From Nitrosopumilaceae archaeon (lineage in GTDB: Archaea > Thermoproteota > Nitrososphaeria > Nitrososphaerales > Nitrosopumilaceae), in NCBI GenBank assembly GCA_965200155.1, contig CBDATR010000010.1:416001-480000 (forward strand): a stretch of DNA of 64,000 nt, in the 5' to 3' direction. The translations under genes and the position numbers were made by a program. This document shows, in pieces, positions 1 to 64,000 of the stretch; positions within the stretch are counted from its first letter, which is position 1; the number at the start of each line of letters is the position of its first letter. A model generated the notes under the pieces. It searched no databases, was not told the origin of the DNA, and saw only the letters and a program-made list of their open reading frames with translations.

Positions 1-1715
1 CTTCCCTGTGTATATTGCCTGTCATGTACTAGTTTAGGAACACTTGTCCTACCATAACGTGCCTCGTCTAGTTCCACCAGCCTGCCGGATCCGGGGCTGG
101 CGCTCATGCATATGGTTACCGGCAGATTAAGGTAACGATCATTTTTAACAACCCTGCGTGCTGCCGTATTTATCACTCTCATGGCCACTTTATGCGCCTC
201 CTTGTCCGCATATCCCATTATATCATATATGGCCTCCTTGAGTCCAACTAGGTTTAGCGTAATTCCCAGTGACTCTGTCCTATTCTGTCCCAGTGTCTTT
301 TTTAGAAACGGGTTCATTCCGTGACTGGTCATGTCCGAGACATCCTTCCACCTGTTTTCCAACGCCATTGTGACAGAATCTATGTGCATGGCCAGCTTTA
401 CGCGCAGATATGACTCGTCCTGGCCTGATTCCCTGGCTAACCGTGGTAGATTAACGCCAACCGCGTGCATCTTGGCCGAGGTGAGTGGTGTGGCGCCTGT
501 GATGCCGTTTGATCCCGTCTGGCCCGTATAAATGGAGATACTGCCCCCTTGTGCAGATATTGCTGCTAGGCTCTTGGCGAACTTATCTATGTCCTGGCCA
601 TCGGGGTCCAATACAAGACCAACACGGGATCGCGGAATTATCCTGGTATACTTGTAGTATGCATCTATGACATCTGCAGCCCTGTCCCAAGATAGTGGCA
701 CACCCAACGAAATGGTGGGGCCGCGCCTGTCTTCATGCATGAAAACCAGCATGTCGTATACGTCACTGCCGTCTATGTCTATCTGGGCGAATCCAGACAC
801 AACGCATTCTTGTGATGTCTCCTCCGCTATCTCCTGTAGTGCAGTAGCCAGGCGCAGTGTTGTGTCTCCGGTGGGCATGCGGTTTCTGGGATACCAGTCC
901 TCATTCAGTATGGCAGACACATTGGCAAATGTGGTATCCGGCATAAGTGACCATCGATGCAGGTTTGATATGTGAATATACCCCCTCATGTGCATATCTG
1001 TCACGTCCCTTGGTAGTATGTTGGAGAGAGCATACTCTGTGAATACATTCTCCCCCACATCCATCATGAGCGACTTCGCACTGCCGCCATTTGTGTTGTT
1101 AATCATCTTGTACACGTCATGGGCGGGCACGCCTATGCGATTCATGTTATTCCTATAGTCCTCGTGGCCTTCCTCTATCAATATCATGTTTGCAATATCC
1201 CTGATGAGCGGACCTGTGAGATGGGTTATCTTGTACTTGTGTATCCGTGCCTCCACTTCGTCAGTTATCTTCTGGGCAGACTCTATGGGGAGACGGCCTT
1301 CCCTTACAAGAGAGTTGGTTATCTTGGTGGGGTTGAACTCCTCTATGGATTGTTGTGAGGTTCGTACGTGAATGTGTCCGCTATCCATAATGGAATGCTC
1401 CTCCATCTGGGCATGCAGCTTTAATGCCCAGCGACCCAGGTTTGTTATGCCGTACCTGGCCCCGCTTGTGTTATGATTTACCAGCGCCAATTTGCGCAGG
1501 GTACGCAGATGATATGAGAACTTGCCGCTCTCCCTTTTGGTCTTGAATCCGGTGGTGGCCTTCAATTCACTAAATTGTAAGGCGCCCTTGCTGTTCAGGA
1601 CGCGCAGTATCTCCATGCGATCATTACTGGACATGGCTCCGAAGATCTTTTGAACCCGGCCTGAATTGACATACTCTGCATCATCCCTGCCGTGTTCCAC
1701 GACTGGAGGGTACAT
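1..1715 (-). CDS. ArsR-type wHTH / ATP-cone / class III ribonucleotide reductase (NrdD)-like protein, 3' end beyond the window
   Basis: Minus-strand frame read manually from ATG at 1715 through the N-terminal part: RMEILRVLNSKGALQFSELK..SGKFSYHLRTL (wHTH), HVRTSQQSIEEFNPTKITNSLVREG (ATP cone), LPRDVTDMHMRGYIHI (NrdD-like). Appears to run off the window, which would explain its absence from the ORF track. Confidence 0.8.
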   Translation of the reverse strand, partial: MYPPVVEHGRDDAEYVNSGRVQKIFGAMSSNDRMEILRVLNSKGALQFSELKATTGFKTKRESGKFSYHLRTLRKLALVNHNTSGARYGITNLGRWALKLHAQMEEHSIMDSGHIHVRTSQQSIEEFNPTKITNSLVREGRLPIESAQKITDEVEARIHKYKITHLTGPLIRDIANMILIEEGHEDYRNNMNRIGVPAHDVYKMINNTNGGSAKSLMMDVGENVFTEYALSNILPRDVTDMHMRGYIHISNLHRWSLMPDTTFANVSAILNEDWYPRNRMPTGDTTLRLATALQEIAEETSQECVVSGFAQIDIDGSDVYDMLVFMHEDRRGPTISLGVPLSWDRAADVIDAYYKYTRIIPRSRVGLVLDPDGQDIDKFAKSLAAISAQGGSISIYTGQTGSNGITGATPLTSAKMHAVGVNLPRLARESGQDESYLRVKLAMHIDSVTMALENRWKDVSDMTSHGMNPFLKKTLGQNRTESLGITLNLVGLKEAIYDIMGYADKEAHKVAMRVINTAARRVVKNDRYLNLPVTICMSASPGSGRLVELDEARYGRTSVPKLVHDRQYTQG

Positions 1716-1743
1716 CTACAACTAATTAATGATTAATCTACAC

Positions 1744-1926
1744 TCATACGGCGCGATCAGTACCTGACTTCTCTGTGGCCTCCAAATTAAAGTCTGCTGC
1801 GGCAACACGGTGTCCGCAGGATGGGCACTTGGTATCCACAAGACCGGCCGCTTCCTTGATTGACTTGAGTGTTCTTGTACTACTCAGTACTGTGTCACAC
1901 TTGCCGCAGACTATCTTTATTGTCAT
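1744..1926 (-). CDS. small zinc-ribbon protein
   Basis: CGKC and CPSC knuckles, 60 aa. Confidence 0.75.
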   Translation of the reverse strand: MTIKIVCGKCDTVLSSTRTLKSIKEAAGLVDTKCPSCGHRVAAADFNLEATEKSGTDRAV

Positions 1927-1953
1927 GTTAATAGTAACGGGGAGGGGGCGTAT

Positions 1954-2319
1954 TTACAACTTTTCAATGAGGAGTCCGCGTTCGTCATATCCGTATATCC
2001 GGGCCTTGGAGCCCATCGGCAAGTCTTGGGGTTTTGCTATGCCTCCCATGAATCCGGATATGCGAAGATCTGCATCCTCTAGGGACATCACTACAAAAGC
2101 ATAGGGTGTGTACTCCTCAAAACCCGCGGGTGGCACCGTTATTATGGTATATGTCGCTACTGTTCCCCTTCCCGAAACGGTGTGATTCTCAAACTGCGCT
2201 CCGCCACAATTGCTACAAAAGTATATGGTATATGGGTGCAACATTTGGCAGCCTATGCATCTGCGCACCATCAACATTCCCTCGCATGCGGCCTTGATGA
2301 ACTCCTCCTTGCCTGACAT
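1954..2319 (-). CDS. DUF35 / Zn-ribbon OB-fold acyl-CoA-binding protein (thiolase partner)
   Basis: CxxC..CxxC, SGRGTVATYTII, PY motif; directly downstream of thiolase; start set at MSGKEEF. Confidence 0.85.
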   Translation of the reverse strand: MSGKEEFIKAACEGMLMVRRCIGCQMLHPYTIYFCSNCGGAQFENHTVSGRGTVATYTIITVPPAGFEEYTPYAFVVMSLEDADLRISGFMGGIAKPQDLPMGSKARIYGYDERGLLIEKL

Positions 2320-2321
2320 CA

Positions 2322-3476
2322 CTAAACACTTTCGAATATGTGGACGGCACAACTGGCCCCGGTAGCGCCAAAGTTGTGGGTCAGTCCTATGTGTGCGTCT
2401 CGTACGGTTCTCTCTCCGGCCTGACCAGTAAGCTGATCGTATACCTCTACTACTTGGCCAACACCCGTAGCTCCGATGGGATGACCTTTGGATTTTAGCC
2501 CGCCTGATGGATTAACCGATACCTGGGAGTTGAGGGCAGTAAGTCCCTCTCGGGCAGCCTCTACGCCCTGGCCCTTCTCAAAGAATCCCAAATCCTCGGT
2601 ATCCACTATCTCCGCAATGGTAAAGCAGTCATGCACTTCTGCCAAGTCTATATCTTTTGGTGTTACCCTGGCCATCTTATAGGCTGCCTGTGCGGCGATC
2701 TTGGTACTGGGTATTGTGGTAAGGTGTTCTCGTCCCTGTAGTGCCGCCGGTGAGCCGCCACGACCGGATCCAATTACCCTAACATAGTCACCACCGGTCT
2801 TTTTTGCAAACTTTTCATTACACAGTATCACGGCGCTGGCGCCATCAGAGAAAGGACAGCAGTCGTAGAGTTTTAGGGGACTGGCCACTACCGCGGAGTT
2901 CATTACATCATCGACGGTTATCTTCTTGCGTAGGTGGGCCTTGGGGTTGAGCAGCCCATTATCATGATTCTTTACTGCAACCTTTGCAAAGTCTTCCTCG
3001 GTTGCTCCAAACTCACTCAGGTATGCGCGAGCCATGGATGCAAAGAGGCCAGGAAAGGAGGCCCCGGCAGAGCCCTCGTGGAAGAAGTCCGAGCAGTACG
3101 CAAAGTAAGTAGTGGTCCATCCGGTTCCCGTATGTGTTACCTTTTCGGTTCCCACCGCCAATAGGCAATCGTAAAAACCTGCTGCCACATTGGCATATGC
3201 TTCCCTAAAGGAGACGGATCCGCTACCACATGCAGACTCTATGGAGAGTGACGGCCTGTCTGATATGCCCAGATTACTCATCACCACCGGACCCAAGTGT
3301 ACCTGCTTGTCCGCTATGCCAAAGACATTGGATATGTATCCTGCCTCTATATCCTTTGGCGTTATCCCTGCACTGCGTATGGCATCCGCGGAAGCCTGTA
3401 CTGTGATATCCACTATACTATCTTCCAGCTTGCCATACTTTGTACTACCTGCGCCAAGCACGCACACAGTTTCCAT
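2322..3476 (-). CDS. acetyl-CoA C-acetyltransferase (SCP-x type thiolase)
   Basis: ESACGSG, EVHDCF, NPSGGLKSKGHPIGATG motifs; start set at METVCV. Confidence 0.92.
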   Translation of the reverse strand: METVCVLGAGSTKYGKLEDSIVDITVQASADAIRSAGITPKDIEAGYISNVFGIADKQVHLGPVVMSNLGISDRPSLSIESACGSGSVSFREAYANVAAGFYDCLLAVGTEKVTHTGTGWTTTYFAYCSDFFHEGSAGASFPGLFASMARAYLSEFGATEEDFAKVAVKNHDNGLLNPKAHLRKKITVDDVMNSAVVASPLKLYDCCPFSDGASAVILCNEKFAKKTGGDYVRVIGSGRGGSPAALQGREHLTTIPSTKIAAQAAYKMARVTPKDIDLAEVHDCFTIAEIVDTEDLGFFEKGQGVEAAREGLTALNSQVSVNPSGGLKSKGHPIGATGVGQVVEVYDQLTGQAGERTVRDAHIGLTHNFGATGASCAVHIFESV

Positions 3477-3602
3477 GTTACAACAGATTGATTTTCCATA
3501 TAAAAACTGTATATTGCAAGGATGGGGGTATCCGGGTTTCTGACTCAATCAGCGCATGGCTAAGCGCCCATTCACAATTGGTGAAGAACTAGTAAAACTG
3601 AA

Positions 3603-4654
3603 GTATGGGTTCACCTGTGTCTAAATTTACGCATAACTGATGGAACCGGTTACCAGTTAATGTGATTTGTGCATAAGATTCCGGAAGTCAATAGTACGAA
3701 AAGTAAGTCCGCTTAGGATCCGGTGTACAGTAGTTCAGATTGCGCAAACCACGAAAGGCTATGGTAAATAGAATAACAGAGGAATCAAGACAAAAGAGGC
3801 GTTGCCGCTACCAAAATAGCTCAAGACCTGAAACAAGACACGTACGAAGATTGTGAACCAGAGGACGGGAACGACTCGAGTAAAGATAGGCAGGCTCATG
3901 ATACCAATCACCGCCACCCAGATACGAATGGTAACTGAAGCATACAGCAAGGATCCCGCCGGAGTAGTACGTATTGCAAAGAGGCTTAGACAGAATTACA
4001 ATATATCGCGCAGTATATCGCATAATGAAAAAGAACGGTACAGCAGGATCATCACCTGCAGAGTGGGTACGCTATGAGCGTAAATATTCCAATGCAATGT
4101 GGCACTGGCATGTCATGAAAGATGAGCGCTTCAGGGGACTGAATCTCATAGATGATGCATCCAGGTGTATAGTCGGAGCGGCACTATTTGAGCATGCAAC
4201 CTCAGAGAACGCCGTTCTATTACTGAGACTGGCAATGAAACGATTCGGCGCCACTGCATCTCGGATAACGGCGCGTGTTTCGTAGGACAATAAAAGGGCA
4301 AAAAGAACTGGAAACCCACACTATTCGAGGAAGAACTGCTGGATCAAGACATCATACTAATCAATTTCAGACCATACCACCCGCAGACAAATGGCAAACG
4401 GGGGCGCTTCCATGGAATGATTGAGGACGAGATATGGTATTATGACAGTCTCCGGGATTATGTGGACTACTACAATGAGAGAAGGTTGCACGTCTCACTG
4501 GATATAGATAACGGCGAAACGCCGCTTCAGGAATAAAAAGGCGACCCAGACAATTAGGGCAAATGATGCAAAATGGATGGAGCGGGATGCCAATGACTAG
4601 CGGACCGACTTTTCACACATTACACACAAGATTCCGGAAGACGTGAACTCATAC
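3603..4654 (+). mobile_element. 92-bp IS66-type MITE (variant core) split by an IS481 derivative
   Basis: GTATGGGTTCAC at 3603, GTGAACTCATAC ending 4654; TSD AAACTGAA at 3595-3602 and 4655-4662. Confidence 0.92.
3688..4624 (+). mobile_element. IS481-family derivative, copy 1 (transposase pseudogene)
   Basis: WVRYERKYSNAMWH..DDASRC..ATSENAV and HPQTNGK fragments; imperfect IRs TCAATAGTACGAAAAGT / ACTTTTCACACATTACA; 16-bp DR CAYAAGATTCCGGAAG. Confidence 0.88.
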
Positions 4655-4881
4655 AAACTGAATCGCTACCATTTGCCCACAAATATGATTATGGGTGATA
4701 TCATATGGAACGGGCGCTTGGTACACACACTCCATCATTTTGCGGGGTCTTACAGTGCCATTTTGTGCCGCATCTCGTGTTTTATTGAGTGATTTTTAAT
4801 TATTTATTATATTATTAATACTATGAATACTAACAATACTATGTAAGTAATGAATAATAACTATATCATCATACCATTATC

Positions 4882-5292
4882 ATGAAAATAGCCTTTGACA
4901 CATGCGTTGTAATAGACATAATGGAGAGCGCCTCGGTCGCCCGTAAACTGCGAACCAATCTTAGTGGCAAGCAATACAAGATAGTGCTGTGTCGCCAAGT
5001 ATTACGGGAGCTCAGACGGGTACATAACCTGACAGTTGATGCAATTCTTGGTAGCCTGCGCAAGATATTTGGTGAGAGACGCGTCGGCATAATATCGGAT
5101 CCCACAGATCTTGAGGATACCGCCCAAATGCTACGTAACCAGTATCACTATGCACATAATGGTGATCACCGCATTCTGGCCACGTGCCGCATACATGGAA
5201 TTGGCCTGATTACGCTTGATCGGGGAATGCTTAAGGTGGCCACCATGGTGGGAATTCCGGCATTTCACCCTAAATATGCAGGTGGGATATAA
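4882..5292 (+). CDS. PIN-domain (VapC-like) ribonuclease
   Basis: N-terminal FDTCVVI, ELRR, D-HRILA, LITLD motifs. Confidence 0.85.
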   Translation: MKIAFDTCVVIDIMESASVARKLRTNLSGKQYKIVLCRQVLRELRRVHNLTVDAILGSLRKIFGERRVGIISDPTDLEDTAQMLRNQYHYAHNGDHRILATCRIHGIGLITLDRGMLKVATMVGIPAFHPKYAGGI

Positions 5293-5406
5293 TGGCCAGG
5301 GCGTATCCGGTTATAGTACGATTTGACGATGACAACGAGGATCCCATGGTATATGGCAACTAGTTGATTACTCGCTAGGTATAATTTGGAAAAGGGCTCA
5401 TCCCGT

Positions 5407-5838
5407 ATGTTGGGCACAACCGAAGACAAGTCTGTTCACAAAGTGAGGGTCACAAAGTCCGTTGTAAAGTCTCTGCGTGAGGAGATTTTGCAGTATATGG
5501 ATGGTGGCGGATACCTGGCGTGGTCTGAGAAGGATCACAAGTACCTACTATTGGGTACTAACTCGCCCCGTACCGGTTTGGTGAACTGTCCGGAGTGCGG
5601 CATAGGGAGGCTTATGGTTATACGTTCACGCGCTACTGGCAAGCGCTTTATTGGCTGCTCCAACTATGCCCAAGGGTGTACTGCCACATCCCCGCTTCTG
5701 CAACGAGCCCGTCTACGCGCCATAAAACAGTCATGCCCGGAATGCGGATGGCCAATAGTACTGTTCAGGTATTCCAGAGATCAAAAATGGTCCCGGCAGT
5801 GCTCTAACATATCCTGCACTACCAGGAATAAAGGCTAG
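5407..5838 (+). CDS. topoisomerase I-type C4 zinc-finger domain protein
   Basis: CPECGIGRLMV..GKRFIGCSNY and a second CPECG..CSNISC repeat. Confidence 0.85.
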   Translation: MLGTTEDKSVHKVRVTKSVVKSLREEILQYMDGGGYLAWSEKDHKYLLLGTNSPRTGLVNCPECGIGRLMVIRSRATGKRFIGCSNYAQGCTATSPLLQRARLRAIKQSCPECGWPIVLFRYSRDQKWSRQCSNISCTTRNKG

Positions 5839-6647
5839 CGCCGCTGTGGTCCGTGATACAAATCCAGGCGCCGATTCCTTAACAGGGGGAGCTTCTCTCT
5901 GGTGTCTGTGACTGCATCACAGTCTATGTCTGCGTATGCAATGCCCTCCTCGGTGCCCATATCCCGCAGTATGTCGCCAAAGGGGGAGACTACCAAACTT
6001 CTGCCACAGTATATGTTTCCTGTATGATCCGGGGCTATAACATAACACCCGTTCTCTATTGCCCTTGCCCGGTTCATTGTAATCCAGTGCTCTTCCTTTT
6101 TTTCGCCTTTCACCCAAGCCGATGGGGCAATCAGGGTGTGCGATCCTGCCTCGGCTAGTATGCGTGACATCTCGGGAAATCGTAAATCATAGCATACCAT
6201 CATTCCCGCGGTACCTATGGTGGTGGGAATGGGCTCGGATATGGCATCTCCCGGTTCCATCTTGGCAGATTCCCTAAATCCCAATGCGTCATACAGGTGT
6301 ATCTTGCGATATGATGTCTTTATGGCGCCAGAATCGCTAACCAGAAAGGCCGTGTCATACACGCGATCCCGTTGTGGACTCTTCTCGTAAATTGTTCCCA
6401 CCACCTCTATGTGGTTCCTTTTGGCTGCCTGGCATATGGCAGTCACAAACGGGCCGGTTATCTCCTCTGCCTGCTGTGCAAGTTTCGCACCACTCTGGGT
6501 ACTTGTAGTGTATAGCATCATGAACTCGGGAAAGGCGCACAGGCTGGCTCCTGCATCTGCCGCCTCCTCTATGTAGTCCTCGATCCGTTGAAGATTGTCT
6601 GCCTTGCTGATTGATGCACAAAACTGTACCACTGCGACGGTATTCAT
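5835..6647 (-). CDS. carbon-nitrogen hydrolase (nitrilase superfamily, Nit1-like)
   Basis: FPE, YRKIHL, CYDLRFPE triad motifs, RARAIEN. Confidence 0.92.
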   Translation of the reverse strand: MNTVAVVQFCASISKADNLQRIEDYIEEAADAGASLCAFPEFMMLYTTSTQSGAKLAQQAEEITGPFVTAICQAAKRNHIEVVGTIYEKSPQRDRVYDTAFLVSDSGAIKTSYRKIHLYDALGFRESAKMEPGDAISEPIPTTIGTAGMMVCYDLRFPEMSRILAEAGSHTLIAPSAWVKGEKKEEHWITMNRARAIENGCYVIAPDHTGNIYCGRSLVVSPFGDILRDMGTEEGIAYADIDCDAVTDTREKLPLLRNRRLDLYHGPQRR

Positions 6648-6655
6648 GAGTCTTC

Positions 6656-6832
6656 CTATAGTGGACTGCCCGCCTGGAACCAGTTCTCTTTGGGTTTTTC
6701 ATCAAAGACGACTATGATGTGCTCTTTCTTTGTGTTGAGTATGTTAATGGCAGCCTCGGTTATGGCCTGCGCAAATTCCCGCTTCTGTTCTGTACTTCTT
6801 CCGGGGTACATGGATACTGTTATCAGGGGCAT
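6656..6832 (-). CDS. 4-oxalocrotonate tautomerase family protein
   Basis: MPLITV (catalytic Pro1), GRSTEQK, ENWFQAG. Confidence 0.9.
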   Translation of the reverse strand: MPLITVSMYPGRSTEQKREFAQAITEAAINILNTKKEHIIVVFDEKPKENWFQAGSPL

Positions 6833-6866
6833 GACAGTCCTTGTTGGAGGAAGTATAATAATTCTG

Positions 6867-7694
6867 CTAGTAGTAACGCCTGTCGTAGTAGTCCCGGTCG
6901 CCATAACCCTTGTCATAGGGATCATAACCGTAACGCGTTCCGTACATGTAGTCTCCCCGATGGGTAATCTTGTAGAGGTATCCTGTTCCCAGGCCTATGG
7001 CAAACCCGCCTATGTGGGCTAGGTACGCTACTCCGCCGCCGGCCACACCAAAACCGAAGTTGTTTATGAATAGGGGAAGTATGTTCTGAAATATCAGCCA
7101 GAACGGGAGGAACCATCTTGCCTGTATGTGCATCATGCGCCAGAATATGAACAACATCATTATGGTTAGTATACGCGCCTTTGGAAACAGTATGAGATAT
7201 GCCCCCAGTACTCCGGAGACGGCACCGGATGCCCCTACCGCAGGTATGGCGCTGCTGGGATCCCCCGCTATGTGTGCCAGTCCGGCAATTATGCCCCATC
7301 CCAGATATATGCCCAGATACTTTAGCCTACCGAACTTTAACTCAATGTTGTCACCAAATATCCACAGGAAAAGCATGTTGCCTCCCAAGTGAAGGGCTCC
7401 GCCATGGAGAAAAGTGGATGTCAGTAACGTGAGCAGGGAATTTGACGGGCAGTTTACCTGAAATGCACCATTTCCGAAATCTATATTCAAAATGTCGGCT
7501 CCCATTACGCACTGGGGCACGGCCCCCCAGCTGTAGAATAGGGCGAACGCATTGTTGTTTGTGAATTCCAGGAACTGGCCTGTTATAATGACCTCTATGA
7601 AGAACGCCGCGACATTGACGATTATTAGGCCATATGTCACTATGGGCCTCCAGCCTTGGGGATGGGGGTTTTCATCACGGATTGGTAGTAGCAC
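6867..7694 (-). CDS. rhomboid family intramembrane serine protease
   Basis: HLGGNMLFL, GASGA, AHIGG; start set at GTG about 27 bp downstream of a TATA-like box. Confidence 0.92.
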   Translation of the reverse strand: MLLPIRDENPHPQGWRPIVTYGLIIVNVAAFFIEVIITGQFLEFTNNNAFALFYSWGAVPQCVMGADILNIDFGNGAFQVNCPSNSLLTLLTSTFLHGGALHLGGNMLFLWIFGDNIELKFGRLKYLGIYLGWGIIAGLAHIAGDPSSAIPAVGASGAVSGVLGAYLILFPKARILTIMMLFIFWRMMHIQARWFLPFWLIFQNILPLFINNFGFGVAGGGVAYLAHIGGFAIGLGTGYLYKITHRGDYMYGTRYGYDPYDKGYGDRDYYDRRYY

Positions 7695-7745
7695 TGAACC
7701 TGTCTGGGTAGTAATTTTTGTATAAGTATTCCGCATCTAATCATG

Positions 7746-7897
7746 GTGGCCATTATGTCATCCCTGGCTCCATCCGACTTTGTGTTCCAGATGATCAGTG
7801 CATAGACGAACATGTCTTGAAATTGGCAAGCCTTATCCCAATGATCACAACAAGACCATACCCAGACTTGTAATCTCCTGTGCGACCAAACGGTTAT
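7746..7897. mobile_element. degenerate MITE of IS66 family 2
   Basis: Right end GTGCGACCAAACGGTTAT resembles the family-2 end; flanked by the 9-bp DR CTAATCATG. Confidence 0.55.
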
Positions 7898-7946
7898 CTA
7901 ATCATGGTAAAACGTTGGCATTATGCACGAGAACTTTCTGTGATTA

Positions 7947-9167
7947 TTATCCCGGGATTATAATATCTCTCTGGGTCATGTATGATATCATGCCCAGGAA
8001 AGTGTCATTATCAATGATGCCCTGCCCGTACCAACCCAGAGCCGGCCTCATCCATGAGGGTATGTGGGCCTCGCCGTCAAGATCTGATAGTATCATGTTC
8101 CTGTCTACCAGCAGCCACAGGTCTTCCAGTATGACACTATCGTCTATGGCGCCCGCTGCCCACAGGGCTGCGTTGTCCCGGATAAATGCAGGTACGTTTG
8201 GCGGCATGGGTTCTCCGGGCACGAATCCCTGTACTTCTATCACATCCTGTGATCTCTCTCTTATGCCAAAGGCCAGGTGCCAGAGGCCCATGTCGTCCTT
8301 GCTCTGGATGTAATCTATGGACTCACCGTTCCTGTATACCGTAAAGGTCTCCTCTCCAGTCACCGCGGGTATCTCTAGATTGGCAAAAGTCTCCAGGGGG
8401 AAGCTGTTGATGGTTTGTATGGTTATTGATGTACCATTGTGTCCGAAGGTGGGTGCGTAAAGTGCGGCCCCTGATTCGTACCGGAAGTCATATGTTATTC
8501 CCTCCCATTCCCCCTTCATGATGTAATAGCTCTTGGCGGCGGGCCCAAAGCAGCTATACCATTCTACCATGTGGGCAATAGAGGGGTCCGGATACATTAC
8601 AAATTCCGCAGTCCCGTTTGCCTCTAAATATTTGATATGGTTATGATTCCGTGATACGTCCAGCGGCCCCTGTTCTCCGTGTATCACTGCCCATATGGAT
8701 GGATTCTCTACCATTTCATCGCCCACATTTTTTATCACTCCAGTCAGGTGCCCGTCCGGATGCAGTACTAGTGTCTCATCATATAGTACTATGATGTCGG
8801 TGTTTGGGGTGGGGGCCCTTACATACGACAATATGGGCTCCAGTAGTGTGGCGTTACCGATATGGGGGATTTTGACTATGAATGGCAACTCGCCTTTTGA
8901 GGGTACTATATTGTGCTGGTGCAGTATGTTCTGGGTCTGCCCCTCATGCAGTATCTGTATGTGTATTGTGGGGGATATGGCCCAGTCCAGCTCGTTTTTT
9001 ACGTTGCCTATAACTGTGTATATGCCACCAGAGTCCGTATATGCAATGTACTCGTCTGCAGGTATGTATGCGGCGTAGGCTGCCGGTACTGCCAGTACTG
9101 TGCAACAGAGAGTAGATATTACCTTCCAATCAAGATATTGATTACTACTTGGGGCTGTATACCTCAA
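7947..9167 (-). CDS. secreted/surface protein with thaumarchaeal C-terminal IPxW repeats
   Basis: Signal-like N terminus; VPAFIRDNAALWAAGAIDD and IPSWMR..WYGQGIIDNDTFL repeats; true start uncertain. Confidence 0.75.
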   Translation of the reverse strand: MRYTAPSSNQYLDWKVISTLCCTVLAVPAAYAAYIPADEYIAYTDSGGIYTVIGNVKNELDWAISPTIHIQILHEGQTQNILHQHNIVPSKGELPFIVKIPHIGNATLLEPILSYVRAPTPNTDIIVLYDETLVLHPDGHLTGVIKNVGDEMVENPSIWAVIHGEQGPLDVSRNHNHIKYLEANGTAEFVMYPDPSIAHMVEWYSCFGPAAKSYYIMKGEWEGITYDFRYESGAALYAPTFGHNGTSITIQTINSFPLETFANLEIPAVTGEETFTVYRNGESIDYIQSKDDMGLWHLAFGIRERSQDVIEVQGFVPGEPMPPNVPAFIRDNAALWAAGAIDDSVILEDLWLLVDRNMILSDLDGEAHIPSWMRPALGWYGQGIIDNDTFLGMISYMTQRDIIIPG

Positions 9168-9288
9168 CTAACCTGTATATGTTGCCTTGGCAATTTAAGT
9201 AGTGTCACCAGATATCTGCATCCATTCACACGTGTCACTCAAAGAGACATATAGCTTGTGCGGTTCCGGACAGTGCCATGACTTGGTG

Positions 9289-10770
9289 TTATTCTGTGCC
9301 CAGCCGTATTATGCCCTGCTCCACCAGATATGTAATGCCCTGTAGAAACTCCCTGTCGCTTGTCTGCCCTTCTGCCCACCATTCTATACTGGTACGTATC
9401 CAGTCCTCTATGCCGGTATTCGTATACTGCTGTGGCTGTCCGGACTGGACGCGTATGATATCGTGGTTTGCCAGATATGCTATGGCGTCTATGAATGCAT
9501 CATCCGGGATGTCGCCATTGACCCACCATGCCGCGGTGGTTCTCACCCATGAGGGTACGGACTGATCCTGTGCGCGTAATATGATGGGCATGGATGCAGA
9601 AGCCAGAGTGTTTCCGCCCAATTCATAATAGTTTATGGTTATCAACTGCGAGGCTGCCGGTACTGTGAACTGTGCACTGGTGGATGTGTCGATACTGGAG
9701 ACCCCACTCTGGGTGTGTATGACTGTACCGTCTTGTGTAACGTCCATTCGGTAGGGCTCTTCCACCACAATGCTTCGCAGGTATACATCGGTCACGTTGA
9801 AGGATATGGTGGTCATGCTCTGTTCATCCTGGTATGCATGGGCAAGTATACGAAACTGTGCATTGCCGGTGACTGCGCTATACGGCGCCTGGGGGGCCGG
9901 TTCCAGCACAAACTCCATGATGTCTGTTTCCTCTATGGCTCGGTATATCTCCATCAGATTCTTTTGCAATAGTACGATGTGTATTACGCGACTGTCCTCA
10001 AAATAGTCGTCTATGGCTATGCGGTCTTGCGGTAGTGCAATGCCATTAACAGTTGCCTGAAATTCCGATAGTAGTAAGTCCCCGTATGTCTGGGGTACAA
10101 ACATCTCCACGTGGACTGCCTCTATCTCCTGTATTATTTCGGGATCCCATTCAAAGGGCATGGCAAAGGATGCAATTCTGGAGCTGGTATCGTATGATAT
10201 GTGGGACATCTCATCATAATATGTGCGCAGGGTCATGTTTTGCCGTCCCCAATCCGGGTCTTGTATGATGATGTCATATGATATGGGAATGGATATGGCG
10301 GATCTGAATAACGGGGGGGTGTCTACGTCTCGGCCATTCAGCGTTAACACCCGTATGTCAAAAGAGTACAGGCCACCGCCACCCAGATCCGGACTCGTCA
10401 TGCGGAATCTCTGCTCTTCCAATATGCCAAAGAGTCCGCCCTGACGTATCTCGGTCAGCGGGGTAGGCTCGCCTGACGCAAACTCAAACAGTATCCGGCC
10501 GTCTCCCTGCCGGAATGTCTCTGAGAACAAGTGCGTACGACCATGCATGGCCGTTATTTCATATGTGGCATCATTTATGCGGGTCTGGTCTTCTACACGT
10601 ATCATTCCCATGTCTATACGTACCATGTCATCCTCCTGTGCCGAGTCAACCTGTATAGTCGCCAGTATGTCTCCTATGAGTACCGGCGGTAGTGTCTCAC
10701 TTCCGGTACCGTGACCATATACAACTCCTGCCGTTGTTACCAGTAGAATAATGGCAAGCCACCATGTCAT
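9289..10770 (-). CDS. secreted/surface protein with thaumarchaeal C-terminal IPxW repeats
   Basis: Signal peptide then HGTGSET; VPSWVRTTAAWWVNGDIPDDAF and WIRTSIEWWAEGQTSDREF repeats. Confidence 0.8.
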   Translation of the reverse strand: MTWWLAIILLVTTAGVVYGHGTGSETLPPVLIGDILATIQVDSAQEDDMVRIDMGMIRVEDQTRINDATYEITAMHGRTHLFSETFRQGDGRILFEFASGEPTPLTEIRQGGLFGILEEQRFRMTSPDLGGGGLYSFDIRVLTLNGRDVDTPPLFRSAISIPISYDIIIQDPDWGRQNMTLRTYYDEMSHISYDTSSRIASFAMPFEWDPEIIQEIEAVHVEMFVPQTYGDLLLSEFQATVNGIALPQDRIAIDDYFEDSRVIHIVLLQKNLMEIYRAIEETDIMEFVLEPAPQAPYSAVTGNAQFRILAHAYQDEQSMTTISFNVTDVYLRSIVVEEPYRMDVTQDGTVIHTQSGVSSIDTSTSAQFTVPAASQLITINYYELGGNTLASASMPIILRAQDQSVPSWVRTTAAWWVNGDIPDDAFIDAIAYLANHDIIRVQSGQPQQYTNTGIEDWIRTSIEWWAEGQTSDREFLQGITYLVEQGIIRLGTE

Positions 10771-10825
10771 GCATATGATGGAGTGGGTGTTTTGGATAAA
10801 AATCTAGACGGTACTGGAGTGTTCT

Positions 10826-11730
10826 TGTAATGTATGAAAAGTCGGTCCGCTAGTCATTGGCATCCCACTCCATCCATTTTGCATCATTTGCCCTAATTGT
10901 CTGGGTCGCCTTTTTATTCCTGAAGCGGTGTTTCGCCGTTATCTATCCAGTGAGAAGTGCAATCTTCTCTCATTGTGGTAGTCCACATAATCCCGGAGAC
11001 TGTCATAATGCCATATCTCCTCCTCAATCGTTCTGTGGAAGCGCTCCAGTTTGCCATTTGTCTGCGGGCGGTATGGTCTGGAATTGATTAGTACGATGTC
11101 TTGATCCAGCAGTTCTTCCTAGAATAGTGGGTTTCCAGTTCTTTTTGTCCTTTTATTGTCCTACGAAACACGCGCCGTTATCCATGCAGGGGCGCCGAAT
11201 CGTTTCATTGCCAGTCTCAGTAGAGTGGTGTTCTCTGAGGTTGCATGCTAGAATAGTGCCGCTCCGACTACACCTGGATGCATCATCTATGAGATTCAGT
11301 CCCCTGAAGCGCTCATCTTTCATTGCATGCCAGTGCCACATTGCATTGGAATATTTACGCTCATAGCGTACCCACTCTGCAGGTGATGAGACTGTCGTGC
11401 CGTTCTTTTTCATTATGCGATATACTGTAATTCTGTCTAAAGCCTCTTTGCAATACGTACTACTCTGGCGGGATCCTTGCTGTATGCTTCAGTTACCATT
11501 CGTATCTGGGTGGCGGTGATTGGTATCATGGACTGCCCATCTTTACTCGAGTCGTTCCCGTTCTCTGGTTCACAATCTTCGTACGTGTCTTGTTTCAGGT
11601 CTTGAGCTATGTTGGTTGCGGCAACGCCTCTTTTGTCTTGATTCCTCTGTTATTCTCTTTACCATCTGGCTTGTGCAATCTGAACTACTGTACGCCGGAT
11701 CCTAAGCGGACTTACTTTTCGTACTATTGA
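10826..11730 (-). mobile_element. IS481-family derivative, copy 2
   Basis: Near-identical to copy 1 in reverse; perfect 16-bp DR GGTACTGGAGTGTTCT at 10810-10825 and 11731-11746. Confidence 0.9.
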
Positions 11731-11783
11731 GGTACTGGAGTGTTCTTTGACTATTTTTAAGCCGGTGGTGTGCTACGGCGCCC

Positions 11784-12404
11784 GTGCTGAGGACTGGGAT
11801 GAAAAAACTGGACAGCTTTTTGGGTGGTTCTATGAGGCGCGGTACTATCACCGACATATATGGGCCCAGCGGATCTGGCAAGACCCAGCTACTACATCAA
11901 ATATGTGCATTGGCTGCCGATGCTGGAGTCAGTGTGGCATATGTGGACACTACCGGTAACTTTAGGCCCGAGCGCGTTCTGCAGATGTGCCGCCGTCCCG
12001 AATCATTGGAGCGGATCGCAACATTCCGTGCAATGTGCATATCTGATCAAATGTCTGTCCACCGTACGGTGGGGGACGTCTCTCTGCTGGCAGTGGACAA
12101 TATTACGGATCTATTCTTGTACGAGTATGGGGACGAGTCCTTTACTAGGAACCGCTTGTTTATGCGACACATGCTGGATCTCTCATACCTTGCCTTGAAT
12201 CGTGGGATGCCAGTGATTGTGACAAATATGATACGCCAACATGATGATTCCATGCATGAGAGTATGTACTGGGCCGCGGATGTGTACACACATATCAAGG
12301 TCCGTCTCTCTGGATACCCGGATTATACTGCCGAATGCCAGTACGCTGGCTCCAAGTCAACCTTTGGGTATGTTCTGGAGTCTTCTGGGGTATTGTCCAT
12401 CTGA
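11784..12404 (+). CDS. RadA paralogue (RadB/aRadC-like RecA-family ATPase)
   Basis: TGMKKLDSFLGG, GPSGSGKTQL, YVDTTGNFRPER, VIVTN. Confidence 0.85.
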   Translation: MLRTGMKKLDSFLGGSMRRGTITDIYGPSGSGKTQLLHQICALAADAGVSVAYVDTTGNFRPERVLQMCRRPESLERIATFRAMCISDQMSVHRTVGDVSLLAVDNITDLFLYEYGDESFTRNRLFMRHMLDLSYLALNRGMPVIVTNMIRQHDDSMHESMYWAADVYTHIKVRLSGYPDYTAECQYAGSKSTFGYVLESSGVLSI

Positions 12405-12500
12405 TTGGCATTTGGGTGAGTCCATAATGCCTGCCGCATGAGATGCGCTAGAATATTCGAAATTTTGTCATATTAAATATCACCGTGCAACAGGTTTGGT

Positions 12501-13136
12501 ATGGATCCGGTATCTATACTGCCATTTAGTGAGGATCTTGGATACACTCTGCTGGCACTACTCAGCTTCTTTGGGTCCTTGGTACCATTCATTCCTGTTC
12601 CCTCATTTATACTGCTGGCAACAATGTCTGTTGGCGACACCTTCAATCTTCACGTGCTTGCCATACTCTCGGCCCTGCTCTCTACAGGGGCCAAGCAGAT
12701 AATATTCTATGTAAGCTATGGCGCCCGCCGCATCATGAAGAAAAAGACCCGTGCCCGTATGGCGCCATTCCAGAGACTGGTGAAGCGTTATGGTGCTACC
12801 GCGGCCTTTGTGGCTGCGGCCACTCCAATTCCGGATGATATAGTTTACGTTCCCCTAGGTCTGGCAAAATACAACCCCTTGCGTTTCTTTATAGCCACCC
12901 TCTCGGGGAAACTGGTCTTGCACTATATCATAGTGGTGATTTCCCATTATCTGGGAGCCTCGATTATAGAGCCATACCTTGAGAATGTGACAGATCCAAC
13001 CAGCGTATACATCGGAGTGGTAGTGTTTGGGGTTATGATGACGGTGGTCGTGGTACTCATGTTACGAATGGACTGGGAACGTGTACTGGGCAGGATAGCC
13101 CCCTGGACACTGGATGACTCTGACTCTAAATCCTGA
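12501..13136 (+). CDS. DedA/VTT (SNARE-associated) membrane protein
   Basis: Multiple TM segments, ATPIPDD..PLG motif. Confidence 0.85.
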   Translation: MDPVSILPFSEDLGYTLLALLSFFGSLVPFIPVPSFILLATMSVGDTFNLHVLAILSALLSTGAKQIIFYVSYGARRIMKKKTRARMAPFQRLVKRYGATAAFVAAATPIPDDIVYVPLGLAKYNPLRFFIATLSGKLVLHYIIVVISHYLGASIIEPYLENVTDPTSVYIGVVVFGVMMTVVVVLMLRMDWERVLGRIAPWTLDDSDSKS

Positions 13137-13166
13137 GTGGTATTATTTGCCAATATTCTGTTGCTA

Positions 13167-13736
13167 TTATGCGTGAGTGTGGACTGTTGCAATCCGAAAA
13201 TTCCATTCTCTTGTATCCCTGACTCCTATACGCGGTCCCGCTACTATGTCAGAGTTAATGGGCGGCGCGTCCGCTATGTACAGATCACTTTGCTGTGTAA
13301 GGTCATGACCATACTGTTTTTTATCTATCGAAAGTGCCTTGGTAAGTTTGGCAGGGCCGTCGGTCAGTCCCTTGCTAATCTGCCGGTTACGATTCGACAT
13401 CATGACGCTGACTCCCGTCTGGGGTTGTATGGCGCGTATAAGTACCGCCCCCGCCGCTTGTGTGGAATGGCGCGCCACCACGTTGAAGCAGTAATGCATT
13501 CCATATGTGAAGTAGACGTATGCCCGGCCTGTCTCCCCAAACATTGCCCTGTTCCGCTGCGTCATTTTGCGGTGGGCGTGGCTGGCGGGATCCTCGGAGT
13601 GTCCGTATGCCTCGGTTTCCATTATGGTTCCAGTTAGGATATGTCCATCTATCCTTCTGACAAGACACTTTCCCAACAGTTCTGTCGCCACTGTGGTGAC
13701 TGGGCGACTATAGAAATCTCTAGGCAGGGGATTCAT
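13167..13736 (-). CDS. mpg: 3-methyladenine DNA glycosylase (AAG/MPG family)
   Basis: ETEAY, DPASH, YVYFTYGMH, AVLIRA, GPAKL, PRIG. Confidence 0.93.
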   Translation of the reverse strand: MNPLPRDFYSRPVTTVATELLGKCLVRRIDGHILTGTIMETEAYGHSEDPASHAHRKMTQRNRAMFGETGRAYVYFTYGMHYCFNVVARHSTQAAGAVLIRAIQPQTGVSVMMSNRNRQISKGLTDGPAKLTKALSIDKKQYGHDLTQQSDLYIADAPPINSDIVAGPRIGVRDTREWNFRIATVHTHA

Positions 13737-14298
13737 GGGCCGTCTCCATGTCGTGTATCATGGCAGAGATTCTCCCTATGTCTTCTGTCAGTACGCCCTC
13801 AAGATCCCTGTTGTATATGGCCGCTGCGGGGTGTACCGTGATATAGTATGTATGCCCGTCACGCTGTATTGTCTTGCCACGATTACTGGTTATGCCGGTA
13901 CCGCCCAGCAGGGATCTATATGCAGTATTGCCCATGACGCATATTATGTATGGATTTATGGCCTGAATCTCCCGCTCTAGATGTATGCGACATGCCTCCC
14001 GCTCTGACTGGTGGGGCACACGATTCTTGGGCGGCCTACACTTTACTATGTTGGTTATGTATACTGATTCTCTGGTGATGCCGGACCTTTCCAGTGCCTG
14101 GCCTAAAATCTGGCCTGCCCGCCCCACAAAAGGCCGCCCCCGCAGATCCTCGCTACGGCCAGGTGCCTCGCCCACAAACATTATCCTGGCTCTTCCTGTA
14201 CCTATGCCCGGCACTGCATTAGTCCGGCTCTCGCACAGGGCGCAGCGAGTACATTCCCGAACCGCCGACTCCATTACATCACGGTCCATGTGGACCAT
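13720..14298 (-). CDS. udg: family 4 uracil-DNA glycosylase
   Basis: CxxC, GEAPG, PFVG, TNIVKCRPP, HPAA. Confidence 0.93.
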   Translation of the reverse strand: MVHMDRDVMESAVRECTRCALCESRTNAVPGIGTGRARIMFVGEAPGRSEDLRGRPFVGRAGQILGQALERSGITRESVYITNIVKCRPPKNRVPHQSEREACRIHLEREIQAINPYIICVMGNTAYRSLLGGTGITSNRGKTIQRDGHTYYITVHPAAAIYNRDLEGVLTEDIGRISAMIHDMETAHESPA

Positions 14299-14556
14299 GC
14301 GCAGACCGCTTTAAAATATGTGATAGCCTCATTTCATCTCCGGCATGTTGCCGTGGGGTTCTCGTGTGTGCCAATCTGCACTGACTATCTTCCGGTAGCC
14401 GGGATTGTGTAAAAGAACTCATCCACAAAGCTGTGGTCGTTCTCGCCTCGGTGGCGCAGCGAATCAAAGTATTTGGCACATTGTGTGTAAAAGTCTGGGT
14501 TTCTTTCTGTTGACTCTTCCATGATGTGTGTTACATTTTTAGTATTTAGGGGCTCG

Positions 14557-14682
14557 GTATCGTTTAGGTCTCATAACCTGTCCACCGGACATACCAGCCA
14601 GGCCGAATATCCGAAAGTCAGGATGTTACGTGATAATGATGCCAAGCGCATTAACAATGTCGTGATTAGCTAACCTGAATCA
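14557..14682. mobile_element. possible degenerate family-2 MITE remnant
   Basis: GTATCGTTTAGGTC end at 14557; weak flanking repeat AGGGGCT. Confidence 0.35.
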
Positions 14683-15119
14683 GGGGGCTGAAGGCATAGT
14701 GAAGTATAAAGTTGCTGGATGAACGTTTAGCTAACGCAAAGGAATGGTTTGACTGCAAGCATAATTGATCGATGACCGACGAATGGCAAACTTGGGCATG
14801 ACAGGTACGCGAATCTTATGGGCGCATAAGTGGTTGGGATCAGTAACAAGTACCATGTTACCTAGGCCAGAAATCTGGAGACAGTAATTGACATGCCGGT
14901 TCAAAAATTGAAAAGACAATAGTCTCTGGTATTGTGATAACCCGTATGCCCCTCCATCACAAACCGCTACGCAAAGAAATGCGAAAGCCACTGACAAGCT
15001 CTCTACTCTCCAAAAACACACATGATTAAACTAGTGGTTGATCTTGCAATCGACCCATATCTTTTTGGGCAAGTAGTGTACCATTCTGCTCAATTAGTGT
15101 GTCGTTCTGCTTCGAGTTG

Positions 15120-15211
15120 GTATGAGTTCACGTCTTCCGGAATCTTGTGCACAAATCACATTAACTGTCGCGATCAGTTGTGCGTAAATTTAGACACAGG
15201 TGAACTCATAC
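15120..15211 (-). mobile_element. 92-bp MITE
   Basis: TIRs GTATGAGTTCAC; TSD TCGAGTTG. Confidence 0.95.
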
Positions 15212-15271
15212 TCGAGTTGTGCTTTGCATAATCTATGAGATAATCTGTGTTCTTTGCAATTTTCTTGGTGC

Positions 15272-15529
15272 TTAGTGATGTCTCCTACTTCTTGATATGT
15301 CCTTGATCTCGGCTAACATTCTATCAATACTCTCTAATGTACTCTCATCGTTCTCCAACATCTTGTTGACACTCGATATTTCCTTGAGTTTGTTTTCCAT
15401 TCTTTTTTGACCCTCCACAATAAGGTCTAGAGAGGATGCTCCCGCCATAATCGCGATGAGCGTTTCTTCTTGTATATCCTCTATTATCTTCTCTAAGCAG
15501 GAGCACTCTCCAGTGGCAGCAGTATATTC
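15272..15529 (-). pseudogene. coiled-coil hypothetical protein, 5' end cut by IS66
   Basis: The ORF-track start lies inside the IS66 TIR. Confidence 0.35.
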
Positions 15530-16403
15530 GTATGAGTTCACGTGTTTTGATCACATAATAAGATAGAATGCATCCCAGTTTTTTTAATTATAACTGCATT
15601 CTGGCAGCAACCTCGTTCATAACAGAAAGGCCTTGAGCCCTCCATGTCTGAACACATGATACGAATGTGGACATGCGGCGCATTGCCCTTTCGCCACCCT
15701 TTATCTGGCCACTAATCTTGCGGAATACCACTGCGTATCGCAAAGCCTGCTCCGCTGGATTGTTGGTGGGCTCTACACTGTCATATTCTAAGAATACGAA
15801 CATGCCGGGTATGGCCTTATTCAATCCTTTTACCTTCTTTTGCAGTTCAGTATCATCAACATCACAGTACTGATGCATCTGCTCCTGTCTCAAATGAGTG
15901 TCGTAATTGCGCGGACGGCCCGCAGTGATTCAGGGATTCCCGTGCGCTCCGGAACAATCCTTTCAGGTCGTTGTCAAGTTTGATCCGGGCGTCCTGATCA
16001 CCGGGATCAATATAGAATCCTGCATGTAATATACTGGTATCGCGCAATAAATGCGCCCAACACAACTGGTGCTTCCCACCGTCATCAAACCGGCGGTACA
16101 CAACGTACCTGTCCGTTACTATCGCTCCCTGGTAACCGTTCAGGTATTTGTTCACTACATTTGAACTCCTACTTTTGTCATATATGGACATCATCCACTC
16201 TTCGGCTCGCATCCCCCATACCCAGCCACGCCTACCCGCCAGTGATATACCAGTTTCGTCCACATGAATGCTGGGTGATTTTATTATATTTTCATGAATT
16301 GTTTCCATAAATGATTCACATGCATCGGCGGCCCTGGCAATTATGTTGTTTACTGCACCCACCGATATATTTAGGCCGAAGAGATCCTTCGAAATTACAG
16401 GTA
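15530..16403 (-). mobile_element. IS66 family 1, 3' half (frameshifted transposase), truncated by a MITE
   Basis: Nearly identical to 45483-46363; an 8-bp deletion near 15877 shifts the frame. Confidence 0.92.
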
Positions 16404-16504
16404 GTATGAGTTCACCTGTGTCTAAATGGAACGGGTCATTCTATAACTGATCGCGACAGTTAATGTGATTTGTGCACAAGATTCCGGAAGACGTGAACTC
16501 ATAC
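16404..16504 (+). mobile_element. MITE (variant with TGGAACGGGTCATTCT), no TSD
   Basis: TIRs present; flanks differ; abuts truncated IS66. Confidence 0.93.
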
Positions 16505-16909
16505 AATGGTTTTACTCTAGTTGTTCTATATAAGTACGGTCCTATACCCGGCAAAGACTTATGGTGGGCGCTATACATCCTGAATTTCTCCATAGACATC
16601 AATGATTGTTCTATATTTTATCATAATATATAGATATATATACAATTAAACTATGCAATATAAAACATGTAAATTAACAATAGTATGTGCAATATTGTGA
16701 CTTGGGCGTACTATTGCCAGGGACATGGGCGAATGTATTTACCATATTCGACTCGGCCATATTCTACTTCGGTAGCCCGCGTTCAGGTCATGTTTTATGA
16801 CGTCACAAATGCTCACGTTTGGATATCTGATCTTTTACTCGATCTAAACGGTTACACTCGGCAGAGTCTGATCGTGTATGATGTTGTCTCATTTCACGGT
16901 ATATGGAAA

Positions 16910-18363
16910 TTAATCTGGAGAAACAGGCGAGTTTGTTGCATAACTGACTTTGACAGAATACAGGTTCCCCATGTCGTAATCTACGTTGCTACCGCGTCCA
17001 CCCACTCGTTGTACTCGTATGTTATCCCATTTCCGCGCCATTAATCCGTGTCCGAATAATCGTTTGAACGGGAACCGGCTCTGATTATCTAGATTATCCA
17101 TCGCCTGTTGTACCCTTTTACCGCCTTCTAGGTATGAGTTCACGTGTTTTGATCATACGATGAAACTTGATATGACAATATTTGGTTAAATTGTAGTATG
17201 AGCAGACGCCGGCCATGAGGAACTGCAAATCTCCGGATACCCTTGCGTCTACCAAGAGAGATCTTGCACACTACAAGGAACGTGTAAGAAGCAGACATAA
17301 CATAGAAAAAATGCGTTTAGAAATTATGTAAATGAATTGGAAGGAAAACAAGGGAAAATTGCGGTAATCATGGCTCGGCTTATATGAGAATGCTCACTCT
17401 CCACCATCCCTCCAGTACAAGCATGAGGTTGCTATAAGAATGCAGTTATAATTAAAAAAACTCGGATGCATTCTATCATATCATATGATCAAAACACGTG
17501 AACTCATACCCTTCTAGTACTGCTTGTTTTTGGCCTTTTCCTCATCAGAAAGGCGGAAAATGGGCGATTCCGGGCTTCCTCCAAGACTGCAAGTCCCCAT
17601 GAGTCGCCTCTCCTTTGGTGGAATTTAGCTGAAGTGGAATGGTTGTTCGGATTCGATTATGACTGCACAATTTCATGTTATGCCTGGACGCGTATACTCC
17701 ATCTGCAAGCAACTCGAGGTTGCATGCGCGCTTGTCATCATTATTCGGTAAGGGGGACACACCGTTAGTCAGCGCGTTTCCGGGTGGTGACTTATCTGTT
17801 GATCCTGCCAGAGATGACAACTGTTGCAATGGGTCCGGAACTTTCCAATTCCAGGGTGTGCTCCCTGTCCAGTTGTGGCTCTTCTGCATACGAGCCCAGT
17901 ACTGCATTGTTTAACATGCGCGTATCCCCAACCCACTCGCCGGTAACCCTAAATGCATATGCTCTCCCAGTCCGCGAGCACTGATGAATCCGCGTCTCTT
18001 TTTCCATTTGGCTCTTATCCACTCACCACGATTCAGGGCCGGTCGAGTCCACAATCATTGGCCCTCGTCAGCTTTTTGTCTGTGCCGACAATCATGCCAT
18101 TCCCCTTGTTAATGTCAAGATCTTTTCCGCGTCTGTATATTGTGGAGTAGTGCGGGGTTTGATGCCCTTCTAGTAGTCCTGCAAGGAATCCGGATACCTG
18201 CCTGTATCTCATACCTAATGCCGTTCTCAGTATCATGTAACATGTCCACGACATACCGGTAGGGAGCACCCTCCTTGTTATGGTTGGCCTTTTCAATTCC
18301 ACGCATGATCAAAGCCAAATAGCCTTCCGCTGGACGTACTTGGCATTGTCGGTGAATACCATC
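16910..18363 (-). pseudogene. IS5-family (ISH1/IS903-like) transposase pseudogene
   Basis: Fragments KEGAPYRY, YRQVSGFL..PHYSTIYRR, LLADGVY, FKRLFG spread over several frames. Confidence 0.7.
17132..17509 (+). mobile_element. 378-bp internally deleted IS66 family-1 derivative
   Basis: Both long TIRs (GTATGAGTTCACGTGTTTTGATCA); TSD CCTTCTAG. Confidence 0.9.
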
Positions 18364-18482
18364 AAGTTTGTTTAAAAAATCTCAGATATTAATGCTTGGA
18401 TCCAAGTTAGTAATCACTGACAGAATAAACGAAAATACTCAAACCTTTTCACATACATTTTTGATCTAACTTGTTTGGAGTT

Positions 18483-18653
18483 ATGCAGCAAACTAAAACA
18501 GGCGCAGTTTTATTTACCAATAAGGAATATGATACCGTGGAGCACGAGTTGGAGGAGGCAACCCGCATTCTCTGGTTTGTTGGTTTGGCGGCCGGTATTG
18601 CCATCCTGTTCTATGTGATGCGTGTGCGGCGTTATCCCAAGGATCCCAAATGA
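18483..18653 (+). CDS. small single-TM membrane protein
   Basis: Hydrophobic ILWFVGLAAGIAILFYVM followed by a basic tail. Confidence 0.6.
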   Translation: MQQTKTGAVLFTNKEYDTVEHELEEATRILWFVGLAAGIAILFYVMRVRRYPKDPK

Positions 18654-18884
18654 TATAGTAACCGTTTAGCCCCCTAGAGTTATGCGAATCTTGTATGACG
18701 GGGCTGTGTAACATGTGTTAGGGTTGAGGTGCTGCAGGAACAGATCCAATGTGACTTGCCTATTACAATGGTTGCGTGTGCGTCACCGTTTATGCGCGGC
18801 AGATTACGATTATTGGAACTGACAAGGTGTGATATGATACGTGACTTGCGTGTGCGTCTAAAATTCATAGACAAGAGTTGGTGT

Positions 18885-20723
18885 GTAACCGTTTAGGTCG
18901 CACCATGACTTAACCATATATTCTGATTAGTCCAATACACGACATATGGAAGACCCCGAGGTTGAGATTCTACGGGACAAGTTAGCCAAGGTCATGGCTG
19001 AATAAGAAAGAAACACCAAAATGAAGAGAAAGATTTGATTATCCGCCGGTTGTCTTAGAGGGAGGATCTGGAGTCAACCAATGCGAGGAAACGTAAAGAA
19101 TTGGCATTGCGTGAGGAATATTTAGCTCAACTAAGGTAGCAGCTCAACCGCAAGCACATACTAATTTGCTCAATAACTGACGGATGGTACATCCAGAAGT
19201 CAAAATACTGCGAGACAAACTAGCCGGATCTATAGGCGCTAACGGTAAACTGATCAGAATAATCAAAGGGAAAGACATGATCATCGAGATACAATCAGAG
19301 AGGATTACAAGGTTGGAGACAGACAAGACAGAATTGAAGATAATACTCGCAGCGAGGGATGTGGAAGTAAAATCATTAAAGAATCGTCTCCGATACTATG
19401 AAAGCCCGCATACCCCAACCATCACAGAACTCCATTCAGAAGATGAAAAAAGCCGCAAAGAAAAAGGTAAACGCCACTCAAGCGAGGCCGGAGGAGCGGG
19501 CACCCAGGAAAATCCCACAACAGAAGGCCTGGCAAAATAGTCCGCAAGACCCCTGACAGGTGTTCAAAATGCGGCTCTAAAAACCTGGAAAAGACCGGCA
19601 ACACCACAACAGACATACCCGTTATTCCGAAAGCCGAGGTTACCGCGCACATAATAGAGGAGTGCCGGTGCCTAGAAGTCATAACATTACGGATATGGTA
19701 CATGAACCCGGAGTGATCCCGGGCACACAATTTGGACCCAACTTATTGACCATGATCACCACTGCATATTACAATGGTTCCACACTGCAGGGTATCGCGT
19801 ACACCATGAAAATGTACGATGCAGGCTCCTGCAAGGCAGCAATACAGCACACCATGGAAGCTGCATCTGAAAAAATGGAGAAAGAGGTGGGAAAAATCCG
19901 GGAGGATTTGGCCAAATCCTAGACCATACTGATGGACGAGACCCCCCTCTCGCTGAACGGCAAGACTGTATACGCGTGGGCGTGCAGTGGAAATGACAGC
20001 ATAGCATACAAGCTGGCCACCTCACGCTCATCGGAGATAATCAAAATGTACTATTCAGACATACTGGACAAGCTAATCACGTGTGACGGATATGCCGGAT
20101 ATAACATATTTTACAATATACGAGGTGCTGGGCACATATTACGGGAATCAAAAGATGCATCCGAGGCCCGGCCCACCGGAAACATTACATAAAATGCTTC
20201 AGGATATACGCCGAGGCCCGGGACTTGAATCCTGAAGAGACGACTCCGGATATCCTAGATTCGTTCGAGATACGTGTGCTCTCCATAGCCACCCGGTGGC
20301 AAAAGCTGGGTGTAAAATTCGGCAATAAGCTGGAAGGGCATCTCCAAATCTGTTTACATTCCTGCGCTACCCCGGAATGGCACCCACTAATAACGAGTCT
20401 GAGCGCGTGCTGCGCCGCTTCGTCATACATCGCAAGATACGCATGTCTTGGGGCTCATACAAGGGTATGAAGGTAGTAGAGAACATCCTGACCTGCATGA
20501 GTATGAGTTCACCTGTGTCTAAATTTACGCATAACTGATCGTGACAGTTAATGTGATTTGTGCACAAGATTCCGGAAGACGTGAACTCATACCTGCATGA
20601 TGACGTGGAGAAAGCGCGGACTCAACACAGATACTGTCCATACTTGGGGCAAGTTAAACGACCATACCAAGAACAATCTGGTGTAGTGCATTTCTCTTTG
20701 CTAAGGGTGACCTAAACGGTTAC
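18885..20723 (+). mobile_element. IS66 family 2 element (transposase pseudogene)
   Basis: TIR GTAACCGTTTAGGTC / GACCTAAACGGTTAC; 9-bp DR RGTTGGTGT; RLRYYESPHTP, MDETP, CDGYAGY, TNNESER fragments. Confidence 0.88.
20501..20592 (+). mobile_element. 92-bp MITE inside IS66 family 2
   Basis: TSD CTGCATGA. Confidence 0.95.
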
Positions 20724-20773
20724 GGTTGGTGTCATCTGTCAACCTTTAAAATATGGTCCGCATTGCCGACCAT

Positions 20774-21268
20774 ATGCACGGAGCCAATTATAGATTAGGA
20801 TCTGGCCAGCCTTTTACACGCAAGAAGTACATAAAGGGAAAGCCTCAACCCAAGATAGCCAAGTTCCACGGGGGTAAGCGTGGAGACTATGAGTATTCTG
20901 TACAATTACTGATAAATGAAAAAGTTCAGATAAGGCACATGGCAATTGAGGCATGCCGCTTGACTGCAAACAAGGCGCTAGAAAAGACTACAGGCGAGTC
21001 TGCCTACTTCTCCAAGCTCCGTATATACCCACATAACCTGCTCCGGGAGAACAAAATGATAGCAACTGCGGGAGCCGACAGACTTCAGGAGGGGATGCGC
21101 CGGGCTTGGGGTAAGGCAGTAAGTCTTGCGGCTCGGGTGAACCGGGGCCAGATAATAATGGAAATGCACGTGGACGGGCAGCATGTGGATGCAGCCAAAA
21201 AGGCGCTAAAGAACGCCTGCGTAAAGCTTCCGGGCACTCCTACCATTAAGGTAGTATCACTCAAGTGA
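20774..21268 (+). CDS. rpl10e: 50S ribosomal protein uL16 (L10e)
   Basis: LRENKMIATAGADRLQEGMRRAWGK; start set at MHGANYR. Confidence 0.95.
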   Translation: MHGANYRLGSGQPFTRKKYIKGKPQPKIAKFHGGKRGDYEYSVQLLINEKVQIRHMAIEACRLTANKALEKTTGESAYFSKLRIYPHNLLRENKMIATAGADRLQEGMRRAWGKAVSLAARVNRGQIIMEMHVDGQHVDAAKKALKNACVKLPGTPTIKVVSLK

Positions 21269-21514
21269 TGAATGCCTTTTTTGATTGGCCAGAAATAGCT
21301 CAAAAAACTCCTCTGTCTCTTGTAGTGTGGGGTCTCTTCTGCATATTCTCCTGTACTGGTAATGAAACGAGTTGTACAGACGTCCGGCTATAACACCGGC
21401 CATGAAAGGCTCAGGATCCCAGTCCAACTTGTGCGCCATGTCTAAGAACAGATCAGTACGTACCTCTTCCTGCATTTTTTTGTGTATTTTTTCTAGTACT
21501 CGGGAGTCCATCAT
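21257..21514 (-). CDS. hypothetical protein
   Basis: 85-aa ORF with GRLYNSFHYQYRRICRRDPT, recalled as typical of Nitrosopumilaceae. Confidence 0.7.
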   Translation of the reverse strand: MMDSRVLEKIHKKMQEEVRTDLFLDMAHKLDWDPEPFMAGVIAGRLYNSFHYQYRRICRRDPTLQETEEFFELFLANQKRHSSLE

Positions 21515-21665
21515 GCGTATTGGTGATCGGTATGAATATTGTATGTTTTGGTATGGTTTTGTAAAGAAACGGTGCCATTACCGCTTATGGGCAGAACTGA
21601 ATGGCTAATACAGGCATGGCTACATGCGCATAAGATAATTAAGTGACTGCATAGTTGATCCTGAC

Positions 21666-21833
21666 ATGGCAGAGTGCACCGAATGTGATGCTGCTATCCC
21701 AATACCTAGTGATGCGTTGGTGGGTGAGATAATCACATGTGCTGACTGCGGGTCCAGCTTTGAGCTGGTAGGTGGTCCTGACTCGTTCAGTCTCAAACCC
21801 GCCCAAACAGTAGGCGAGGATTGGGGGCAGTGA
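21666..21833 (+). CDS. lysW: amino-group carrier protein LysW (C terminus EDWGQ)
   Basis: MAECTECDAAIPIPSDALVGEIITCADCGSSFELVGGPDSFSLKPAQTVGEDWGQ; stop overlaps the lysX start. Confidence 0.93.
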   Translation: MAECTECDAAIPIPSDALVGEIITCADCGSSFELVGGPDSFSLKPAQTVGEDWGQ

Positions 21834-22672
21834 CATCTGATATCACCATACTTTATGACGCCATACGGTGGGAAGAAAAATCACTGCGCGATGCCGCTAA
21901 CCGACTTGATGTCCCAATACGGATGACCGACTGTAGGGGGTTGCATCTAGATCTTGGCGGTAATGCACCGGTGTCCGGAGTAGTTCTCCAGAGATGTGTT
22001 AGTTACTATAGAAACGTACACTCCACGGCTGCCCTTGAGGGTATGGGAGCTGATGTGATAAACTGCCACAAGACCGGCGTACAGGCTGGTAACAAGTTAT
22101 ATGCTCATATGCTACTAAAGAAAGCTGGCGTACCCACGCCACGAGCTGGTGTAGCGTTCTCCAAGGATTCTGCCCTGCAGATGCTGGATGACATGGGGTA
22201 TCCTGCGGTCATAAAACCAACCGTGGGCAGTTGGGGACGGCTTATTTCAAAGATTAATGACGAGGAGGCGGCTAGCGGTATACTTGAGAATCGCGAGCGT
22301 ATGTATCCTATATACCAGATACACTATATGGAAGAGTTTGTACAAAGACCGCCTAGGGACATTCGTGCCATAATGGTGGGCGGCGAAGTGGTGGCCGCCA
22401 TATATCGCAACTCAACGGAGTGGAAGACCAATACTGCATTGGGCGGCGTAGCAGAGCCGTGCCCTGTATCTTCTGAGATGTCCGAGATGTGTATACGCGC
22501 GTCAGATGCAGTGAGCGGACAGATAGTGGGTGTGGATCTAATGGAGAGTGACCACGGGTTGGTAGTGCATGAGGTAAATAATACCACGGAGTTTAAGAAT
22601 ACTGTCCGGGTTACCGGCGTCGATATACCCGGTGCCATGATATTGTATGCTAGGGACCGGGTAAGACGATGA
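21830..22672 (+). CDS. lysX: alpha-aminoadipate/glutamate--LysW ligase (ATP-grasp)
   Basis: RWEEK, IKPTVGSWGRL, RDIR, WKTNTALG, HEVNNTTEF. Confidence 0.93.
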   Translation: MTSDITILYDAIRWEEKSLRDAANRLDVPIRMTDCRGLHLDLGGNAPVSGVVLQRCVSYYRNVHSTAALEGMGADVINCHKTGVQAGNKLYAHMLLKKAGVPTPRAGVAFSKDSALQMLDDMGYPAVIKPTVGSWGRLISKINDEEAASGILENRERMYPIYQIHYMEEFVQRPPRDIRAIMVGGEVVAAIYRNSTEWKTNTALGGVAEPCPVSSEMSEMCIRASDAVSGQIVGVDLMESDHGLVVHEVNNTTEFKNTVRVTGVDIPGAMILYARDRVRR

Positions 22673-23799
22673 GCGACTTCAAGGTTACGCCGCGATACGC
22701 GATCAAGATGCTGGAGAAGGCACTGAGATTGTACACTCCCTCGCTTAGCGAAAAACCCATGACCGAGTTTCTGGCGGACAAGTGCGATGATTTGGGATTT
22801 GAGAACATACGCATAGATGGAGTGGGAAATGTTATAGCTACCCGGGGGTCTGGCTCACCGGTCATAATGCTGTGCGGACATGTGGATACAGTACCTGGCA
22901 AGATACGGGTGCGAAGGGATGGTGACCGACTGTACGGTCGAGGGGCATCTGATGCCAAGGCGCCATTAATGGCCATGCTCTTTGCCGCTGCATCGGCCCC
23001 GGAGGATAACGGGACAATAATATTTGTCGGAGCCGTTGACGAGGAAGGTAATGCCACCGGTATAAAGCATTTGGTTAAAAAGAAGATGAATGTGGATTAT
23101 GCCATATTTGGAGAGCCCAGCGGCTTGGATCAGGTAACTATCGCCTACAAGGGCAGATTGGCCATTAGCCTTAGAATAGATGTCAAGGACAGCTCCCATG
23201 CCAGTGCCCCATGGCTATCCAAGAATGCCATAGAGGAGTCTGCACTATTTACATCGCGTCTCAAGGAGTCACTGGAGACGCGGCCGGAGAATCAAAGGCG
23301 TAGTATGCAATTAACCGTGGCCATAACCGAAGTACGGGGCGGTTCCAGTCACAATGTAACACCCCGGGAGTGCACTACTACCATGGATATTCGTATACCC
23401 GTCACCATGAACTGCAAGATGATCGAGGAGAAGATATCGGATCTTGTTAGACAGATAGGGGAGGAGCGTAATGTGGAAGCCTTCTATTCAATACTGGATG
23501 AGACTGAGCCATTCGAGGCTCCACTAAACTCTCCGCTGGTACGCGCCTTTACCTTGGGTATACTAAACAGCCGCGGGGATAGACCTGCCCTGATACGAAA
23601 GACAGGTACAGGCGATATGAACGTCTTGGGTAGTAGATGGAACATACCAGTCATAACATATGGACCCGGTGACCCACATGCCTCACATACCATCAACGAG
23701 TGCGTGTCCATATCAGAGTACCTGGAGGGCATAGATGTACTTGGAAAGTCGCTGATTCAGCTAAAGCGACTTCACGACAAGATGCAGAAAAAGCCATGA
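22669..23799 (+). CDS. lysK: LysW-lysine/ornithine hydrolase (M20)
   Basis: GHVDTVPG, GRGASDAK, DEE, GEPS, YGPGD. Confidence 0.9.
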   Translation: MSDFKVTPRYAIKMLEKALRLYTPSLSEKPMTEFLADKCDDLGFENIRIDGVGNVIATRGSGSPVIMLCGHVDTVPGKIRVRRDGDRLYGRGASDAKAPLMAMLFAAASAPEDNGTIIFVGAVDEEGNATGIKHLVKKKMNVDYAIFGEPSGLDQVTIAYKGRLAISLRIDVKDSSHASAPWLSKNAIEESALFTSRLKESLETRPENQRRSMQLTVAITEVRGGSSHNVTPRECTTTMDIRIPVTMNCKMIEEKISDLVRQIGEERNVEAFYSILDETEPFEAPLNSPLVRAFTLGILNSRGDRPALIRKTGTGDMNVLGSRWNIPVITYGPGDPHASHTINECVSISEYLEGIDVLGKSLIQLKRLHDKMQKKP

Positions 23800-24815
23800 C
23801 TCTGTGGCTGGTGGGTCTGGGTATATCTGGAAGGGAATCCGTTCCTGATGCTACGTCTGGCGCCCTCTCAATGTGTGATGTGGTGTACTTGGAGACCTTT
23901 ACCAGTCCGGATATTGACACCACATGGATACGGGAGGTAAATCCCAATGTAATACAGGCCAAACGCTGGATGGTGGAGGATGGTAAAAGAATACTGGATG
24001 ATGCCCGGAATCGCGAGACGGCCCTGGTATCTTATGGTGATCCACTGGTCGCCACAACCCATACAGACTTGCTGGTTCGTGCCGCAGCCGGGGGCATACC
24101 CACCAGGGTGGTACACGCCTCCTCTGCCGTGTCCAGCATAGTGGGTCAGTGCGGCCTGCATCACTACAAGATGGGGCGCATGGCTACAATAATGGATGAT
24201 GCCAAGTCCCTGTCTACCCCATACTATGTCACGTATCGCAATGCAGTACGGGGCAGTCACACCCTGCTGTTGCTGGAGTATAATCAGGACGGCGGCTTTT
24301 TTCTGGATCCTGCCGGGGCCCTGGATCTCCTGCTAAAAACAGAGACTGGTCAGAATCGCGGTGTCTTTACACCTAGCTCATTCTGCATTGTGGCATCCAG
24401 AGTGGGATTGCCAGATCAGACCCTGATATCAGGTAATATATCCAGCATGGTGCGGCGGGATTTTGGTCCTCCACCACATTCGATAATTGTGCCCGGCGGC
24501 CTGCATTTTACCGAGAGGGATGCATTACTGGCGCTGACCCAGTGTGTGGACGAACCGCCACCGGAAGATACCTACATTACCTCAATACCGCAACAAATGC
24601 TGAGGCGTTATATACCCATGATACATAAATCAATATCCGAAATACAGGTGACTTCGGAGAATGTTGACATAATACAAAACGCGCAGTTATACGTACAAGA
24701 CGCGGAGCGGGCACTGGATAGTGGCCAGGACGAGGTGGCCGTACTCAGTATAGGATACGCGGACGGACTGGTGGATGCAATAAGGATTATGAAGGGAATG
24801 GATCCCAAGCTATAA
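23796..24815 (+). CDS. dph5: diphthine synthase with C-terminal DUF357-like domain
   Basis: LWLVGLG, YLETFTS, GDPLVATTH, GLHHYKMG, HTLLLL, GPPPHSIIVPG; C-terminal YADGLVDAIR. Confidence 0.9.
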   Translation: MTLWLVGLGISGRESVPDATSGALSMCDVVYLETFTSPDIDTTWIREVNPNVIQAKRWMVEDGKRILDDARNRETALVSYGDPLVATTHTDLLVRAAAGGIPTRVVHASSAVSSIVGQCGLHHYKMGRMATIMDDAKSLSTPYYVTYRNAVRGSHTLLLLEYNQDGGFFLDPAGALDLLLKTETGQNRGVFTPSSFCIVASRVGLPDQTLISGNISSMVRRDFGPPPHSIIVPGGLHFTERDALLALTQCVDEPPPEDTYITSIPQQMLRRYIPMIHKSISEIQVTSENVDIIQNAQLYVQDAERALDSGQDEVAVLSIGYADGLVDAIRIMKGMDPKL

Positions 24816-24829
24816 TATTTCCCGCAATC

Positions 24830-25447
24830 ATGTGTGGTGCTGTGGATGCAATCAGGAATGATATACTAATGGCCGCCTACATCGCACATATATCCGGCGT
24901 CTCACTCCGTGATACCTGTACCGCCCGCGGCATAGTGATACATGAGCCCCACCTTGATATCATGATACGTGATGGCCTACTACATGATAATTACACCCTG
25001 ACTACATTGGGCAGGCAGTCAATACGGGTGGTGCTGGCTGGCGGGGTATTTGACATAATACATCCCGGTCATATACACACGCTGGAGTCTGCCCGCCGTC
25101 TCGGTGATGTTTTGGTAGTGGTTCTTGCCACCGACTCTACGGCCATACGTATGAAGAGACGCTCCCCGTTACACTCTGCACAGCAGCGACGCACCTTGGT
25201 GGGTTCCCTTCGTATGGTCGATATGGCTATGGTGGGAAGCCATGAAAGTATATTCAAAACAGTGGAAGCGGTAAAACCGGATGTGGTTGCCTTGGGATAC
25301 GATCAGGTCCATCATGAAAAATACATATCTGACGGTTGCCGCAAGATTAATCCCAGCATTCAGGTGGCGCGTCTACAGTCCCCGGTCCCGGACATATCAA
25401 GCTCAGATATAGAGCGTCAGTATGCCCAAAGCATACACGGTATCTAG
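24830..25447 (+). CDS. ribL: FAD synthetase (cytidylyltransferase-like)
   Basis: GGVFDIIHPGH, KPDVVALGYDQ, SSS. Confidence 0.85.
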   Translation: MCGAVDAIRNDILMAAYIAHISGVSLRDTCTARGIVIHEPHLDIMIRDGLLHDNYTLTTLGRQSIRVVLAGGVFDIIHPGHIHTLESARRLGDVLVVVLATDSTAIRMKRRSPLHSAQQRRTLVGSLRMVDMAMVGSHESIFKTVEAVKPDVVALGYDQVHHEKYISDGCRKINPSIQVARLQSPVPDISSSDIERQYAQSIHGI

Positions 25448-25866
25448 GGCAGTGATATGGTGACCGGTGAGCCATCTACAAGTGCGGCCTCTTTCCTTAT
25501 GTTTGTGCCTGATATGATTTCCGCTATGTCATTTTTGTGATGCGTCTTCTCCAACTGTATGTAGTAGCAGGGTATGTCTGGCTCCAGTGCCCCGGCAAAA
25601 CAGCGTACCCATCCATAGTCTCGCCCGTCTCGGGTAAATCCCGGTAACAGTATACTCCTACTCACATCCAAATCCTGTATCATTATCGCTGATGACTGAT
25701 CAAGTCTTATGTTCAAAGTTCCGGGAAAAGGTACCAGATTCAGATATTGCCTGAACTGTGTTTCATATAGTGACATGTATTGCGCTCCCTCACCTTTTCC
25801 CTGCGACACCACTCCATTCAAGATGGTGTGACTTTCTGAATCATTTTTTGCGGTCATACCTGACAT
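25444..25866 (-). CDS. ribK: CTP-dependent riboflavin kinase
   Basis: GVVSQGKGEG, PFPGTLN, THH..EII. Confidence 0.85.
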   Translation of the reverse strand: MSGMTAKNDSESHTILNGVVSQGKGEGAQYMSLYETQFRQYLNLVPFPGTLNIRLDQSSAIMIQDLDVSRSILLPGFTRDGRDYGWVRCFAGALEPDIPCYYIQLEKTHHKNDIAEIISGTNIRKEAALVDGSPVTISLP

Positions 25867-26024
25867 ACCCTTGGTTGTAAATAATGTCCTTTGGGCGTGT
25901 CATGGTGGGGAAACTTTTGGGTCATGCATGTTGGGCCGGGATGACTCTGCAATGACTCATGGGTGGGATCAATCTGCGGACTACTGACCCGCATGAATAT
26001 TAAATAAAATAATGTCAAGTGTTA

Positions 26025-27167
26025 TCATGGTATGTTAAGATCCGAGAACGTTGCAAGAAATACTCCGTCCGTATTACTCACTTTGGATATGCGATGACCT
26101 ACCAAATACTTGATACCGGAACTCTTGGCGTTGTCCAACAATCTTTGTGTAACTATGCCGTCCAGCAACAGAAAGGTAATTCCGCTCTGCTCTGAGATTT
26201 TGTTTACAAGCTCGCTTATGGGCACACGGAATACCTGCTTATGTTGATCATCAAAGGCTACGGCCTCTAGAGTCTCAGATAGTTTTGGATAGATATTTGC
26301 TACTAGGTCTCGTACAGCCTTCTCAGTTGAGTCCAGCTCCCTAAGTGGAGCGTCTCCTGCCTCTATCTGTTTTGCAATGGGGCGCAGTATCTCGTCAATG
26401 CGCTGTGGCGTCAATTCTTCAACTTCTATGCCGGGATCTGCCCGTATCTCATAGTCTACAGAGACCACGGACTTTAATCCCTTCAGGATGAAACCGCCCG
26501 CGCGATCCCCGTCGGTAAATGCTACTATCTTGTCTTTGGAAGAGCACAAGTCTCGTATAGACTCATCTATCTTTGCTCCCTCGATGGCTATTGCGTTGTC
26601 ATAACCGGCTCTGAGCAGATTAATGACGTCTGCACGTCCTTCTACCAATATTATCCAGCTATTCTCGTATACTCCCAATCCACAGGCCAGCCTAGACGGT
26701 CCATAGGCGCCAAGCTTACCAGTGGAGCCTTGGTGTACATCCTTGAGCATGGATTCACCTTCGCTCACGGTTTTGGTAGCCCAGCGTTGTTTTATCTCCT
26801 TGGCCCGCTTAACTATGTCATCCTTCTTTGCCGCGCGTATGTCATCGATGGATTCCAGCCTGTAACTACAATCAAAGGGACCCACCTTGTCTATACTTTC
26901 TATAGCAGCTGCTATGAGTGCGCATGTGTCTATGTCGGTACCCATTGGTATGGCTACTTCGCCTGCGGTCGAGTTCGATGAAGAGCGAGAGTTCACCTCT
27001 ATACGACCGACCTTGGAAACTCGTTGTAACTCGTTGAGATTCATCTCTGGACCCAGCAAACCCTCGGTCTGACCGAAGATTGAACCTATTACATCGGTTC
27101 TTTCAACAAGTCCGTCCACATTGAATGAGAGCCTAACATTATATTTGATGATGCCAGTTTGTGGCAT
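26025..27167 (-). CDS. dnaG: archaeal DnaG (TOPRIM, exosome-associated)
   Basis: IFGQTEGLLG, GRIEV, VEGRADV, FTDGDRAG. Confidence 0.95.
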   Translation of the reverse strand: MPQTGIIKYNVRLSFNVDGLVERTDVIGSIFGQTEGLLGPEMNLNELQRVSKVGRIEVNSRSSSNSTAGEVAIPMGTDIDTCALIAAAIESIDKVGPFDCSYRLESIDDIRAAKKDDIVKRAKEIKQRWATKTVSEGESMLKDVHQGSTGKLGAYGPSRLACGLGVYENSWIILVEGRADVINLLRAGYDNAIAIEGAKIDESIRDLCSSKDKIVAFTDGDRAGGFILKGLKSVVSVDYEIRADPGIEVEELTPQRIDEILRPIAKQIEAGDAPLRELDSTEKAVRDLVANIYPKLSETLEAVAFDDQHKQVFRVPISELVNKISEQSGITFLLLDGIVTQRLLDNAKSSGIKYLVGHRISKVSNTDGVFLATFSDLNIP

Positions 27168-27505
27168 AAATCTATCAACTCCTGATTTATCACATTTGAA
27201 TTTGTCATACTGCCTTATATGAGGCTATCGTTTTTATGATATTTGTTAATCCAAGATTCTATTTCATATGTAATGGCTTGTAATATTTTATAATTAAAAC
27301 AGCAAAATTATATAACCTAATTTTTGTACATGATTTAGCCAGAATGATAAAGCCTGCTCCATGAAAAATTAATGTGTTATCTAGTGTACAAATTATTGAT
27401 CATTGCTCGCTGTCGCGCGTAAATGTGGATCAAGTGAATTATACGAGTTTGAAATAATAGGATCCATATAATACACGGGAATATAAAAAGCGAAATAATA
27501 TGATT

Positions 27506-27856
27506 TTATTCCGTACTAAAGGAATGTCCACAGGAGCAGGATTTTACCACGTTGGGATTGTTTATTTTGAAGCCGGATCCCATGAGACTTTCTATATAGT
27601 CTACGTTGGCTCCCTTTAGATGATCTATGCTGTAGCTGTCTACCAATAGTTTGACACCGGCTTCTTCTATTACCAAGTCATCATCCTCTGGTGCTTTTTC
27701 AAAACCCATGCCATAAGAGAGACCAGAACAGCCGCCGCCCTGCACATAGACGCGCAGGTACCCCGGTTTTTCCGACTCCTCTGCCATGAACTCTTTGATC
27801 TTGGTTGCAGCTTTCTCTGTTACTGTGACAATTTTTTGTGTCTGTTCAACTGACAT
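27506..27856 (-). CDS. erpA: A-type Fe-S cluster carrier (IscA/ErpA)
   Basis: GGGCSGLSY, NPN..SCSCGHSF. Confidence 0.92.
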   Translation of the reverse strand: MSVEQTQKIVTVTEKAATKIKEFMAEESEKPGYLRVYVQGGGCSGLSYGMGFEKAPEDDDLVIEEAGVKLLVDSYSIDHLKGANVDYIESLMGSGFKINNPNVVKSCSCGHSFSTE

Positions 27857-28062
27857 TATGTATCCCATTTACACCTCTAAATATAATAACCTTATCCATT
27901 GGACAATGGACAATATTCAAATAGGCAGGTAAAACAGCAACACACAAAATAATTACGTATAAAATCCATAGAAATAGCATATCCCTAATCAAAAACAGGC
28001 AAAGCATTCCCGGTTAACATGAGGTATGATCACAATTACAACAGTAAAACACAAGATTTAGG

Positions 28063-28154
28063 GTATGAGTTCACCTGTGTCTAAATTTACGCATAACTGA
28101 TCGTGACAGTTAATGTGATTTGTGCATAAGATTCCGGAAGACGTGAACTCATAC
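28063..28154 (+). mobile_element. 92-bp MITE, no TSD
   Basis: TIRs and core match consensus; flanks differ. Confidence 0.93.
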
Positions 28155-28327
28155 GCTGGTTTTCCTGCCTCAATTCCCCGTAGGTCAGGCGTCTGACCAT
28201 CATACACCACTTAAAAATTTGGTATTTAAGCACTCGGTCAATATTTAATTAAAACATATCAACTTTCACAATCTTCCGGAGAGATCGACCTATTTGAATC
28301 GTCTCCATTATGTTGAATAGTATTTTT

Positions 28328-28428
28328 GTATGAGTTCACCTGTGTCTAAATTTACGCACAACTGATGGAACAGGTTGTTCTAGTTAATGTGATTTGTGCA
28401 CAAGATTCCGGAAGATGTGAACTCATAC
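28328..28428 (+). mobile_element. MITE (variant with TGGAACAGGTTGTTCT)
   Basis: TSD GTATTTTT. Confidence 0.95.
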
Positions 28429-28667
28429 GTATTTTTAGCTTTAAACGTTACTTTTGAAATAATTAATTTGTCACTAGAAATCTAGATAATTAAGTCCACT
28501 AACACCATTTAAGTATTTAATTAAAAATTACTGTGTCTAGAAATATATGACAGTAAATATGTCTGAGTTTTAATTGCGCATATAACTTTAAAATTAAAAA
28601 TATTCTTAAGCATACCGGAATTTTAGCATATTGCAGATACCACTACATTTATTTCCTTATTGGACAC

Positions 28668-30026
28668 ATGGAGTACATGGCTATACTGCCTATAGATGGT
28701 GGGAGGTATGGATCACCAAAGATGCTGGCCATATTCGAGAGTCAGCGTAAGATTGACTATCAGATACAGATAGAGGGCGCGGTAGCCTTGGCTCAGGGGG
28801 AACTGGGAATAATACCAAAAAAAGCGGCCTCAGAGATAGCCTATGCAGCAGTGCCCGGTGAGATATCTGAGCAAAGGATTGCCGAGCTGGAGGCTGCAAG
28901 TGATCATGACACCGCGGCGTTGGTGGAGGCGCTGGCCGAAAAGTGTACGCCCGATGCTAGACCCTGGATTCATTATGGTCTAACCAGTAATGATTTGGTA
29001 GACACAAGCAACTCCATGCAGATGCGTGATGCCATGAAAATAATTCTGCCAAAGATTGGACAGTTGGCATTTGTACTGGCGCAAAGAGCGCAGCAATACT
29101 CACAATTGCCCTCGGTGGGACGAACGCATGGTCAACATGCCAGTGTGGTGTCTTTTGGTCTAAAGTTTGCCAATTGGGCAGAAGAGATGCTGCAGCATAT
29201 GCGCCGTATGCGCCAAATGGCTCCCCGCACACTAATGTGCAAAACGCTGGGTGTGGTAGGTACGGGCTCCTTGATGGGTCATAAAGCCGTACAGGTACAG
29301 AGTATTGTGGCCAAAAAGCTGGATCTCCCGCCGGCCGTGGTAACTACACAAGTAATAGCCAGGGAACGATACGCGGAGTTTGTATTCACACACGCATTGC
29401 TGGGCTCTACCCTGGACAAGATGGCAGTAGAAATACGTAACCTGCAGAGAACGGAGATAGGTGAGGTATCTGAGCGTTTCCGCAAGGGACAGATGGGGAG
29501 TAGTGCCGTTCCTGTCAAGCGTAATCCAATAAAGAGCGAGCGCATATCCTCCTTGGCCCGGCTGTTGCGTAGCCACGTTAGTATGGCCTTTGAGAATATA
29601 CCTCTCTGGCATGAAAGGGACCTTTCAAATTCTGCCAATGAACGATTCATCCTCCCTCTTGTGCCAACAATAACTGATGAAATACTCCAGACGATGATTA
29701 ATGTGATAAGTCACTTGGTAGTACACGAGGATCGCGTAAGGGCTAACCTGAATATCACCGCGGGTCAGATTTATGCTGAGTTTGTTCTGGACGCAATGAT
29801 CAAGTCGGGAATTCCGCGATTCAAGGCATACCGTGATGTTCAAAGAGTCGCCTTTGCGGCCAGGGAGAGTGGTACTGACTTTCAAAGCGCGATAATGGCC
29901 GATGAGGCCATATCATCTAATCTAAGCGGGGAGCAAATTGGCGCCATATTCAAACCGGAGAGTCATCTGGGCGCATCATCTGCCATTATACGTTCTGTAG
30001 TGGATGTGGTCAACTCAGAAACTTGA
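28668..30026 (+). CDS. purB: adenylosuccinate lyase
   Basis: HYGLTSND, GRTHGQHA, GSSAVPVKRNP, WHERDL. Confidence 0.95.
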   Translation: MEYMAILPIDGGRYGSPKMLAIFESQRKIDYQIQIEGAVALAQGELGIIPKKAASEIAYAAVPGEISEQRIAELEAASDHDTAALVEALAEKCTPDARPWIHYGLTSNDLVDTSNSMQMRDAMKIILPKIGQLAFVLAQRAQQYSQLPSVGRTHGQHASVVSFGLKFANWAEEMLQHMRRMRQMAPRTLMCKTLGVVGTGSLMGHKAVQVQSIVAKKLDLPPAVVTTQVIARERYAEFVFTHALLGSTLDKMAVEIRNLQRTEIGEVSERFRKGQMGSSAVPVKRNPIKSERISSLARLLRSHVSMAFENIPLWHERDLSNSANERFILPLVPTITDEILQTMINVISHLVVHEDRVRANLNITAGQIYAEFVLDAMIKSGIPRFKAYRDVQRVAFAARESGTDFQSAIMADEAISSNLSGEQIGAIFKPESHLGASSAIIRSVVDVVNSET

Positions 30027-30759
30027 TTACGTTTCGGTGTATGCGTGTTCCATACTGCATGGCCTTCTTTTTGCGCCAGCACACGGTGGGTGGAATTCCA
30101 AGACTCTCCGCGGCCGACCGTATGGCATGTTTTCGTATATAGTCGTTGGATCCCCGTATCTTCTGGTGTAATGGTACGCTCCATGAATATCTCACAAACT
30201 CCGTAGATAGTAGTGGCTGCATCATCCTGACCCCGTTGTCTTTCACTACTCGCTCTATGGCTGCCAACATGGCAATCTCGTTTACAGTCTTTGCATGCAT
30301 GGCGGAGTATATTGCACTGCTCCCATTGTGGTATATGCGTCTGTATAGGTCATACCCGCAAAACAGCTCATCTATACCATTTGCTGTTACCACCACATCG
30401 AATCTCTTCTGATATGCCAGCGCCGTTATGAAGTGAAATGCAATGCAGTTCTCGTGCCATGATAATATGTCTGTGTGAAGGGCGTCTCTCACTTTGCGAA
30501 CAGTCTTGTGCAGCATGTCTTGTTCCAGTGTGAGGGTGTGATGGGGCAGGCCCAGCATTCCGGAGACCTCTGTCGCAACACTAACATCGTGGCTTCCCTC
30601 AAAACCTATTGTTAGTAGCGTAACTTCATGAGAGTCGCGACAAATCTGCGCCACAAGGCTACTGTCCACCCCTCCGGAGAATGCCACTGCCACCCTTTGT
30701 GGCATATCACAGGCACTAATACTACATCTCATGTGCCGCAGTAAACTGGCACTGTCCAT
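30010..30759 (-). CDS. asparagine synthase C-terminal domain protein
   Basis: AFSGGVDSS, GIDELFCGY, RKKKAMQYG; no glutaminase domain. Confidence 0.85.
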   Translation of the reverse strand: MDSASLLRHMRCSISACDMPQRVAVAFSGGVDSSLVAQICRDSHEVTLLTIGFEGSHDVSVATEVSGMLGLPHHTLTLEQDMLHKTVRKVRDALHTDILSWHENCIAFHFITALAYQKRFDVVVTANGIDELFCGYDLYRRIYHNGSSAIYSAMHAKTVNEIAMLAAIERVVKDNGVRMMQPLLSTEFVRYSWSVPLHQKIRGSNDYIRKHAIRSAAESLGIPPTVCWRKKKAMQYGTRIHRNVIKFLS

Positions 30760-30817
30760 GAAAGGGAATATTCCTGTTTTGGCAATTATGTTTTTGCAGA
30801 TTATGCTTGTGCATGAA

Positions 30818-31618
30818 TCACTTGGATAGCCAGTGACGGGCTGCCAATATGCCTGGCACAGATGCCGCAAGTACCAGGATTATGGCGTCAAACTCTGGTA
30901 TTGCGTGGGTACCGGTAATCCTGACTTCCCCATATTCGGCTGGCGGATATGTTATGCGGATTGTGCGCATCTGTGTGTCCTCCTGTGTTTCCTGGAATGG
31001 CACCATTACATCATTGTTGTCAGTTACCGCAAAGGGTGCATCAAAGTCCCCGTTCTTGGAGTCTAGCAGATATCTTGGAATTTGCACGGTCAGTATGCCG
31101 TCATCTGTACCGTCTACTGTCATTATGATGGTGTGTTCGTGTAGTTGGGCGGAGATGGGAACAGCTCCCCCACTCTGGGTTACTTGCATGCAATGGGAGC
31201 CGTGAACTCCTGCGTCTAGTGTCACAAAGCCGTTCCCGCACTGGCCTATCAGAACTCTTATGGTGTGTGGCGTGGAGTCCGGACCGGCGCGTGCGGTGAT
31301 TGTATAGGTGCCCTCTGTCTTCCAATAGGGACCGCTGGCTTGCATGTTGGTCCGGAACATGCCCTCCTGGTCTGGATACACCTGTTCCACCGCGGCTATG
31401 TTTCCCATGGGGTTCAGTACAAGTATGGTTACTTCATTGCCTGTGTTCTGGGTATATCCGTTTATGAAAATCACCGAGTCCGGATCAAATTTGGTATCAT
31501 CAGTCCATATGGCGACGCCATTACTGGTGCCAATATCCTGCATGCCATCAGGACACTCATTGCAGGATGCCCACGCCAGCGGCACGTACAGTACTAGTGC
31601 CAGCAACAATACCTTCAA
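30818..31618 (-). CDS. PEF(G)-CTERM sorting domain surface protein
   Basis: Signal peptide; IPRYLLDSK; GTHAIPEF followed by a TM tail. Confidence 0.85.
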   Translation of the reverse strand: MKVLLLALVLYVPLAWASCNECPDGMQDIGTSNGVAIWTDDTKFDPDSVIFINGYTQNTGNEVTILVLNPMGNIAAVEQVYPDQEGMFRTNMQASGPYWKTEGTYTITARAGPDSTPHTIRVLIGQCGNGFVTLDAGVHGSHCMQVTQSGGAVPISAQLHEHTIIMTVDGTDDGILTVQIPRYLLDSKNGDFDAPFAVTDNNDVMVPFQETQEDTQMRTIRITYPPAEYGEVRITGTHAIPEFDAIILVLAASVPGILAARHWLSK

Positions 31619-31759
31619 CGGATATTTATAATCGGTGTCATATTAAACGCCTTGCTCATACGGGATAATTTGCGCCCTAAATGACCGGGTCTGTCGGACA
31701 AGACCGGGGAGATTCAATCTATAAGATTCATAAAGCAAATAGACACAACACCAAAAAAC

Positions 31760-33490
31760 ATGGTCGCCACCGCGGACTCTTTTGGATCCCTAGAGTATGT
31801 GCTGGATGAGTTTTCCAACGCATGGAGCTGGAAGATCACCGGGTCTCGTGCAGTGAGCATGATCTCGAATTTGGTGCCTGAGGCGTGGTATGGGTACAAT
31901 GACAACGAAGCAATAATACCGGATAACACCGAGTGTGTAGAAAAGATACGGTGGATGGTGGAACGCTATCCATTGGAGATACTCTCCAAATCCGCATGGC
32001 AGAAAGTACGCAAGCCAAAGGTAGTGCAGCATCCCATGTCCATGCACAAGCTCACTCTGGCTACTCCGGGGGAGCAGTTTCGGGGAAAGCTTCTAAAGTT
32101 TCAGAAAAAGGGACTGGACTTTCTAATCAAGTCCAACGGCAATGCACTGCTGGCCGACGAGATGGGTTTGGGCAAGACCGTTCAGTCATTGGCATATGTG
32201 GCCACCGAGAAGAGGGCCTTTCCGGTTCTGGTTGTGGCGCCCTTGGTGACCCTGAACAACTGGCAGCGCGAGATAGACAAGTTCCTGAAGCGAAAAAGCC
32301 GAAATGGCAGAATAATGACAAACCAGACCCCCACATCCACCATAATACGCACTGGCCGCCGACAAGAATTGCCAAAATCTGACTTTTACATAATTAATTA
32401 TGATCTTCTACATAAACGCCAGAAGGACATAGGCAAGCTGGATATACGTACTATAATATGCGACGAGGTGCATAACCTGCGTTCCATTAAGACAAAGAAG
32501 TATGCAGCAATCAAGTATCTGGCTGCATTGCCTTCGGTGACTCGAAGGCTTGGACTCTCAGGCACGCCCATATACAACCGGGGCTCAGAGATCTGGCCAA
32601 TTGTAGACATACTAAGGCCCGGTATGCTTGGAAGCTATGCGGAGTTCTGTGAATATTTCTGCTACATCAACGACAAGGGAAAGGCTATCGTATTGGAGAA
32701 CAAGCGTGAGGGTCTCCGGCGGCAATTACAGGAACATGTCATGTTGCGCAGAAAAAAGTCCGACGTTCTAAAGGAGCTGAAAGAGAAAGTACGGTACAAG
32801 GAGGTTATAGATGCAGATACCGGATACTATCAGGGTGAGCTGGCGCGTATACATGAGTCTATGGAACAGGAGCAGAGGGAGGCCAAAACCAAGTTTAACA
32901 TATCTGCATCCTATCAGCGTGCTATACAAAGCGAGAGGCTGGCAGCGGGCATGTCCAAGATACCTACCGTTACCAATTTTGTTCGAAACATAATGGAGAT
33001 AGAGGAGAGTGTGGTGGTCTTTTGTCATCACAAGGCTATACACCGCCTCTTACACGAAAACCTGCAGGAGTTCTCGCCTGCATCTATAATAGGCGGGCAA
33101 ACCGATAACGTGCGCCAGGACAACATAGACCGCTTCCAGAGTGGCTCCACCAAGATGATGATTGCTGGCCTGCGGGCGGGCAATGTGGGGATAAATCTGA
33201 GCCGTGCCAAGTATGTCGTATTTGCAGAGTTGGACTGGAGCCCTGCTATTCATCAACAAGCCGAGGATCGGCTACATCGCATAGGTCAGAAAGAGACTGT
33301 ATTTGCGTATTATCTTATAGGTAATGGTACACTGGACGACCATGTGGCCAACGTCCTGGTTGACAAGGGTTACGAGATAGATCCCATACTGGATGACACA
33401 AAGGAAGTATACGAGAATGGTGAAAAAGCTCAGCTAATACTGGCGCAGATACGTGACAAGATAGGGCAGTCTACAGATTCTTCAGCCTAG
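31760..33490 (+). CDS. SNF2-family (HARP/SMARCAL1-like) helicase
   Basis: LADEMGLGKT, DEVH, LSGTP, LRR, GINL, QAEDRLHRIGQ. Confidence 0.92.
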   Translation: MVATADSFGSLEYVLDEFSNAWSWKITGSRAVSMISNLVPEAWYGYNDNEAIIPDNTECVEKIRWMVERYPLEILSKSAWQKVRKPKVVQHPMSMHKLTLATPGEQFRGKLLKFQKKGLDFLIKSNGNALLADEMGLGKTVQSLAYVATEKRAFPVLVVAPLVTLNNWQREIDKFLKRKSRNGRIMTNQTPTSTIIRTGRRQELPKSDFYIINYDLLHKRQKDIGKLDIRTIICDEVHNLRSIKTKKYAAIKYLAALPSVTRRLGLSGTPIYNRGSEIWPIVDILRPGMLGSYAEFCEYFCYINDKGKAIVLENKREGLRRQLQEHVMLRRKKSDVLKELKEKVRYKEVIDADTGYYQGELARIHESMEQEQREAKTKFNISASYQRAIQSERLAAGMSKIPTVTNFVRNIMEIEESVVVFCHHKAIHRLLHENLQEFSPASIIGGQTDNVRQDNIDRFQSGSTKMMIAGLRAGNVGINLSRAKYVVFAELDWSPAIHQQAEDRLHRIGQKETVFAYYLIGNGTLDDHVANVLVDKGYEIDPILDDTKEVYENGEKAQLILAQIRDKIGQSTDSSA

Positions 33491-33992
33491 TTATAATGTC
33501 CTGTTTCTTCTGGGGATCTATATCTAGGGATTCTATATCCTTGATTATGCCATTTATCGCAGTCGGTGAAGCATCAAGTGTCTCTCGTCCAGCATGGGTG
33601 GTCTGGTAAACGCGCTGGACGCGATCAGTCCGCAGTGGATATGATACCACGTGACCCTCTTTTTGCAGTGTGTCCAAAGTATCCTGTACCTTGTCCTCTT
33701 CTAGGGTCATACACGCCGCAGTCTGGTACAGGGTCAGCGGCTGCACATCCAGTAACCGCAACAGGCGTGTACTTGTTGGCGTCTCCTCGCCCCATAGGTA
33801 ATTCCGGGCATCCTCGGTCAGCTCAAAGTGTTCTCCGCATCGAACTATAACATGTCTCTCCAGCATTGATGCTAGTTGGTCCATTATGCGCCCGGTGCTC
33901 ATCTTGGACAGATTTGACTGTGCAATGGCGTGCTCGTCAAGCTTGCCCTGTATGGCTAACAGGACAAAATCCAAATCTCCCTTTACCAGCAT
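33471..33992 (-). CDS. hypothetical protein, probably tandem wHTH
   Basis: ELTEDAR and YQTTHAGR wing-like motifs. Confidence 0.6.
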   Translation of the reverse strand: MLVKGDLDFVLLAIQGKLDEHAIAQSNLSKMSTGRIMDQLASMLERHVIVRCGEHFELTEDARNYLWGEETPTSTRLLRLLDVQPLTLYQTAACMTLEEDKVQDTLDTLQKEGHVVSYPLRTDRVQRVYQTTHAGRETLDASPTAINGIIKDIESLDIDPQKKQDIITRLKNL

Positions 33993-34061
33993 GTTTTTGT
34001 ATATTTGTGACTGTTATAAATTGCCTGCATTACGATTCCACTCTGCTCAGGTAAACAACAC

Positions 34062-34478
34062 TTAGTTTACCGAAATTACGGTAAATTTTTTCACGTCCAG
34101 GGCGTTCTGCGAATACAAGCCATCCCACAGAAAGACATCCACCGTGTATGTACCTGGTGCATGGGGTGTCCAGGAGACTGCAATGTCCAGCTGCTGACCT
34201 GTGTCCACCTCGCCACCAAACCATTTCAGTAATACTATGGTGTCATTATGATCAGTTACCTGCACTATGTACACAAATTCCTGACTGGGGGATGTATCAT
34301 TAGATATGGTGGATGATATGTAGATCTTTTGGTTGGCGTTAACGTGATCTATTATGGGTACCCCGATGGCGTCCACCAGTATTGGCGATGCCATCTCCGC
34401 ACCATACGCAATGGCGCCTCCCAACACGAATATGGATAATATGGCTATTTGTATCAACATAAGCGGGGTATACATGTG
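34062..34478 (-). CDS. secreted Ig-like (CARDB-like) hypothetical protein
   Basis: Signal peptide; YIVQV..SWTP..GTY..FLW; start uncertain. Confidence 0.7.
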   Translation of the reverse strand, partial: HMYTPLMLIQIAILSIFVLGGAIAYGAEMASPILVDAIGVPIIDHVNANQKIYISSTISNDTSPSQEFVYIVQVTDHNDTIVLLKWFGGEVDTGQQLDIAVSWTPHAPGTYTVDVFLWDGLYSQNALDVKKFTVISVN

Positions 34479-34619
34479 CCACATAATATGTCTGATGGGT
34501 ATTGATACTGTGTGATTTGCAACCTGATCGTGGAATATTATATCAATGCATGCCTGCACCAGTTATCTGGGTCGATTACAAACAACATTTATGACATGTC
34601 TGTACGTTGAATCAGAATA

Positions 34620-35381
34620 ATGTCGCTCATATTAGTGGATGTCCAGGATGGAATTTGTACTGTAACAATCAACCGACCGGACAAACTTAATGCAATGAAC
34701 ACTGATGTAGCGCGGGAATTAATTGCGACCTTTGAGAAGGCTGGTGCAGATGATAGTATTCGCGTAATAATTCTGACCGGTCAGGGTAACAGAGCATTCT
34801 CTGCCGGGGCGGACATCAAATACATGTCTACCATAAGTCCCGAGGAGTCTGTAACATATGCTAAACTGGGTCAGCTTGTGACTAACACTATCGAACAAGT
34901 ACCCCAGCCTACCATTGCAGCGGTAAACGGTTTTGCACTGGGCGGTGGTTGCGAAGTGGCCATGTCCTGTGACATACGTATAGGTTCAGAAAAGGCAAAA
35001 CTAGGCCAGCCTGAGGTAACCATTGGAATACCTCCAGGATGGGGTGGTACCCAAAGACTCATGAGAATAGTGGGAATTGCCAAAGCCAAAGAGTTGGTGT
35101 ATACCGGCAAGACGATTGCTGCACAAGAGGCCTTGAGTATAGGACTGCTTAACGGGGTTGTACCACCAGATTCACTGATGGATGAGGTCAAAAAAATGGC
35201 TCAGATCATAATCGCAAACTCATCTATGGGTGTGCAAATGTCCAAAGTTGCCATAAATCGCGGACGTAACACTGATCTTGACACAGGCTTGTCCATTGAG
35301 CTGCTGGCTTGGCGTAACTGCTTTACGCATTCGGATCGAGAGACCATGATGAATGCGTTTCTGCAACGATCCAAAAAGTAA
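34620..35381 (+). CDS. enoyl-CoA hydratase (probable crotonyl-CoA hydratase / 3-hydroxypropionyl-CoA dehydratase)
   Basis: [41 protein letters not shown]. Confidence 0.92.
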
Positions 35382-35605
35382 GAATTCTTGTCAGGTTTTT
35401 TTCATAATATGGCCGTCGCTATGTGTACCGGTATACTTTCACGTCTTGCAGGCACGATCATAATCTCGTACGCGTATTTTTGATCCGGTGAACTATTGCA
35501 TACTATTCTGAGTCCAAATTGGACGCGCATAAGCTAAGGAGAACGGTATGCTCTGGACCAATATCTAGAACAACACTTTTAGCCAAAAAATACGCAGTGT
35601 TATTG

Positions 35606-36295
35606 TTGGCAACAAAGTGGCTAAAACAGTATGGAATACCCGGCAAACTCATTGTGGTGGAAGGTATAGATGGCTCCGGTAAGTCTACCCAGCTTCGATT
35701 GCTGGAAAAATGGCTTCGCTTCAACAAATTGGATGTATTTCTGACCGAGTGGAACTCGTCGTTTATGGTTAAATCCATAACCTCCAAGGCCAAAAAGAAA
35801 ACCACCCTTACCCCTACAACCTTCAGTCTATTACATGCCACTGATTTTGCAGATCGCTTTGAGCGCAACATAATGCCGCTTCTCCGAGCAGGTTACTTTG
35901 TTCTGGCAGATAGGTACGTCTATACCGCGTATGCGAGAGATGTAACTAGGGGTTGTAGGCCGACATGGGTGCGTAAGGTGTATGACTTTGCATTAAAACC
36001 TGATATTGCATTCTACTTTCGCGTTCCCATAGACGTATCAATGGAGCGTATACTGACTGGCAGACCCAAGCTCAAGTATTATGAGGCTGGCATGGATCTG
36101 GGCCTGAGTAAGAGCGAATATGAGAGCTACCGTATATTTCAAAGTAGAATAATACACCAGTATGAACTAATGCGGGAAAGGGAAAATTTTGTAATTATTG
36201 ATGCAGCCCTTGACATAAAAAAACAGCAAAACATTATGCGTGATATAGTAAAACAAATAGTAAATGTGAAAACGCTGGATGAGGAGGAAGTGTAA
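35606..36295 (+). CDS. tmk: thymidylate kinase-like protein 1
   Basis: EGIDGSGKST, ADRY; start set at TTG. Confidence 0.85.
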   Translation: MATKWLKQYGIPGKLIVVEGIDGSGKSTQLRLLEKWLRFNKLDVFLTEWNSSFMVKSITSKAKKKTTLTPTTFSLLHATDFADRFERNIMPLLRAGYFVLADRYVYTAYARDVTRGCRPTWVRKVYDFALKPDIAFYFRVPIDVSMERILTGRPKLKYYEAGMDLGLSKSEYESYRIFQSRIIHQYELMRERENFVIIDAALDIKKQQNIMRDIVKQIVNVKTLDEEEV

Positions 36296-36990
36296 TGTCA
36301 AATTCCCGTGTGCCAAAGTGGTATGGCCAAAGCATACATGATATCAAGATAAATGGCAGGCTCATAGTGATTGAGGGTCCTGATGCATCAGGCCGCAGCT
36401 CACAAATTGAAAGACTGACCACCCGCTTGGAGGCAGACGGTTTTGCGGTACTGAACACCGGCCTGAAACGTTCTGCACTGATTGGCGCTGGCATCCTGGA
36501 AGCCAAGCGTAACATAACATTGGGTAAGCGTACCATTGCTTTATTCTACGCTGCGGACTTTGCGGATCAGCTGGAGCACAAGATAATCCCTGCCTTGCAA
36601 GCCGGTTACGTGGTATTGGCGGATCGTTATATCTACACCCTGATAGCCCGCAACACAATACGCGGCATACGTCGCCTGTGGTCCTCCAACTTGTATGGCT
36701 TCGCCTTGGTACCGGATCTGGTGTTTTATCTTGATGTGGATCCATTCAAGCTGGTTCATAGGGTCTTTGAGAAACACAAGCAGCTGGATTATTATGAATC
36801 CGGCGCCGATATGGGACTCTCAGATGATATGTTTGAATCATTCATAATGTACCAGCAAAAATTGGCTCAGGAGTTTAAGGCACTAAAGAAAAAGTATGGT
36901 CTCGTATCAGTAGATGGTAATAGATCATCAGATCAGGTCTACGAGACTTTGGAAGAGCGTATACGCGAATATTTGGCGCAAGACCGATAA
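36295..36990 (+). CDS. tmk: thymidylate kinase-like protein 2
   Basis: EGPDASGRSS, ADRY; TAATG coupling with the previous gene. Confidence 0.82.
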   Translation: MSNSRVPKWYGQSIHDIKINGRLIVIEGPDASGRSSQIERLTTRLEADGFAVLNTGLKRSALIGAGILEAKRNITLGKRTIALFYAADFADQLEHKIIPALQAGYVVLADRYIYTLIARNTIRGIRRLWSSNLYGFALVPDLVFYLDVDPFKLVHRVFEKHKQLDYYESGADMGLSDDMFESFIMYQQKLAQEFKALKKKYGLVSVDGNRSSDQVYETLEERIREYLAQDR

Positions 36991-37053
36991 CTGCGCATGT
37001 GTCTGGATTTTATAACATCCGCGTAAATCATTGTAATTTATTCTTAAAAATTT

Positions 37054-37145
37054 GTATGAGTTCACCTGTGTCTAAATTTACGCACAACTGATCGCGACAG
37101 TTAATGTGATTTGTGCACAAGATTCCGGAAGACGTGAACTCATAC
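37054..37145 (+). mobile_element. 92-bp MITE
   Basis: TSD AAAAATTT. Confidence 0.95.
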
Positions 37146-37347
37146 AAAAATTTGGCTCAATGAGTGCATTGTATTATTGGTGAAGTTTATACAAAAAATT
37201 GAATTTTTATGTTCTAATTACATGGCGTCTGCATTAGTGTGGACTTCTGGTTTCGCTGTATATGAAACAGTGTTGTATAAGCGCAAAAACTCGGCTATAC
37301 TCAAATTACAATAACAATTAAAACCTGATGTTAGCTAATACATGCTA

Positions 37348-37421
37348 GGGCCCGTAACTCAGCTTGGTAGAGTAACCGACTCATAATCGGTGAGCCGCGG
37401 GATCGAAGCCCACCGGGCCCA
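37348..37421 (+). tRNA. tRNA with CAT anticodon, probably tRNA-Ile2 (alternatively elongator Met)
   Basis: Acceptor GGGCCCG/CGGGCCC-A, D stem ACTC/GAGT, anticodon arm ACCGA-CTCATAA-TCGGT, T loop ATCGAAG; GGGCCC start is typical of archaeal Ile2. Confidence 0.9.
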
Positions 37422-37524
37422 CTACAATATTTTAAATCACGACATACACTGCAATGTGTGGCAGCAATGAGGAATCAGAGTTATACCTGATATGTGATGA
37501 GAAGGCATTTGACTGAGCTGCCAA

Positions 37525-38157
37525 TTACCAACGTGGTTCGTATACCATGACCACTTTGCCGTCTTTTATGGTAAATCCCATGGTGGCCAGCGTGGTTCTA
37601 GACGTGGAACTATTGCGCTCTAGTATTTTTTGCGCTATCTCTTTCCGTAATTTTGAATTCATATGTTGCCCTATCTTGTATTTGCCCCTTATCTCTGATG
37701 GTATGAGCTTGATCACTGCGGTGTGTTTTAGCGCTTCATCGCCCTGTTGCATGGGTGCATAGCCTCCCTCAGGCTGATACTTGGTCATTAGCCCATTGAG
37801 TGCAAGGCACTTCTCTGTTTCATCTTCCACCAAGTATGCCTGCCCCTTCATAACCACGCTAACATAAAGCGTGTCTGCCACGGAGGCATCAGTTGGATGA
37901 GTGAAGTATGATGGCAGAAACTCTAACTCCTGATCAACCTCGAAACCTGCCAAGGGACTGCGCTTCATATTGTCCAGCTTCTCGCCTCTTGTGTGTGAGT
38001 GCATGTATATGATACCGCCTAGAAAAGCGTAATTCATTGGTATTATTTGAGGAAAACCATTTTTGTCTATGGTGGCAATGCGGCCAACGTGCTGTGTCTC
38101 CAAAAACTCGGCAATTATACGGGATGATTTCATCTCCAGCTTGCCAAGCAGTTGCAT
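37525..38157 (-). CDS. pyridoxamine 5'-phosphate oxidase-like flavin-binding protein (NimA-like)
   Basis: VGRIAT..PQIIPMNY, HS..GEKL, YVSVVMKG, GKYKIGQ. Confidence 0.85.
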   Translation of the reverse strand: MQLLGKLEMKSSRIIAEFLETQHVGRIATIDKNGFPQIIPMNYAFLGGIIYMHSHTRGEKLDNMKRSPLAGFEVDQELEFLPSYFTHPTDASVADTLYVSVVMKGQAYLVEDETEKCLALNGLMTKYQPEGGYAPMQQGDEALKHTAVIKLIPSEIRGKYKIGQHMNSKLRKEIAQKILERNSSTSRTTLATMGFTIKDGKVVMVYEPRW

Positions 38158-38179
38158 ACTTTGGATAATATGATCTTGT

Positions 38180-38413
38180 CTATAAACTGTCTTTATGGGT
38201 ATTTTGTCGCCAAGCAAAACTGTCTTCCGCTAGCCGTATGCGACTTGACTCCGCAGCGTCTTCTACCATGTCGTACAAGTTATGGAGACTTGCAGGTTTT
38301 ATTGCCTCTTCTTCTCTAATACACAATTGAATGTCTTGCAACGTGTTTATGGCATTGTCAACTATGTGGTTAGTCTCGGCCATGAGATCGGCCCAGTCAT
38401 GTTTGCCCATCAC
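38180..38413 (-). CDS. hypothetical protein
   Basis: 77-aa ORF coupled to the upstream LLM gene. Confidence 0.55.
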   Translation of the reverse strand: MMGKHDWADLMAETNHIVDNAINTLQDIQLCIREEEAIKPASLHNLYDMVEDAAESSRIRLAEDSFAWRQNTHKDSL

Positions 38414-39510
38414 TTTGCTGTCTGTTCATGGAGGTATGGCATTACGTGATTTGCAAACTTGTCTATGGATCCCAGATACTCCTTGCCCCAGAATCTAATG
38501 ACAAAGTGTGTAACGCCAGCCTTTAGGAATCTCTCAAAGGTGGGTATGATATCATCTGGTGTGCCTATGGCGGTAGAGGAGCGTGCTATTGAATCGGGCA
38601 GCTTTGTTGCCGCCTCTCTCATGCGTACTATCCAATCAGAGTCTGACATGGAATACTCGGTAAAGTATTTTCTAAAGTCGAAACCCTCTATCTGTTTCAG
38701 GTTATGTACCCGTAGAATCTCTGGCTTAAACAGGCTTACCTTTACCGCTTCCTTCATCTTTGCCCATGATAGCTCAGCATCTTCGGAAAAGTAAACGTCA
38801 ATGTCCAGTGCCCATTCGAACCGTTCTCTCTCCTCTTTGGGACGGTCGTTCTTGTCCATTGATGCCACTATTTGTTGGCGATGATCCTCGAAGAGTTCTG
38901 GCGTATACCCTATGGGCAGCCACCCATCTCCAAGCTTACCTGTCATTGCCAGTGTGCGCTTTCCTCCCGCTGCCATGTAGGTGGGTATACGAGGCTTGCG
39001 TATTGGTGGTGCTTGCAGGCATGCTGATCGCAGTTGGTAAAACTTGCCTTCATAGTCTACAGTATTATCCGGATTTGAATTATACAATTCATGAATCACC
39101 TCTATCTGCTCTTCCCATTTACTGACAGGACTAACAAATGGTATGCAGAACTCCTTGAGGTTCTGAGCCTCGCCTGCACCTATGCCCAGTATGGCTCGAC
39201 CTTCCGAGATTCTATCTAGCGTAATGGCTGCTAGTGCTATGTTGGATGGGTGCCTACGTATGGCATCTGTAACACAGGTGCCTAGCTCCACGTTCTTTGT
39301 TAGCGCTGCAATTGCTGACAACATGACCCATGGATCCAACACGATGGCCTTCTTCCACTGGGGAACGTTTGTGTGATCCATGTAGAATATGGAGTCGTAC
39401 CCCGTCTTGTCGGCTAACATACACGCGGTCAATATGCGCTCTTCGTTGTAACCTGCACGAGCTACATTAAGTCCATTCTGTATGCCAAATTTTATTTTTT
39501 TAGACGCCAA
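38410..39510 (-). CDS. LLM-class (F420/flavin-dependent) oxidoreductase
   Basis: DPWVMLSAIA, LGTCV, TLDRISEGRAILGIGAG, GDGW, GTPDD. Confidence 0.92.
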   Translation of the reverse strand: MASKKIKFGIQNGLNVARAGYNEERILTACMLADKTGYDSIFYMDHTNVPQWKKAIVLDPWVMLSAIAALTKNVELGTCVTDAIRRHPSNIALAAITLDRISEGRAILGIGAGEAQNLKEFCIPFVSPVSKWEEQIEVIHELYNSNPDNTVDYEGKFYQLRSACLQAPPIRKPRIPTYMAAGGKRTLAMTGKLGDGWLPIGYTPELFEDHRQQIVASMDKNDRPKEERERFEWALDIDVYFSEDAELSWAKMKEAVKVSLFKPEILRVHNLKQIEGFDFRKYFTEYSMSDSDWIVRMREAATKLPDSIARSSTAIGTPDDIIPTFERFLKAGVTHFVIRFWGKEYLGSIDKFANHVMPYLHEQTAK

Positions 39511-39765
39511 CGTATTGAAGCAGTGTATACTGTATTTAAAAAGCTTCTTTGTGTCTGCTAATTTCTCATACACTCTACAAAATGGGTCTATCGGGATATT
39601 GACGGTAACAGAAGGGTGTGTTTGGTAAAGGGGTATTTTATATTACACAAATCAACAAATACAGCAAGGTACTTGTACCAAAAATTCATCCTTTATGTGT
39701 TGGGTGAACTCAGCTATATCTTGGAATATGACGGTTTTCCCCAAGTCTTGGAGAGTAAATTCTTT

Positions 39766-39857
39766 GTATGAGTTCACGTCTTCCGGAATCTTATGCACAA
39801 ATCACATTAACTGTCGCGATCAGTTATGCGTAAATTTAGACACAGGTGAACTCATAC
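39766..39857 (-). mobile_element. 92-bp MITE
   Basis: TSD AATTCTTT. Confidence 0.95.
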
Positions 39858-40027
39858 AATTCTTTCATTATGCTTAAATTTCCACAAATTGGGCCAGGCA
39901 CTGCATGTATATGCTTTGGTTTAGGTAGGCATTCCTGTATTATGTGGTATAAAAAAGTCAAAAATGGATATTCCAGCATTAATACAATTATAATAATCGT
40001 ATCTGTCTACGTTTTTGAAGTGATATT

Positions 40028-40053
40028 GTATGAGTTCATCTATGTCTAAATTT
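40028..40053 (+). mobile_element. left part of an older MITE; the rest resumes at 42212
   Basis: GTATGAGTTCATCTATGTCTAAATTT ... CTAAATTTACGCACGACTG. Confidence 0.75.
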
Positions 40054-40145
40054 GTATGAGTTCACGTCTTCCGGAATCTTGTGCACAAATCACATTAACT
40101 GTCGCGATCAGTTGTGCGTAAATTTAGACACAGGTGAACTCATAC
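40054..40145 (-). mobile_element. 92-bp MITE replacing the left end of an eroded IS66
   Basis: Left flank CTAAATTT recurs at 42212 after the IS66 right end. Confidence 0.93.
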
Positions 40146-40380
40146 ACATAGAGTGTACCGCCGGTTTGATGACGGTGGGAAGCACCAGCTGGGCGCATTT
40201 ATTAGACCTTATGCGCATGATTGACAGTAACAGCCCATGTTGCTTCAAACTGGGGTGTATTTTATGGCACACAATCCGTCAAGCATGAACAATGTGAATG
40301 GCACCTGCCAGCACTAACGTATGTCGTGTAGTGGGGTAACCGGATCTTGATGAAGTATATCGGAAGTGAGCTAAACGGTT

Positions 40381-40479
40381 GTATGAGTTCACCTGTGTCT
40401 AAATTTACGCACAACTGATAGAACCGGTTACCAGTTAATGTGATTTGTGCACAAGATTCCGGAAGACATGAACTCATAC
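40381..40479 (+). mobile_element. MITE (variant TAGAACCGGTTAC), no TSD
   Basis: TIRs present; lies in the IS5 3' non-coding part. Confidence 0.93.
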
Positions 40480-40534
40480 CATTAATTTAGTGGATTTTCT
40501 GATGAGTAATATTCGAATTATAATAACACGGAAA

Positions 40535-41701
40535 TTATGGACAGATATTTTTCAAGAATTTCTTGTACCTGGTATGCTTGTGCATAATGTGTAAATTATG
40601 CAACCCAGATACTACGAGTAGATCTTCCCGGAATTCCTCACGACTGCCATCATATACCTGACTTAATCTACGATATACCTTTAGCATTCGAATTACATTC
40701 TCGATTAATATGCGCCTTTTTGATACATATTGGTTGTATTTCCTTTCAGTTTTAGTGAGTGATTCCCTACCCCTGTATGGAATTATGACCTTTGCGCCGG
40801 GTAGGAAGTCTTTCATACCCTGGTATCCTGCATCTGCTATTACTGTTATCTTATCGGATGGTGGCGTGGTTGATTCTTTTAGGGACTTGCCCCATTTGCC
40901 ACCGAGGGGAATATCATTCTTGAATATACCATAATCGTGTCTTTTTCCCTCATATACTCCACTTACGTGAATTATCAGTCTTTTCTTGTTTGATGTTATC
41001 TGTACGTTATACGTGTGGGTTTTTTGTTTACCAGAGTACATTGCCTCCTGATTTTTTTTAGGACGTTGTACGCGTACATGTGTCCCGTCAGTCTTTATCT
41101 CCCCTCCGGCTCGGCCTGGAACAATTTCCTTAAAGTCGGGTGTTGACTTGATTTGTGATATTGCTTTTGCAACGGTATCTGCCGTTGGAAGTATCTTGAT
41201 CAGTCCCTGCTTTGTAAACTGGATGTAACGGCATATGTTTGACTGGTTTATCTTGAGTATTGCTGCCAGCAGCTCCTGCTTTGTATTGCAGCGCAGGCGT
41301 ATCAGTGTAACTAAGAGTACATGCCTGACCGGAAATTTGTTCACATGGCCGCGATCATTTGTAAGTTCTAAGAATCGCCGTGCATCATCGCCTTCCAGGG
41401 ACTCTACGTATTCTGTGAATCTGGTTAGTATCCATTTGAACTCTTCCGGGGTGCATCCGGTCAGGGAATGAAGCTGATCCTTGCGTTCTATGATGTCATC
41501 AAGATTTGAAACGAGGGCATTCTTTGTTTGAGCTTCAAGTTTGGCGTGCAGGTTTGTTACTTCGGCCTCGGACCTGGTGCGTAGCCGGTAGTACTCTGTG
41601 ACTAACTGCTCCCTGGTGAGTTCTTCTGCTTTTAGCATACCTGGTATTACAAAATTAGGTCTTAACTTTTCTGTTTCACACGAGTCTGTGGGAAAACCCA
41701 T
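40535..41701 (-). CDS. IS5-family DDE transposase (DDE_Tnp_4-like), apparently intact
   Basis: HTH QELLA..INQSNICR; TDGT, YSGKQKTH, HD, ADAGYQG, RILIEN. Confidence 0.9.
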   Translation of the reverse strand: MGFPTDSCETEKLRPNFVIPGMLKAEELTREQLVTEYYRLRTRSEAEVTNLHAKLEAQTKNALVSNLDDIIERKDQLHSLTGCTPEEFKWILTRFTEYVESLEGDDARRFLELTNDRGHVNKFPVRHVLLVTLIRLRCNTKQELLAAILKINQSNICRYIQFTKQGLIKILPTADTVAKAISQIKSTPDFKEIVPGRAGGEIKTDGTHVRVQRPKKNQEAMYSGKQKTHTYNVQITSNKKRLIIHVSGVYEGKRHDYGIFKNDIPLGGKWGKSLKESTTPPSDKITVIADAGYQGMKDFLPGAKVIIPYRGRESLTKTERKYNQYVSKRRILIENVIRMLKVYRRLSQVYDGSREEFREDLLVVSGLHNLHIMHKHTRYKKFLKNICP

Positions 41702-42384
41702 GATACTAGGTCAATTGTTCGTATCTAACAACTTGGTTTAGACGTGCAGGGTGGGAGAAGTGATTCTGCGCATACGGTCTATTGCGCGATACCCAGATTG
41801 CAGGATTCTATATTGATCCCGGTGCTCAGGACGCCCGGATCAAACTTGACAACGATTTGATCCGGAGCGCATGTGAATCGCTGTGGGCCGTCCGCGCAAA
41901 TTGAGGCAGGAGCAGAATCCATTCTACATTAATGATACTGAACTACAGAAGGGATTGAATAAAGGCATGTTCGTATTCCTATATGTGGAGCCCACCAATA
42001 GAGCAGTGGAACCGGTTCTGATACGCAGTGGTATTCCGGAAACATTAGTGGTTAGATAAAGGGTGTAATGCGCCGCATGTCCATATGTGTTCAGACATGG
42101 GGGGCTCAGGGCCTTTCTGTAATGAACGAGGTTGCTGCCAGAATGCAATTATAATTAAAAAACTTGGATGCATTCTATCTTATTATGTGATCAAAACACG
42201 TGAACTCATACCTAAATTTACGCACGACTGGTAGCCGCGGTTAAATGTTTGAGAACGTGGTTGGGGAATACATGATCTCATACAGTCACTTGAGGGTGAG
42301 CAGGGCTTCCGTACTGGAATATGCACAAGACATGCAGTATAAGGAACATGGATTTCTATCACTACCGCGATATACTACGAATCC

Positions 42385-42476
42385 GTATGAGTTCACGTCT
42401 TCCGGAATCTTATGCACAAATCACATTAACTGTCGCGATCAGTTATGCGTAAATTTAGACACAGGTGAGCTCATAC
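42385..42476 (-). mobile_element. 92-bp MITE
   Basis: TSD ACGAATCC. Confidence 0.95.
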
Positions 42477-42946
42477 ACGAATCCCACTTCAAAAATCTAG
42501 ACAGATACTAACAATCTATTACGTCAGGCGTAAAAATTCAAAGGTTCTACATGCAGGCTGAGTAGTCTACTAAATCTGGGAAACAGCTTTGCCCAAACTA
42601 CCATAAAATATCAATGCGCGCACCACTTTGGTGTGATGGGATGTTTCGGGGAACAGCGCAGTCACTCTCAGGCAAGCCTGGGGCAGCCTGCCTCACACCA
42701 CTTCGGCGGTTTTCTATCCACCAGGCCCGGCGCGCTCAATTTGTTGAAGATGGATTTTGATGATTTCCCGTAAAAAACTGAGTCATTCTTAAATCTGTCG
42801 CCGTACCAAGTAGTAGATTTGCTTCAACATTCACCTAAGTTACGACTTTAACAAGTTAGTGGGGACATGGACTCATGCTGTATCGTGGATTAGTTGTACA
42901 TCACACATAGTATGTGTTTTCCTCCATTCATAATGAACCTAATTTA

Positions 42947-43038
42947 GTATGAGTTCACCTGTGTCTAAATTTACGCATAACTGATCGCGACAGTTAATGT
43001 GATTTGTGCATAAGATTCCGGAAGACGTGAACTCATAC
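42947..43038 (+). mobile_element. 92-bp MITE
   Basis: TSD CTAATTTA. Confidence 0.95.
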
Positions 43039-43634
43039 CTAATTTAAGGAGTGAAAGGTTGCCCTCTCGATATTATTTAGGAAAATAGATACACATTTTC
43101 CTGTAATGCTCCGGTGGTTCTCTGTCGTGGTTTTCCATGGCTGGGTATTCTCTAATTACACCAAAATCATAAATACGGTAAGCTGGGATTTACATAAAGT
43201 AATATACAATAAAACAGCCAAGGCGATTATATTCCTGGTACAGGGAAGCCGATCAATTCGCGAAACAGGACTACGGTGAGGTTATGTCTTTTTACAAGAA
43301 TTTTTATTTTCAATTAATGATACAATTATGCTTGAGATTATTCTACTGTAAAATAATTTGTACAAGTCCACTTATGCATAAATTTACGCACGAAGGATCT
43401 AGATAATTAAAACGATTTGCGCATAGAATTAAGGGAAACGTAAACTTACGTGTTGCAACTATGGAGATTATGGATAAAGATCAGGGAATCCATGATAGTG
43501 GTGGATTTTGTGTGTGATCGTTTTGAGCATCGTTGATTTACACACCTATTTGCATAATGTCCTGTGTATGACAAATAACATAATTAATACAATTTAAACA
43601 TGAAATAAAAATAGACGTGATCTCCTGCTTGCGG

Positions 43635-43726
43635 ATGTGAGTTCACCTGTGTCTAAATTTACGCATAACTGATCGCGACAGTTAATGTGATTTGTGCATA
43701 AGATTCCGGAAGACGTGAACTCATAC
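43635..43726 (+). mobile_element. 92-bp MITE (mutated left tip)
   Basis: TSD GCTTGCGG. Confidence 0.93.
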
Positions 43727-43987
43727 GCTTGCGGTGCTTTTATTTTACAGAACTTTGAAAAATACTAGACACGCGTAAAGAAAGAGAGACTTATTACAAG
43801 ACACCAAGTAGCACCATTTCCTGATAAACTCCTCCACATCTATCACTAGTGCACCAGAACTGCGCTAACCAGCAATTGTTCTGACATGGGCGGCGCCTAT
43901 CTATTACGCATTCACGAGGTTTACGTGGTCACAGTCTCCATTCAAAGTATGATGACCTGTGTCATAATGCAGAAAGTGCTTGGGCAG

Positions 43988-44130
43988 GTATCGTTTAGGT
44001 CACCCCTAGGCAACTATTTAAAATACACCGCTAACGTGTCCATTCTTGCTTTTTCTATCATGGCGCATCACATATGCCCATGAATTTACCGTCTAGATGT
44101 TGATCTTTAACGCGAGACCTAAACGGTTAA
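43988..44130. mobile_element. 143-bp MITE of IS66 family 2
   Basis: GTATCGTTTAGGTC / GACCTAAACGGTTAA; 9-bp DR CTTGGGCRG. Confidence 0.8.
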
Positions 44131-44178
44131 CTTGGGCGGGTCCAAAGCAATTATAAAGCTATACTCGAAAATGTGGTC

Positions 44179-44352
44179 ATGATTTCCTTGAAGTGTCCCG
44201 AGTGTGATGCAGACATAATGATACCATCTGATTCGGTTAAGGGAGAAATAGTTTCGTGCCAAGATTGTGGCCAGAGCTATGAAATAACTGAACTTGATAA
44301 CACGTTACAACTAAAGGTTGCAGAAACTGTGGGCGAAGATTGGGGCGAATAG
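44179..44352 (+). CDS. lysW: second, orphan LysW carrier protein (C terminus EDWGE)
   Basis: MISLKCPECDADIMIPSDSVKGEIVSCQDCGQSYEITELDNTLQLKVAETVGEDWGE; TATA-like TTATAAA at about 44151. Confidence 0.93.
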   Translation: MISLKCPECDADIMIPSDSVKGEIVSCQDCGQSYEITELDNTLQLKVAETVGEDWGE

Positions 44353-44378
44353 TCCCACATTATAATAATACAAAAAGA

Positions 44379-45323
44379 CTAGAGGTTTCCAGTGTTTATG
44401 TCATTAAGGCATTGTACGATATCTTGTTTTGTGACTGGAATGGGGTTAGGGTCTAAGTGTCCGCGGTCGGTCATTACCGTGTCCGCAGCATTGGATACGT
44501 CTGCTTTTAATTTCATTTTCTCGAAACCCAATTTCTCCATACACTCCTTAAATTTCTCATAGAACTCAGACTTGTTGAACTTGTGTGCTACCGTAGTACA
44601 TGAGGACAATGAGTAACCGTGTGGTACTCCCTCGTTGGAGAATACATACGAAAGCGCGTGTCCCAATGTGGTAGATGCGTTCCCAAAACCTATGCCGGAC
44701 AGCATAGATCCATACGGATAATCCTGTGGACGATCGTTCATAATCGCCTCGTAAAGTTTGTTGAATGCCTCTTTACACATGTTACGGGTTAGATCATTAC
44801 CAAGCTTACTGTCATGTCCTTCGGATGCTTGTGCTAGTGCGTCACATACTGAGTTGTTTATAATTCGCTGAGGGGTCCCATCCATGAAGTATGAGTCCAC
44901 TACTGCCATGTCTGCTAGAAATCTATCCTCGCGCAACAACTTTTTCTTCCCGTCAAACTTCAGTACACAGTATGTTGTCATCTCGGCCCCGGTACCAAAA
45001 GTGGTGGGGATTAGTATCTTGGGTTTGTTCATCTCCGCTGCTGAGTATTTGACGACGTCCAAGGAGCTTCCGCCCCCCAGACCTATTATGACTGACGGAT
45101 TCTTGTCCTTGTATGACTCTATCACCGAATTAACATCAGCGATGGATGGTTCGGGAGTAACCTTGTCAAACAACATGTAGTTCTTGATTCCCATTCGTGC
45201 TATCCACTTATCAGATAAGGCGGGAGGCGCAGTGGTTACTATGAGCGCATTGTCTGGATACTCTGTTTGGCCTAGGGCATCTTGACCAAAATTGATGATT
45301 TTTGGTATTCTTACCGTATTCAT
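44379..45323 (-). CDS. iron-containing alcohol dehydrogenase (probable malonic/succinic semialdehyde reductase, 3HP/4HB cycle)
   Basis: GLGGGSSLD, IPTTFGTGAE, DALAQASE, GHALS, PHG. Confidence 0.9.
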   Translation of the reverse strand: MNTVRIPKIINFGQDALGQTEYPDNALIVTTAPPALSDKWIARMGIKNYMLFDKVTPEPSIADVNSVIESYKDKNPSVIIGLGGGSSLDVVKYSAAEMNKPKILIPTTFGTGAEMTTYCVLKFDGKKKLLREDRFLADMAVVDSYFMDGTPQRIINNSVCDALAQASEGHDSKLGNDLTRNMCKEAFNKLYEAIMNDRPQDYPYGSMLSGIGFGNASTTLGHALSYVFSNEGVPHGYSLSSCTTVAHKFNKSEFYEKFKECMEKLGFEKMKLKADVSNAADTVMTDRGHLDPNPIPVTKQDIVQCLNDINTGNL

Positions 45324-45364
45324 TATTCTTGCTCTGCAAACTAGCGTTATATAGGTAAGTACTG

Positions 45365-45456
45365 GTATGAGTTCACGTCTTCCGGAATCTTATACACAAA
45401 TCACATTAACTGTCGCGATCAGTTATGCGTAAATTTAGACACAGGTGAACTCATAC
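45365..45456 (-). mobile_element. 92-bp MITE
   Basis: TSD AAGTACTG. Confidence 0.95.
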
Positions 45457-45482
45457 AAGTACTGCCCATGTACAAATAATCT

Positions 45483-47177
45483 GTATGAGTTCACGTGTTT
45501 TGATCACATAATAAGATAGAATGCGTCCCAGTTTTTTTAATTATAACTGCATTCTGGCAGCAACCTCGTTCATAACAGAAAGGCCTTGAGCCCTCCATGT
45601 CTGAACACATGATACAAATGTAGACATGCGGCGCATTGCCCTTTCGCCACCCTTTATCTGACCACTAATCTTGCGGAATACCACTGCGTATCGCAAAGCC
45701 TGCTCCGCTGGATTGTTGGTGGGCTCTACACAGTCATATTCTAAGAATACGAACATGCATGGTATGGCCTTATTCAATCCTTTTACCTTCTTTTGTAGTT
45801 CAGTATCATCAACATCACAGTACTGATGCAGAATGGATTCTGCTCCTGCCTCAAATGAGTGTCGTAATTGCGCGGACGGCCCGCAGTGATTCAGGGATTC
45901 CCGTGCGCTCCGGAACAATCCTTTCAGGTCGTTGTCAAGTTTGATCCGGGCGTCCTGAGCACCGGGATCGATATAGAATCCTGCATGTAATGCCTGGGTA
46001 TCGCGCAATAAATGCGCCCAACACAACTGGTGCTTCCCACCGTCATCAAACCGGCGGTACACAACGTACCTGTCTGTGACTATCGCGCCCTGGTAACCGT
46101 TCGGGTATTTGTTCACTACATTTGAACTCCTACTTTTGTCATATATGGACATCATCCACTCTTCGGCCCGCATCCCCCATACCCAGCCACGCCTACCCGC
46201 CAGTGATATACCAGTTTCGTCCACATGAATGCTGGGTGATTTTATTATATTCTCATGAATTGTTTCCATAAATGATTCACATGCATCGGCGGCCCTGGCA
46301 ATTATGTTGTTTACTGCACCCACCGATATATTTAGGCCGAAGAGATCCCTCGAAATTACAGGTATGCGTTTTATTGGAATCTTTTCCGCACGCAATGCAG
46401 TGATGGCACCGCATAATTGAACCCCAAAACTACCACTCTTTGGGACGCCCGCTGCTGGGGCCAGTTGTTTTTTGCCGCACTTGCATGCAGCCATTTCTAT
46501 CACATGAAGGGTCTCCTCTATTTTGGCTGGTATTAATTCCGTTATGTGTCGTTGTTTCCAACCAATTTTTGTCATCATATTGCCGCACTCACATAGTGGA
46601 GTATGCTCAAAGGTGTGATGCACTACTCTGCCGGGGTTGTGGGAACGGGAAACCCCCTTGTGTCCCTTTTGCGCGCCAGCCTTTTTGGCTGATTTCGTAC
46701 TGGCTTCTGTCTGTTGCTTATTATCTCCCTGTTTTCGCTTCTGTTCCTCCTGTTTTCGCTTCTTGTACTGGAGGGATTGAAGGGATGGTGGCGAGTGAGC
46801 ATTCTCATAATATTTAAGTCGCGTTGTGAGTACCGCAATTTTCCTGTCTTTTTCTACTAATTCCTCTTTTAATTCACTTACATAATTTCTAATAATTTGG
46901 AAATCTTGTATATGATTTCGTATTTCTTTTATGGTGTGTGACATATATGCTTCCAATACTCTCACACGTTCCTTGTAATGTGCAAGATCTTTCTTGTAAT
47001 CCTCAATATCTTTCTTGATAGACGCAAGGGTATCCTGAAGAAGTTTATTTTCCAGTTCCAATTCCTTATAGGACCGGCGTCTTCTCATTAGATTCTTATT
47101 GCAAATTTGGTATTTAAGTAAAATATTGCCATACCAATCTATATCTTAGTGAATGATCAAAACACGTGAACTCATAC
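45483..47177 (-). mobile_element. full-length single-ORF IS66 (ISBst12-like) element, family 1
   Basis: 24-bp TIRs GTATGAGTTCACGTGTTTTGATCA; 1695 bp; no matching TSD. Confidence 0.93.
45541..47088 (-). CDS. IS66-family transposase (TnpC-like), apparently intact
   Basis: Coiled coil, NAHSPPS, GAQKGHKG, Zn knuckles, HVDETG, TDRY, QLCWAHLLR, PTNNPAEQALR. Confidence 0.93.
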   Translation of the reverse strand: MRRRRSYKELELENKLLQDTLASIKKDIEDYKKDLAHYKERVRVLEAYMSHTIKEIRNHIQDFQIIRNYVSELKEELVEKDRKIAVLTTRLKYYENAHSPPSLQSLQYKKRKQEEQKRKQGDNKQQTEASTKSAKKAGAQKGHKGVSRSHNPGRVVHHTFEHTPLCECGNMMTKIGWKQRHITELIPAKIEETLHVIEMAACKCGKKQLAPAAGVPKSGSFGVQLCGAITALRAEKIPIKRIPVISRDLFGLNISVGAVNNIIARAADACESFMETIHENIIKSPSIHVDETGISLAGRRGWVWGMRAEEWMMSIYDKSRSSNVVNKYPNGYQGAIVTDRYVVYRRFDDGGKHQLCWAHLLRDTQALHAGFYIDPGAQDARIKLDNDLKGLFRSARESLNHCGPSAQLRHSFEAGAESILHQYCDVDDTELQKKVKGLNKAIPCMFVFLEYDCVEPTNNPAEQALRYAVVFRKISGQIKGGERAMRRMSTFVSCVQTWRAQGLSVMNEVAARMQL

Positions 47178-47351
47178 AGTATTATGTCTCCACGTTTTAT
47201 CTCTCACTCATTCTCCTTGTAATGTGCAAGTTCTTTCTTGGTAGACGCAAGGGTATCCTGAAGAATCTGATTTTTCAGTTCCAATTCCTTATAGGACCGG
47301 CGCCTTCTCATTAGATTCTGATTGCAAATTTGATATTTAAGCAAAATATTG

Positions 47352-47443
47352 GTATGAGTTCACGTCTTCCGGAATATTATGCACAAATCACATTAACTGT
47401 CGCGATCAGTTATGCGTAAATTTAGGCACAGGTGAACTCACAC
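47352..47443 (-). mobile_element. 92-bp MITE, no TSD
   Basis: Matches consensus. Confidence 0.92.
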
Positions 47444-47529
47444 TCTGAATTTCCAGTTCCAATTCCTTATAGGACCGGCGCCTTCTCATTAGATTCTGAT
47501 TGCAAATTTGATATTTAAGCAAAATATTG

Positions 47530-47621
47530 GTATGAGTTCACGTCTTCCGGAATATTATGCACAAATCACATTAACTGTCGCGATCAGTTATGCGTAAATT
47601 TAGGCACAGGTGAACTCATAC
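47530..47621 (-). mobile_element. 92-bp MITE, no TSD
   Basis: Matches consensus. Confidence 0.92.
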
Positions 47622-47958
47622 AAAAGGATTGAATAAGGCCATACCAGGCATGTTCGTATTCTTAGAATATGACGGTGTGGAGCCCACCAACAATCCAGCG
47701 GAGCAGTGGAACCGGTTCTGATACGCAGTGGTATTCCGCAAGATTAGTGGTCAGATAAAGGGTGGTGAAAGGGCCATGCGCCGCATGTCCATATGTGTTC
47801 AGACATGGAGGGCTCAGGGCCTTTCTGTAATGAACGAGGTTGCTGCCAGAATGCAATTATAATTAAAAAACTGGGATGCATTCTATCATATTATGTGATC
47901 AAAACACGTGAACTCATACCTATATCTTAGTGAATGATCAAAACACGTGAACTCATAC

Positions 47959-48046
47959 TGTTCATGCTTGACTGATTGTGTGTCATAAAATACACCCCAG
48001 TTTGAAGCAACCTAGGCTGTTACTGTCAATCATGCGTATAAGGTCT
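47959..48046 (+). mobile_element. isolated IS5 terminal fragment
   Basis: Reverse complement of 40204-40291, ending TGCGTATAAGGTCT. Confidence 0.8.
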
Positions 48047-48065
48047 AATATATCGTCCATGTGGT

Positions 48066-48365
48066 TTACGATCGCCTTTTCTTTCTGTGTGGGAGTTGCT
48101 TTTCAACCTCGGCTTGGCGACTATCTACAGTAAGAATAATCTTCTGTACCATACCATCAAGATCATCGTCTGTAGCCTTAGGTTCTATGCAATTGGATAT
48201 GTCTGATATAACTCCGGATATCTCCGCGCTTACCTCCTCAAAACTCTCAGGATCCTCGTATGCCTGTGCATATAGCTGCTTAAGCCGTCCCACCTGACTT
48301 ATTACAGAATCTGTCAGTGTGAATTTGTACGTGGAACCATTTACCGATACTTCCTTTACAATCAT
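48066..48365 (-). CDS. hypothetical protein
   Basis: 99-aa ORF with a TATA-like TTTAAG upstream. Confidence 0.7.
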   Translation of the reverse strand: MIVKEVSVNGSTYKFTLTDSVISQVGRLKQLYAQAYEDPESFEEVSAEISGVISDISNCIEPKATDDDLDGMVQKIILTVDSRQAEVEKQLPHRKKRRS

Positions 48366-48682
48366 ACCGTTTCATTTTTTGAGGTATCCTTAAAGGTTTT
48401 GAGCCGGGATTCACGAATGCATGAGTATGCCGGATTGTGAGGTTGAGTAACATGTAAAATGGTTGTATTATTTTCGTAATGTTGTCTTTGTTAATAAAAT
48501 ACCTATTGGTCCATAAGAGTATACGTAACTGTTCAGTATATAGTAGAGTGGATACAGATTATGCCTGCATGTTCCGGTAATAATAACGGCATACGTTTGT
48601 AATAGTATCGATTATCTCGACTTGCTAATCCCTGTAAAAATATTCTGAGCATATATTCCGCAGGATGCATCGCAAGTGAAAC

Positions 48683-48774
48683 GTATGAGTTCACCTGTGT
48701 CTAAATTTACGTATAACTGATCGCGACAGTTAATGTGATTTGTGCATAAGATTCCGGCAGACGTGAACTCATAC
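48683..48774 (+). mobile_element. 92-bp MITE
   Basis: TSD AGTGAAAC. Confidence 0.95.
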
Positions 48775-48814
48775 AGTGAAACTTGATATGTTATGTTAGT
48801 GTAATTTTGTAGAT

Positions 48815-49126
48815 ATGAGAGATGATGACAAGTTTGAGATTATGCGTGCAATGGATATGCTGCCCCATGTGGCAGGGGCCAGTTTTGCCACAGTATGGTT
48901 CCGATTAAACGGCAATCGCCGTCCTACTAGGGATGAATTTAGAATAAAGACTACAGAATATCTGAGCGCCGCATGTGATGCACTGGAATCATTTCCTGAC
49001 ACTGAAAAGTTTGTACCCATAAAAAAATACATTCGCAAGCGGATCAAGACCGAGATTGCCGATATATTAAATGGTAAAAATGGTGAGATCGAAAAGAGAT
49101 ATGATAGATATGTAGATTATGGGTAA
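48815..49126 (+). CDS. hypothetical protein
   Basis: 103-aa ORF ending EIEKRYDRYVDYG, recalled as conserved in Nitrosopumilaceae. Confidence 0.75.
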   Translation: MRDDDKFEIMRAMDMLPHVAGASFATVWFRLNGNRRPTRDEFRIKTTEYLSAACDALESFPDTEKFVPIKKYIRKRIKTEIADILNGKNGEIEKRYDRYVDYG

Positions 49127-49167
49127 CTACTGCCAAATCATATGTCTCATTATACATCTAATGTTTT

Positions 49168-49393
49168 GTATGAGTTCACGTGATTGGTGTAATGCATTCT
49201 ACTACAGAAAGGGCCGGTGTGGACTTTATCTGGCCGGGAATCGTCCCCGGAACACGTCCATGAATGATTCAATCCCTTCTGCAGAATGGCGCCGGCCTCA
49301 ATTTGAGCGAACGGCTTTGATCCGGGCGTGATCGGGGTATGAGTTCACGTGTTTTGTTCATTCACTAAGATATAGATTGGTATGACAATATTT
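49168..49393. mobile_element. heavily eroded IS66 end (49168-49336) plus IS66 left end (49337-49393)
   Basis: Two GTATGAGTTCACGTG termini. Confidence 0.7.
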
Positions 49394-49485
49394 GTATGAG
49401 TTCATCTGTGTCTAAATTTACGCATAACTGATCGCGACAGTTAATGTGATTTGCGCATCAGATTCCGGCAGACGTGAACTCATAC
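49394..49485 (+). mobile_element. 92-bp MITE at an IS66/IS5 junction, no TSD
   Basis: Matches consensus. Confidence 0.92.
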
Positions 49486-50743
49486 ACCCGGATACTACGA
49501 GTAGATCTTCCCGGAATTCCTCCCGACTGCCATCATATACCTGACTTAATCTACGATATGCCTTGAGCATACGTATGACATGCTCGATTAATATGCGCCT
49601 TTTTGATACAGTTTTGTTATATTTCCTTTCAGTTTTAGTGAGTGATTCCCCGCCCTTGTATGGAATTATGACCTTTGCGCCGGGTAGGAAGTCTTTCATC
49701 CCCTGGTATCCTGCATCTGCGACTACTGTTATCTTATCAGATGGCGGCGTGGTTGATTCTTCTAGGGACTTGCCGCCAAGGGGAATATCATTCTTGAATA
49801 TGCCATAATCGTGTCTTTTCCCCTCATATACTCCACTGACGTGAATTATCGTATGAGTTCACCTGTGTCTAAATTTACGCATAACTGATCGCGATAGTTA
49901 ATGTGATTTGTGCATAAGATTCCGCAAGACGTGAACTCATACGAATTATCAGTCTTGATGTCATCTGTAAGTTGTACGGGTGGGTTTTTTGTTTACCAGA
50001 ATACATTGCCTCCTGATTTTTTTCAGGACGTTGTACGCGTACATGTATCCCATCAGTCTTTATCTCCCCTCCGGCTCGGCCTGGAACAATTTCCTTAAAG
50101 TCGGGTGTTGACTTGATTTGTGATATTGCTTTTGCAACGGTATCTGCCGTTGGAAGTATCTTGATCAGTCCCTGCTTTGTAAACTGGATGTAACGGCATA
50201 TGTTTGACTGGTTTATCTTGAGTATTGCTGCCAGCAGCTCCTGCTTTGTATTGTAGCGCAGGCGTATCAGTGTAACTAAGAGTACATGTCTGACCGGAAA
50301 TTTGTTCACGTGCCCGCGATCATTTGTAAGTTCTAAGAATCGCCGTGCATCATCGCCTTCTTCCAGGGACTCTACGTATTCTGCGAACTGGTTAGTATCC
50401 ATTTGAACTCTTCCGGGGTGCATCCGGTCAGGGAATGAAGCTGATCCTTGCGTTCTATAATGTCATCAAGATTTGAAACGAGGGCATTCTTTGTTTGAGC
50501 TTCAAGTTTGCCACGCAGGTTTGTTACTTCGGCCTCGGTGCGTAGCCGGTATTACTCTGTGACTAACTGCTCCTTGGTGAGTTCTTCTGCTTTTAGCATA
50601 CCTGGTACTACAAAATTAGGTCTTAACTTTTCTGTTTCACACGAGTCTGTGTGGGAAAACCCATGATACTAGGTCAATTGTTCGTATCTAACAACTTGTT
50701 TTAGACGTGTAGGGTGGGAGAAGTGATTCTGTGCATACGGTCT
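49486..50743 (-). mobile_element. IS5-family copy 2 (pseudogene, 3'-truncated)
   Basis: Aligns with copy 1; frameshifts, 6-9 bp deletions and a MITE insertion. Confidence 0.9.
49851..49942 (+). mobile_element. 92-bp MITE inside IS5
   Basis: TSD GAATTATC. Confidence 0.95.
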
Positions 50744-50786
50744 ATTGCAGCATACAAGTTAAATATTCTATATAGGTAGATTAAAT

Positions 50787-50939
50787 ATGGAGATTGCCAT
50801 GCAAAAAAAGTTTGGTAGTATGCAAAGTTGTCAATGTGGCATATGCGGTCATCGTAATGCAGAAGAATGTGTAAAGAATGAATGTGTCTGTTGTCTTAAT
50901 TTTCACGTACGCTCAGGACCGGGCAGACGTGATCACTAG
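50787..50939 (+). CDS. Cys-rich microprotein
   Basis: MEIAMQKKFGSMQSCQCGICGHRNAEECVKNECVCCLNFHVRSGPGRRDH; start uncertain. Confidence 0.55.
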   Translation: MEIAMQKKFGSMQSCQCGICGHRNAEECVKNECVCCLNFHVRSGPGRRDH

Positions 50940-51174
50940 ACCATTACGGCCAGATACTAGACTCGATGATTATGTTGTACAACATCCCCAAACTTAGAGA
51001 TGTATGTAATAGACTAGAGGCAGAGAACTTTTCATACTGCCAGTAATAATGCCCATACATAGATTGTAATTGTTAATGGGGTGCGCCATCACATGGAGTT
51101 TGTGAGCGCAAGATGTGCCAGTCTGTATTTAGTGCCAAGAGACAGGGGGATGCACAAAGCCATACCCAACAGGC

Positions 51175-51903
51175 GTATGAGTTCACGTGTTTTGATCATT
51201 CACTAAGATGTATAGATTGGTATGACAATATTTTGCTTAAATACCAAATTTGCAATAAGAATCTAATGAGAAGACGCCTGTCCTATAAGGAATTGGAACT
51301 GGAAAATCAGATTCTTCAGGATACCCTTGCGTCTACCGAGAAAGATCTTGCACATTACAAGGAACGTGTGAGAGTATTGGAAGCATATATTTCACGCACC
51401 ACAAAAGAAATACGAAATCTCACACACGATTTCCAAATTATTAGGAATTATGTAAATGAATTGAATGAGAAATTAGAAGAAAAACAGGGGAAAATTGCGG
51501 TAATCACAACGCGACTTAAATATTATGAGAATGCTCACTCGCCGTATGAATTCACGTCTTCCGGAATCTTATGCGCAAATCACATTAACTGTCGCGATCA
51601 GTTATGCGTAAATTTAGACACAGGTGAACTCATACTGTTCGTATTCCTAGAATATGACAGTGTGGAGCCCACCAACAATCCAGCGGAGCAGTGGAACCGG
51701 TTCTGATACGCAGTGGTATTCCGCAAGATTAGTGGTCAGATAAAGGGTGGTGAAAGGGCCATGCGCCGCATGTCATATGTGTTCAGACATGGAGGGCTCA
51801 GGGCCTTTCTGTAATGAACGAGGTTGCTGCCAGAATGCATTTATAATTAAAAAACTGGGATGCATTCTATCTTATTATGTGATCAAAACACGTGAACTCA
51901 TAC
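51175..51903 (+). mobile_element. IS66 family-1 derivative with its centre replaced by a MITE
   Basis: Both long TIRs; transposase N-terminal part to 51543, resumes at 51636. Confidence 0.9.
51544..51635 (-). mobile_element. 92-bp MITE at a deletion junction, no TSD
   Basis: Matches consensus. Confidence 0.93.
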
Positions 51904-52013
51904 TCCATTTGAACTCTTCCGGGGTGCATCCGGTCAGGGAATGAAGCTGATCCTTGCGTTCGATGTTGTCATCAAGATTTGAAATGAGTGCGTTCTTTGT
52001 GAGATTCGAGTTT

Positions 52014-52105
52014 GTATGAGTTCATCTGTGTCTAAATTTACGCACAACTGATCGCGACAGTTAATGTGATTTGTGCACAAGATTCCGGAAGACGTGAACT
52101 CATAC
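52014..52105 (+). mobile_element. 92-bp MITE inside IS5
   Basis: TSD TCGAGTTT. Confidence 0.95.
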
Positions 52106-52301
52106 TCGAGTTTGCCACGTAGGTTTGTTACTTCGGACTCGGTGCGTAGCCGGTTGTACTCTGTGACTAACTACTCCTTGGTGAGTTCTTCTGCTTTTGG
52201 CATACCTGGTACTACAAAATTAGATCTTAACTTTTCTGTTTCACACGAGTCTGTGTGTGAAAACCCATGATATTAGGTCAATTGTTCGTATCTAAAAACT
52301 T

Positions 52302-52393
52302 GTATGAATTCACGTCTTCCGGAATCTTATGCACAAATCACATTGACTGTCGCGATCAGTTATGCGTAAATTTAGACACAGGTGAACTCATAC
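52302..52393 (-). mobile_element. 92-bp MITE inside IS5
   Basis: TSD AAAAACTT. Confidence 0.95.
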
Positions 52394-52544
52394 AAAAACT
52401 TGGTTTAGACGTGCAGGGTGGGGGGAAGTGATTCTGCGCATACGGTCTAGTATTTCTGTTATTTTTTGTAACAGCTGCACTCCTTCTTGATATGTTTTAG
52501 GCACCCCACCAGACGGTGATCCTTGCACCCACACAACATACAGG

Positions 52545-52919
52545 TCACATCTTTTCGAGTACATCATTTATTTTGTCAGTTAAGTCTTTTTCGTTCAGCG
52601 CCTCCAATATTTTGTGCCGAATATGTCTGAGTCTACCTGGATCATCGCCATATAGCGGCTCCATGATGTATATCTCCCTTTCAAAATAGTAATCATTCAG
52701 AAACAGTTCCGCCCTAGATGATAGACCGGCTATGTCAATGCTAGGATAGTCTTTGGGATCTACCTTGCTTACTATGACTTGCATTATACCCTTGATTCGA
52801 AGCAGCTCCTGTCTTAGTATGGTAAGATCTCCGGGCTTATCTTGGAGTTCAGATACGATATTATATGAATCCAGTAACTGTGTGAGAAGGCCACGTATGT
52901 ATTGTCTGTGGGTTTTCAT
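52545..52919 (-). CDS. hypothetical helical protein
   Basis: Start set at MKTHRQY. Confidence 0.7.
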   Translation of the reverse strand: MKTHRQYIRGLLTQLLDSYNIVSELQDKPGDLTILRQELLRIKGIMQVIVSKVDPKDYPSIDIAGLSSRAELFLNDYYFEREIYIMEPLYGDDPGRLRHIRHKILEALNEKDLTDKINDVLEKM

Positions 52920-52988
52920 GTATGTAGTACGTAAATATTCACTAAAGTATGTATTTAATATTAAGTTAGAATTACACATGTGTGTAGA

Positions 52989-54044
52989 ATGATAACAGAA
53001 AAAGTGACGCAGTTAATCCGTGACGGAATTGGGAAACGCGCCAGACTTGAGCACATTCTACGCCAAATACAGAAGGGCGAGAATCTGCGCCGGTGGGACA
53101 AGGATTATCTAGATATGCTGGAAAATATCAATATTGTATTACCGCATAACAAGGACCTGTTAAAGATTATTCTTGATTGTGGCATAGGTGATCCTGGGCG
53201 TATACGATACATGCAGAGGAGAGTAGGGGATGGAAAGGATCTCCACAAGCCGGATGCAGAGTATCTTGTCTCCCTATATCACAGAGTGGTGCAGGACGGG
53301 TATGATGAGCCAGCCCAGGAGTCAGAGACCGAAGAGTCCCAGGGCGACATGAACGCGTCCGGCAGCGTTGCCAATGATGCGCCACACCAGACTATAGTGC
53401 ATCTGGACGCGCTGAAGAGTCACCTATACTCAATCCTAGACAGACATAGAAACGATGAGAAGAACCAGTTAGCAGACATAATGGAATTGTTGGAAAAAGT
53501 GCAACAAAGTGTGGACTCCATGAAAGCTGGACAGCAAGAGCTGGAACAGTATAGATTACGCCTTAGTGAGATACAGGAAAAGCAAGAAGAGATAACCCGT
53601 AACATATCTGATGAGAGAATGCAGATACACGCACTCATCGAGGATCAGCGGGAGAATATGGAAAAACAGTTACAGTTGACAGGAGAAATTCGCAATGAAT
53701 GGGCGCATCTGGAACAAAAATCATCCCAGTTGGCAGAAGTCGTGGAATCCATGGATGCGCAAAAGGAGAAGTTGACCAACGCACGCAGCGTGTATAGAAC
53801 TCTGGTACTAGAAGAAAAGAAGCTTGTCAAGTATCGCAAGAGTATGGAAAAAGAGAATATGGATATGGAGAAGGCACGGGAAAAGATACAGAAGAAGATA
53901 GAGAACGAGAAAGAGAAGATAGAGAGTCAGCTCGCACTAAAGAGAAAGATGTCCCAGGAGATTGAGCAGTTAAATGAAACAAAGAAGAGAAGAACCGAAC
54001 TTGAAAAGGAAACCAAGTCCATGCGAAAGACTGCCGATACGTAG
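52989..54044 (+). CDS. coiled-coil protein with a duplicated N-terminal G(D/K)xxR motif
   Basis: GIGKRARLEHI..DKDYL and GIGDPGRIRYM..DAEYL repeats, then a long E/K/Q-rich coiled coil. Confidence 0.75.
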   Translation: MITEKVTQLIRDGIGKRARLEHILRQIQKGENLRRWDKDYLDMLENINIVLPHNKDLLKIILDCGIGDPGRIRYMQRRVGDGKDLHKPDAEYLVSLYHRVVQDGYDEPAQESETEESQGDMNASGSVANDAPHQTIVHLDALKSHLYSILDRHRNDEKNQLADIMELLEKVQQSVDSMKAGQQELEQYRLRLSEIQEKQEEITRNISDERMQIHALIEDQRENMEKQLQLTGEIRNEWAHLEQKSSQLAEVVESMDAQKEKLTNARSVYRTLVLEEKKLVKYRKSMEKENMDMEKAREKIQKKIENEKEKIESQLALKRKMSQEIEQLNETKKRRTELEKETKSMRKTADT

Positions 54045-54659
54045 TTACAGTTTTACGCTTAGTTCTTCGCCATTTCCCACTGGTACTAGAACAGAGCGGA
54101 CCAATGGGTGGTTACGCGCGTACTGTGCAAACTCATCCATCATGTGGGAGAATTTGGGCGGATGTGTCATGTTGTCGGTAGCCACCAAACCCCCGGTTCT
54201 CACCATAGGAAGTACCGTGTCAAAATAGTGCCGTATATTCTCCTTATCAGCGTCAATAAGAACAAAGTCAAAATGCGAGCCGTATATGTTGGATAGTTCC
54301 ATGTCATGGAGTATATTCTTGGCAACACCGCGCCTCACCTGGATCACATCATCAACCCCCGCATCCCGAAAATTACGCATAGCCCGCTCTATCTTTTTTT
54401 CATCCATCTCTATGGTGATGACCATTCCGGATGTACCGCGCACCGCTTCTGCCATCAAGATTGTTGAAAAGCCGGTAGACATGCCTATCTCAAGTATATT
54501 CTTGGCCCCCATGGCCCGCAGTAGTATGTTAAAGAATACGCCGGTGTCATAAGTAATGGCAGACATTAGCTGGCCCGGTGGAATGATAATATCCCGGGCA
54601 TTTTCCCGCATAGATGCAGTATTGAGCCGTTCAATGACACGGGCTATTCTTTCGTCCAC
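54045..54659 (-). CDS. class I SAM-dependent O-methyltransferase (COMT-like)
   Basis: ILEIGMSTGFS, FDFVLIDADK, GGLVATDN. Confidence 0.9.
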   Translation of the reverse strand: MDERIARVIERLNTASMRENARDIIIPPGQLMSAITYDTGVFFNILLRAMGAKNILEIGMSTGFSTILMAEAVRGTSGMVITIEMDEKKIERAMRNFRDAGVDDVIQVRRGVAKNILHDMELSNIYGSHFDFVLIDADKENIRHYFDTVLPMVRTGGLVATDNMTHPPKFSHMMDEFAQYARNHPLVRSVLVPVGNGEELSVKL

Positions 54660-54972
54660 AAATGAGGTCAGATAACAGTCATAATTAGAAGTTATGAAGT
54701 ATGAGTTCAGGTGTTTTGATCATATGATAATATAGAAACAGCGTTTTTAGCTTGGTAGGAGATATCCAAGTTTTTTAGTTAGATGTTATCGTAATTATTC
54801 TGGAGCAATGGTGAGTTAAACTATAACTGCGTTCTAGGGGCAATCTCTGCCATTACCGAGAGTTTCTGGGCCCTCCATGTCTGGATGCATGATACTAATA
54901 TAGACATACGGCGCATGGCTTTTTCACCACCCTTTATGTGGCCGCTAATCTTGCGGAATATGGCAGGATATC

Positions 54973-55064
54973 GTATGAGTTCACCTGTGTCTAAATTTAC
55001 GCACAACTGATCGCGACAGTTAATGTGATTTGTGCACAAGATTCCGGAAGACGTGAACTCATAC
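54973..55064 (+). mobile_element. 92-bp MITE inside IS66 (only a 4-bp TATC repeat)
   Basis: Matches consensus. Confidence 0.93.
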
Positions 55065-55236
55065 TATCGTAATGCCCGCTCTGCGGGATTGTTTGTGGGT
55101 TCCACATAATCATATTCCAGGAATACGAACATGCCCGGGATGGCACGTTTTAATCCCCTTACCGTCTTTTACAGATCAGTGTCATTGATGTTTGTGTACT
55201 GGCATAGTGTGGATTTTGCCATGGACTTAAACGAGT

Positions 55237-55328
55237 GTATGAGTTCACCTGTGTCTAAATTTACGCATAACTGATCGCGACAGTTAATGTGATTTGTGCA
55301 TAAGATTCCGGAAGGCGTGAACTCATAC
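55237..55328 (+). mobile_element. 92-bp MITE inside IS66
   Basis: TSD AAACGAGT. Confidence 0.95.
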
Positions 55329-57115
55329 AAACGAGTGACGTAATTGCGCGGACGGCCCGTCACGTTCCAGTGATTCCTGTGCATTCCGGAATAGCCTCTT
55401 CATGTTATTATCAAGCTTGATTCGGGCATCCCGGTTGCCGGGGATCGATATAGAATCCTGCTGCGTGCAACCCTCGGGTATCGCGCAACAAGTGAGCCCA
55501 GCATAATTGATGCTTGTTACCATCGTCAAACCGGCGGTACACGACGTACCTGTCAGATATGACTACCCCTGGTAGCCATCCAGATACTAGTCTACTACGC
55601 CGGAACTCCTGCTTCTGTCATATGTGAGCATCATCTGCTGCCCGGAAAGCATTTGCCATGCCCACCCACGCCTGCCCGCCAGCGATATTCCGGTCTCGTC
55701 TACGTGGACGCTGGGTGATTTCATTATGTTCTGATGAATTATTTCCATGAATGGCTCACAGGCATCGGTTACCCTGGCAATTATGTTATTTACTGATCCC
55801 ACCGATACATGCAGGCCCAGAATCTCCTTTATGGTGGCTGGTATGTTTTTGATGGTCATTCTTCCCGCGCGTAAAGTGGCGATAATATAGTTTATTCTAG
55901 TATCAAAATCACCACTCTTTGGCACCCCCTCTGCCGGGGCCATCTGTTCTTTACTGCAGTCGCATTTGGCTATCTCTATTTCGTGAAGAATATCCTCAGT
56001 CCTGGCCGGTATTAAATGCGTCACGTATCGCGATTTTGTACCAATCACTGTCATACCGCAGTCGCATACCAGGTTATGGCCCTCATATGTGATGCGTGAT
56101 TATATCGGGGTTACATTTACTGGAGACGCCCTTGTGTCCCGCCTGACTGCCAGCCTTTCTTGTGGATCCAGTACTTGTCTGCTCCCCTTCTGCCCTTCCT
56201 CCGCTCTTCCTCTTGTCTGCCCTGTACTGGAGTGATGGCGGGGAGTTGGCATTCTCATAATATTTGAGCCGGGCCGCGGCTACCGCAGCTTTGCTGTGTT
56301 TTTCTTCTAATTCCTCTTCTAATTTAGCCACATATTGACGAATATATCCAAAATTCTGTATGGTTTTTTTCAGTTCTTCTATAATATTTGCCATATCATC
56401 TTACAATACCTTCACGCGTTTCATTGCATCTGCAAGATCCCTCTTGGTGGACGCAAGGGTGTCCCGAAGCAGCCGGTTTTCCTGCTACCATTTATTATGT
56501 GTTGTGTGTCTACTCGTTAGATTCTATTTCAAACTAGGTGAAGCGCAATATTGTCGTACCAAGTCAATTACAATCTTATCATATGATCAAAACACGTGAA
56601 CTCATACGTTATGAAAGCTGTCTCTAAGCAGCGATGACAAGAACGGCTTGGTGACAACAATATAACCAACGTTGAAAAATATATGCCATATGATGATACT
56701 GCGCAACAAGGTTGCCGAGCTCGTGGACTAACACACGAGGCTGATCAAAAACATTGAGGAATAAAATAGGAAACAGTCAGGTACAGCATTGCCGGATCAT
56801 GGAGTTAGAGCCAGAATACAATAAGTATTGATTGACATTAAGTTGATAAAGATTTTGAGTTCCTACTGTCTATCGGGAGCTCGCCTAGCATAAAAGTCGA
56901 AAAACATTGAAAGGGAGTTCTTCGGTCGATTCCAGAAATCCATGGAACCTACCAGTACACAAGACTTCCCAAGTATGCGCGGAATGCGTGTTCGTCTCTC
57001 TTGAGAATACAGGTGAAATGAAAACAAGAGTGGCGCCATACATGTCAAACGCACCAAAGGCCAAGGATATAACAAACGAGTGCAAGTGTGGTAATGTGAC
57101 ACCGTCATCGGCGGT

Positions 57116-58086
57116 TGTAATGTATGAAAAGTCGGTCCGCTAGTCATTGGCATCCTGCTCCATCCATTTTGCATCATTTGCCCTAATTGTCTGGGTCGCC
57201 TTTTTATTCCTGGAGTGGTGTTTCGCCGTTATCTATCCAGTGAGAAGTGCAACCTTCTCTCATTGTAGTAGTCCACATAATCCCGGAGACTGTCATAATG
57301 CCATATCTCATTGGACTCTTAAATAAGAGTCCCCTCGTCCTCAATCGTTCTGTAGAAGCGCTCCAGTTTGACATTTGTCTGCGGGTGGTATGGCCTGGAA
57401 TTGATTAGTATGATGTATTGATCCAGCAGTTCTTCCTAGAATAGTGGGTTTCCAGTTCTTTTTGCCCTTTTATTGTCCTACGAAACACGCGCCGTTATCC
57501 GAGATGCAGGGGCGCCGAATCTCTTTATCGCCAGTCTCAGTAATAGAACGGCGTTCTCTGAGGTTGCATGCTCAAATAGTGCCGCTCCGACTATACACCT
57601 GGATGCATCATCTATGAGATTCAGTCCCCCTGAAGCGCTCATCTTTCATGACATGCCAATGCCACATTGCATTGGAATATTTACGCTCATAGCGTACCCA
57701 CTCTGACTTTGCAGGTGATGAGACTGTCGTGCCGTTCTTTTTCATTATGTGATATACTGCGCGATATGTATTCTGTCTAAGCCTCTTTGCAATACGTACT
57801 ACTCCGGCGGGATCCTTGCTGTATGCTTCAGTTACCATTCGTATCTGGGTGGCGGTGATTGGTATCATGGGCCTGCCCATCTTTACTCGAGTCGTTCTCG
57901 TTCTCTGGTTCACAATCTTCGTACGTGTATTGAACTGATGTGTAGGTCTTGAGCTATTTTGGTGGCGGCAACGCCTCTTGCGCTGTCTTACTATTGATTT
58001 CTCTGTTATTCTCTTTACCATCTGGCTTGTGTAATCTGAACTACTGTACGCCGGATCCTAAGCGGACTTACTTTTCGTACTATTGA
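57116..58086 (-). mobile_element. IS481-family derivative, copy 3
   Basis: Same ends as copies 1 and 2; flanking repeat GTCATCGGCGGT (12 bp still matching). Confidence 0.88.
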
Positions 58087-58195
58087 ATGTCATCGGCGGT
58101 AAAGAGATAGACACGGTGTGCCCTGTATCGCATTCCGGGTAGGTCAACCATGTAACACTCCACACAATGGAGAGACTAAATTCTGCTGTTTCATT

Positions 58196-58287
58196 GTATG
58201 AGTTCACGTCTTCCGGAATCTTGTGCACAAATCACATTAACTGTCGCGATCAGTTGTACGTAAATTTAGACACAGGTGAACTCATAC
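58196..58287 (-). mobile_element. 92-bp MITE
   Basis: TSD GTTTCATT. Confidence 0.95.
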
Positions 58288-58419
58288 GTTTCATTTGCGA
58301 AACAGTGCTTGCGTGAACCACTCCTTACAGGTTTGCTTGTCTATTTTTGGGCCATGAAAACACGCCTCAATTCGGAGCGACCCATGTCAGGCGAATTCAT
58401 GAGCATAAAGAATGCAGCA

Positions 58420-58824
58420 CTACTCACGTGATGGATGGGAGCAGAGCTCTGAGAGTACGCCGTGCAATGACTTGGGATGTATGAACGTGACTTGCGTTCC
58501 CTCGGATCCGTCACGCACATCTCCCAAGAATCTCAATCCGCAGGATTTCATGCGATCAACCTCACCGTGTATGTCATCAGTCCCCAAAGCAATATGGTGC
58601 AAGCCCGGACCCTTCTTTTCCAGGAATTTCTTGATTGGACTGTTCTCACCAATGGGCTCCATAAGCTCGATGCGACCGTTCTCCAAGGGTATGATACCCA
58701 CCGAGACGCCTTCTGACTCTACGCGCTCATACCTCACATCAGAGACGCCCAAGGCCTTGGAGTACGTTTCCATGGCTTCCTTTAGGTTTTCTACTGCAAT
58801 GGCCATATGGTCGATGCGCATCAA
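58420..58824 (-). CDS. mce: methylmalonyl-CoA epimerase
   Basis: IDHMAIAV, IELMEP, GLHHIA, FIHPKS..GVLSEL. Confidence 0.93.
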   Translation of the reverse strand: MMRIDHMAIAVENLKEAMETYSKALGVSDVRYERVESEGVSVGIIPLENGRIELMEPIGENSPIKKFLEKKGPGLHHIALGTDDIHGEVDRMKSCGLRFLGDVRDGSEGTQVTFIHPKSLHGVLSELCSHPSRE

Positions 58825-60365
58825 AAGACCTCCTGTGGCGAGTACGCCCCAAACACTTTCCGGAAGGTATTGCTTATTTCCCCTGTGGTGGCCTTGGCCC
58901 TGGCAGCATCTATTATGAATGGCATCAAATTCTTGTCGGTTTCCGCGGCAGACTCCAAGGCAGAGAGGGCAGACTCTGCCTGTGTGCCACGGGAGCCGCG
59001 CAATGACAGAAGGGCTTCCCTCTGCTGTATCTCTACACGGTCATCTATGCGTAGCAGACTGGGCTGCGTCTCCTGTGCATCCACATACTTGTTTACACCC
59101 ACCAGTATGCGCTGGTCCTGGTCTACCTCCTTCTTTAGACGGTACGCGTTCTGTCTTATCTCCGACTGGAAAAAACCGCGCTCAATGGCAGCAACTGATC
59201 CGCCCATATCCTGTATGCGCTTGAGATAGTCCCAGACACCCTCCTCTATCTTTGCACAGAGATCCTCCATGTAATGCGAACCGGCCAATGGATCCACAGT
59301 CTTGGTCATTCCGCTCTCATGGGCCACTATCTGTTGTGTCCTGAGGGCTATCTTGGCAGACTCCTCGGTGGGCAGTGCCAAAGCCTCGTCCCGAGAATTG
59401 GTGTGCAGTGATTGTGTACCACCGGCTACCGCAGCCATGGTCTGGATGGCCACCCGCACGATATTGTTGTCGGGCTGCTGGGCCGTCAGGGATTCGCCGC
59501 TGGTTTGTGTGTGGAACTTTAGCTGCATGGACTTGGGATTCTTGGCGCCAAACCACTCCTTGAGTATTTGCGCGTATATCTTGCGCGCCACCCGGAACTT
59601 GGCCACCTCTTCAAAGAACTCGATAGTGCAGCAGAAGAAGAATGACAGTCGTGGCGCAAACTGGTCTATCTCCAGACCGCGCTCAAGACATGTCTTGATG
59701 TATGCTATGGCATTGGCCAATGTGAATGCAACTTCCTGGGTAGCCGTACAACCGGCCTCCCGCATATGATAGCCGGATATGGATATAGGGTACCACCGGG
59801 GTACGTTCTGTGAGCAGTATTCTATCATGTCACCTATCAACCGCATGGACGGCTGGGGAGGATAGATGTAGGTATTTCGCGCGATATACTCCTTTAGGAT
59901 GTCGTTCTGTGTTGTACCCCGGAGTTGATCGCTTGTGAACCCCTGGGACTGACCCACAACCACATAATATGCCAGAAGTGTGGATGCAGTGGAGTTAATG
60001 GTCATGGACGTACTTACCTTGCCAAGAGGTATCCCGTCAAATGCGGTCATCATGTCCTGTACTGACGCAATGGAGACCCCAACCTTGCCCACCTCACCTT
60101 CCGCTGGGGCAGAGTCAGGATCGTGGCCTATCTGCGTTGGCAGATCAAATGCCATGGATAGGCCTGTCTGGCCCTTGTCCAGCATAAACTTGAATCGCTC
60201 ATTGGTCAGGCGAGCATCGCCAAATCCAGAGTACTGTCGCATAGTCCAGAACCGGTCCCTATACATGCCGCCGTGTATACCGCGAGTATAGGGATACTCT
60301 CCTGATTCCTGTTCCCCATATATCCGGTTCACCTCGAATCCCGAATCAGTGTATAATGATGCCAT
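58821..60365 (-). CDS. mcmA: methylmalonyl-CoA mutase, large (substrate-binding) subunit
   Basis: PYTRG, WTMRQYSGF, GLSMAFDLPTQ, QNDILKEY, ISGYH, QSLHTNS. Confidence 0.95.
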   Translation of the reverse strand: MASLYTDSGFEVNRIYGEQESGEYPYTRGIHGGMYRDRFWTMRQYSGFGDARLTNERFKFMLDKGQTGLSMAFDLPTQIGHDPDSAPAEGEVGKVGVSIASVQDMMTAFDGIPLGKVSTSMTINSTASTLLAYYVVVGQSQGFTSDQLRGTTQNDILKEYIARNTYIYPPQPSMRLIGDMIEYCSQNVPRWYPISISGYHMREAGCTATQEVAFTLANAIAYIKTCLERGLEIDQFAPRLSFFFCCTIEFFEEVAKFRVARKIYAQILKEWFGAKNPKSMQLKFHTQTSGESLTAQQPDNNIVRVAIQTMAAVAGGTQSLHTNSRDEALALPTEESAKIALRTQQIVAHESGMTKTVDPLAGSHYMEDLCAKIEEGVWDYLKRIQDMGGSVAAIERGFFQSEIRQNAYRLKKEVDQDQRILVGVNKYVDAQETQPSLLRIDDRVEIQQREALLSLRGSRGTQAESALSALESAAETDKNLMPFIIDAARAKATTGEISNTFRKVFGAYSPQEVF

Positions 60366-60371
60366 CCCATA

Positions 60372-61319
60372 TCACCGTAGCAGGCGCCCCGCCATAATCT
60401 CTGCAGCTGTATAGGGATCCAGCTGACCGGACTTTACCGCGCCTACATCTGCCTGTAGTAGTCCGGACCACTCCATACCAAGTCGTAACTGAAACTTGGT
60501 TAAAATCATATCTCTAAGTTCTGACTCCAAGGCAATAGTCCGCCGCTGTTCCCTGTTGGCACTATTCTTCTCCAAGGTACTCCGTATTGCATCGTATAGT
60601 TCCTCTACACCAGTCTTCTCCTTTACCGAAGTTCGAAGTATTGTGGGATTGCGCCCGGAGTCACCTATGAAATCCCTAACCGCATCATACAAGGACGCTG
60701 ACGCCGGCAGGTCAGACTTGTTAACCACACAAATGTCCCCGATCTCGGTTATCCCCGCCTTTATGGTCTGAATGCTGTCACCCGTATGGGGGTTGAATAC
60801 AACCACCGTGGCATCGGATATGGCAGATATATCCACCTCGGTCTGGCCCGCCCCGACACTCTCCACGATTATAATGTCATATCCCGCATACTCCAGCACC
60901 CTTATGCTGTCACGCAGGGACGCGGACAGTGCTCCGGTTGCGCCACGGGATGCCAGGCTTCTTATGTAGACCCCGGAGTCGGTGGACTGGGTCATGCGTA
61001 CACGATCCCCCAATATGGCGCCGCCGGTGATATGACTGGAGGGGTCTATTGCAAGAACCGCTGCGTGTATATCTTTTTGCGACATTACTGTCGCGATACT
61101 GTCTATAAGCGAGCTCTTCCCGGCGCCTCCGGGACCGGTCACACCCACTATATCAGAGCCACCCGTATGTGGGAATATGGTACGCATCATGTCTGCGTAT
61201 TCGGGTGTGTGATTCTCCACTATGCTCAGCGCTCGCGCTATTGCCCTGCGTCTGCCGGCCTTGAGCTCTTTCATGTCTATGGGCATTTCATGCATCATTG
61301 TATTAACCACAATATACAT
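60372..61319 (-). CDS. meaB: methylmalonyl-CoA mutase-associated GTPase MeaB
   Basis: GVTGPGGAGKS, DPSS..GGAILGDRVRM, ESVGAGQ, NKSD; true start probably a few codons downstream. Confidence 0.93.
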   Translation of the reverse strand: MYIVVNTMMHEMPIDMKELKAGRRRAIARALSIVENHTPEYADMMRTIFPHTGGSDIVGVTGPGGAGKSSLIDSIATVMSQKDIHAAVLAIDPSSHITGGAILGDRVRMTQSTDSGVYIRSLASRGATGALSASLRDSIRVLEYAGYDIIIVESVGAGQTEVDISAISDATVVVFNPHTGDSIQTIKAGITEIGDICVVNKSDLPASASLYDAVRDFIGDSGRNPTILRTSVKEKTGVEELYDAIRSTLEKNSANREQRRTIALESELRDMILTKFQLRLGMEWSGLLQADVGAVKSGQLDPYTAAEIMAGRLLR

Positions 61320-61708
61320 TATCTTACAAATATGACCGGGGCCACCCCTTGGCCCGCCTCACGAATTTCCGTTTTCATGCGTATCTGCCCCAGTGTCTCG
61401 TGCTGGATGTCCAGTATGATAGGATGCACACCCCACCCGTATTGTGGCGGAGCCGGTAAAATCACCGTGTCATAAAAGGAGTGACCGTCGTATGTACGCT
61501 GCAGGGTCTCGGCCATGCCCTGAATCTCCATGATCACATATTCAGTACGCTCTGACTGGTCAAAAAAATGTACGTGAACGACACCGTCCGCATAGGTAGC
61601 GTTTATGTGAAAGAACTCTGGATCCTGTGGCCGGGTAATATCAGATATGAGAAAATACAATCCCAAGGTTCCCGCAAGGGCCGCGACGCACAATATGGGG
61701 ATGATCAT
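61319..61708 (-). CDS. membrane-anchored hypothetical protein
   Basis: N-terminal TM segment; coupled to its neighbours. Confidence 0.7.
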   Translation of the reverse strand: MIIPILCVAALAGTLGLYFLISDITRPQDPEFFHINATYADGVVHVHFFDQSERTEYVIMEIQGMAETLQRTYDGHSFYDTVILPAPPQYGWGVHPIILDIQHETLGQIRMKTEIREAGQGVAPVIFVR

Positions 61709-64000
61709 GCCACATTATCTATATCACGTTGCGAGGCCCGGGCGCGGAACTTTTCATATATGGACACAAGCTCCTGTGTCTGTCGCAGAGTCCGCTTAGT
61801 ACCCGGTACCGGATGCTTCCTGAAGAAGTCACCGATTTGCATTCCCTGCTCCTGAGTCAGGGCAGGCGCCATGCCGTATATTATACGGGAGAATATGGGA
61901 TTTCCGTGGCCTATCTTGGCCTCCATTTTACCCCAATTCTGCTGTAACCATGGCCATAACATTCCATATCCGTTGGGGTTCGCTGCCACGCGTAACACGG
62001 GCAGTTGCATATCCTGGGAGCGTACAGCATCAGATAATGCAAAGTCCAGTGTCTTGCGCAGCATGGCCTTGCTGCTAAATCCGCACATTCCTGATAGTAT
62101 GCGCAACTTCTCCTCTATGGACTGGTTCTCCAGGAATAGCTTGACAAACATGTCATGCAGTTTGGTCCCGCCGGGTCCGGCGGCCACCGTAAAGACAGGC
62201 TCCCGCATGTCAGGATGTACCGATGATGGATGGTCATAGAATGAGTCGGTCATGCCACGGGAGCGCATATTGACCTCCTGGTCTCCCAGATAGCCCAGCG
62301 CCTTTACGGTTATACCGCGCAAGAACGCGTATGTATGTGGATCTCTCTCCAAGGGATGCCAGCCCAGCCGCTTTAAGATGCCGGAGAAGAGAGGCCTCGC
62401 CACCTCGGCGACACGGGCATTCCAGCCCCGGCCCCCCGTCATGTTCAGCAACAATACCATATTACGGGATACGTCCATTAATGGAAGGTAGTCGTGCTTG
62501 TGATTGTACTGGGAGACCAAATCCAGATAATCACCTATGTCCACCATACCAGCGACACAGAATGCAAATGCATCGTTTTGGACACCCCACGAGTCCTTGG
62601 AAGAGAGGCGGTGTCGACCAATTTGGGATTTTATCTCTGAGTATAATTCCCCCTTGTATAATACCCGGTAAAAACCCGTACGTTCCGGATTGGCAGTAAA
62701 ACTTCGGGCCGACTCCAGCGTCGCAACACGCTCATTCATGATATGAGTTCGTATCCGGCGACCGTTTCGAAACCTGACCGGTATGGGCCAAATCGACCGT
62801 CTAGACTCAGTACCGTCTGCACGAAATCTCTCCTGCTTTAGAACGACATCAGGACCGGAGCGCTCTGCCTTTATAATGGGAAAACCGGGGCGGGATAGCC
62901 AGTCTTCCACCATAGAGCGGACAGGCTTATTCTTTCCCTCCATGCATTCCCAGAGATCCCCGCCGGAAGCATTTTTGTAAGCGAACCGGCGCAGATAGCG
63001 ACGCAAGCCTGTGCGAAATGTTACCGGTCCCACAAAGTCCTCCAGCATACGCAGTACACAACCACCCTTGTCATAGGATATGGCATCGAATATTTCCTGT
63101 ACCTGGGAGGGCGATCTCACTTCCACATCTATGGGATGGGTCGAACGTAGTGAGTCCATAGTCATGGCGCCGTTTATCGAGTCGTCCACAAACTGGTCCC
63201 AAAGGTTCCACTCCGGATGGAATACGTCCAGAATTTTTGTGGCCATAAATGTTGCAAAGCTCTCGTTCAGCCAGAGATCATTCCACCATTGCATGGTAAC
63301 AAGATTGCCAAACCACTGGTGCGCCAGCTCATGGGATATAACCTCCGCGATGAGCTGCTTGGTGCGGGTGGAGGAGTTATTCTCGTCGTATAATAGCAGG
63401 CTCTCCCGGAATGTTATGGCGCCCCAGTTCTCCATGGCACCGGCTGCAAAGTCAGGTAATGCCACAAGATCCAGCTTGGGCAGGGGATATGGCTTTGCAA
63501 AGTATTTCTCAAATTCCGGAAGTAGTTTCTTGGTCACCCCCAAGGCATATCTCCCCTGATGAGACTTGCCCGGTACAGTAACTATACGTATGGACCCTCC
63601 ATCGCTCAGATATTCAAAGTTACCCACCCCCAGATATAACAGGTACGTTGACATTATGGGTGTCTTTTTGAATTTGTATACGGTGCGCCCCTTCTTTCTT
63701 GTCTCCCGCTGTACGGGCATATTGGATATGGCAGTCATATTACCGGGGGTGATTATGGTAACTCCAAAGGTAGCCTTGCAGTCAGGCCTATCCCAGCAGG
63801 GGAATGCGCGCCGGGCATCCGCGGGCTCAAATTGTGTGGTGGCCAGATACATTGTCTTGCCGTCAACTGTGTACCTGCTCCTGTAAAAACCCAGTAACCG
63901 GTCATTTAGTGTACCGGTATAGCCAATATCCACCACACAGTCACCGGACACCTCTTGGGGCAACCGTATGTGCAGAGTCTCGGCTTTACTGTTAGTCTCA
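61705..64000 (-). CDS. M1-family aminopeptidase (PepN / tricorn F2-F3-like), 5' end beyond the window
   Basis: TQFEP..ARRAFPCWD, GAMEN, HELAH..E, YDKG; frame stays open to 64000. Confidence 0.93.
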   Translation of the reverse strand, partial: ETNSKAETLHIRLPQEVSGDCVVDIGYTGTLNDRLLGFYRSRYTVDGKTMYLATTQFEPADARRAFPCWDRPDCKATFGVTIITPGNMTAISNMPVQRETRKKGRTVYKFKKTPIMSTYLLYLGVGNFEYLSDGGSIRIVTVPGKSHQGRYALGVTKKLLPEFEKYFAKPYPLPKLDLVALPDFAAGAMENWGAITFRESLLLYDENNSSTRTKQLIAEVISHELAHQWFGNLVTMQWWNDLWLNESFATFMATKILDVFHPEWNLWDQFVDDSINGAMTMDSLRSTHPIDVEVRSPSQVQEIFDAISYDKGGCVLRMLEDFVGPVTFRTGLRRYLRRFAYKNASGGDLWECMEGKNKPVRSMVEDWLSRPGFPIIKAERSGPDVVLKQERFRADGTESRRSIWPIPVRFRNGRRIRTHIMNERVATLESARSFTANPERTGFYRVLYKGELYSEIKSQIGRHRLSSKDSWGVQNDAFAFCVAGMVDIGDYLDLVSQYNHKHDYLPLMDVSRNMVLLLNMTGGRGWNARVAEVARPLFSGILKRLGWHPLERDPHTYAFLRGITVKALGYLGDQEVNMRSRGMTDSFYDHPSSVHPDMREPVFTVAAGPGGTKLHDMFVKLFLENQSIEEKLRILSGMCGFSSKAMLRKTLDFALSDAVRSQDMQLPVLRVAANPNGYGMLWPWLQQNWGKMEAKIGHGNPIFSRIIYGMAPALTQEQGMQIGDFFRKHPVPGTKRTLRQTQELVSIYEKFRARASQRDIDNVA

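Follow-up and report, generated by a model that had tools for sequence, protein, structure and literature searches.

How do a few nucleotides inside a transposon come to be exchanged for a self-complementary word foreign to their surroundings, and how does much the same word come to lie at several distinct sites? The question is raised by a stretch of 64,000 nucleotides (the window) from the genome of a sponge-associated archaeon, a symbiont in which repeats make up 31% of the genome. The original prediction saw these words as the scars of independent events, written in place by a break-repair route. Based on a genome-wide comparison, we propose a different account. The cassettes are real and inherited and are not fresh repair scars. 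Our preferred reading, advanced tentatively and with somewhat less than even confidence, is that they are heritable self-complementary modules: about 8-10 replacements genome-wide would have taken place in IS66-type elements and spread by transposition and conversion, with new ones made by templated patch synthesis.

Cassette design in MITE-1 and IS66

The main carrier is MITE-1, a 91-nt IS66-type MITE with 568 short copies in the whole genome, of which 417 have the unmodified form. Comparison against these 417 copies defines the cassettes as replacements. An unmodified reference copy lies at 37054..37145 (+ strand, 91-92 nt) and has the terminal inverted repeat GTATGAGTTCAC. MITE-1 inserts at aGCw-N8-wGCt with an AT-rich centre, a target unrelated to the cassette motif, and its likely autonomous partner is the IS66-family transposase gene at 45541..47088 (- strand; 515 aa; DDE_Tnp_IS66, 7.2e-38), which is cassette-free and has no GAACCGG inside. 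MITE-1 did not turn up in the 30 relatives searched and gave 0 matches in a metagenome scan. Short-read contigs break within the element.

Cassettes of 12-18 nt, each standing for 4-6 bases of the element, occupy four to five positions in 144 of the 568 short copies, and all carriers together amount to roughly 200 copies among the commonest mobile elements of the genome. They have a common design, RGAAC-CG-GTTCY or RGAAC-N5-YTTCT, with half-sites spaced by 2 or 5 nt and, in later events, GTAACCGGTTAC cores. That a stereotyped self-complementary oligomer stands at several distinct sites is borne out by the genome-wide comparison of MITE-1 and IS66. The events are also true replacements, as had been claimed: at the MITE-1 and IS66 sites 4-7 target bases are lost and a flanking direct repeat is absent.

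The letters first reported in the window agree with ours, all on the + strand. In the class B1 copy at 28328..28428, GGAACAGGTTGTTCT (28367-28381) stands at the central loop in place of CGCGAC, and in the class B2 copy at 40381..40479, AGAACCGGTTAC (40420-40431) stands there in place of CGCGA. The copy at 16404..16505 carries cassette A alone, GGAACGGGTCATTCT in place of TTACGC (16428-16442); it is the sole copy in the genome with A but not C, and the 14 other copies with A always have C-type cassettes. A fourth copy, split over 3603..4654, holds the B2-like cassette GGAACCGGTTAC at 3642-3653 and is interrupted at about 3687-4624 by a decayed insertion of rve type (IS481-like), whose flanking 12-15-bp duplication ends in TTCCGGAA.

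The IS66 element has its own cassette. Cassette E, TGGAACCGGTTCT, replaces GCTTTGC in three transposase fragments of the window (42007..42019, 47707..47719 and 51692..51704, all + strand) and is found in 30 of the 52 copies of this region genome-wide. It truncates the transposase directly after the conserved NNxAE motif; in the third fragment, the reading frame 51113-51706 stops at a TGA formed directly behind the cassette. Hand alignment and MAFFT alignment disagree on how this site relates to MITE-1 sites A and C.

Short hairpins host most cassette sites, either in the loop or at the foot. These sites comprise the central loop of MITE-1 and the two symmetric positions flanking its central stem, as well as the TTCCGGAA palindrome and the middle of earlier cassettes. 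The IS66 site and a site in another repeat family, F7, have no obvious hairpin. Each cassette event is shown to lengthen the self-pairing of the element. On folding, the B1 cassette forms a stem of its own at the hairpin apex and cassette A pairs across the hairpin with cassette C', while C and D, each with its flanks, are perfect 16-bp palindromes. From unmodified to cassette-bearing natural copies the folding energy falls from -29.5 to -47.9 kcal/mol for RNA and from -15.0 to -23.4 kcal/mol for DNA.

Inheritance and spread

The instances in the window, originally counted as three to four independent events, are not independent: each is a member of a class found throughout the genome (B1 with 69 copies, B2 with 19, C-only with 41, the A-carrying lineage with 15). 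Since every class is inherited by 2-69 copies and none is seen once, we read the data as a few origin events followed by spread through transposition and short-patch gene conversion, and the picture of repeated scarring in place is not supported. Forms seen in one copy alone are limited to point variants of class C and the lone A-only copy. Successive states can be arranged as a stepwise series: C; A+C (4 copies); A+C+D (1); A+C'+D (5); A+C''+D (2); A+C''+D' (2). The earlier impression that all words read on the plus strand likewise disappears genome-wide, where B1 is found on 35 plus and 34 minus strands, B2 on 10 and 9, and C on 17 and 23.

In haplotype, SNPs and target duplications the carriers look like a random sample of MITE-1 copies. 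They show the same mixture of CC and TT haplotypes and the same minor SNPs as unmodified copies, and perfect 8-bp target duplications flank 78 of 143 carriers against 250 of 417 unmodified copies (p = 0.28). As in MITE subfamilies, the variants are common to many loci, each with its own target duplication; as under gene conversion, cassette state is uncoupled from flanking variants and the haplotypes are mosaic. Some IS66 copies can be paired that share the whole flanking haplotype and differ solely in the cassette. Two of the classes also cluster locally. The nearest neighbour is of the same class for 25 of 69 B1 copies, against 8.4 expected and a maximum of 22 in 500 shuffles, and for 12 of 40 C copies, against 2.8 expected. 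A single ancestral event copied by gene conversion, which would have refuted the original prediction, accounts for the variants within each class but not for those at different sites.

After a rare origin, a cassette would spread via ordinary transposition and, mainly, via short-patch conversion among copies, which would favour neighbouring copies and homologous arms. Conversion may in addition be biased, if we assume that a hairpin-forming heterology could be retained and not repaired. Against this view, haplotype mixing is equally expected from repeated site-specific writing.

How might a new cassette arise? We suggest that hairpin-prone transposon DNA, while being repaired or replicated, would receive a short patch copied from another cassette-bearing element, which would explain identical words at unrelated sites. 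Cassettes occur in at least two repeat families besides MITE-1 and IS66, and extended words are common to B2 and family F7 (ATAGAACCGGTTAC), to cassette D and 39 IS66 copies (TGGAACCGGTTC), and to C'' and 24 TnpB-element sites (AACCGGTTACTA). This is the weakest step of the scheme, and templated origin is a candidate only, because no donor has junction-spanning identity to any cassette site (no junction match of 12 nt or more exists outside MITE-1) and the 15-mers of A and B1 occur in the genome nowhere but in MITE-1. Copying of a nearby reverse complement by template switch fails as a source, the cassette arms being unrelated to their flanks. By eye, the longest word that the reverse complement of B1 has in common with the element is 6 nt, and cassette A agrees with the complement of C' in just 11 of its 15 positions, so that it is not a clean copy.

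Competing origins of the cassette

The first alternative is a sequence-specific writer (a nuclease, recombinase, transposase, or guide or template RNA) acting at hairpin loops, or a 12-18-bp palindrome that is itself mobile or homing. In its favour, the same words stand at five sites of MITE-1 and recur in IS66 and other families, two later events (C'' and D') set the GTAACCGGTTAC core into the centres of earlier cassettes, and identical 15-mers divide between the two MITE-1 haplotypes as unmodified copies do. The motif is also peculiar to this genome. In the window, GAACNGG occurs 49 times against 24.2 expected, a count reached by 0 of 100 shuffles; genome-wide, GAACCGGTTC occurs 113 times against 8 for a control word, and nine genomes of the same genus hold 1-10. 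Other abundant palindromes have mainly one context each and no presence/absence polymorphism. A writer is nevertheless unlikely in our estimation. Only 4 of the 113 motifs lie in single-copy DNA (109 are in repeats), which is chance level there (0-8 for control words), and the target sequences have no motif in common. Cassette lengths (12, 13, 15 and 18 nt) and spacers are variable. No candidate enzyme emerged: Prim-Pol, Ku, serine recombinase and Y1 transposase genes gave 0 matches in the 87.6%-complete assembly, the Y1 (HUH) search with PF01797 being positive in six control genomes, and the sole reverse transcriptase, on contig C50, is broken and has no motif or Rfam family nearby. The same searches lend no support to the primase/polymerase-made or RNA-templated oligomer first suggested.

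Further sites had been listed as similar words. At 4706 and 56943 the match is weak and lies in single-copy DNA, where the motif is at chance level. The site at 17066..17080 (+ strand, GGGAACCGGCTCT), cited as position 17070, is no replacement; it is a native, old feature of repeat family F4, in which all 30 aligned members, including diverged ones, have an inverted repeat of AGAAC...GTTCT type there. The AACCGGTT site of family F3, directly after a TnpB zinc-ribbon match, is native as well.

Such native look-alikes, at conserved places in F4 and in TnpB elements beside the guide-RNA region, lend some support to a second alternative, to which we give the same low credence as to a writer. Here the palindrome would be a selected cis-acting site, a putative binding site or structure that makes its transposon more successful, for instance through a transposase domain, a host factor or pairing between cassette-bearing transcripts; copies that gained it by rare mutation would outgrow the others. 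In keeping with selection, no indel class of MITE-1 other than those of this motif type has amplified; B1, B2 and C have each, as separate lineages, risen to 19-69 copies, and one lineage has accumulated three cassettes per copy. The half-sites resemble the inner terminal repeat of MITE-1 (GTGAAC) and the tip of a second IS66-type family (GTAAC). However, the variable half-site spacing fits a hairpin more readily than the binding site of a protein dimer, carriers are not the younger group when judged by intact duplications, and in IS66 the cassette has a cost, the truncated transposase. Moreover, selection alone supplies no source of the mutations.

Escape from a nuclease is improbable. A restriction enzyme or an RNA-guided nuclease would cut unmodified sites such as TCGCGA and TCCGGA, and cassette alleles that resist it would spread, every break being repaired from a resistant copy. 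Such repair would account for cassettes on all haplotypes; the genome has about 20 TnpB nuclease genes, and the TTCCGGAA site removed by cassette D is also the target of a site-specific insertion. Yet none of the candidate sites is avoided in single-copy DNA, where observed/expected ratios are 0.94 for TCGCGA, 0.96 for TCCGGA, 1.03 for ACCGGT and 1.16 for CCGG, and the stereotyped filler is left unexplained. The flanks of three aligned TnpB elements do not match MITE-1, and we found no evidence that TnpB targets it.

We consider excision footprints, also raised originally, slightly more doubtful still. A transposon with GTAACCG...CGGTTAC tips, or with AGAACC or GGAACC tips, would have left them joined at CG microhomology. 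The idea has one real match: a second, resident IS66-type family of about 140 copies, flanked by 8-9-bp duplications, has exactly the tips GTAACCG...CGGTTAC, and superposing these 7-nt tips at their CG yields GTAACCGGTTAC, which forms the core of C'' and D' and the right half of B2. The lack of duplications, with target bases missing instead, weakens the reading. No transposon tip that we found matches AGAAC or GGAAC, the half-sites seen most often (GTAAC is the only half-site with a match), and a scan for AGAACC or GGAACC tips with 6-10-bp duplications yielded the GTAACCG family only, its other matches being chance, parts of larger repeats or an inverted duplication. C', for its part, appears to be a half-converted intermediate and not a single footprint.

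Finally, an assembly or sequencing artefact is most improbable: the genome is a metagenome assembly in 51 contigs, but each variant stands at dozens of loci with different flanks, and contigs of four runs from two studies, one run possibly being the source sample, contain cassettes, including C-type words, and are free of insertions and deletions at the sites of B1, B2 and E in window positions 28000-43000.

Relation to known systems and implications

Several familiar processes share features with the cassettes. Excision footprints of the P element and of Tc1/mariner consist of remnants of both terminal repeats between the two copies of the target duplication. The cassettes resemble them as short palindromic remnants of fixed design and variable centre, with GTAACCGGTTAC equal to two resident tips, but differ in the absent duplication, the lost target bases and the half-sites that mostly match no tip. 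MITE subfamilies, BOX and ERIC elements have internal insert modules, and diagnostic blocks define separately amplifying subfamilies. Diagnostic internal blocks likewise mark the separately amplified cassette subfamilies; however, ours are of one palindromic design, stand at several positions of a 91-nt element and recur in its autonomous partner and in other families. HIP1 of cyanobacteria is a highly iterated palindrome spread through genes and spacers, and the GC clusters of yeast mitochondria are small mobile palindromes that insert with a target duplication and replace no bases. In all three cases a single genome has one short palindrome in strong excess, but the cassette motif, unlike HIP1, is at chance level outside repeats and the cassettes, unlike GC clusters, replace bases without duplicating the target. 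Palindromes of REP/RAYT or IS200/IS605 descent differ in depending on the Y1 transposase, which the PF01797 search of this assembly did not find.

Closest in outcome are template-switch (quasi-palindrome) mutations, which create or perfect hairpins in one step (Monttinen and Loytynoja 2022, PMC8794818). The likeness lies in a single complex event that exchanges a few bases for a different number and creates or extends a stem, and in cassette A opposite C', which behaves as a multi-base compensatory change. The difference is that a switch copies its neighbour in reverse complement, whereas the cassette arms are foreign to the DNA beside them and the same words turn up at unrelated sites. The claim that no such archaeal system has been described agrees with the titles and listings of the literature on the 10-mer and on thaumarchaeal sponge symbionts and MITEs, among which we found no description.

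What are the implications of the cassettes? If they are only subfamily markers spread by conversion, they form an unusually clean natural record of hairpin growth in a transposon family and of the speed of short-patch conversion in a symbiont genome so rich in repeats. There is a lesser, rather low chance that a mechanism of the archaeon or of one of its mobile elements recognises transposon hairpin loops and writes a stereotyped self-complementary cassette there or, equivalently, that the 12-18-bp palindrome is the smallest known homing element and moves through a repeat family by short-patch conversion. A dedicated writer or homing micro-palindrome would represent a novel route by which DNA is edited at hairpin loops, and its truncation of IS66 after NNxAE could act as a brake on the transposon. 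It would also add a new layer of mobile-element conflict, because the cassette both truncates the IS66 transposase and removes the target of another insertion sequence. The system is testable, since a single genome contains both modified and unmodified copies and sponge samples in which the organism abounds are available.

Palindromic cassettes in MITE-1 and related repeats

The pattern described here is real, genome-specific and unusual; its best description is one of palindromic cassettes that extend hairpins, mark IS66-type elements and spread through them. Each cassette is a self-complementary oligomer of 12-18 nt standing in place of 4-7 bases. We delimited 574 copies of MITE-1, a 91-nt IS66-type MITE, genome-wide, of which the 568 short copies were aligned to the consensus; every site listed in the original prediction reads as stated there. 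Unmodified copies number 417. A 15-mer replaces CGCGAC in the central loop of 69 copies (class B1), a 12-mer replaces CGCGA in 19 (B2), and AGAACCGGTTCT or one of its point variants replaces TGTGA in 41 (C). In a lineage of 15 copies (A) a 15-mer takes the place of TTACGC, in 14 of them together with C-type cassettes; in 12 copies, all within this lineage, the TTCCGGAA palindrome has grown to a 16-bp palindrome (D), and here too a GTAACCGGTTAC core later replaced the centres of both C and D (C', C'' and D'). Seven further copies show ordinary single-copy deletions or other changes, and it follows from the census that every indel class with at least two copies belongs to the motif type. None of the cassette classes is represented once; carriers found as single copies are either class C point variants or the one A-only copy. 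All cassettes have RGAAC-N-GGT on one side and YTCT, TTAC or TTCC at the other end, without strand bias.

Where do the cassettes fall? MITE-1 is a quasi-palindrome in which sites A and C occupy symmetric positions at the foot of a central stem, TAACTG/CAGTTA, while B is the loop of that stem and D the centre of TTCCGGAA. C and D each make a perfect palindrome of 16 bp when the flanks are included, later events (C', C'', D') fell on the centres of earlier cassettes, and in natural copies A pairs with C' across MITE-1, with the folding energy roughly doubled. MITE-1 has its terminal repeat in common with a 1673-1694-bp IS66 element, its likely autonomous partner, and in 30 of the 52 copies covering the relevant region of the transposase TGGAACCGGTTCT stands in place of GCTTTGC (cassette E). 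Without it the 508-aa protein reads ...NNPAEQ ALRY...; with it the reading becomes ...NNPAEQ WNRF followed by a stop, the length falls to 457 aa, and the DDE_Tnp_IS66 match is cut from profile positions 14-277 to 14-264. In another repeat family, F7, AGAACCGGTTAC replaces GGTATCG in the same manner, and family F5 probably also has a cassette-type replacement; the IS66 and F7 sites show no clear hairpin.

A decayed rve-type (IS481-like) element of ~940-980 bp is inserted at the same place in four MITE-1 copies, in both orientations (window 3687-4624; contig C13:40897-41983; C43:8758-9825; C43:33825-34902). It lies directly behind TTCCGGAA with a duplication of 12-15 bp and looks like a site-specific parasite of MITE-1. 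The parasite's target is removed by cassette D.

Specificity and reality of the sequence

The word GAACCGGTTC occurs 113 times in this genome, against eight occurrences of a reversed control word, and 1-10 times in each of nine genomes of the same genus (control word, 0-14). Repeats contain 109 of the 113; the four in single-copy DNA are at the level of control words (0-8). MITE-1 itself was not found among 30 relatives searched, and the other abundant palindromes of the genome, each mainly in one context, showed no presence/absence variants. Thirteen tandem 39-bp units, each with AGAACCGGTTGT, lie outside the window at C10:386959-387428, probably within a protein-coding gene. At window 56941-56955, single-copy ATGGAACCTACCAGT resembles a B2-type cassette and flank minus three bases, probably by chance.

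The assembly (2.38 Mb, 51 contigs, 87.6% complete), in which the window spans C10:416001-480000, has 31% of its length covered by repeated 16-mers. Window proteins are nearest to Nitrosopumilaceae, with ~50% identity for an M1 peptidase, and two studies have sponge-metagenome runs that contain the stretch. In four runs, drawn from two studies, contigs match the single-copy parts of window 28000-43000 at depths of 31-85; they contain C-type cassette words, and no insertion or deletion is reported for them at sites B1, B2 and E. These contigs stop inside the MITE, and one of the four runs may be the assembly's own source. Many contigs below 10 kb (C2-C4, C6, C11, C14-C18 and others) have 36-41% G+C, against 47% in the large contigs, and could represent plasmids, viruses or a different organism. 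GCCGGC is strongly avoided in single-copy DNA (105 observed, 386 expected, ratio 0.27), which suggests a restriction system with a GCCGGC site; CTCGAG is second (0.59).

Spread among copies

Cassette carriers resemble a random sample of MITE-1 copies. Two linked C/T positions give haplotypes CC, TT and mixed in 111, 141 and 54 unmodified copies, and the proportions in B1 (15, 23, 12), C (12, 17, 4) and B2 (10, 5, 1) are close to these; minor SNPs are common to both groups, and perfect duplications flank 78 of 143 carriers and 250 of 417 unmodified copies (p = 0.28). IS66 copies with the same flanking haplotype differ in the cassette alone, other IS66 indels are also mosaic, and B1 and C cluster locally. 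MITE-1 has a symmetric target, aGCw-N8-wGCt, around an AT-rich 8-bp duplication (568 copies, genome-wide); the duplication is perfect at 331 of the 568 copies and not recognisable at 237, which fits frequent recombination between copies. Taken together, the random-like sampling, mosaic IS66 copies, local clustering and lost duplications favour a few origins followed by spread, which would have proceeded through transposition and short-patch conversion. The original prediction had invoked independent scars written repeatedly in place, a reading we do not retain, while recognising that repeated site-specific writing would produce a pattern identical to that of conversion.

Origin of the shared words

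The spread of the cassettes is reasonably explained; the first appearance of their shared words is not. Systems for comparison include P-element footprints, HIP1, organelle GC clusters, BOX and ERIC repeats, and biased repair of palindromic heteroduplex. An excision footprint, also proposed originally, would make the cassettes the joined tips of a transposon. This idea, an unlikely one, has one match: the CGGTTAC end noted originally is a tip of a second IS66-type family, with tips GTAACCG...CGGTTAC and duplications of 8-9 bp, whose joined tips give the GTAACCGGTTAC core. However, no duplications flank the cassettes, and AGAAC and GGAAC match no transposon tip found in the genome. A template switch, which copies neighbouring sequence in reverse complement (PMC8794818), would account for changes that consistently increase pairing, but not for the foreign, recurrent words. 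Escape from restriction was rejected, as the replaced words show no sign of avoidance.

Native look-alikes of the cassettes occur in repeat family F4 and directly behind the zinc-ribbon match of ~20 TnpB genes, where a GGGGAAC-N-GTTCCCC hairpin follows. Extended words are common to the cassettes and these native sites, and favour copying between elements: cassette words may have been transferred from one element to another. In the 87.6%-complete assembly neither an enzyme gene linked to the cassettes nor a Y1 or serine transposase gene was found. At C50:22300-22781 a stop codon interrupts a reverse transcriptase gene that has no Rfam family nearer than 5.5 kb. Tips GTAACCGTTTAGGTC and duplications of 8-9 bp characterise a second MITE family, for which ~285 matching ends were counted genome-wide (for example C10:520080-520221, C9:168006-168146 and C24:82706-82843). 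The ~20 TnpB-only elements, mostly broken, give 20 matches to the zinc ribbon and 17 to OrfB_IS605; they include C10:368300-370300, C10:38900-40900 and C9:57100-59100, and one copy ends beside a tRNA-like GGTTCAAATCC word.
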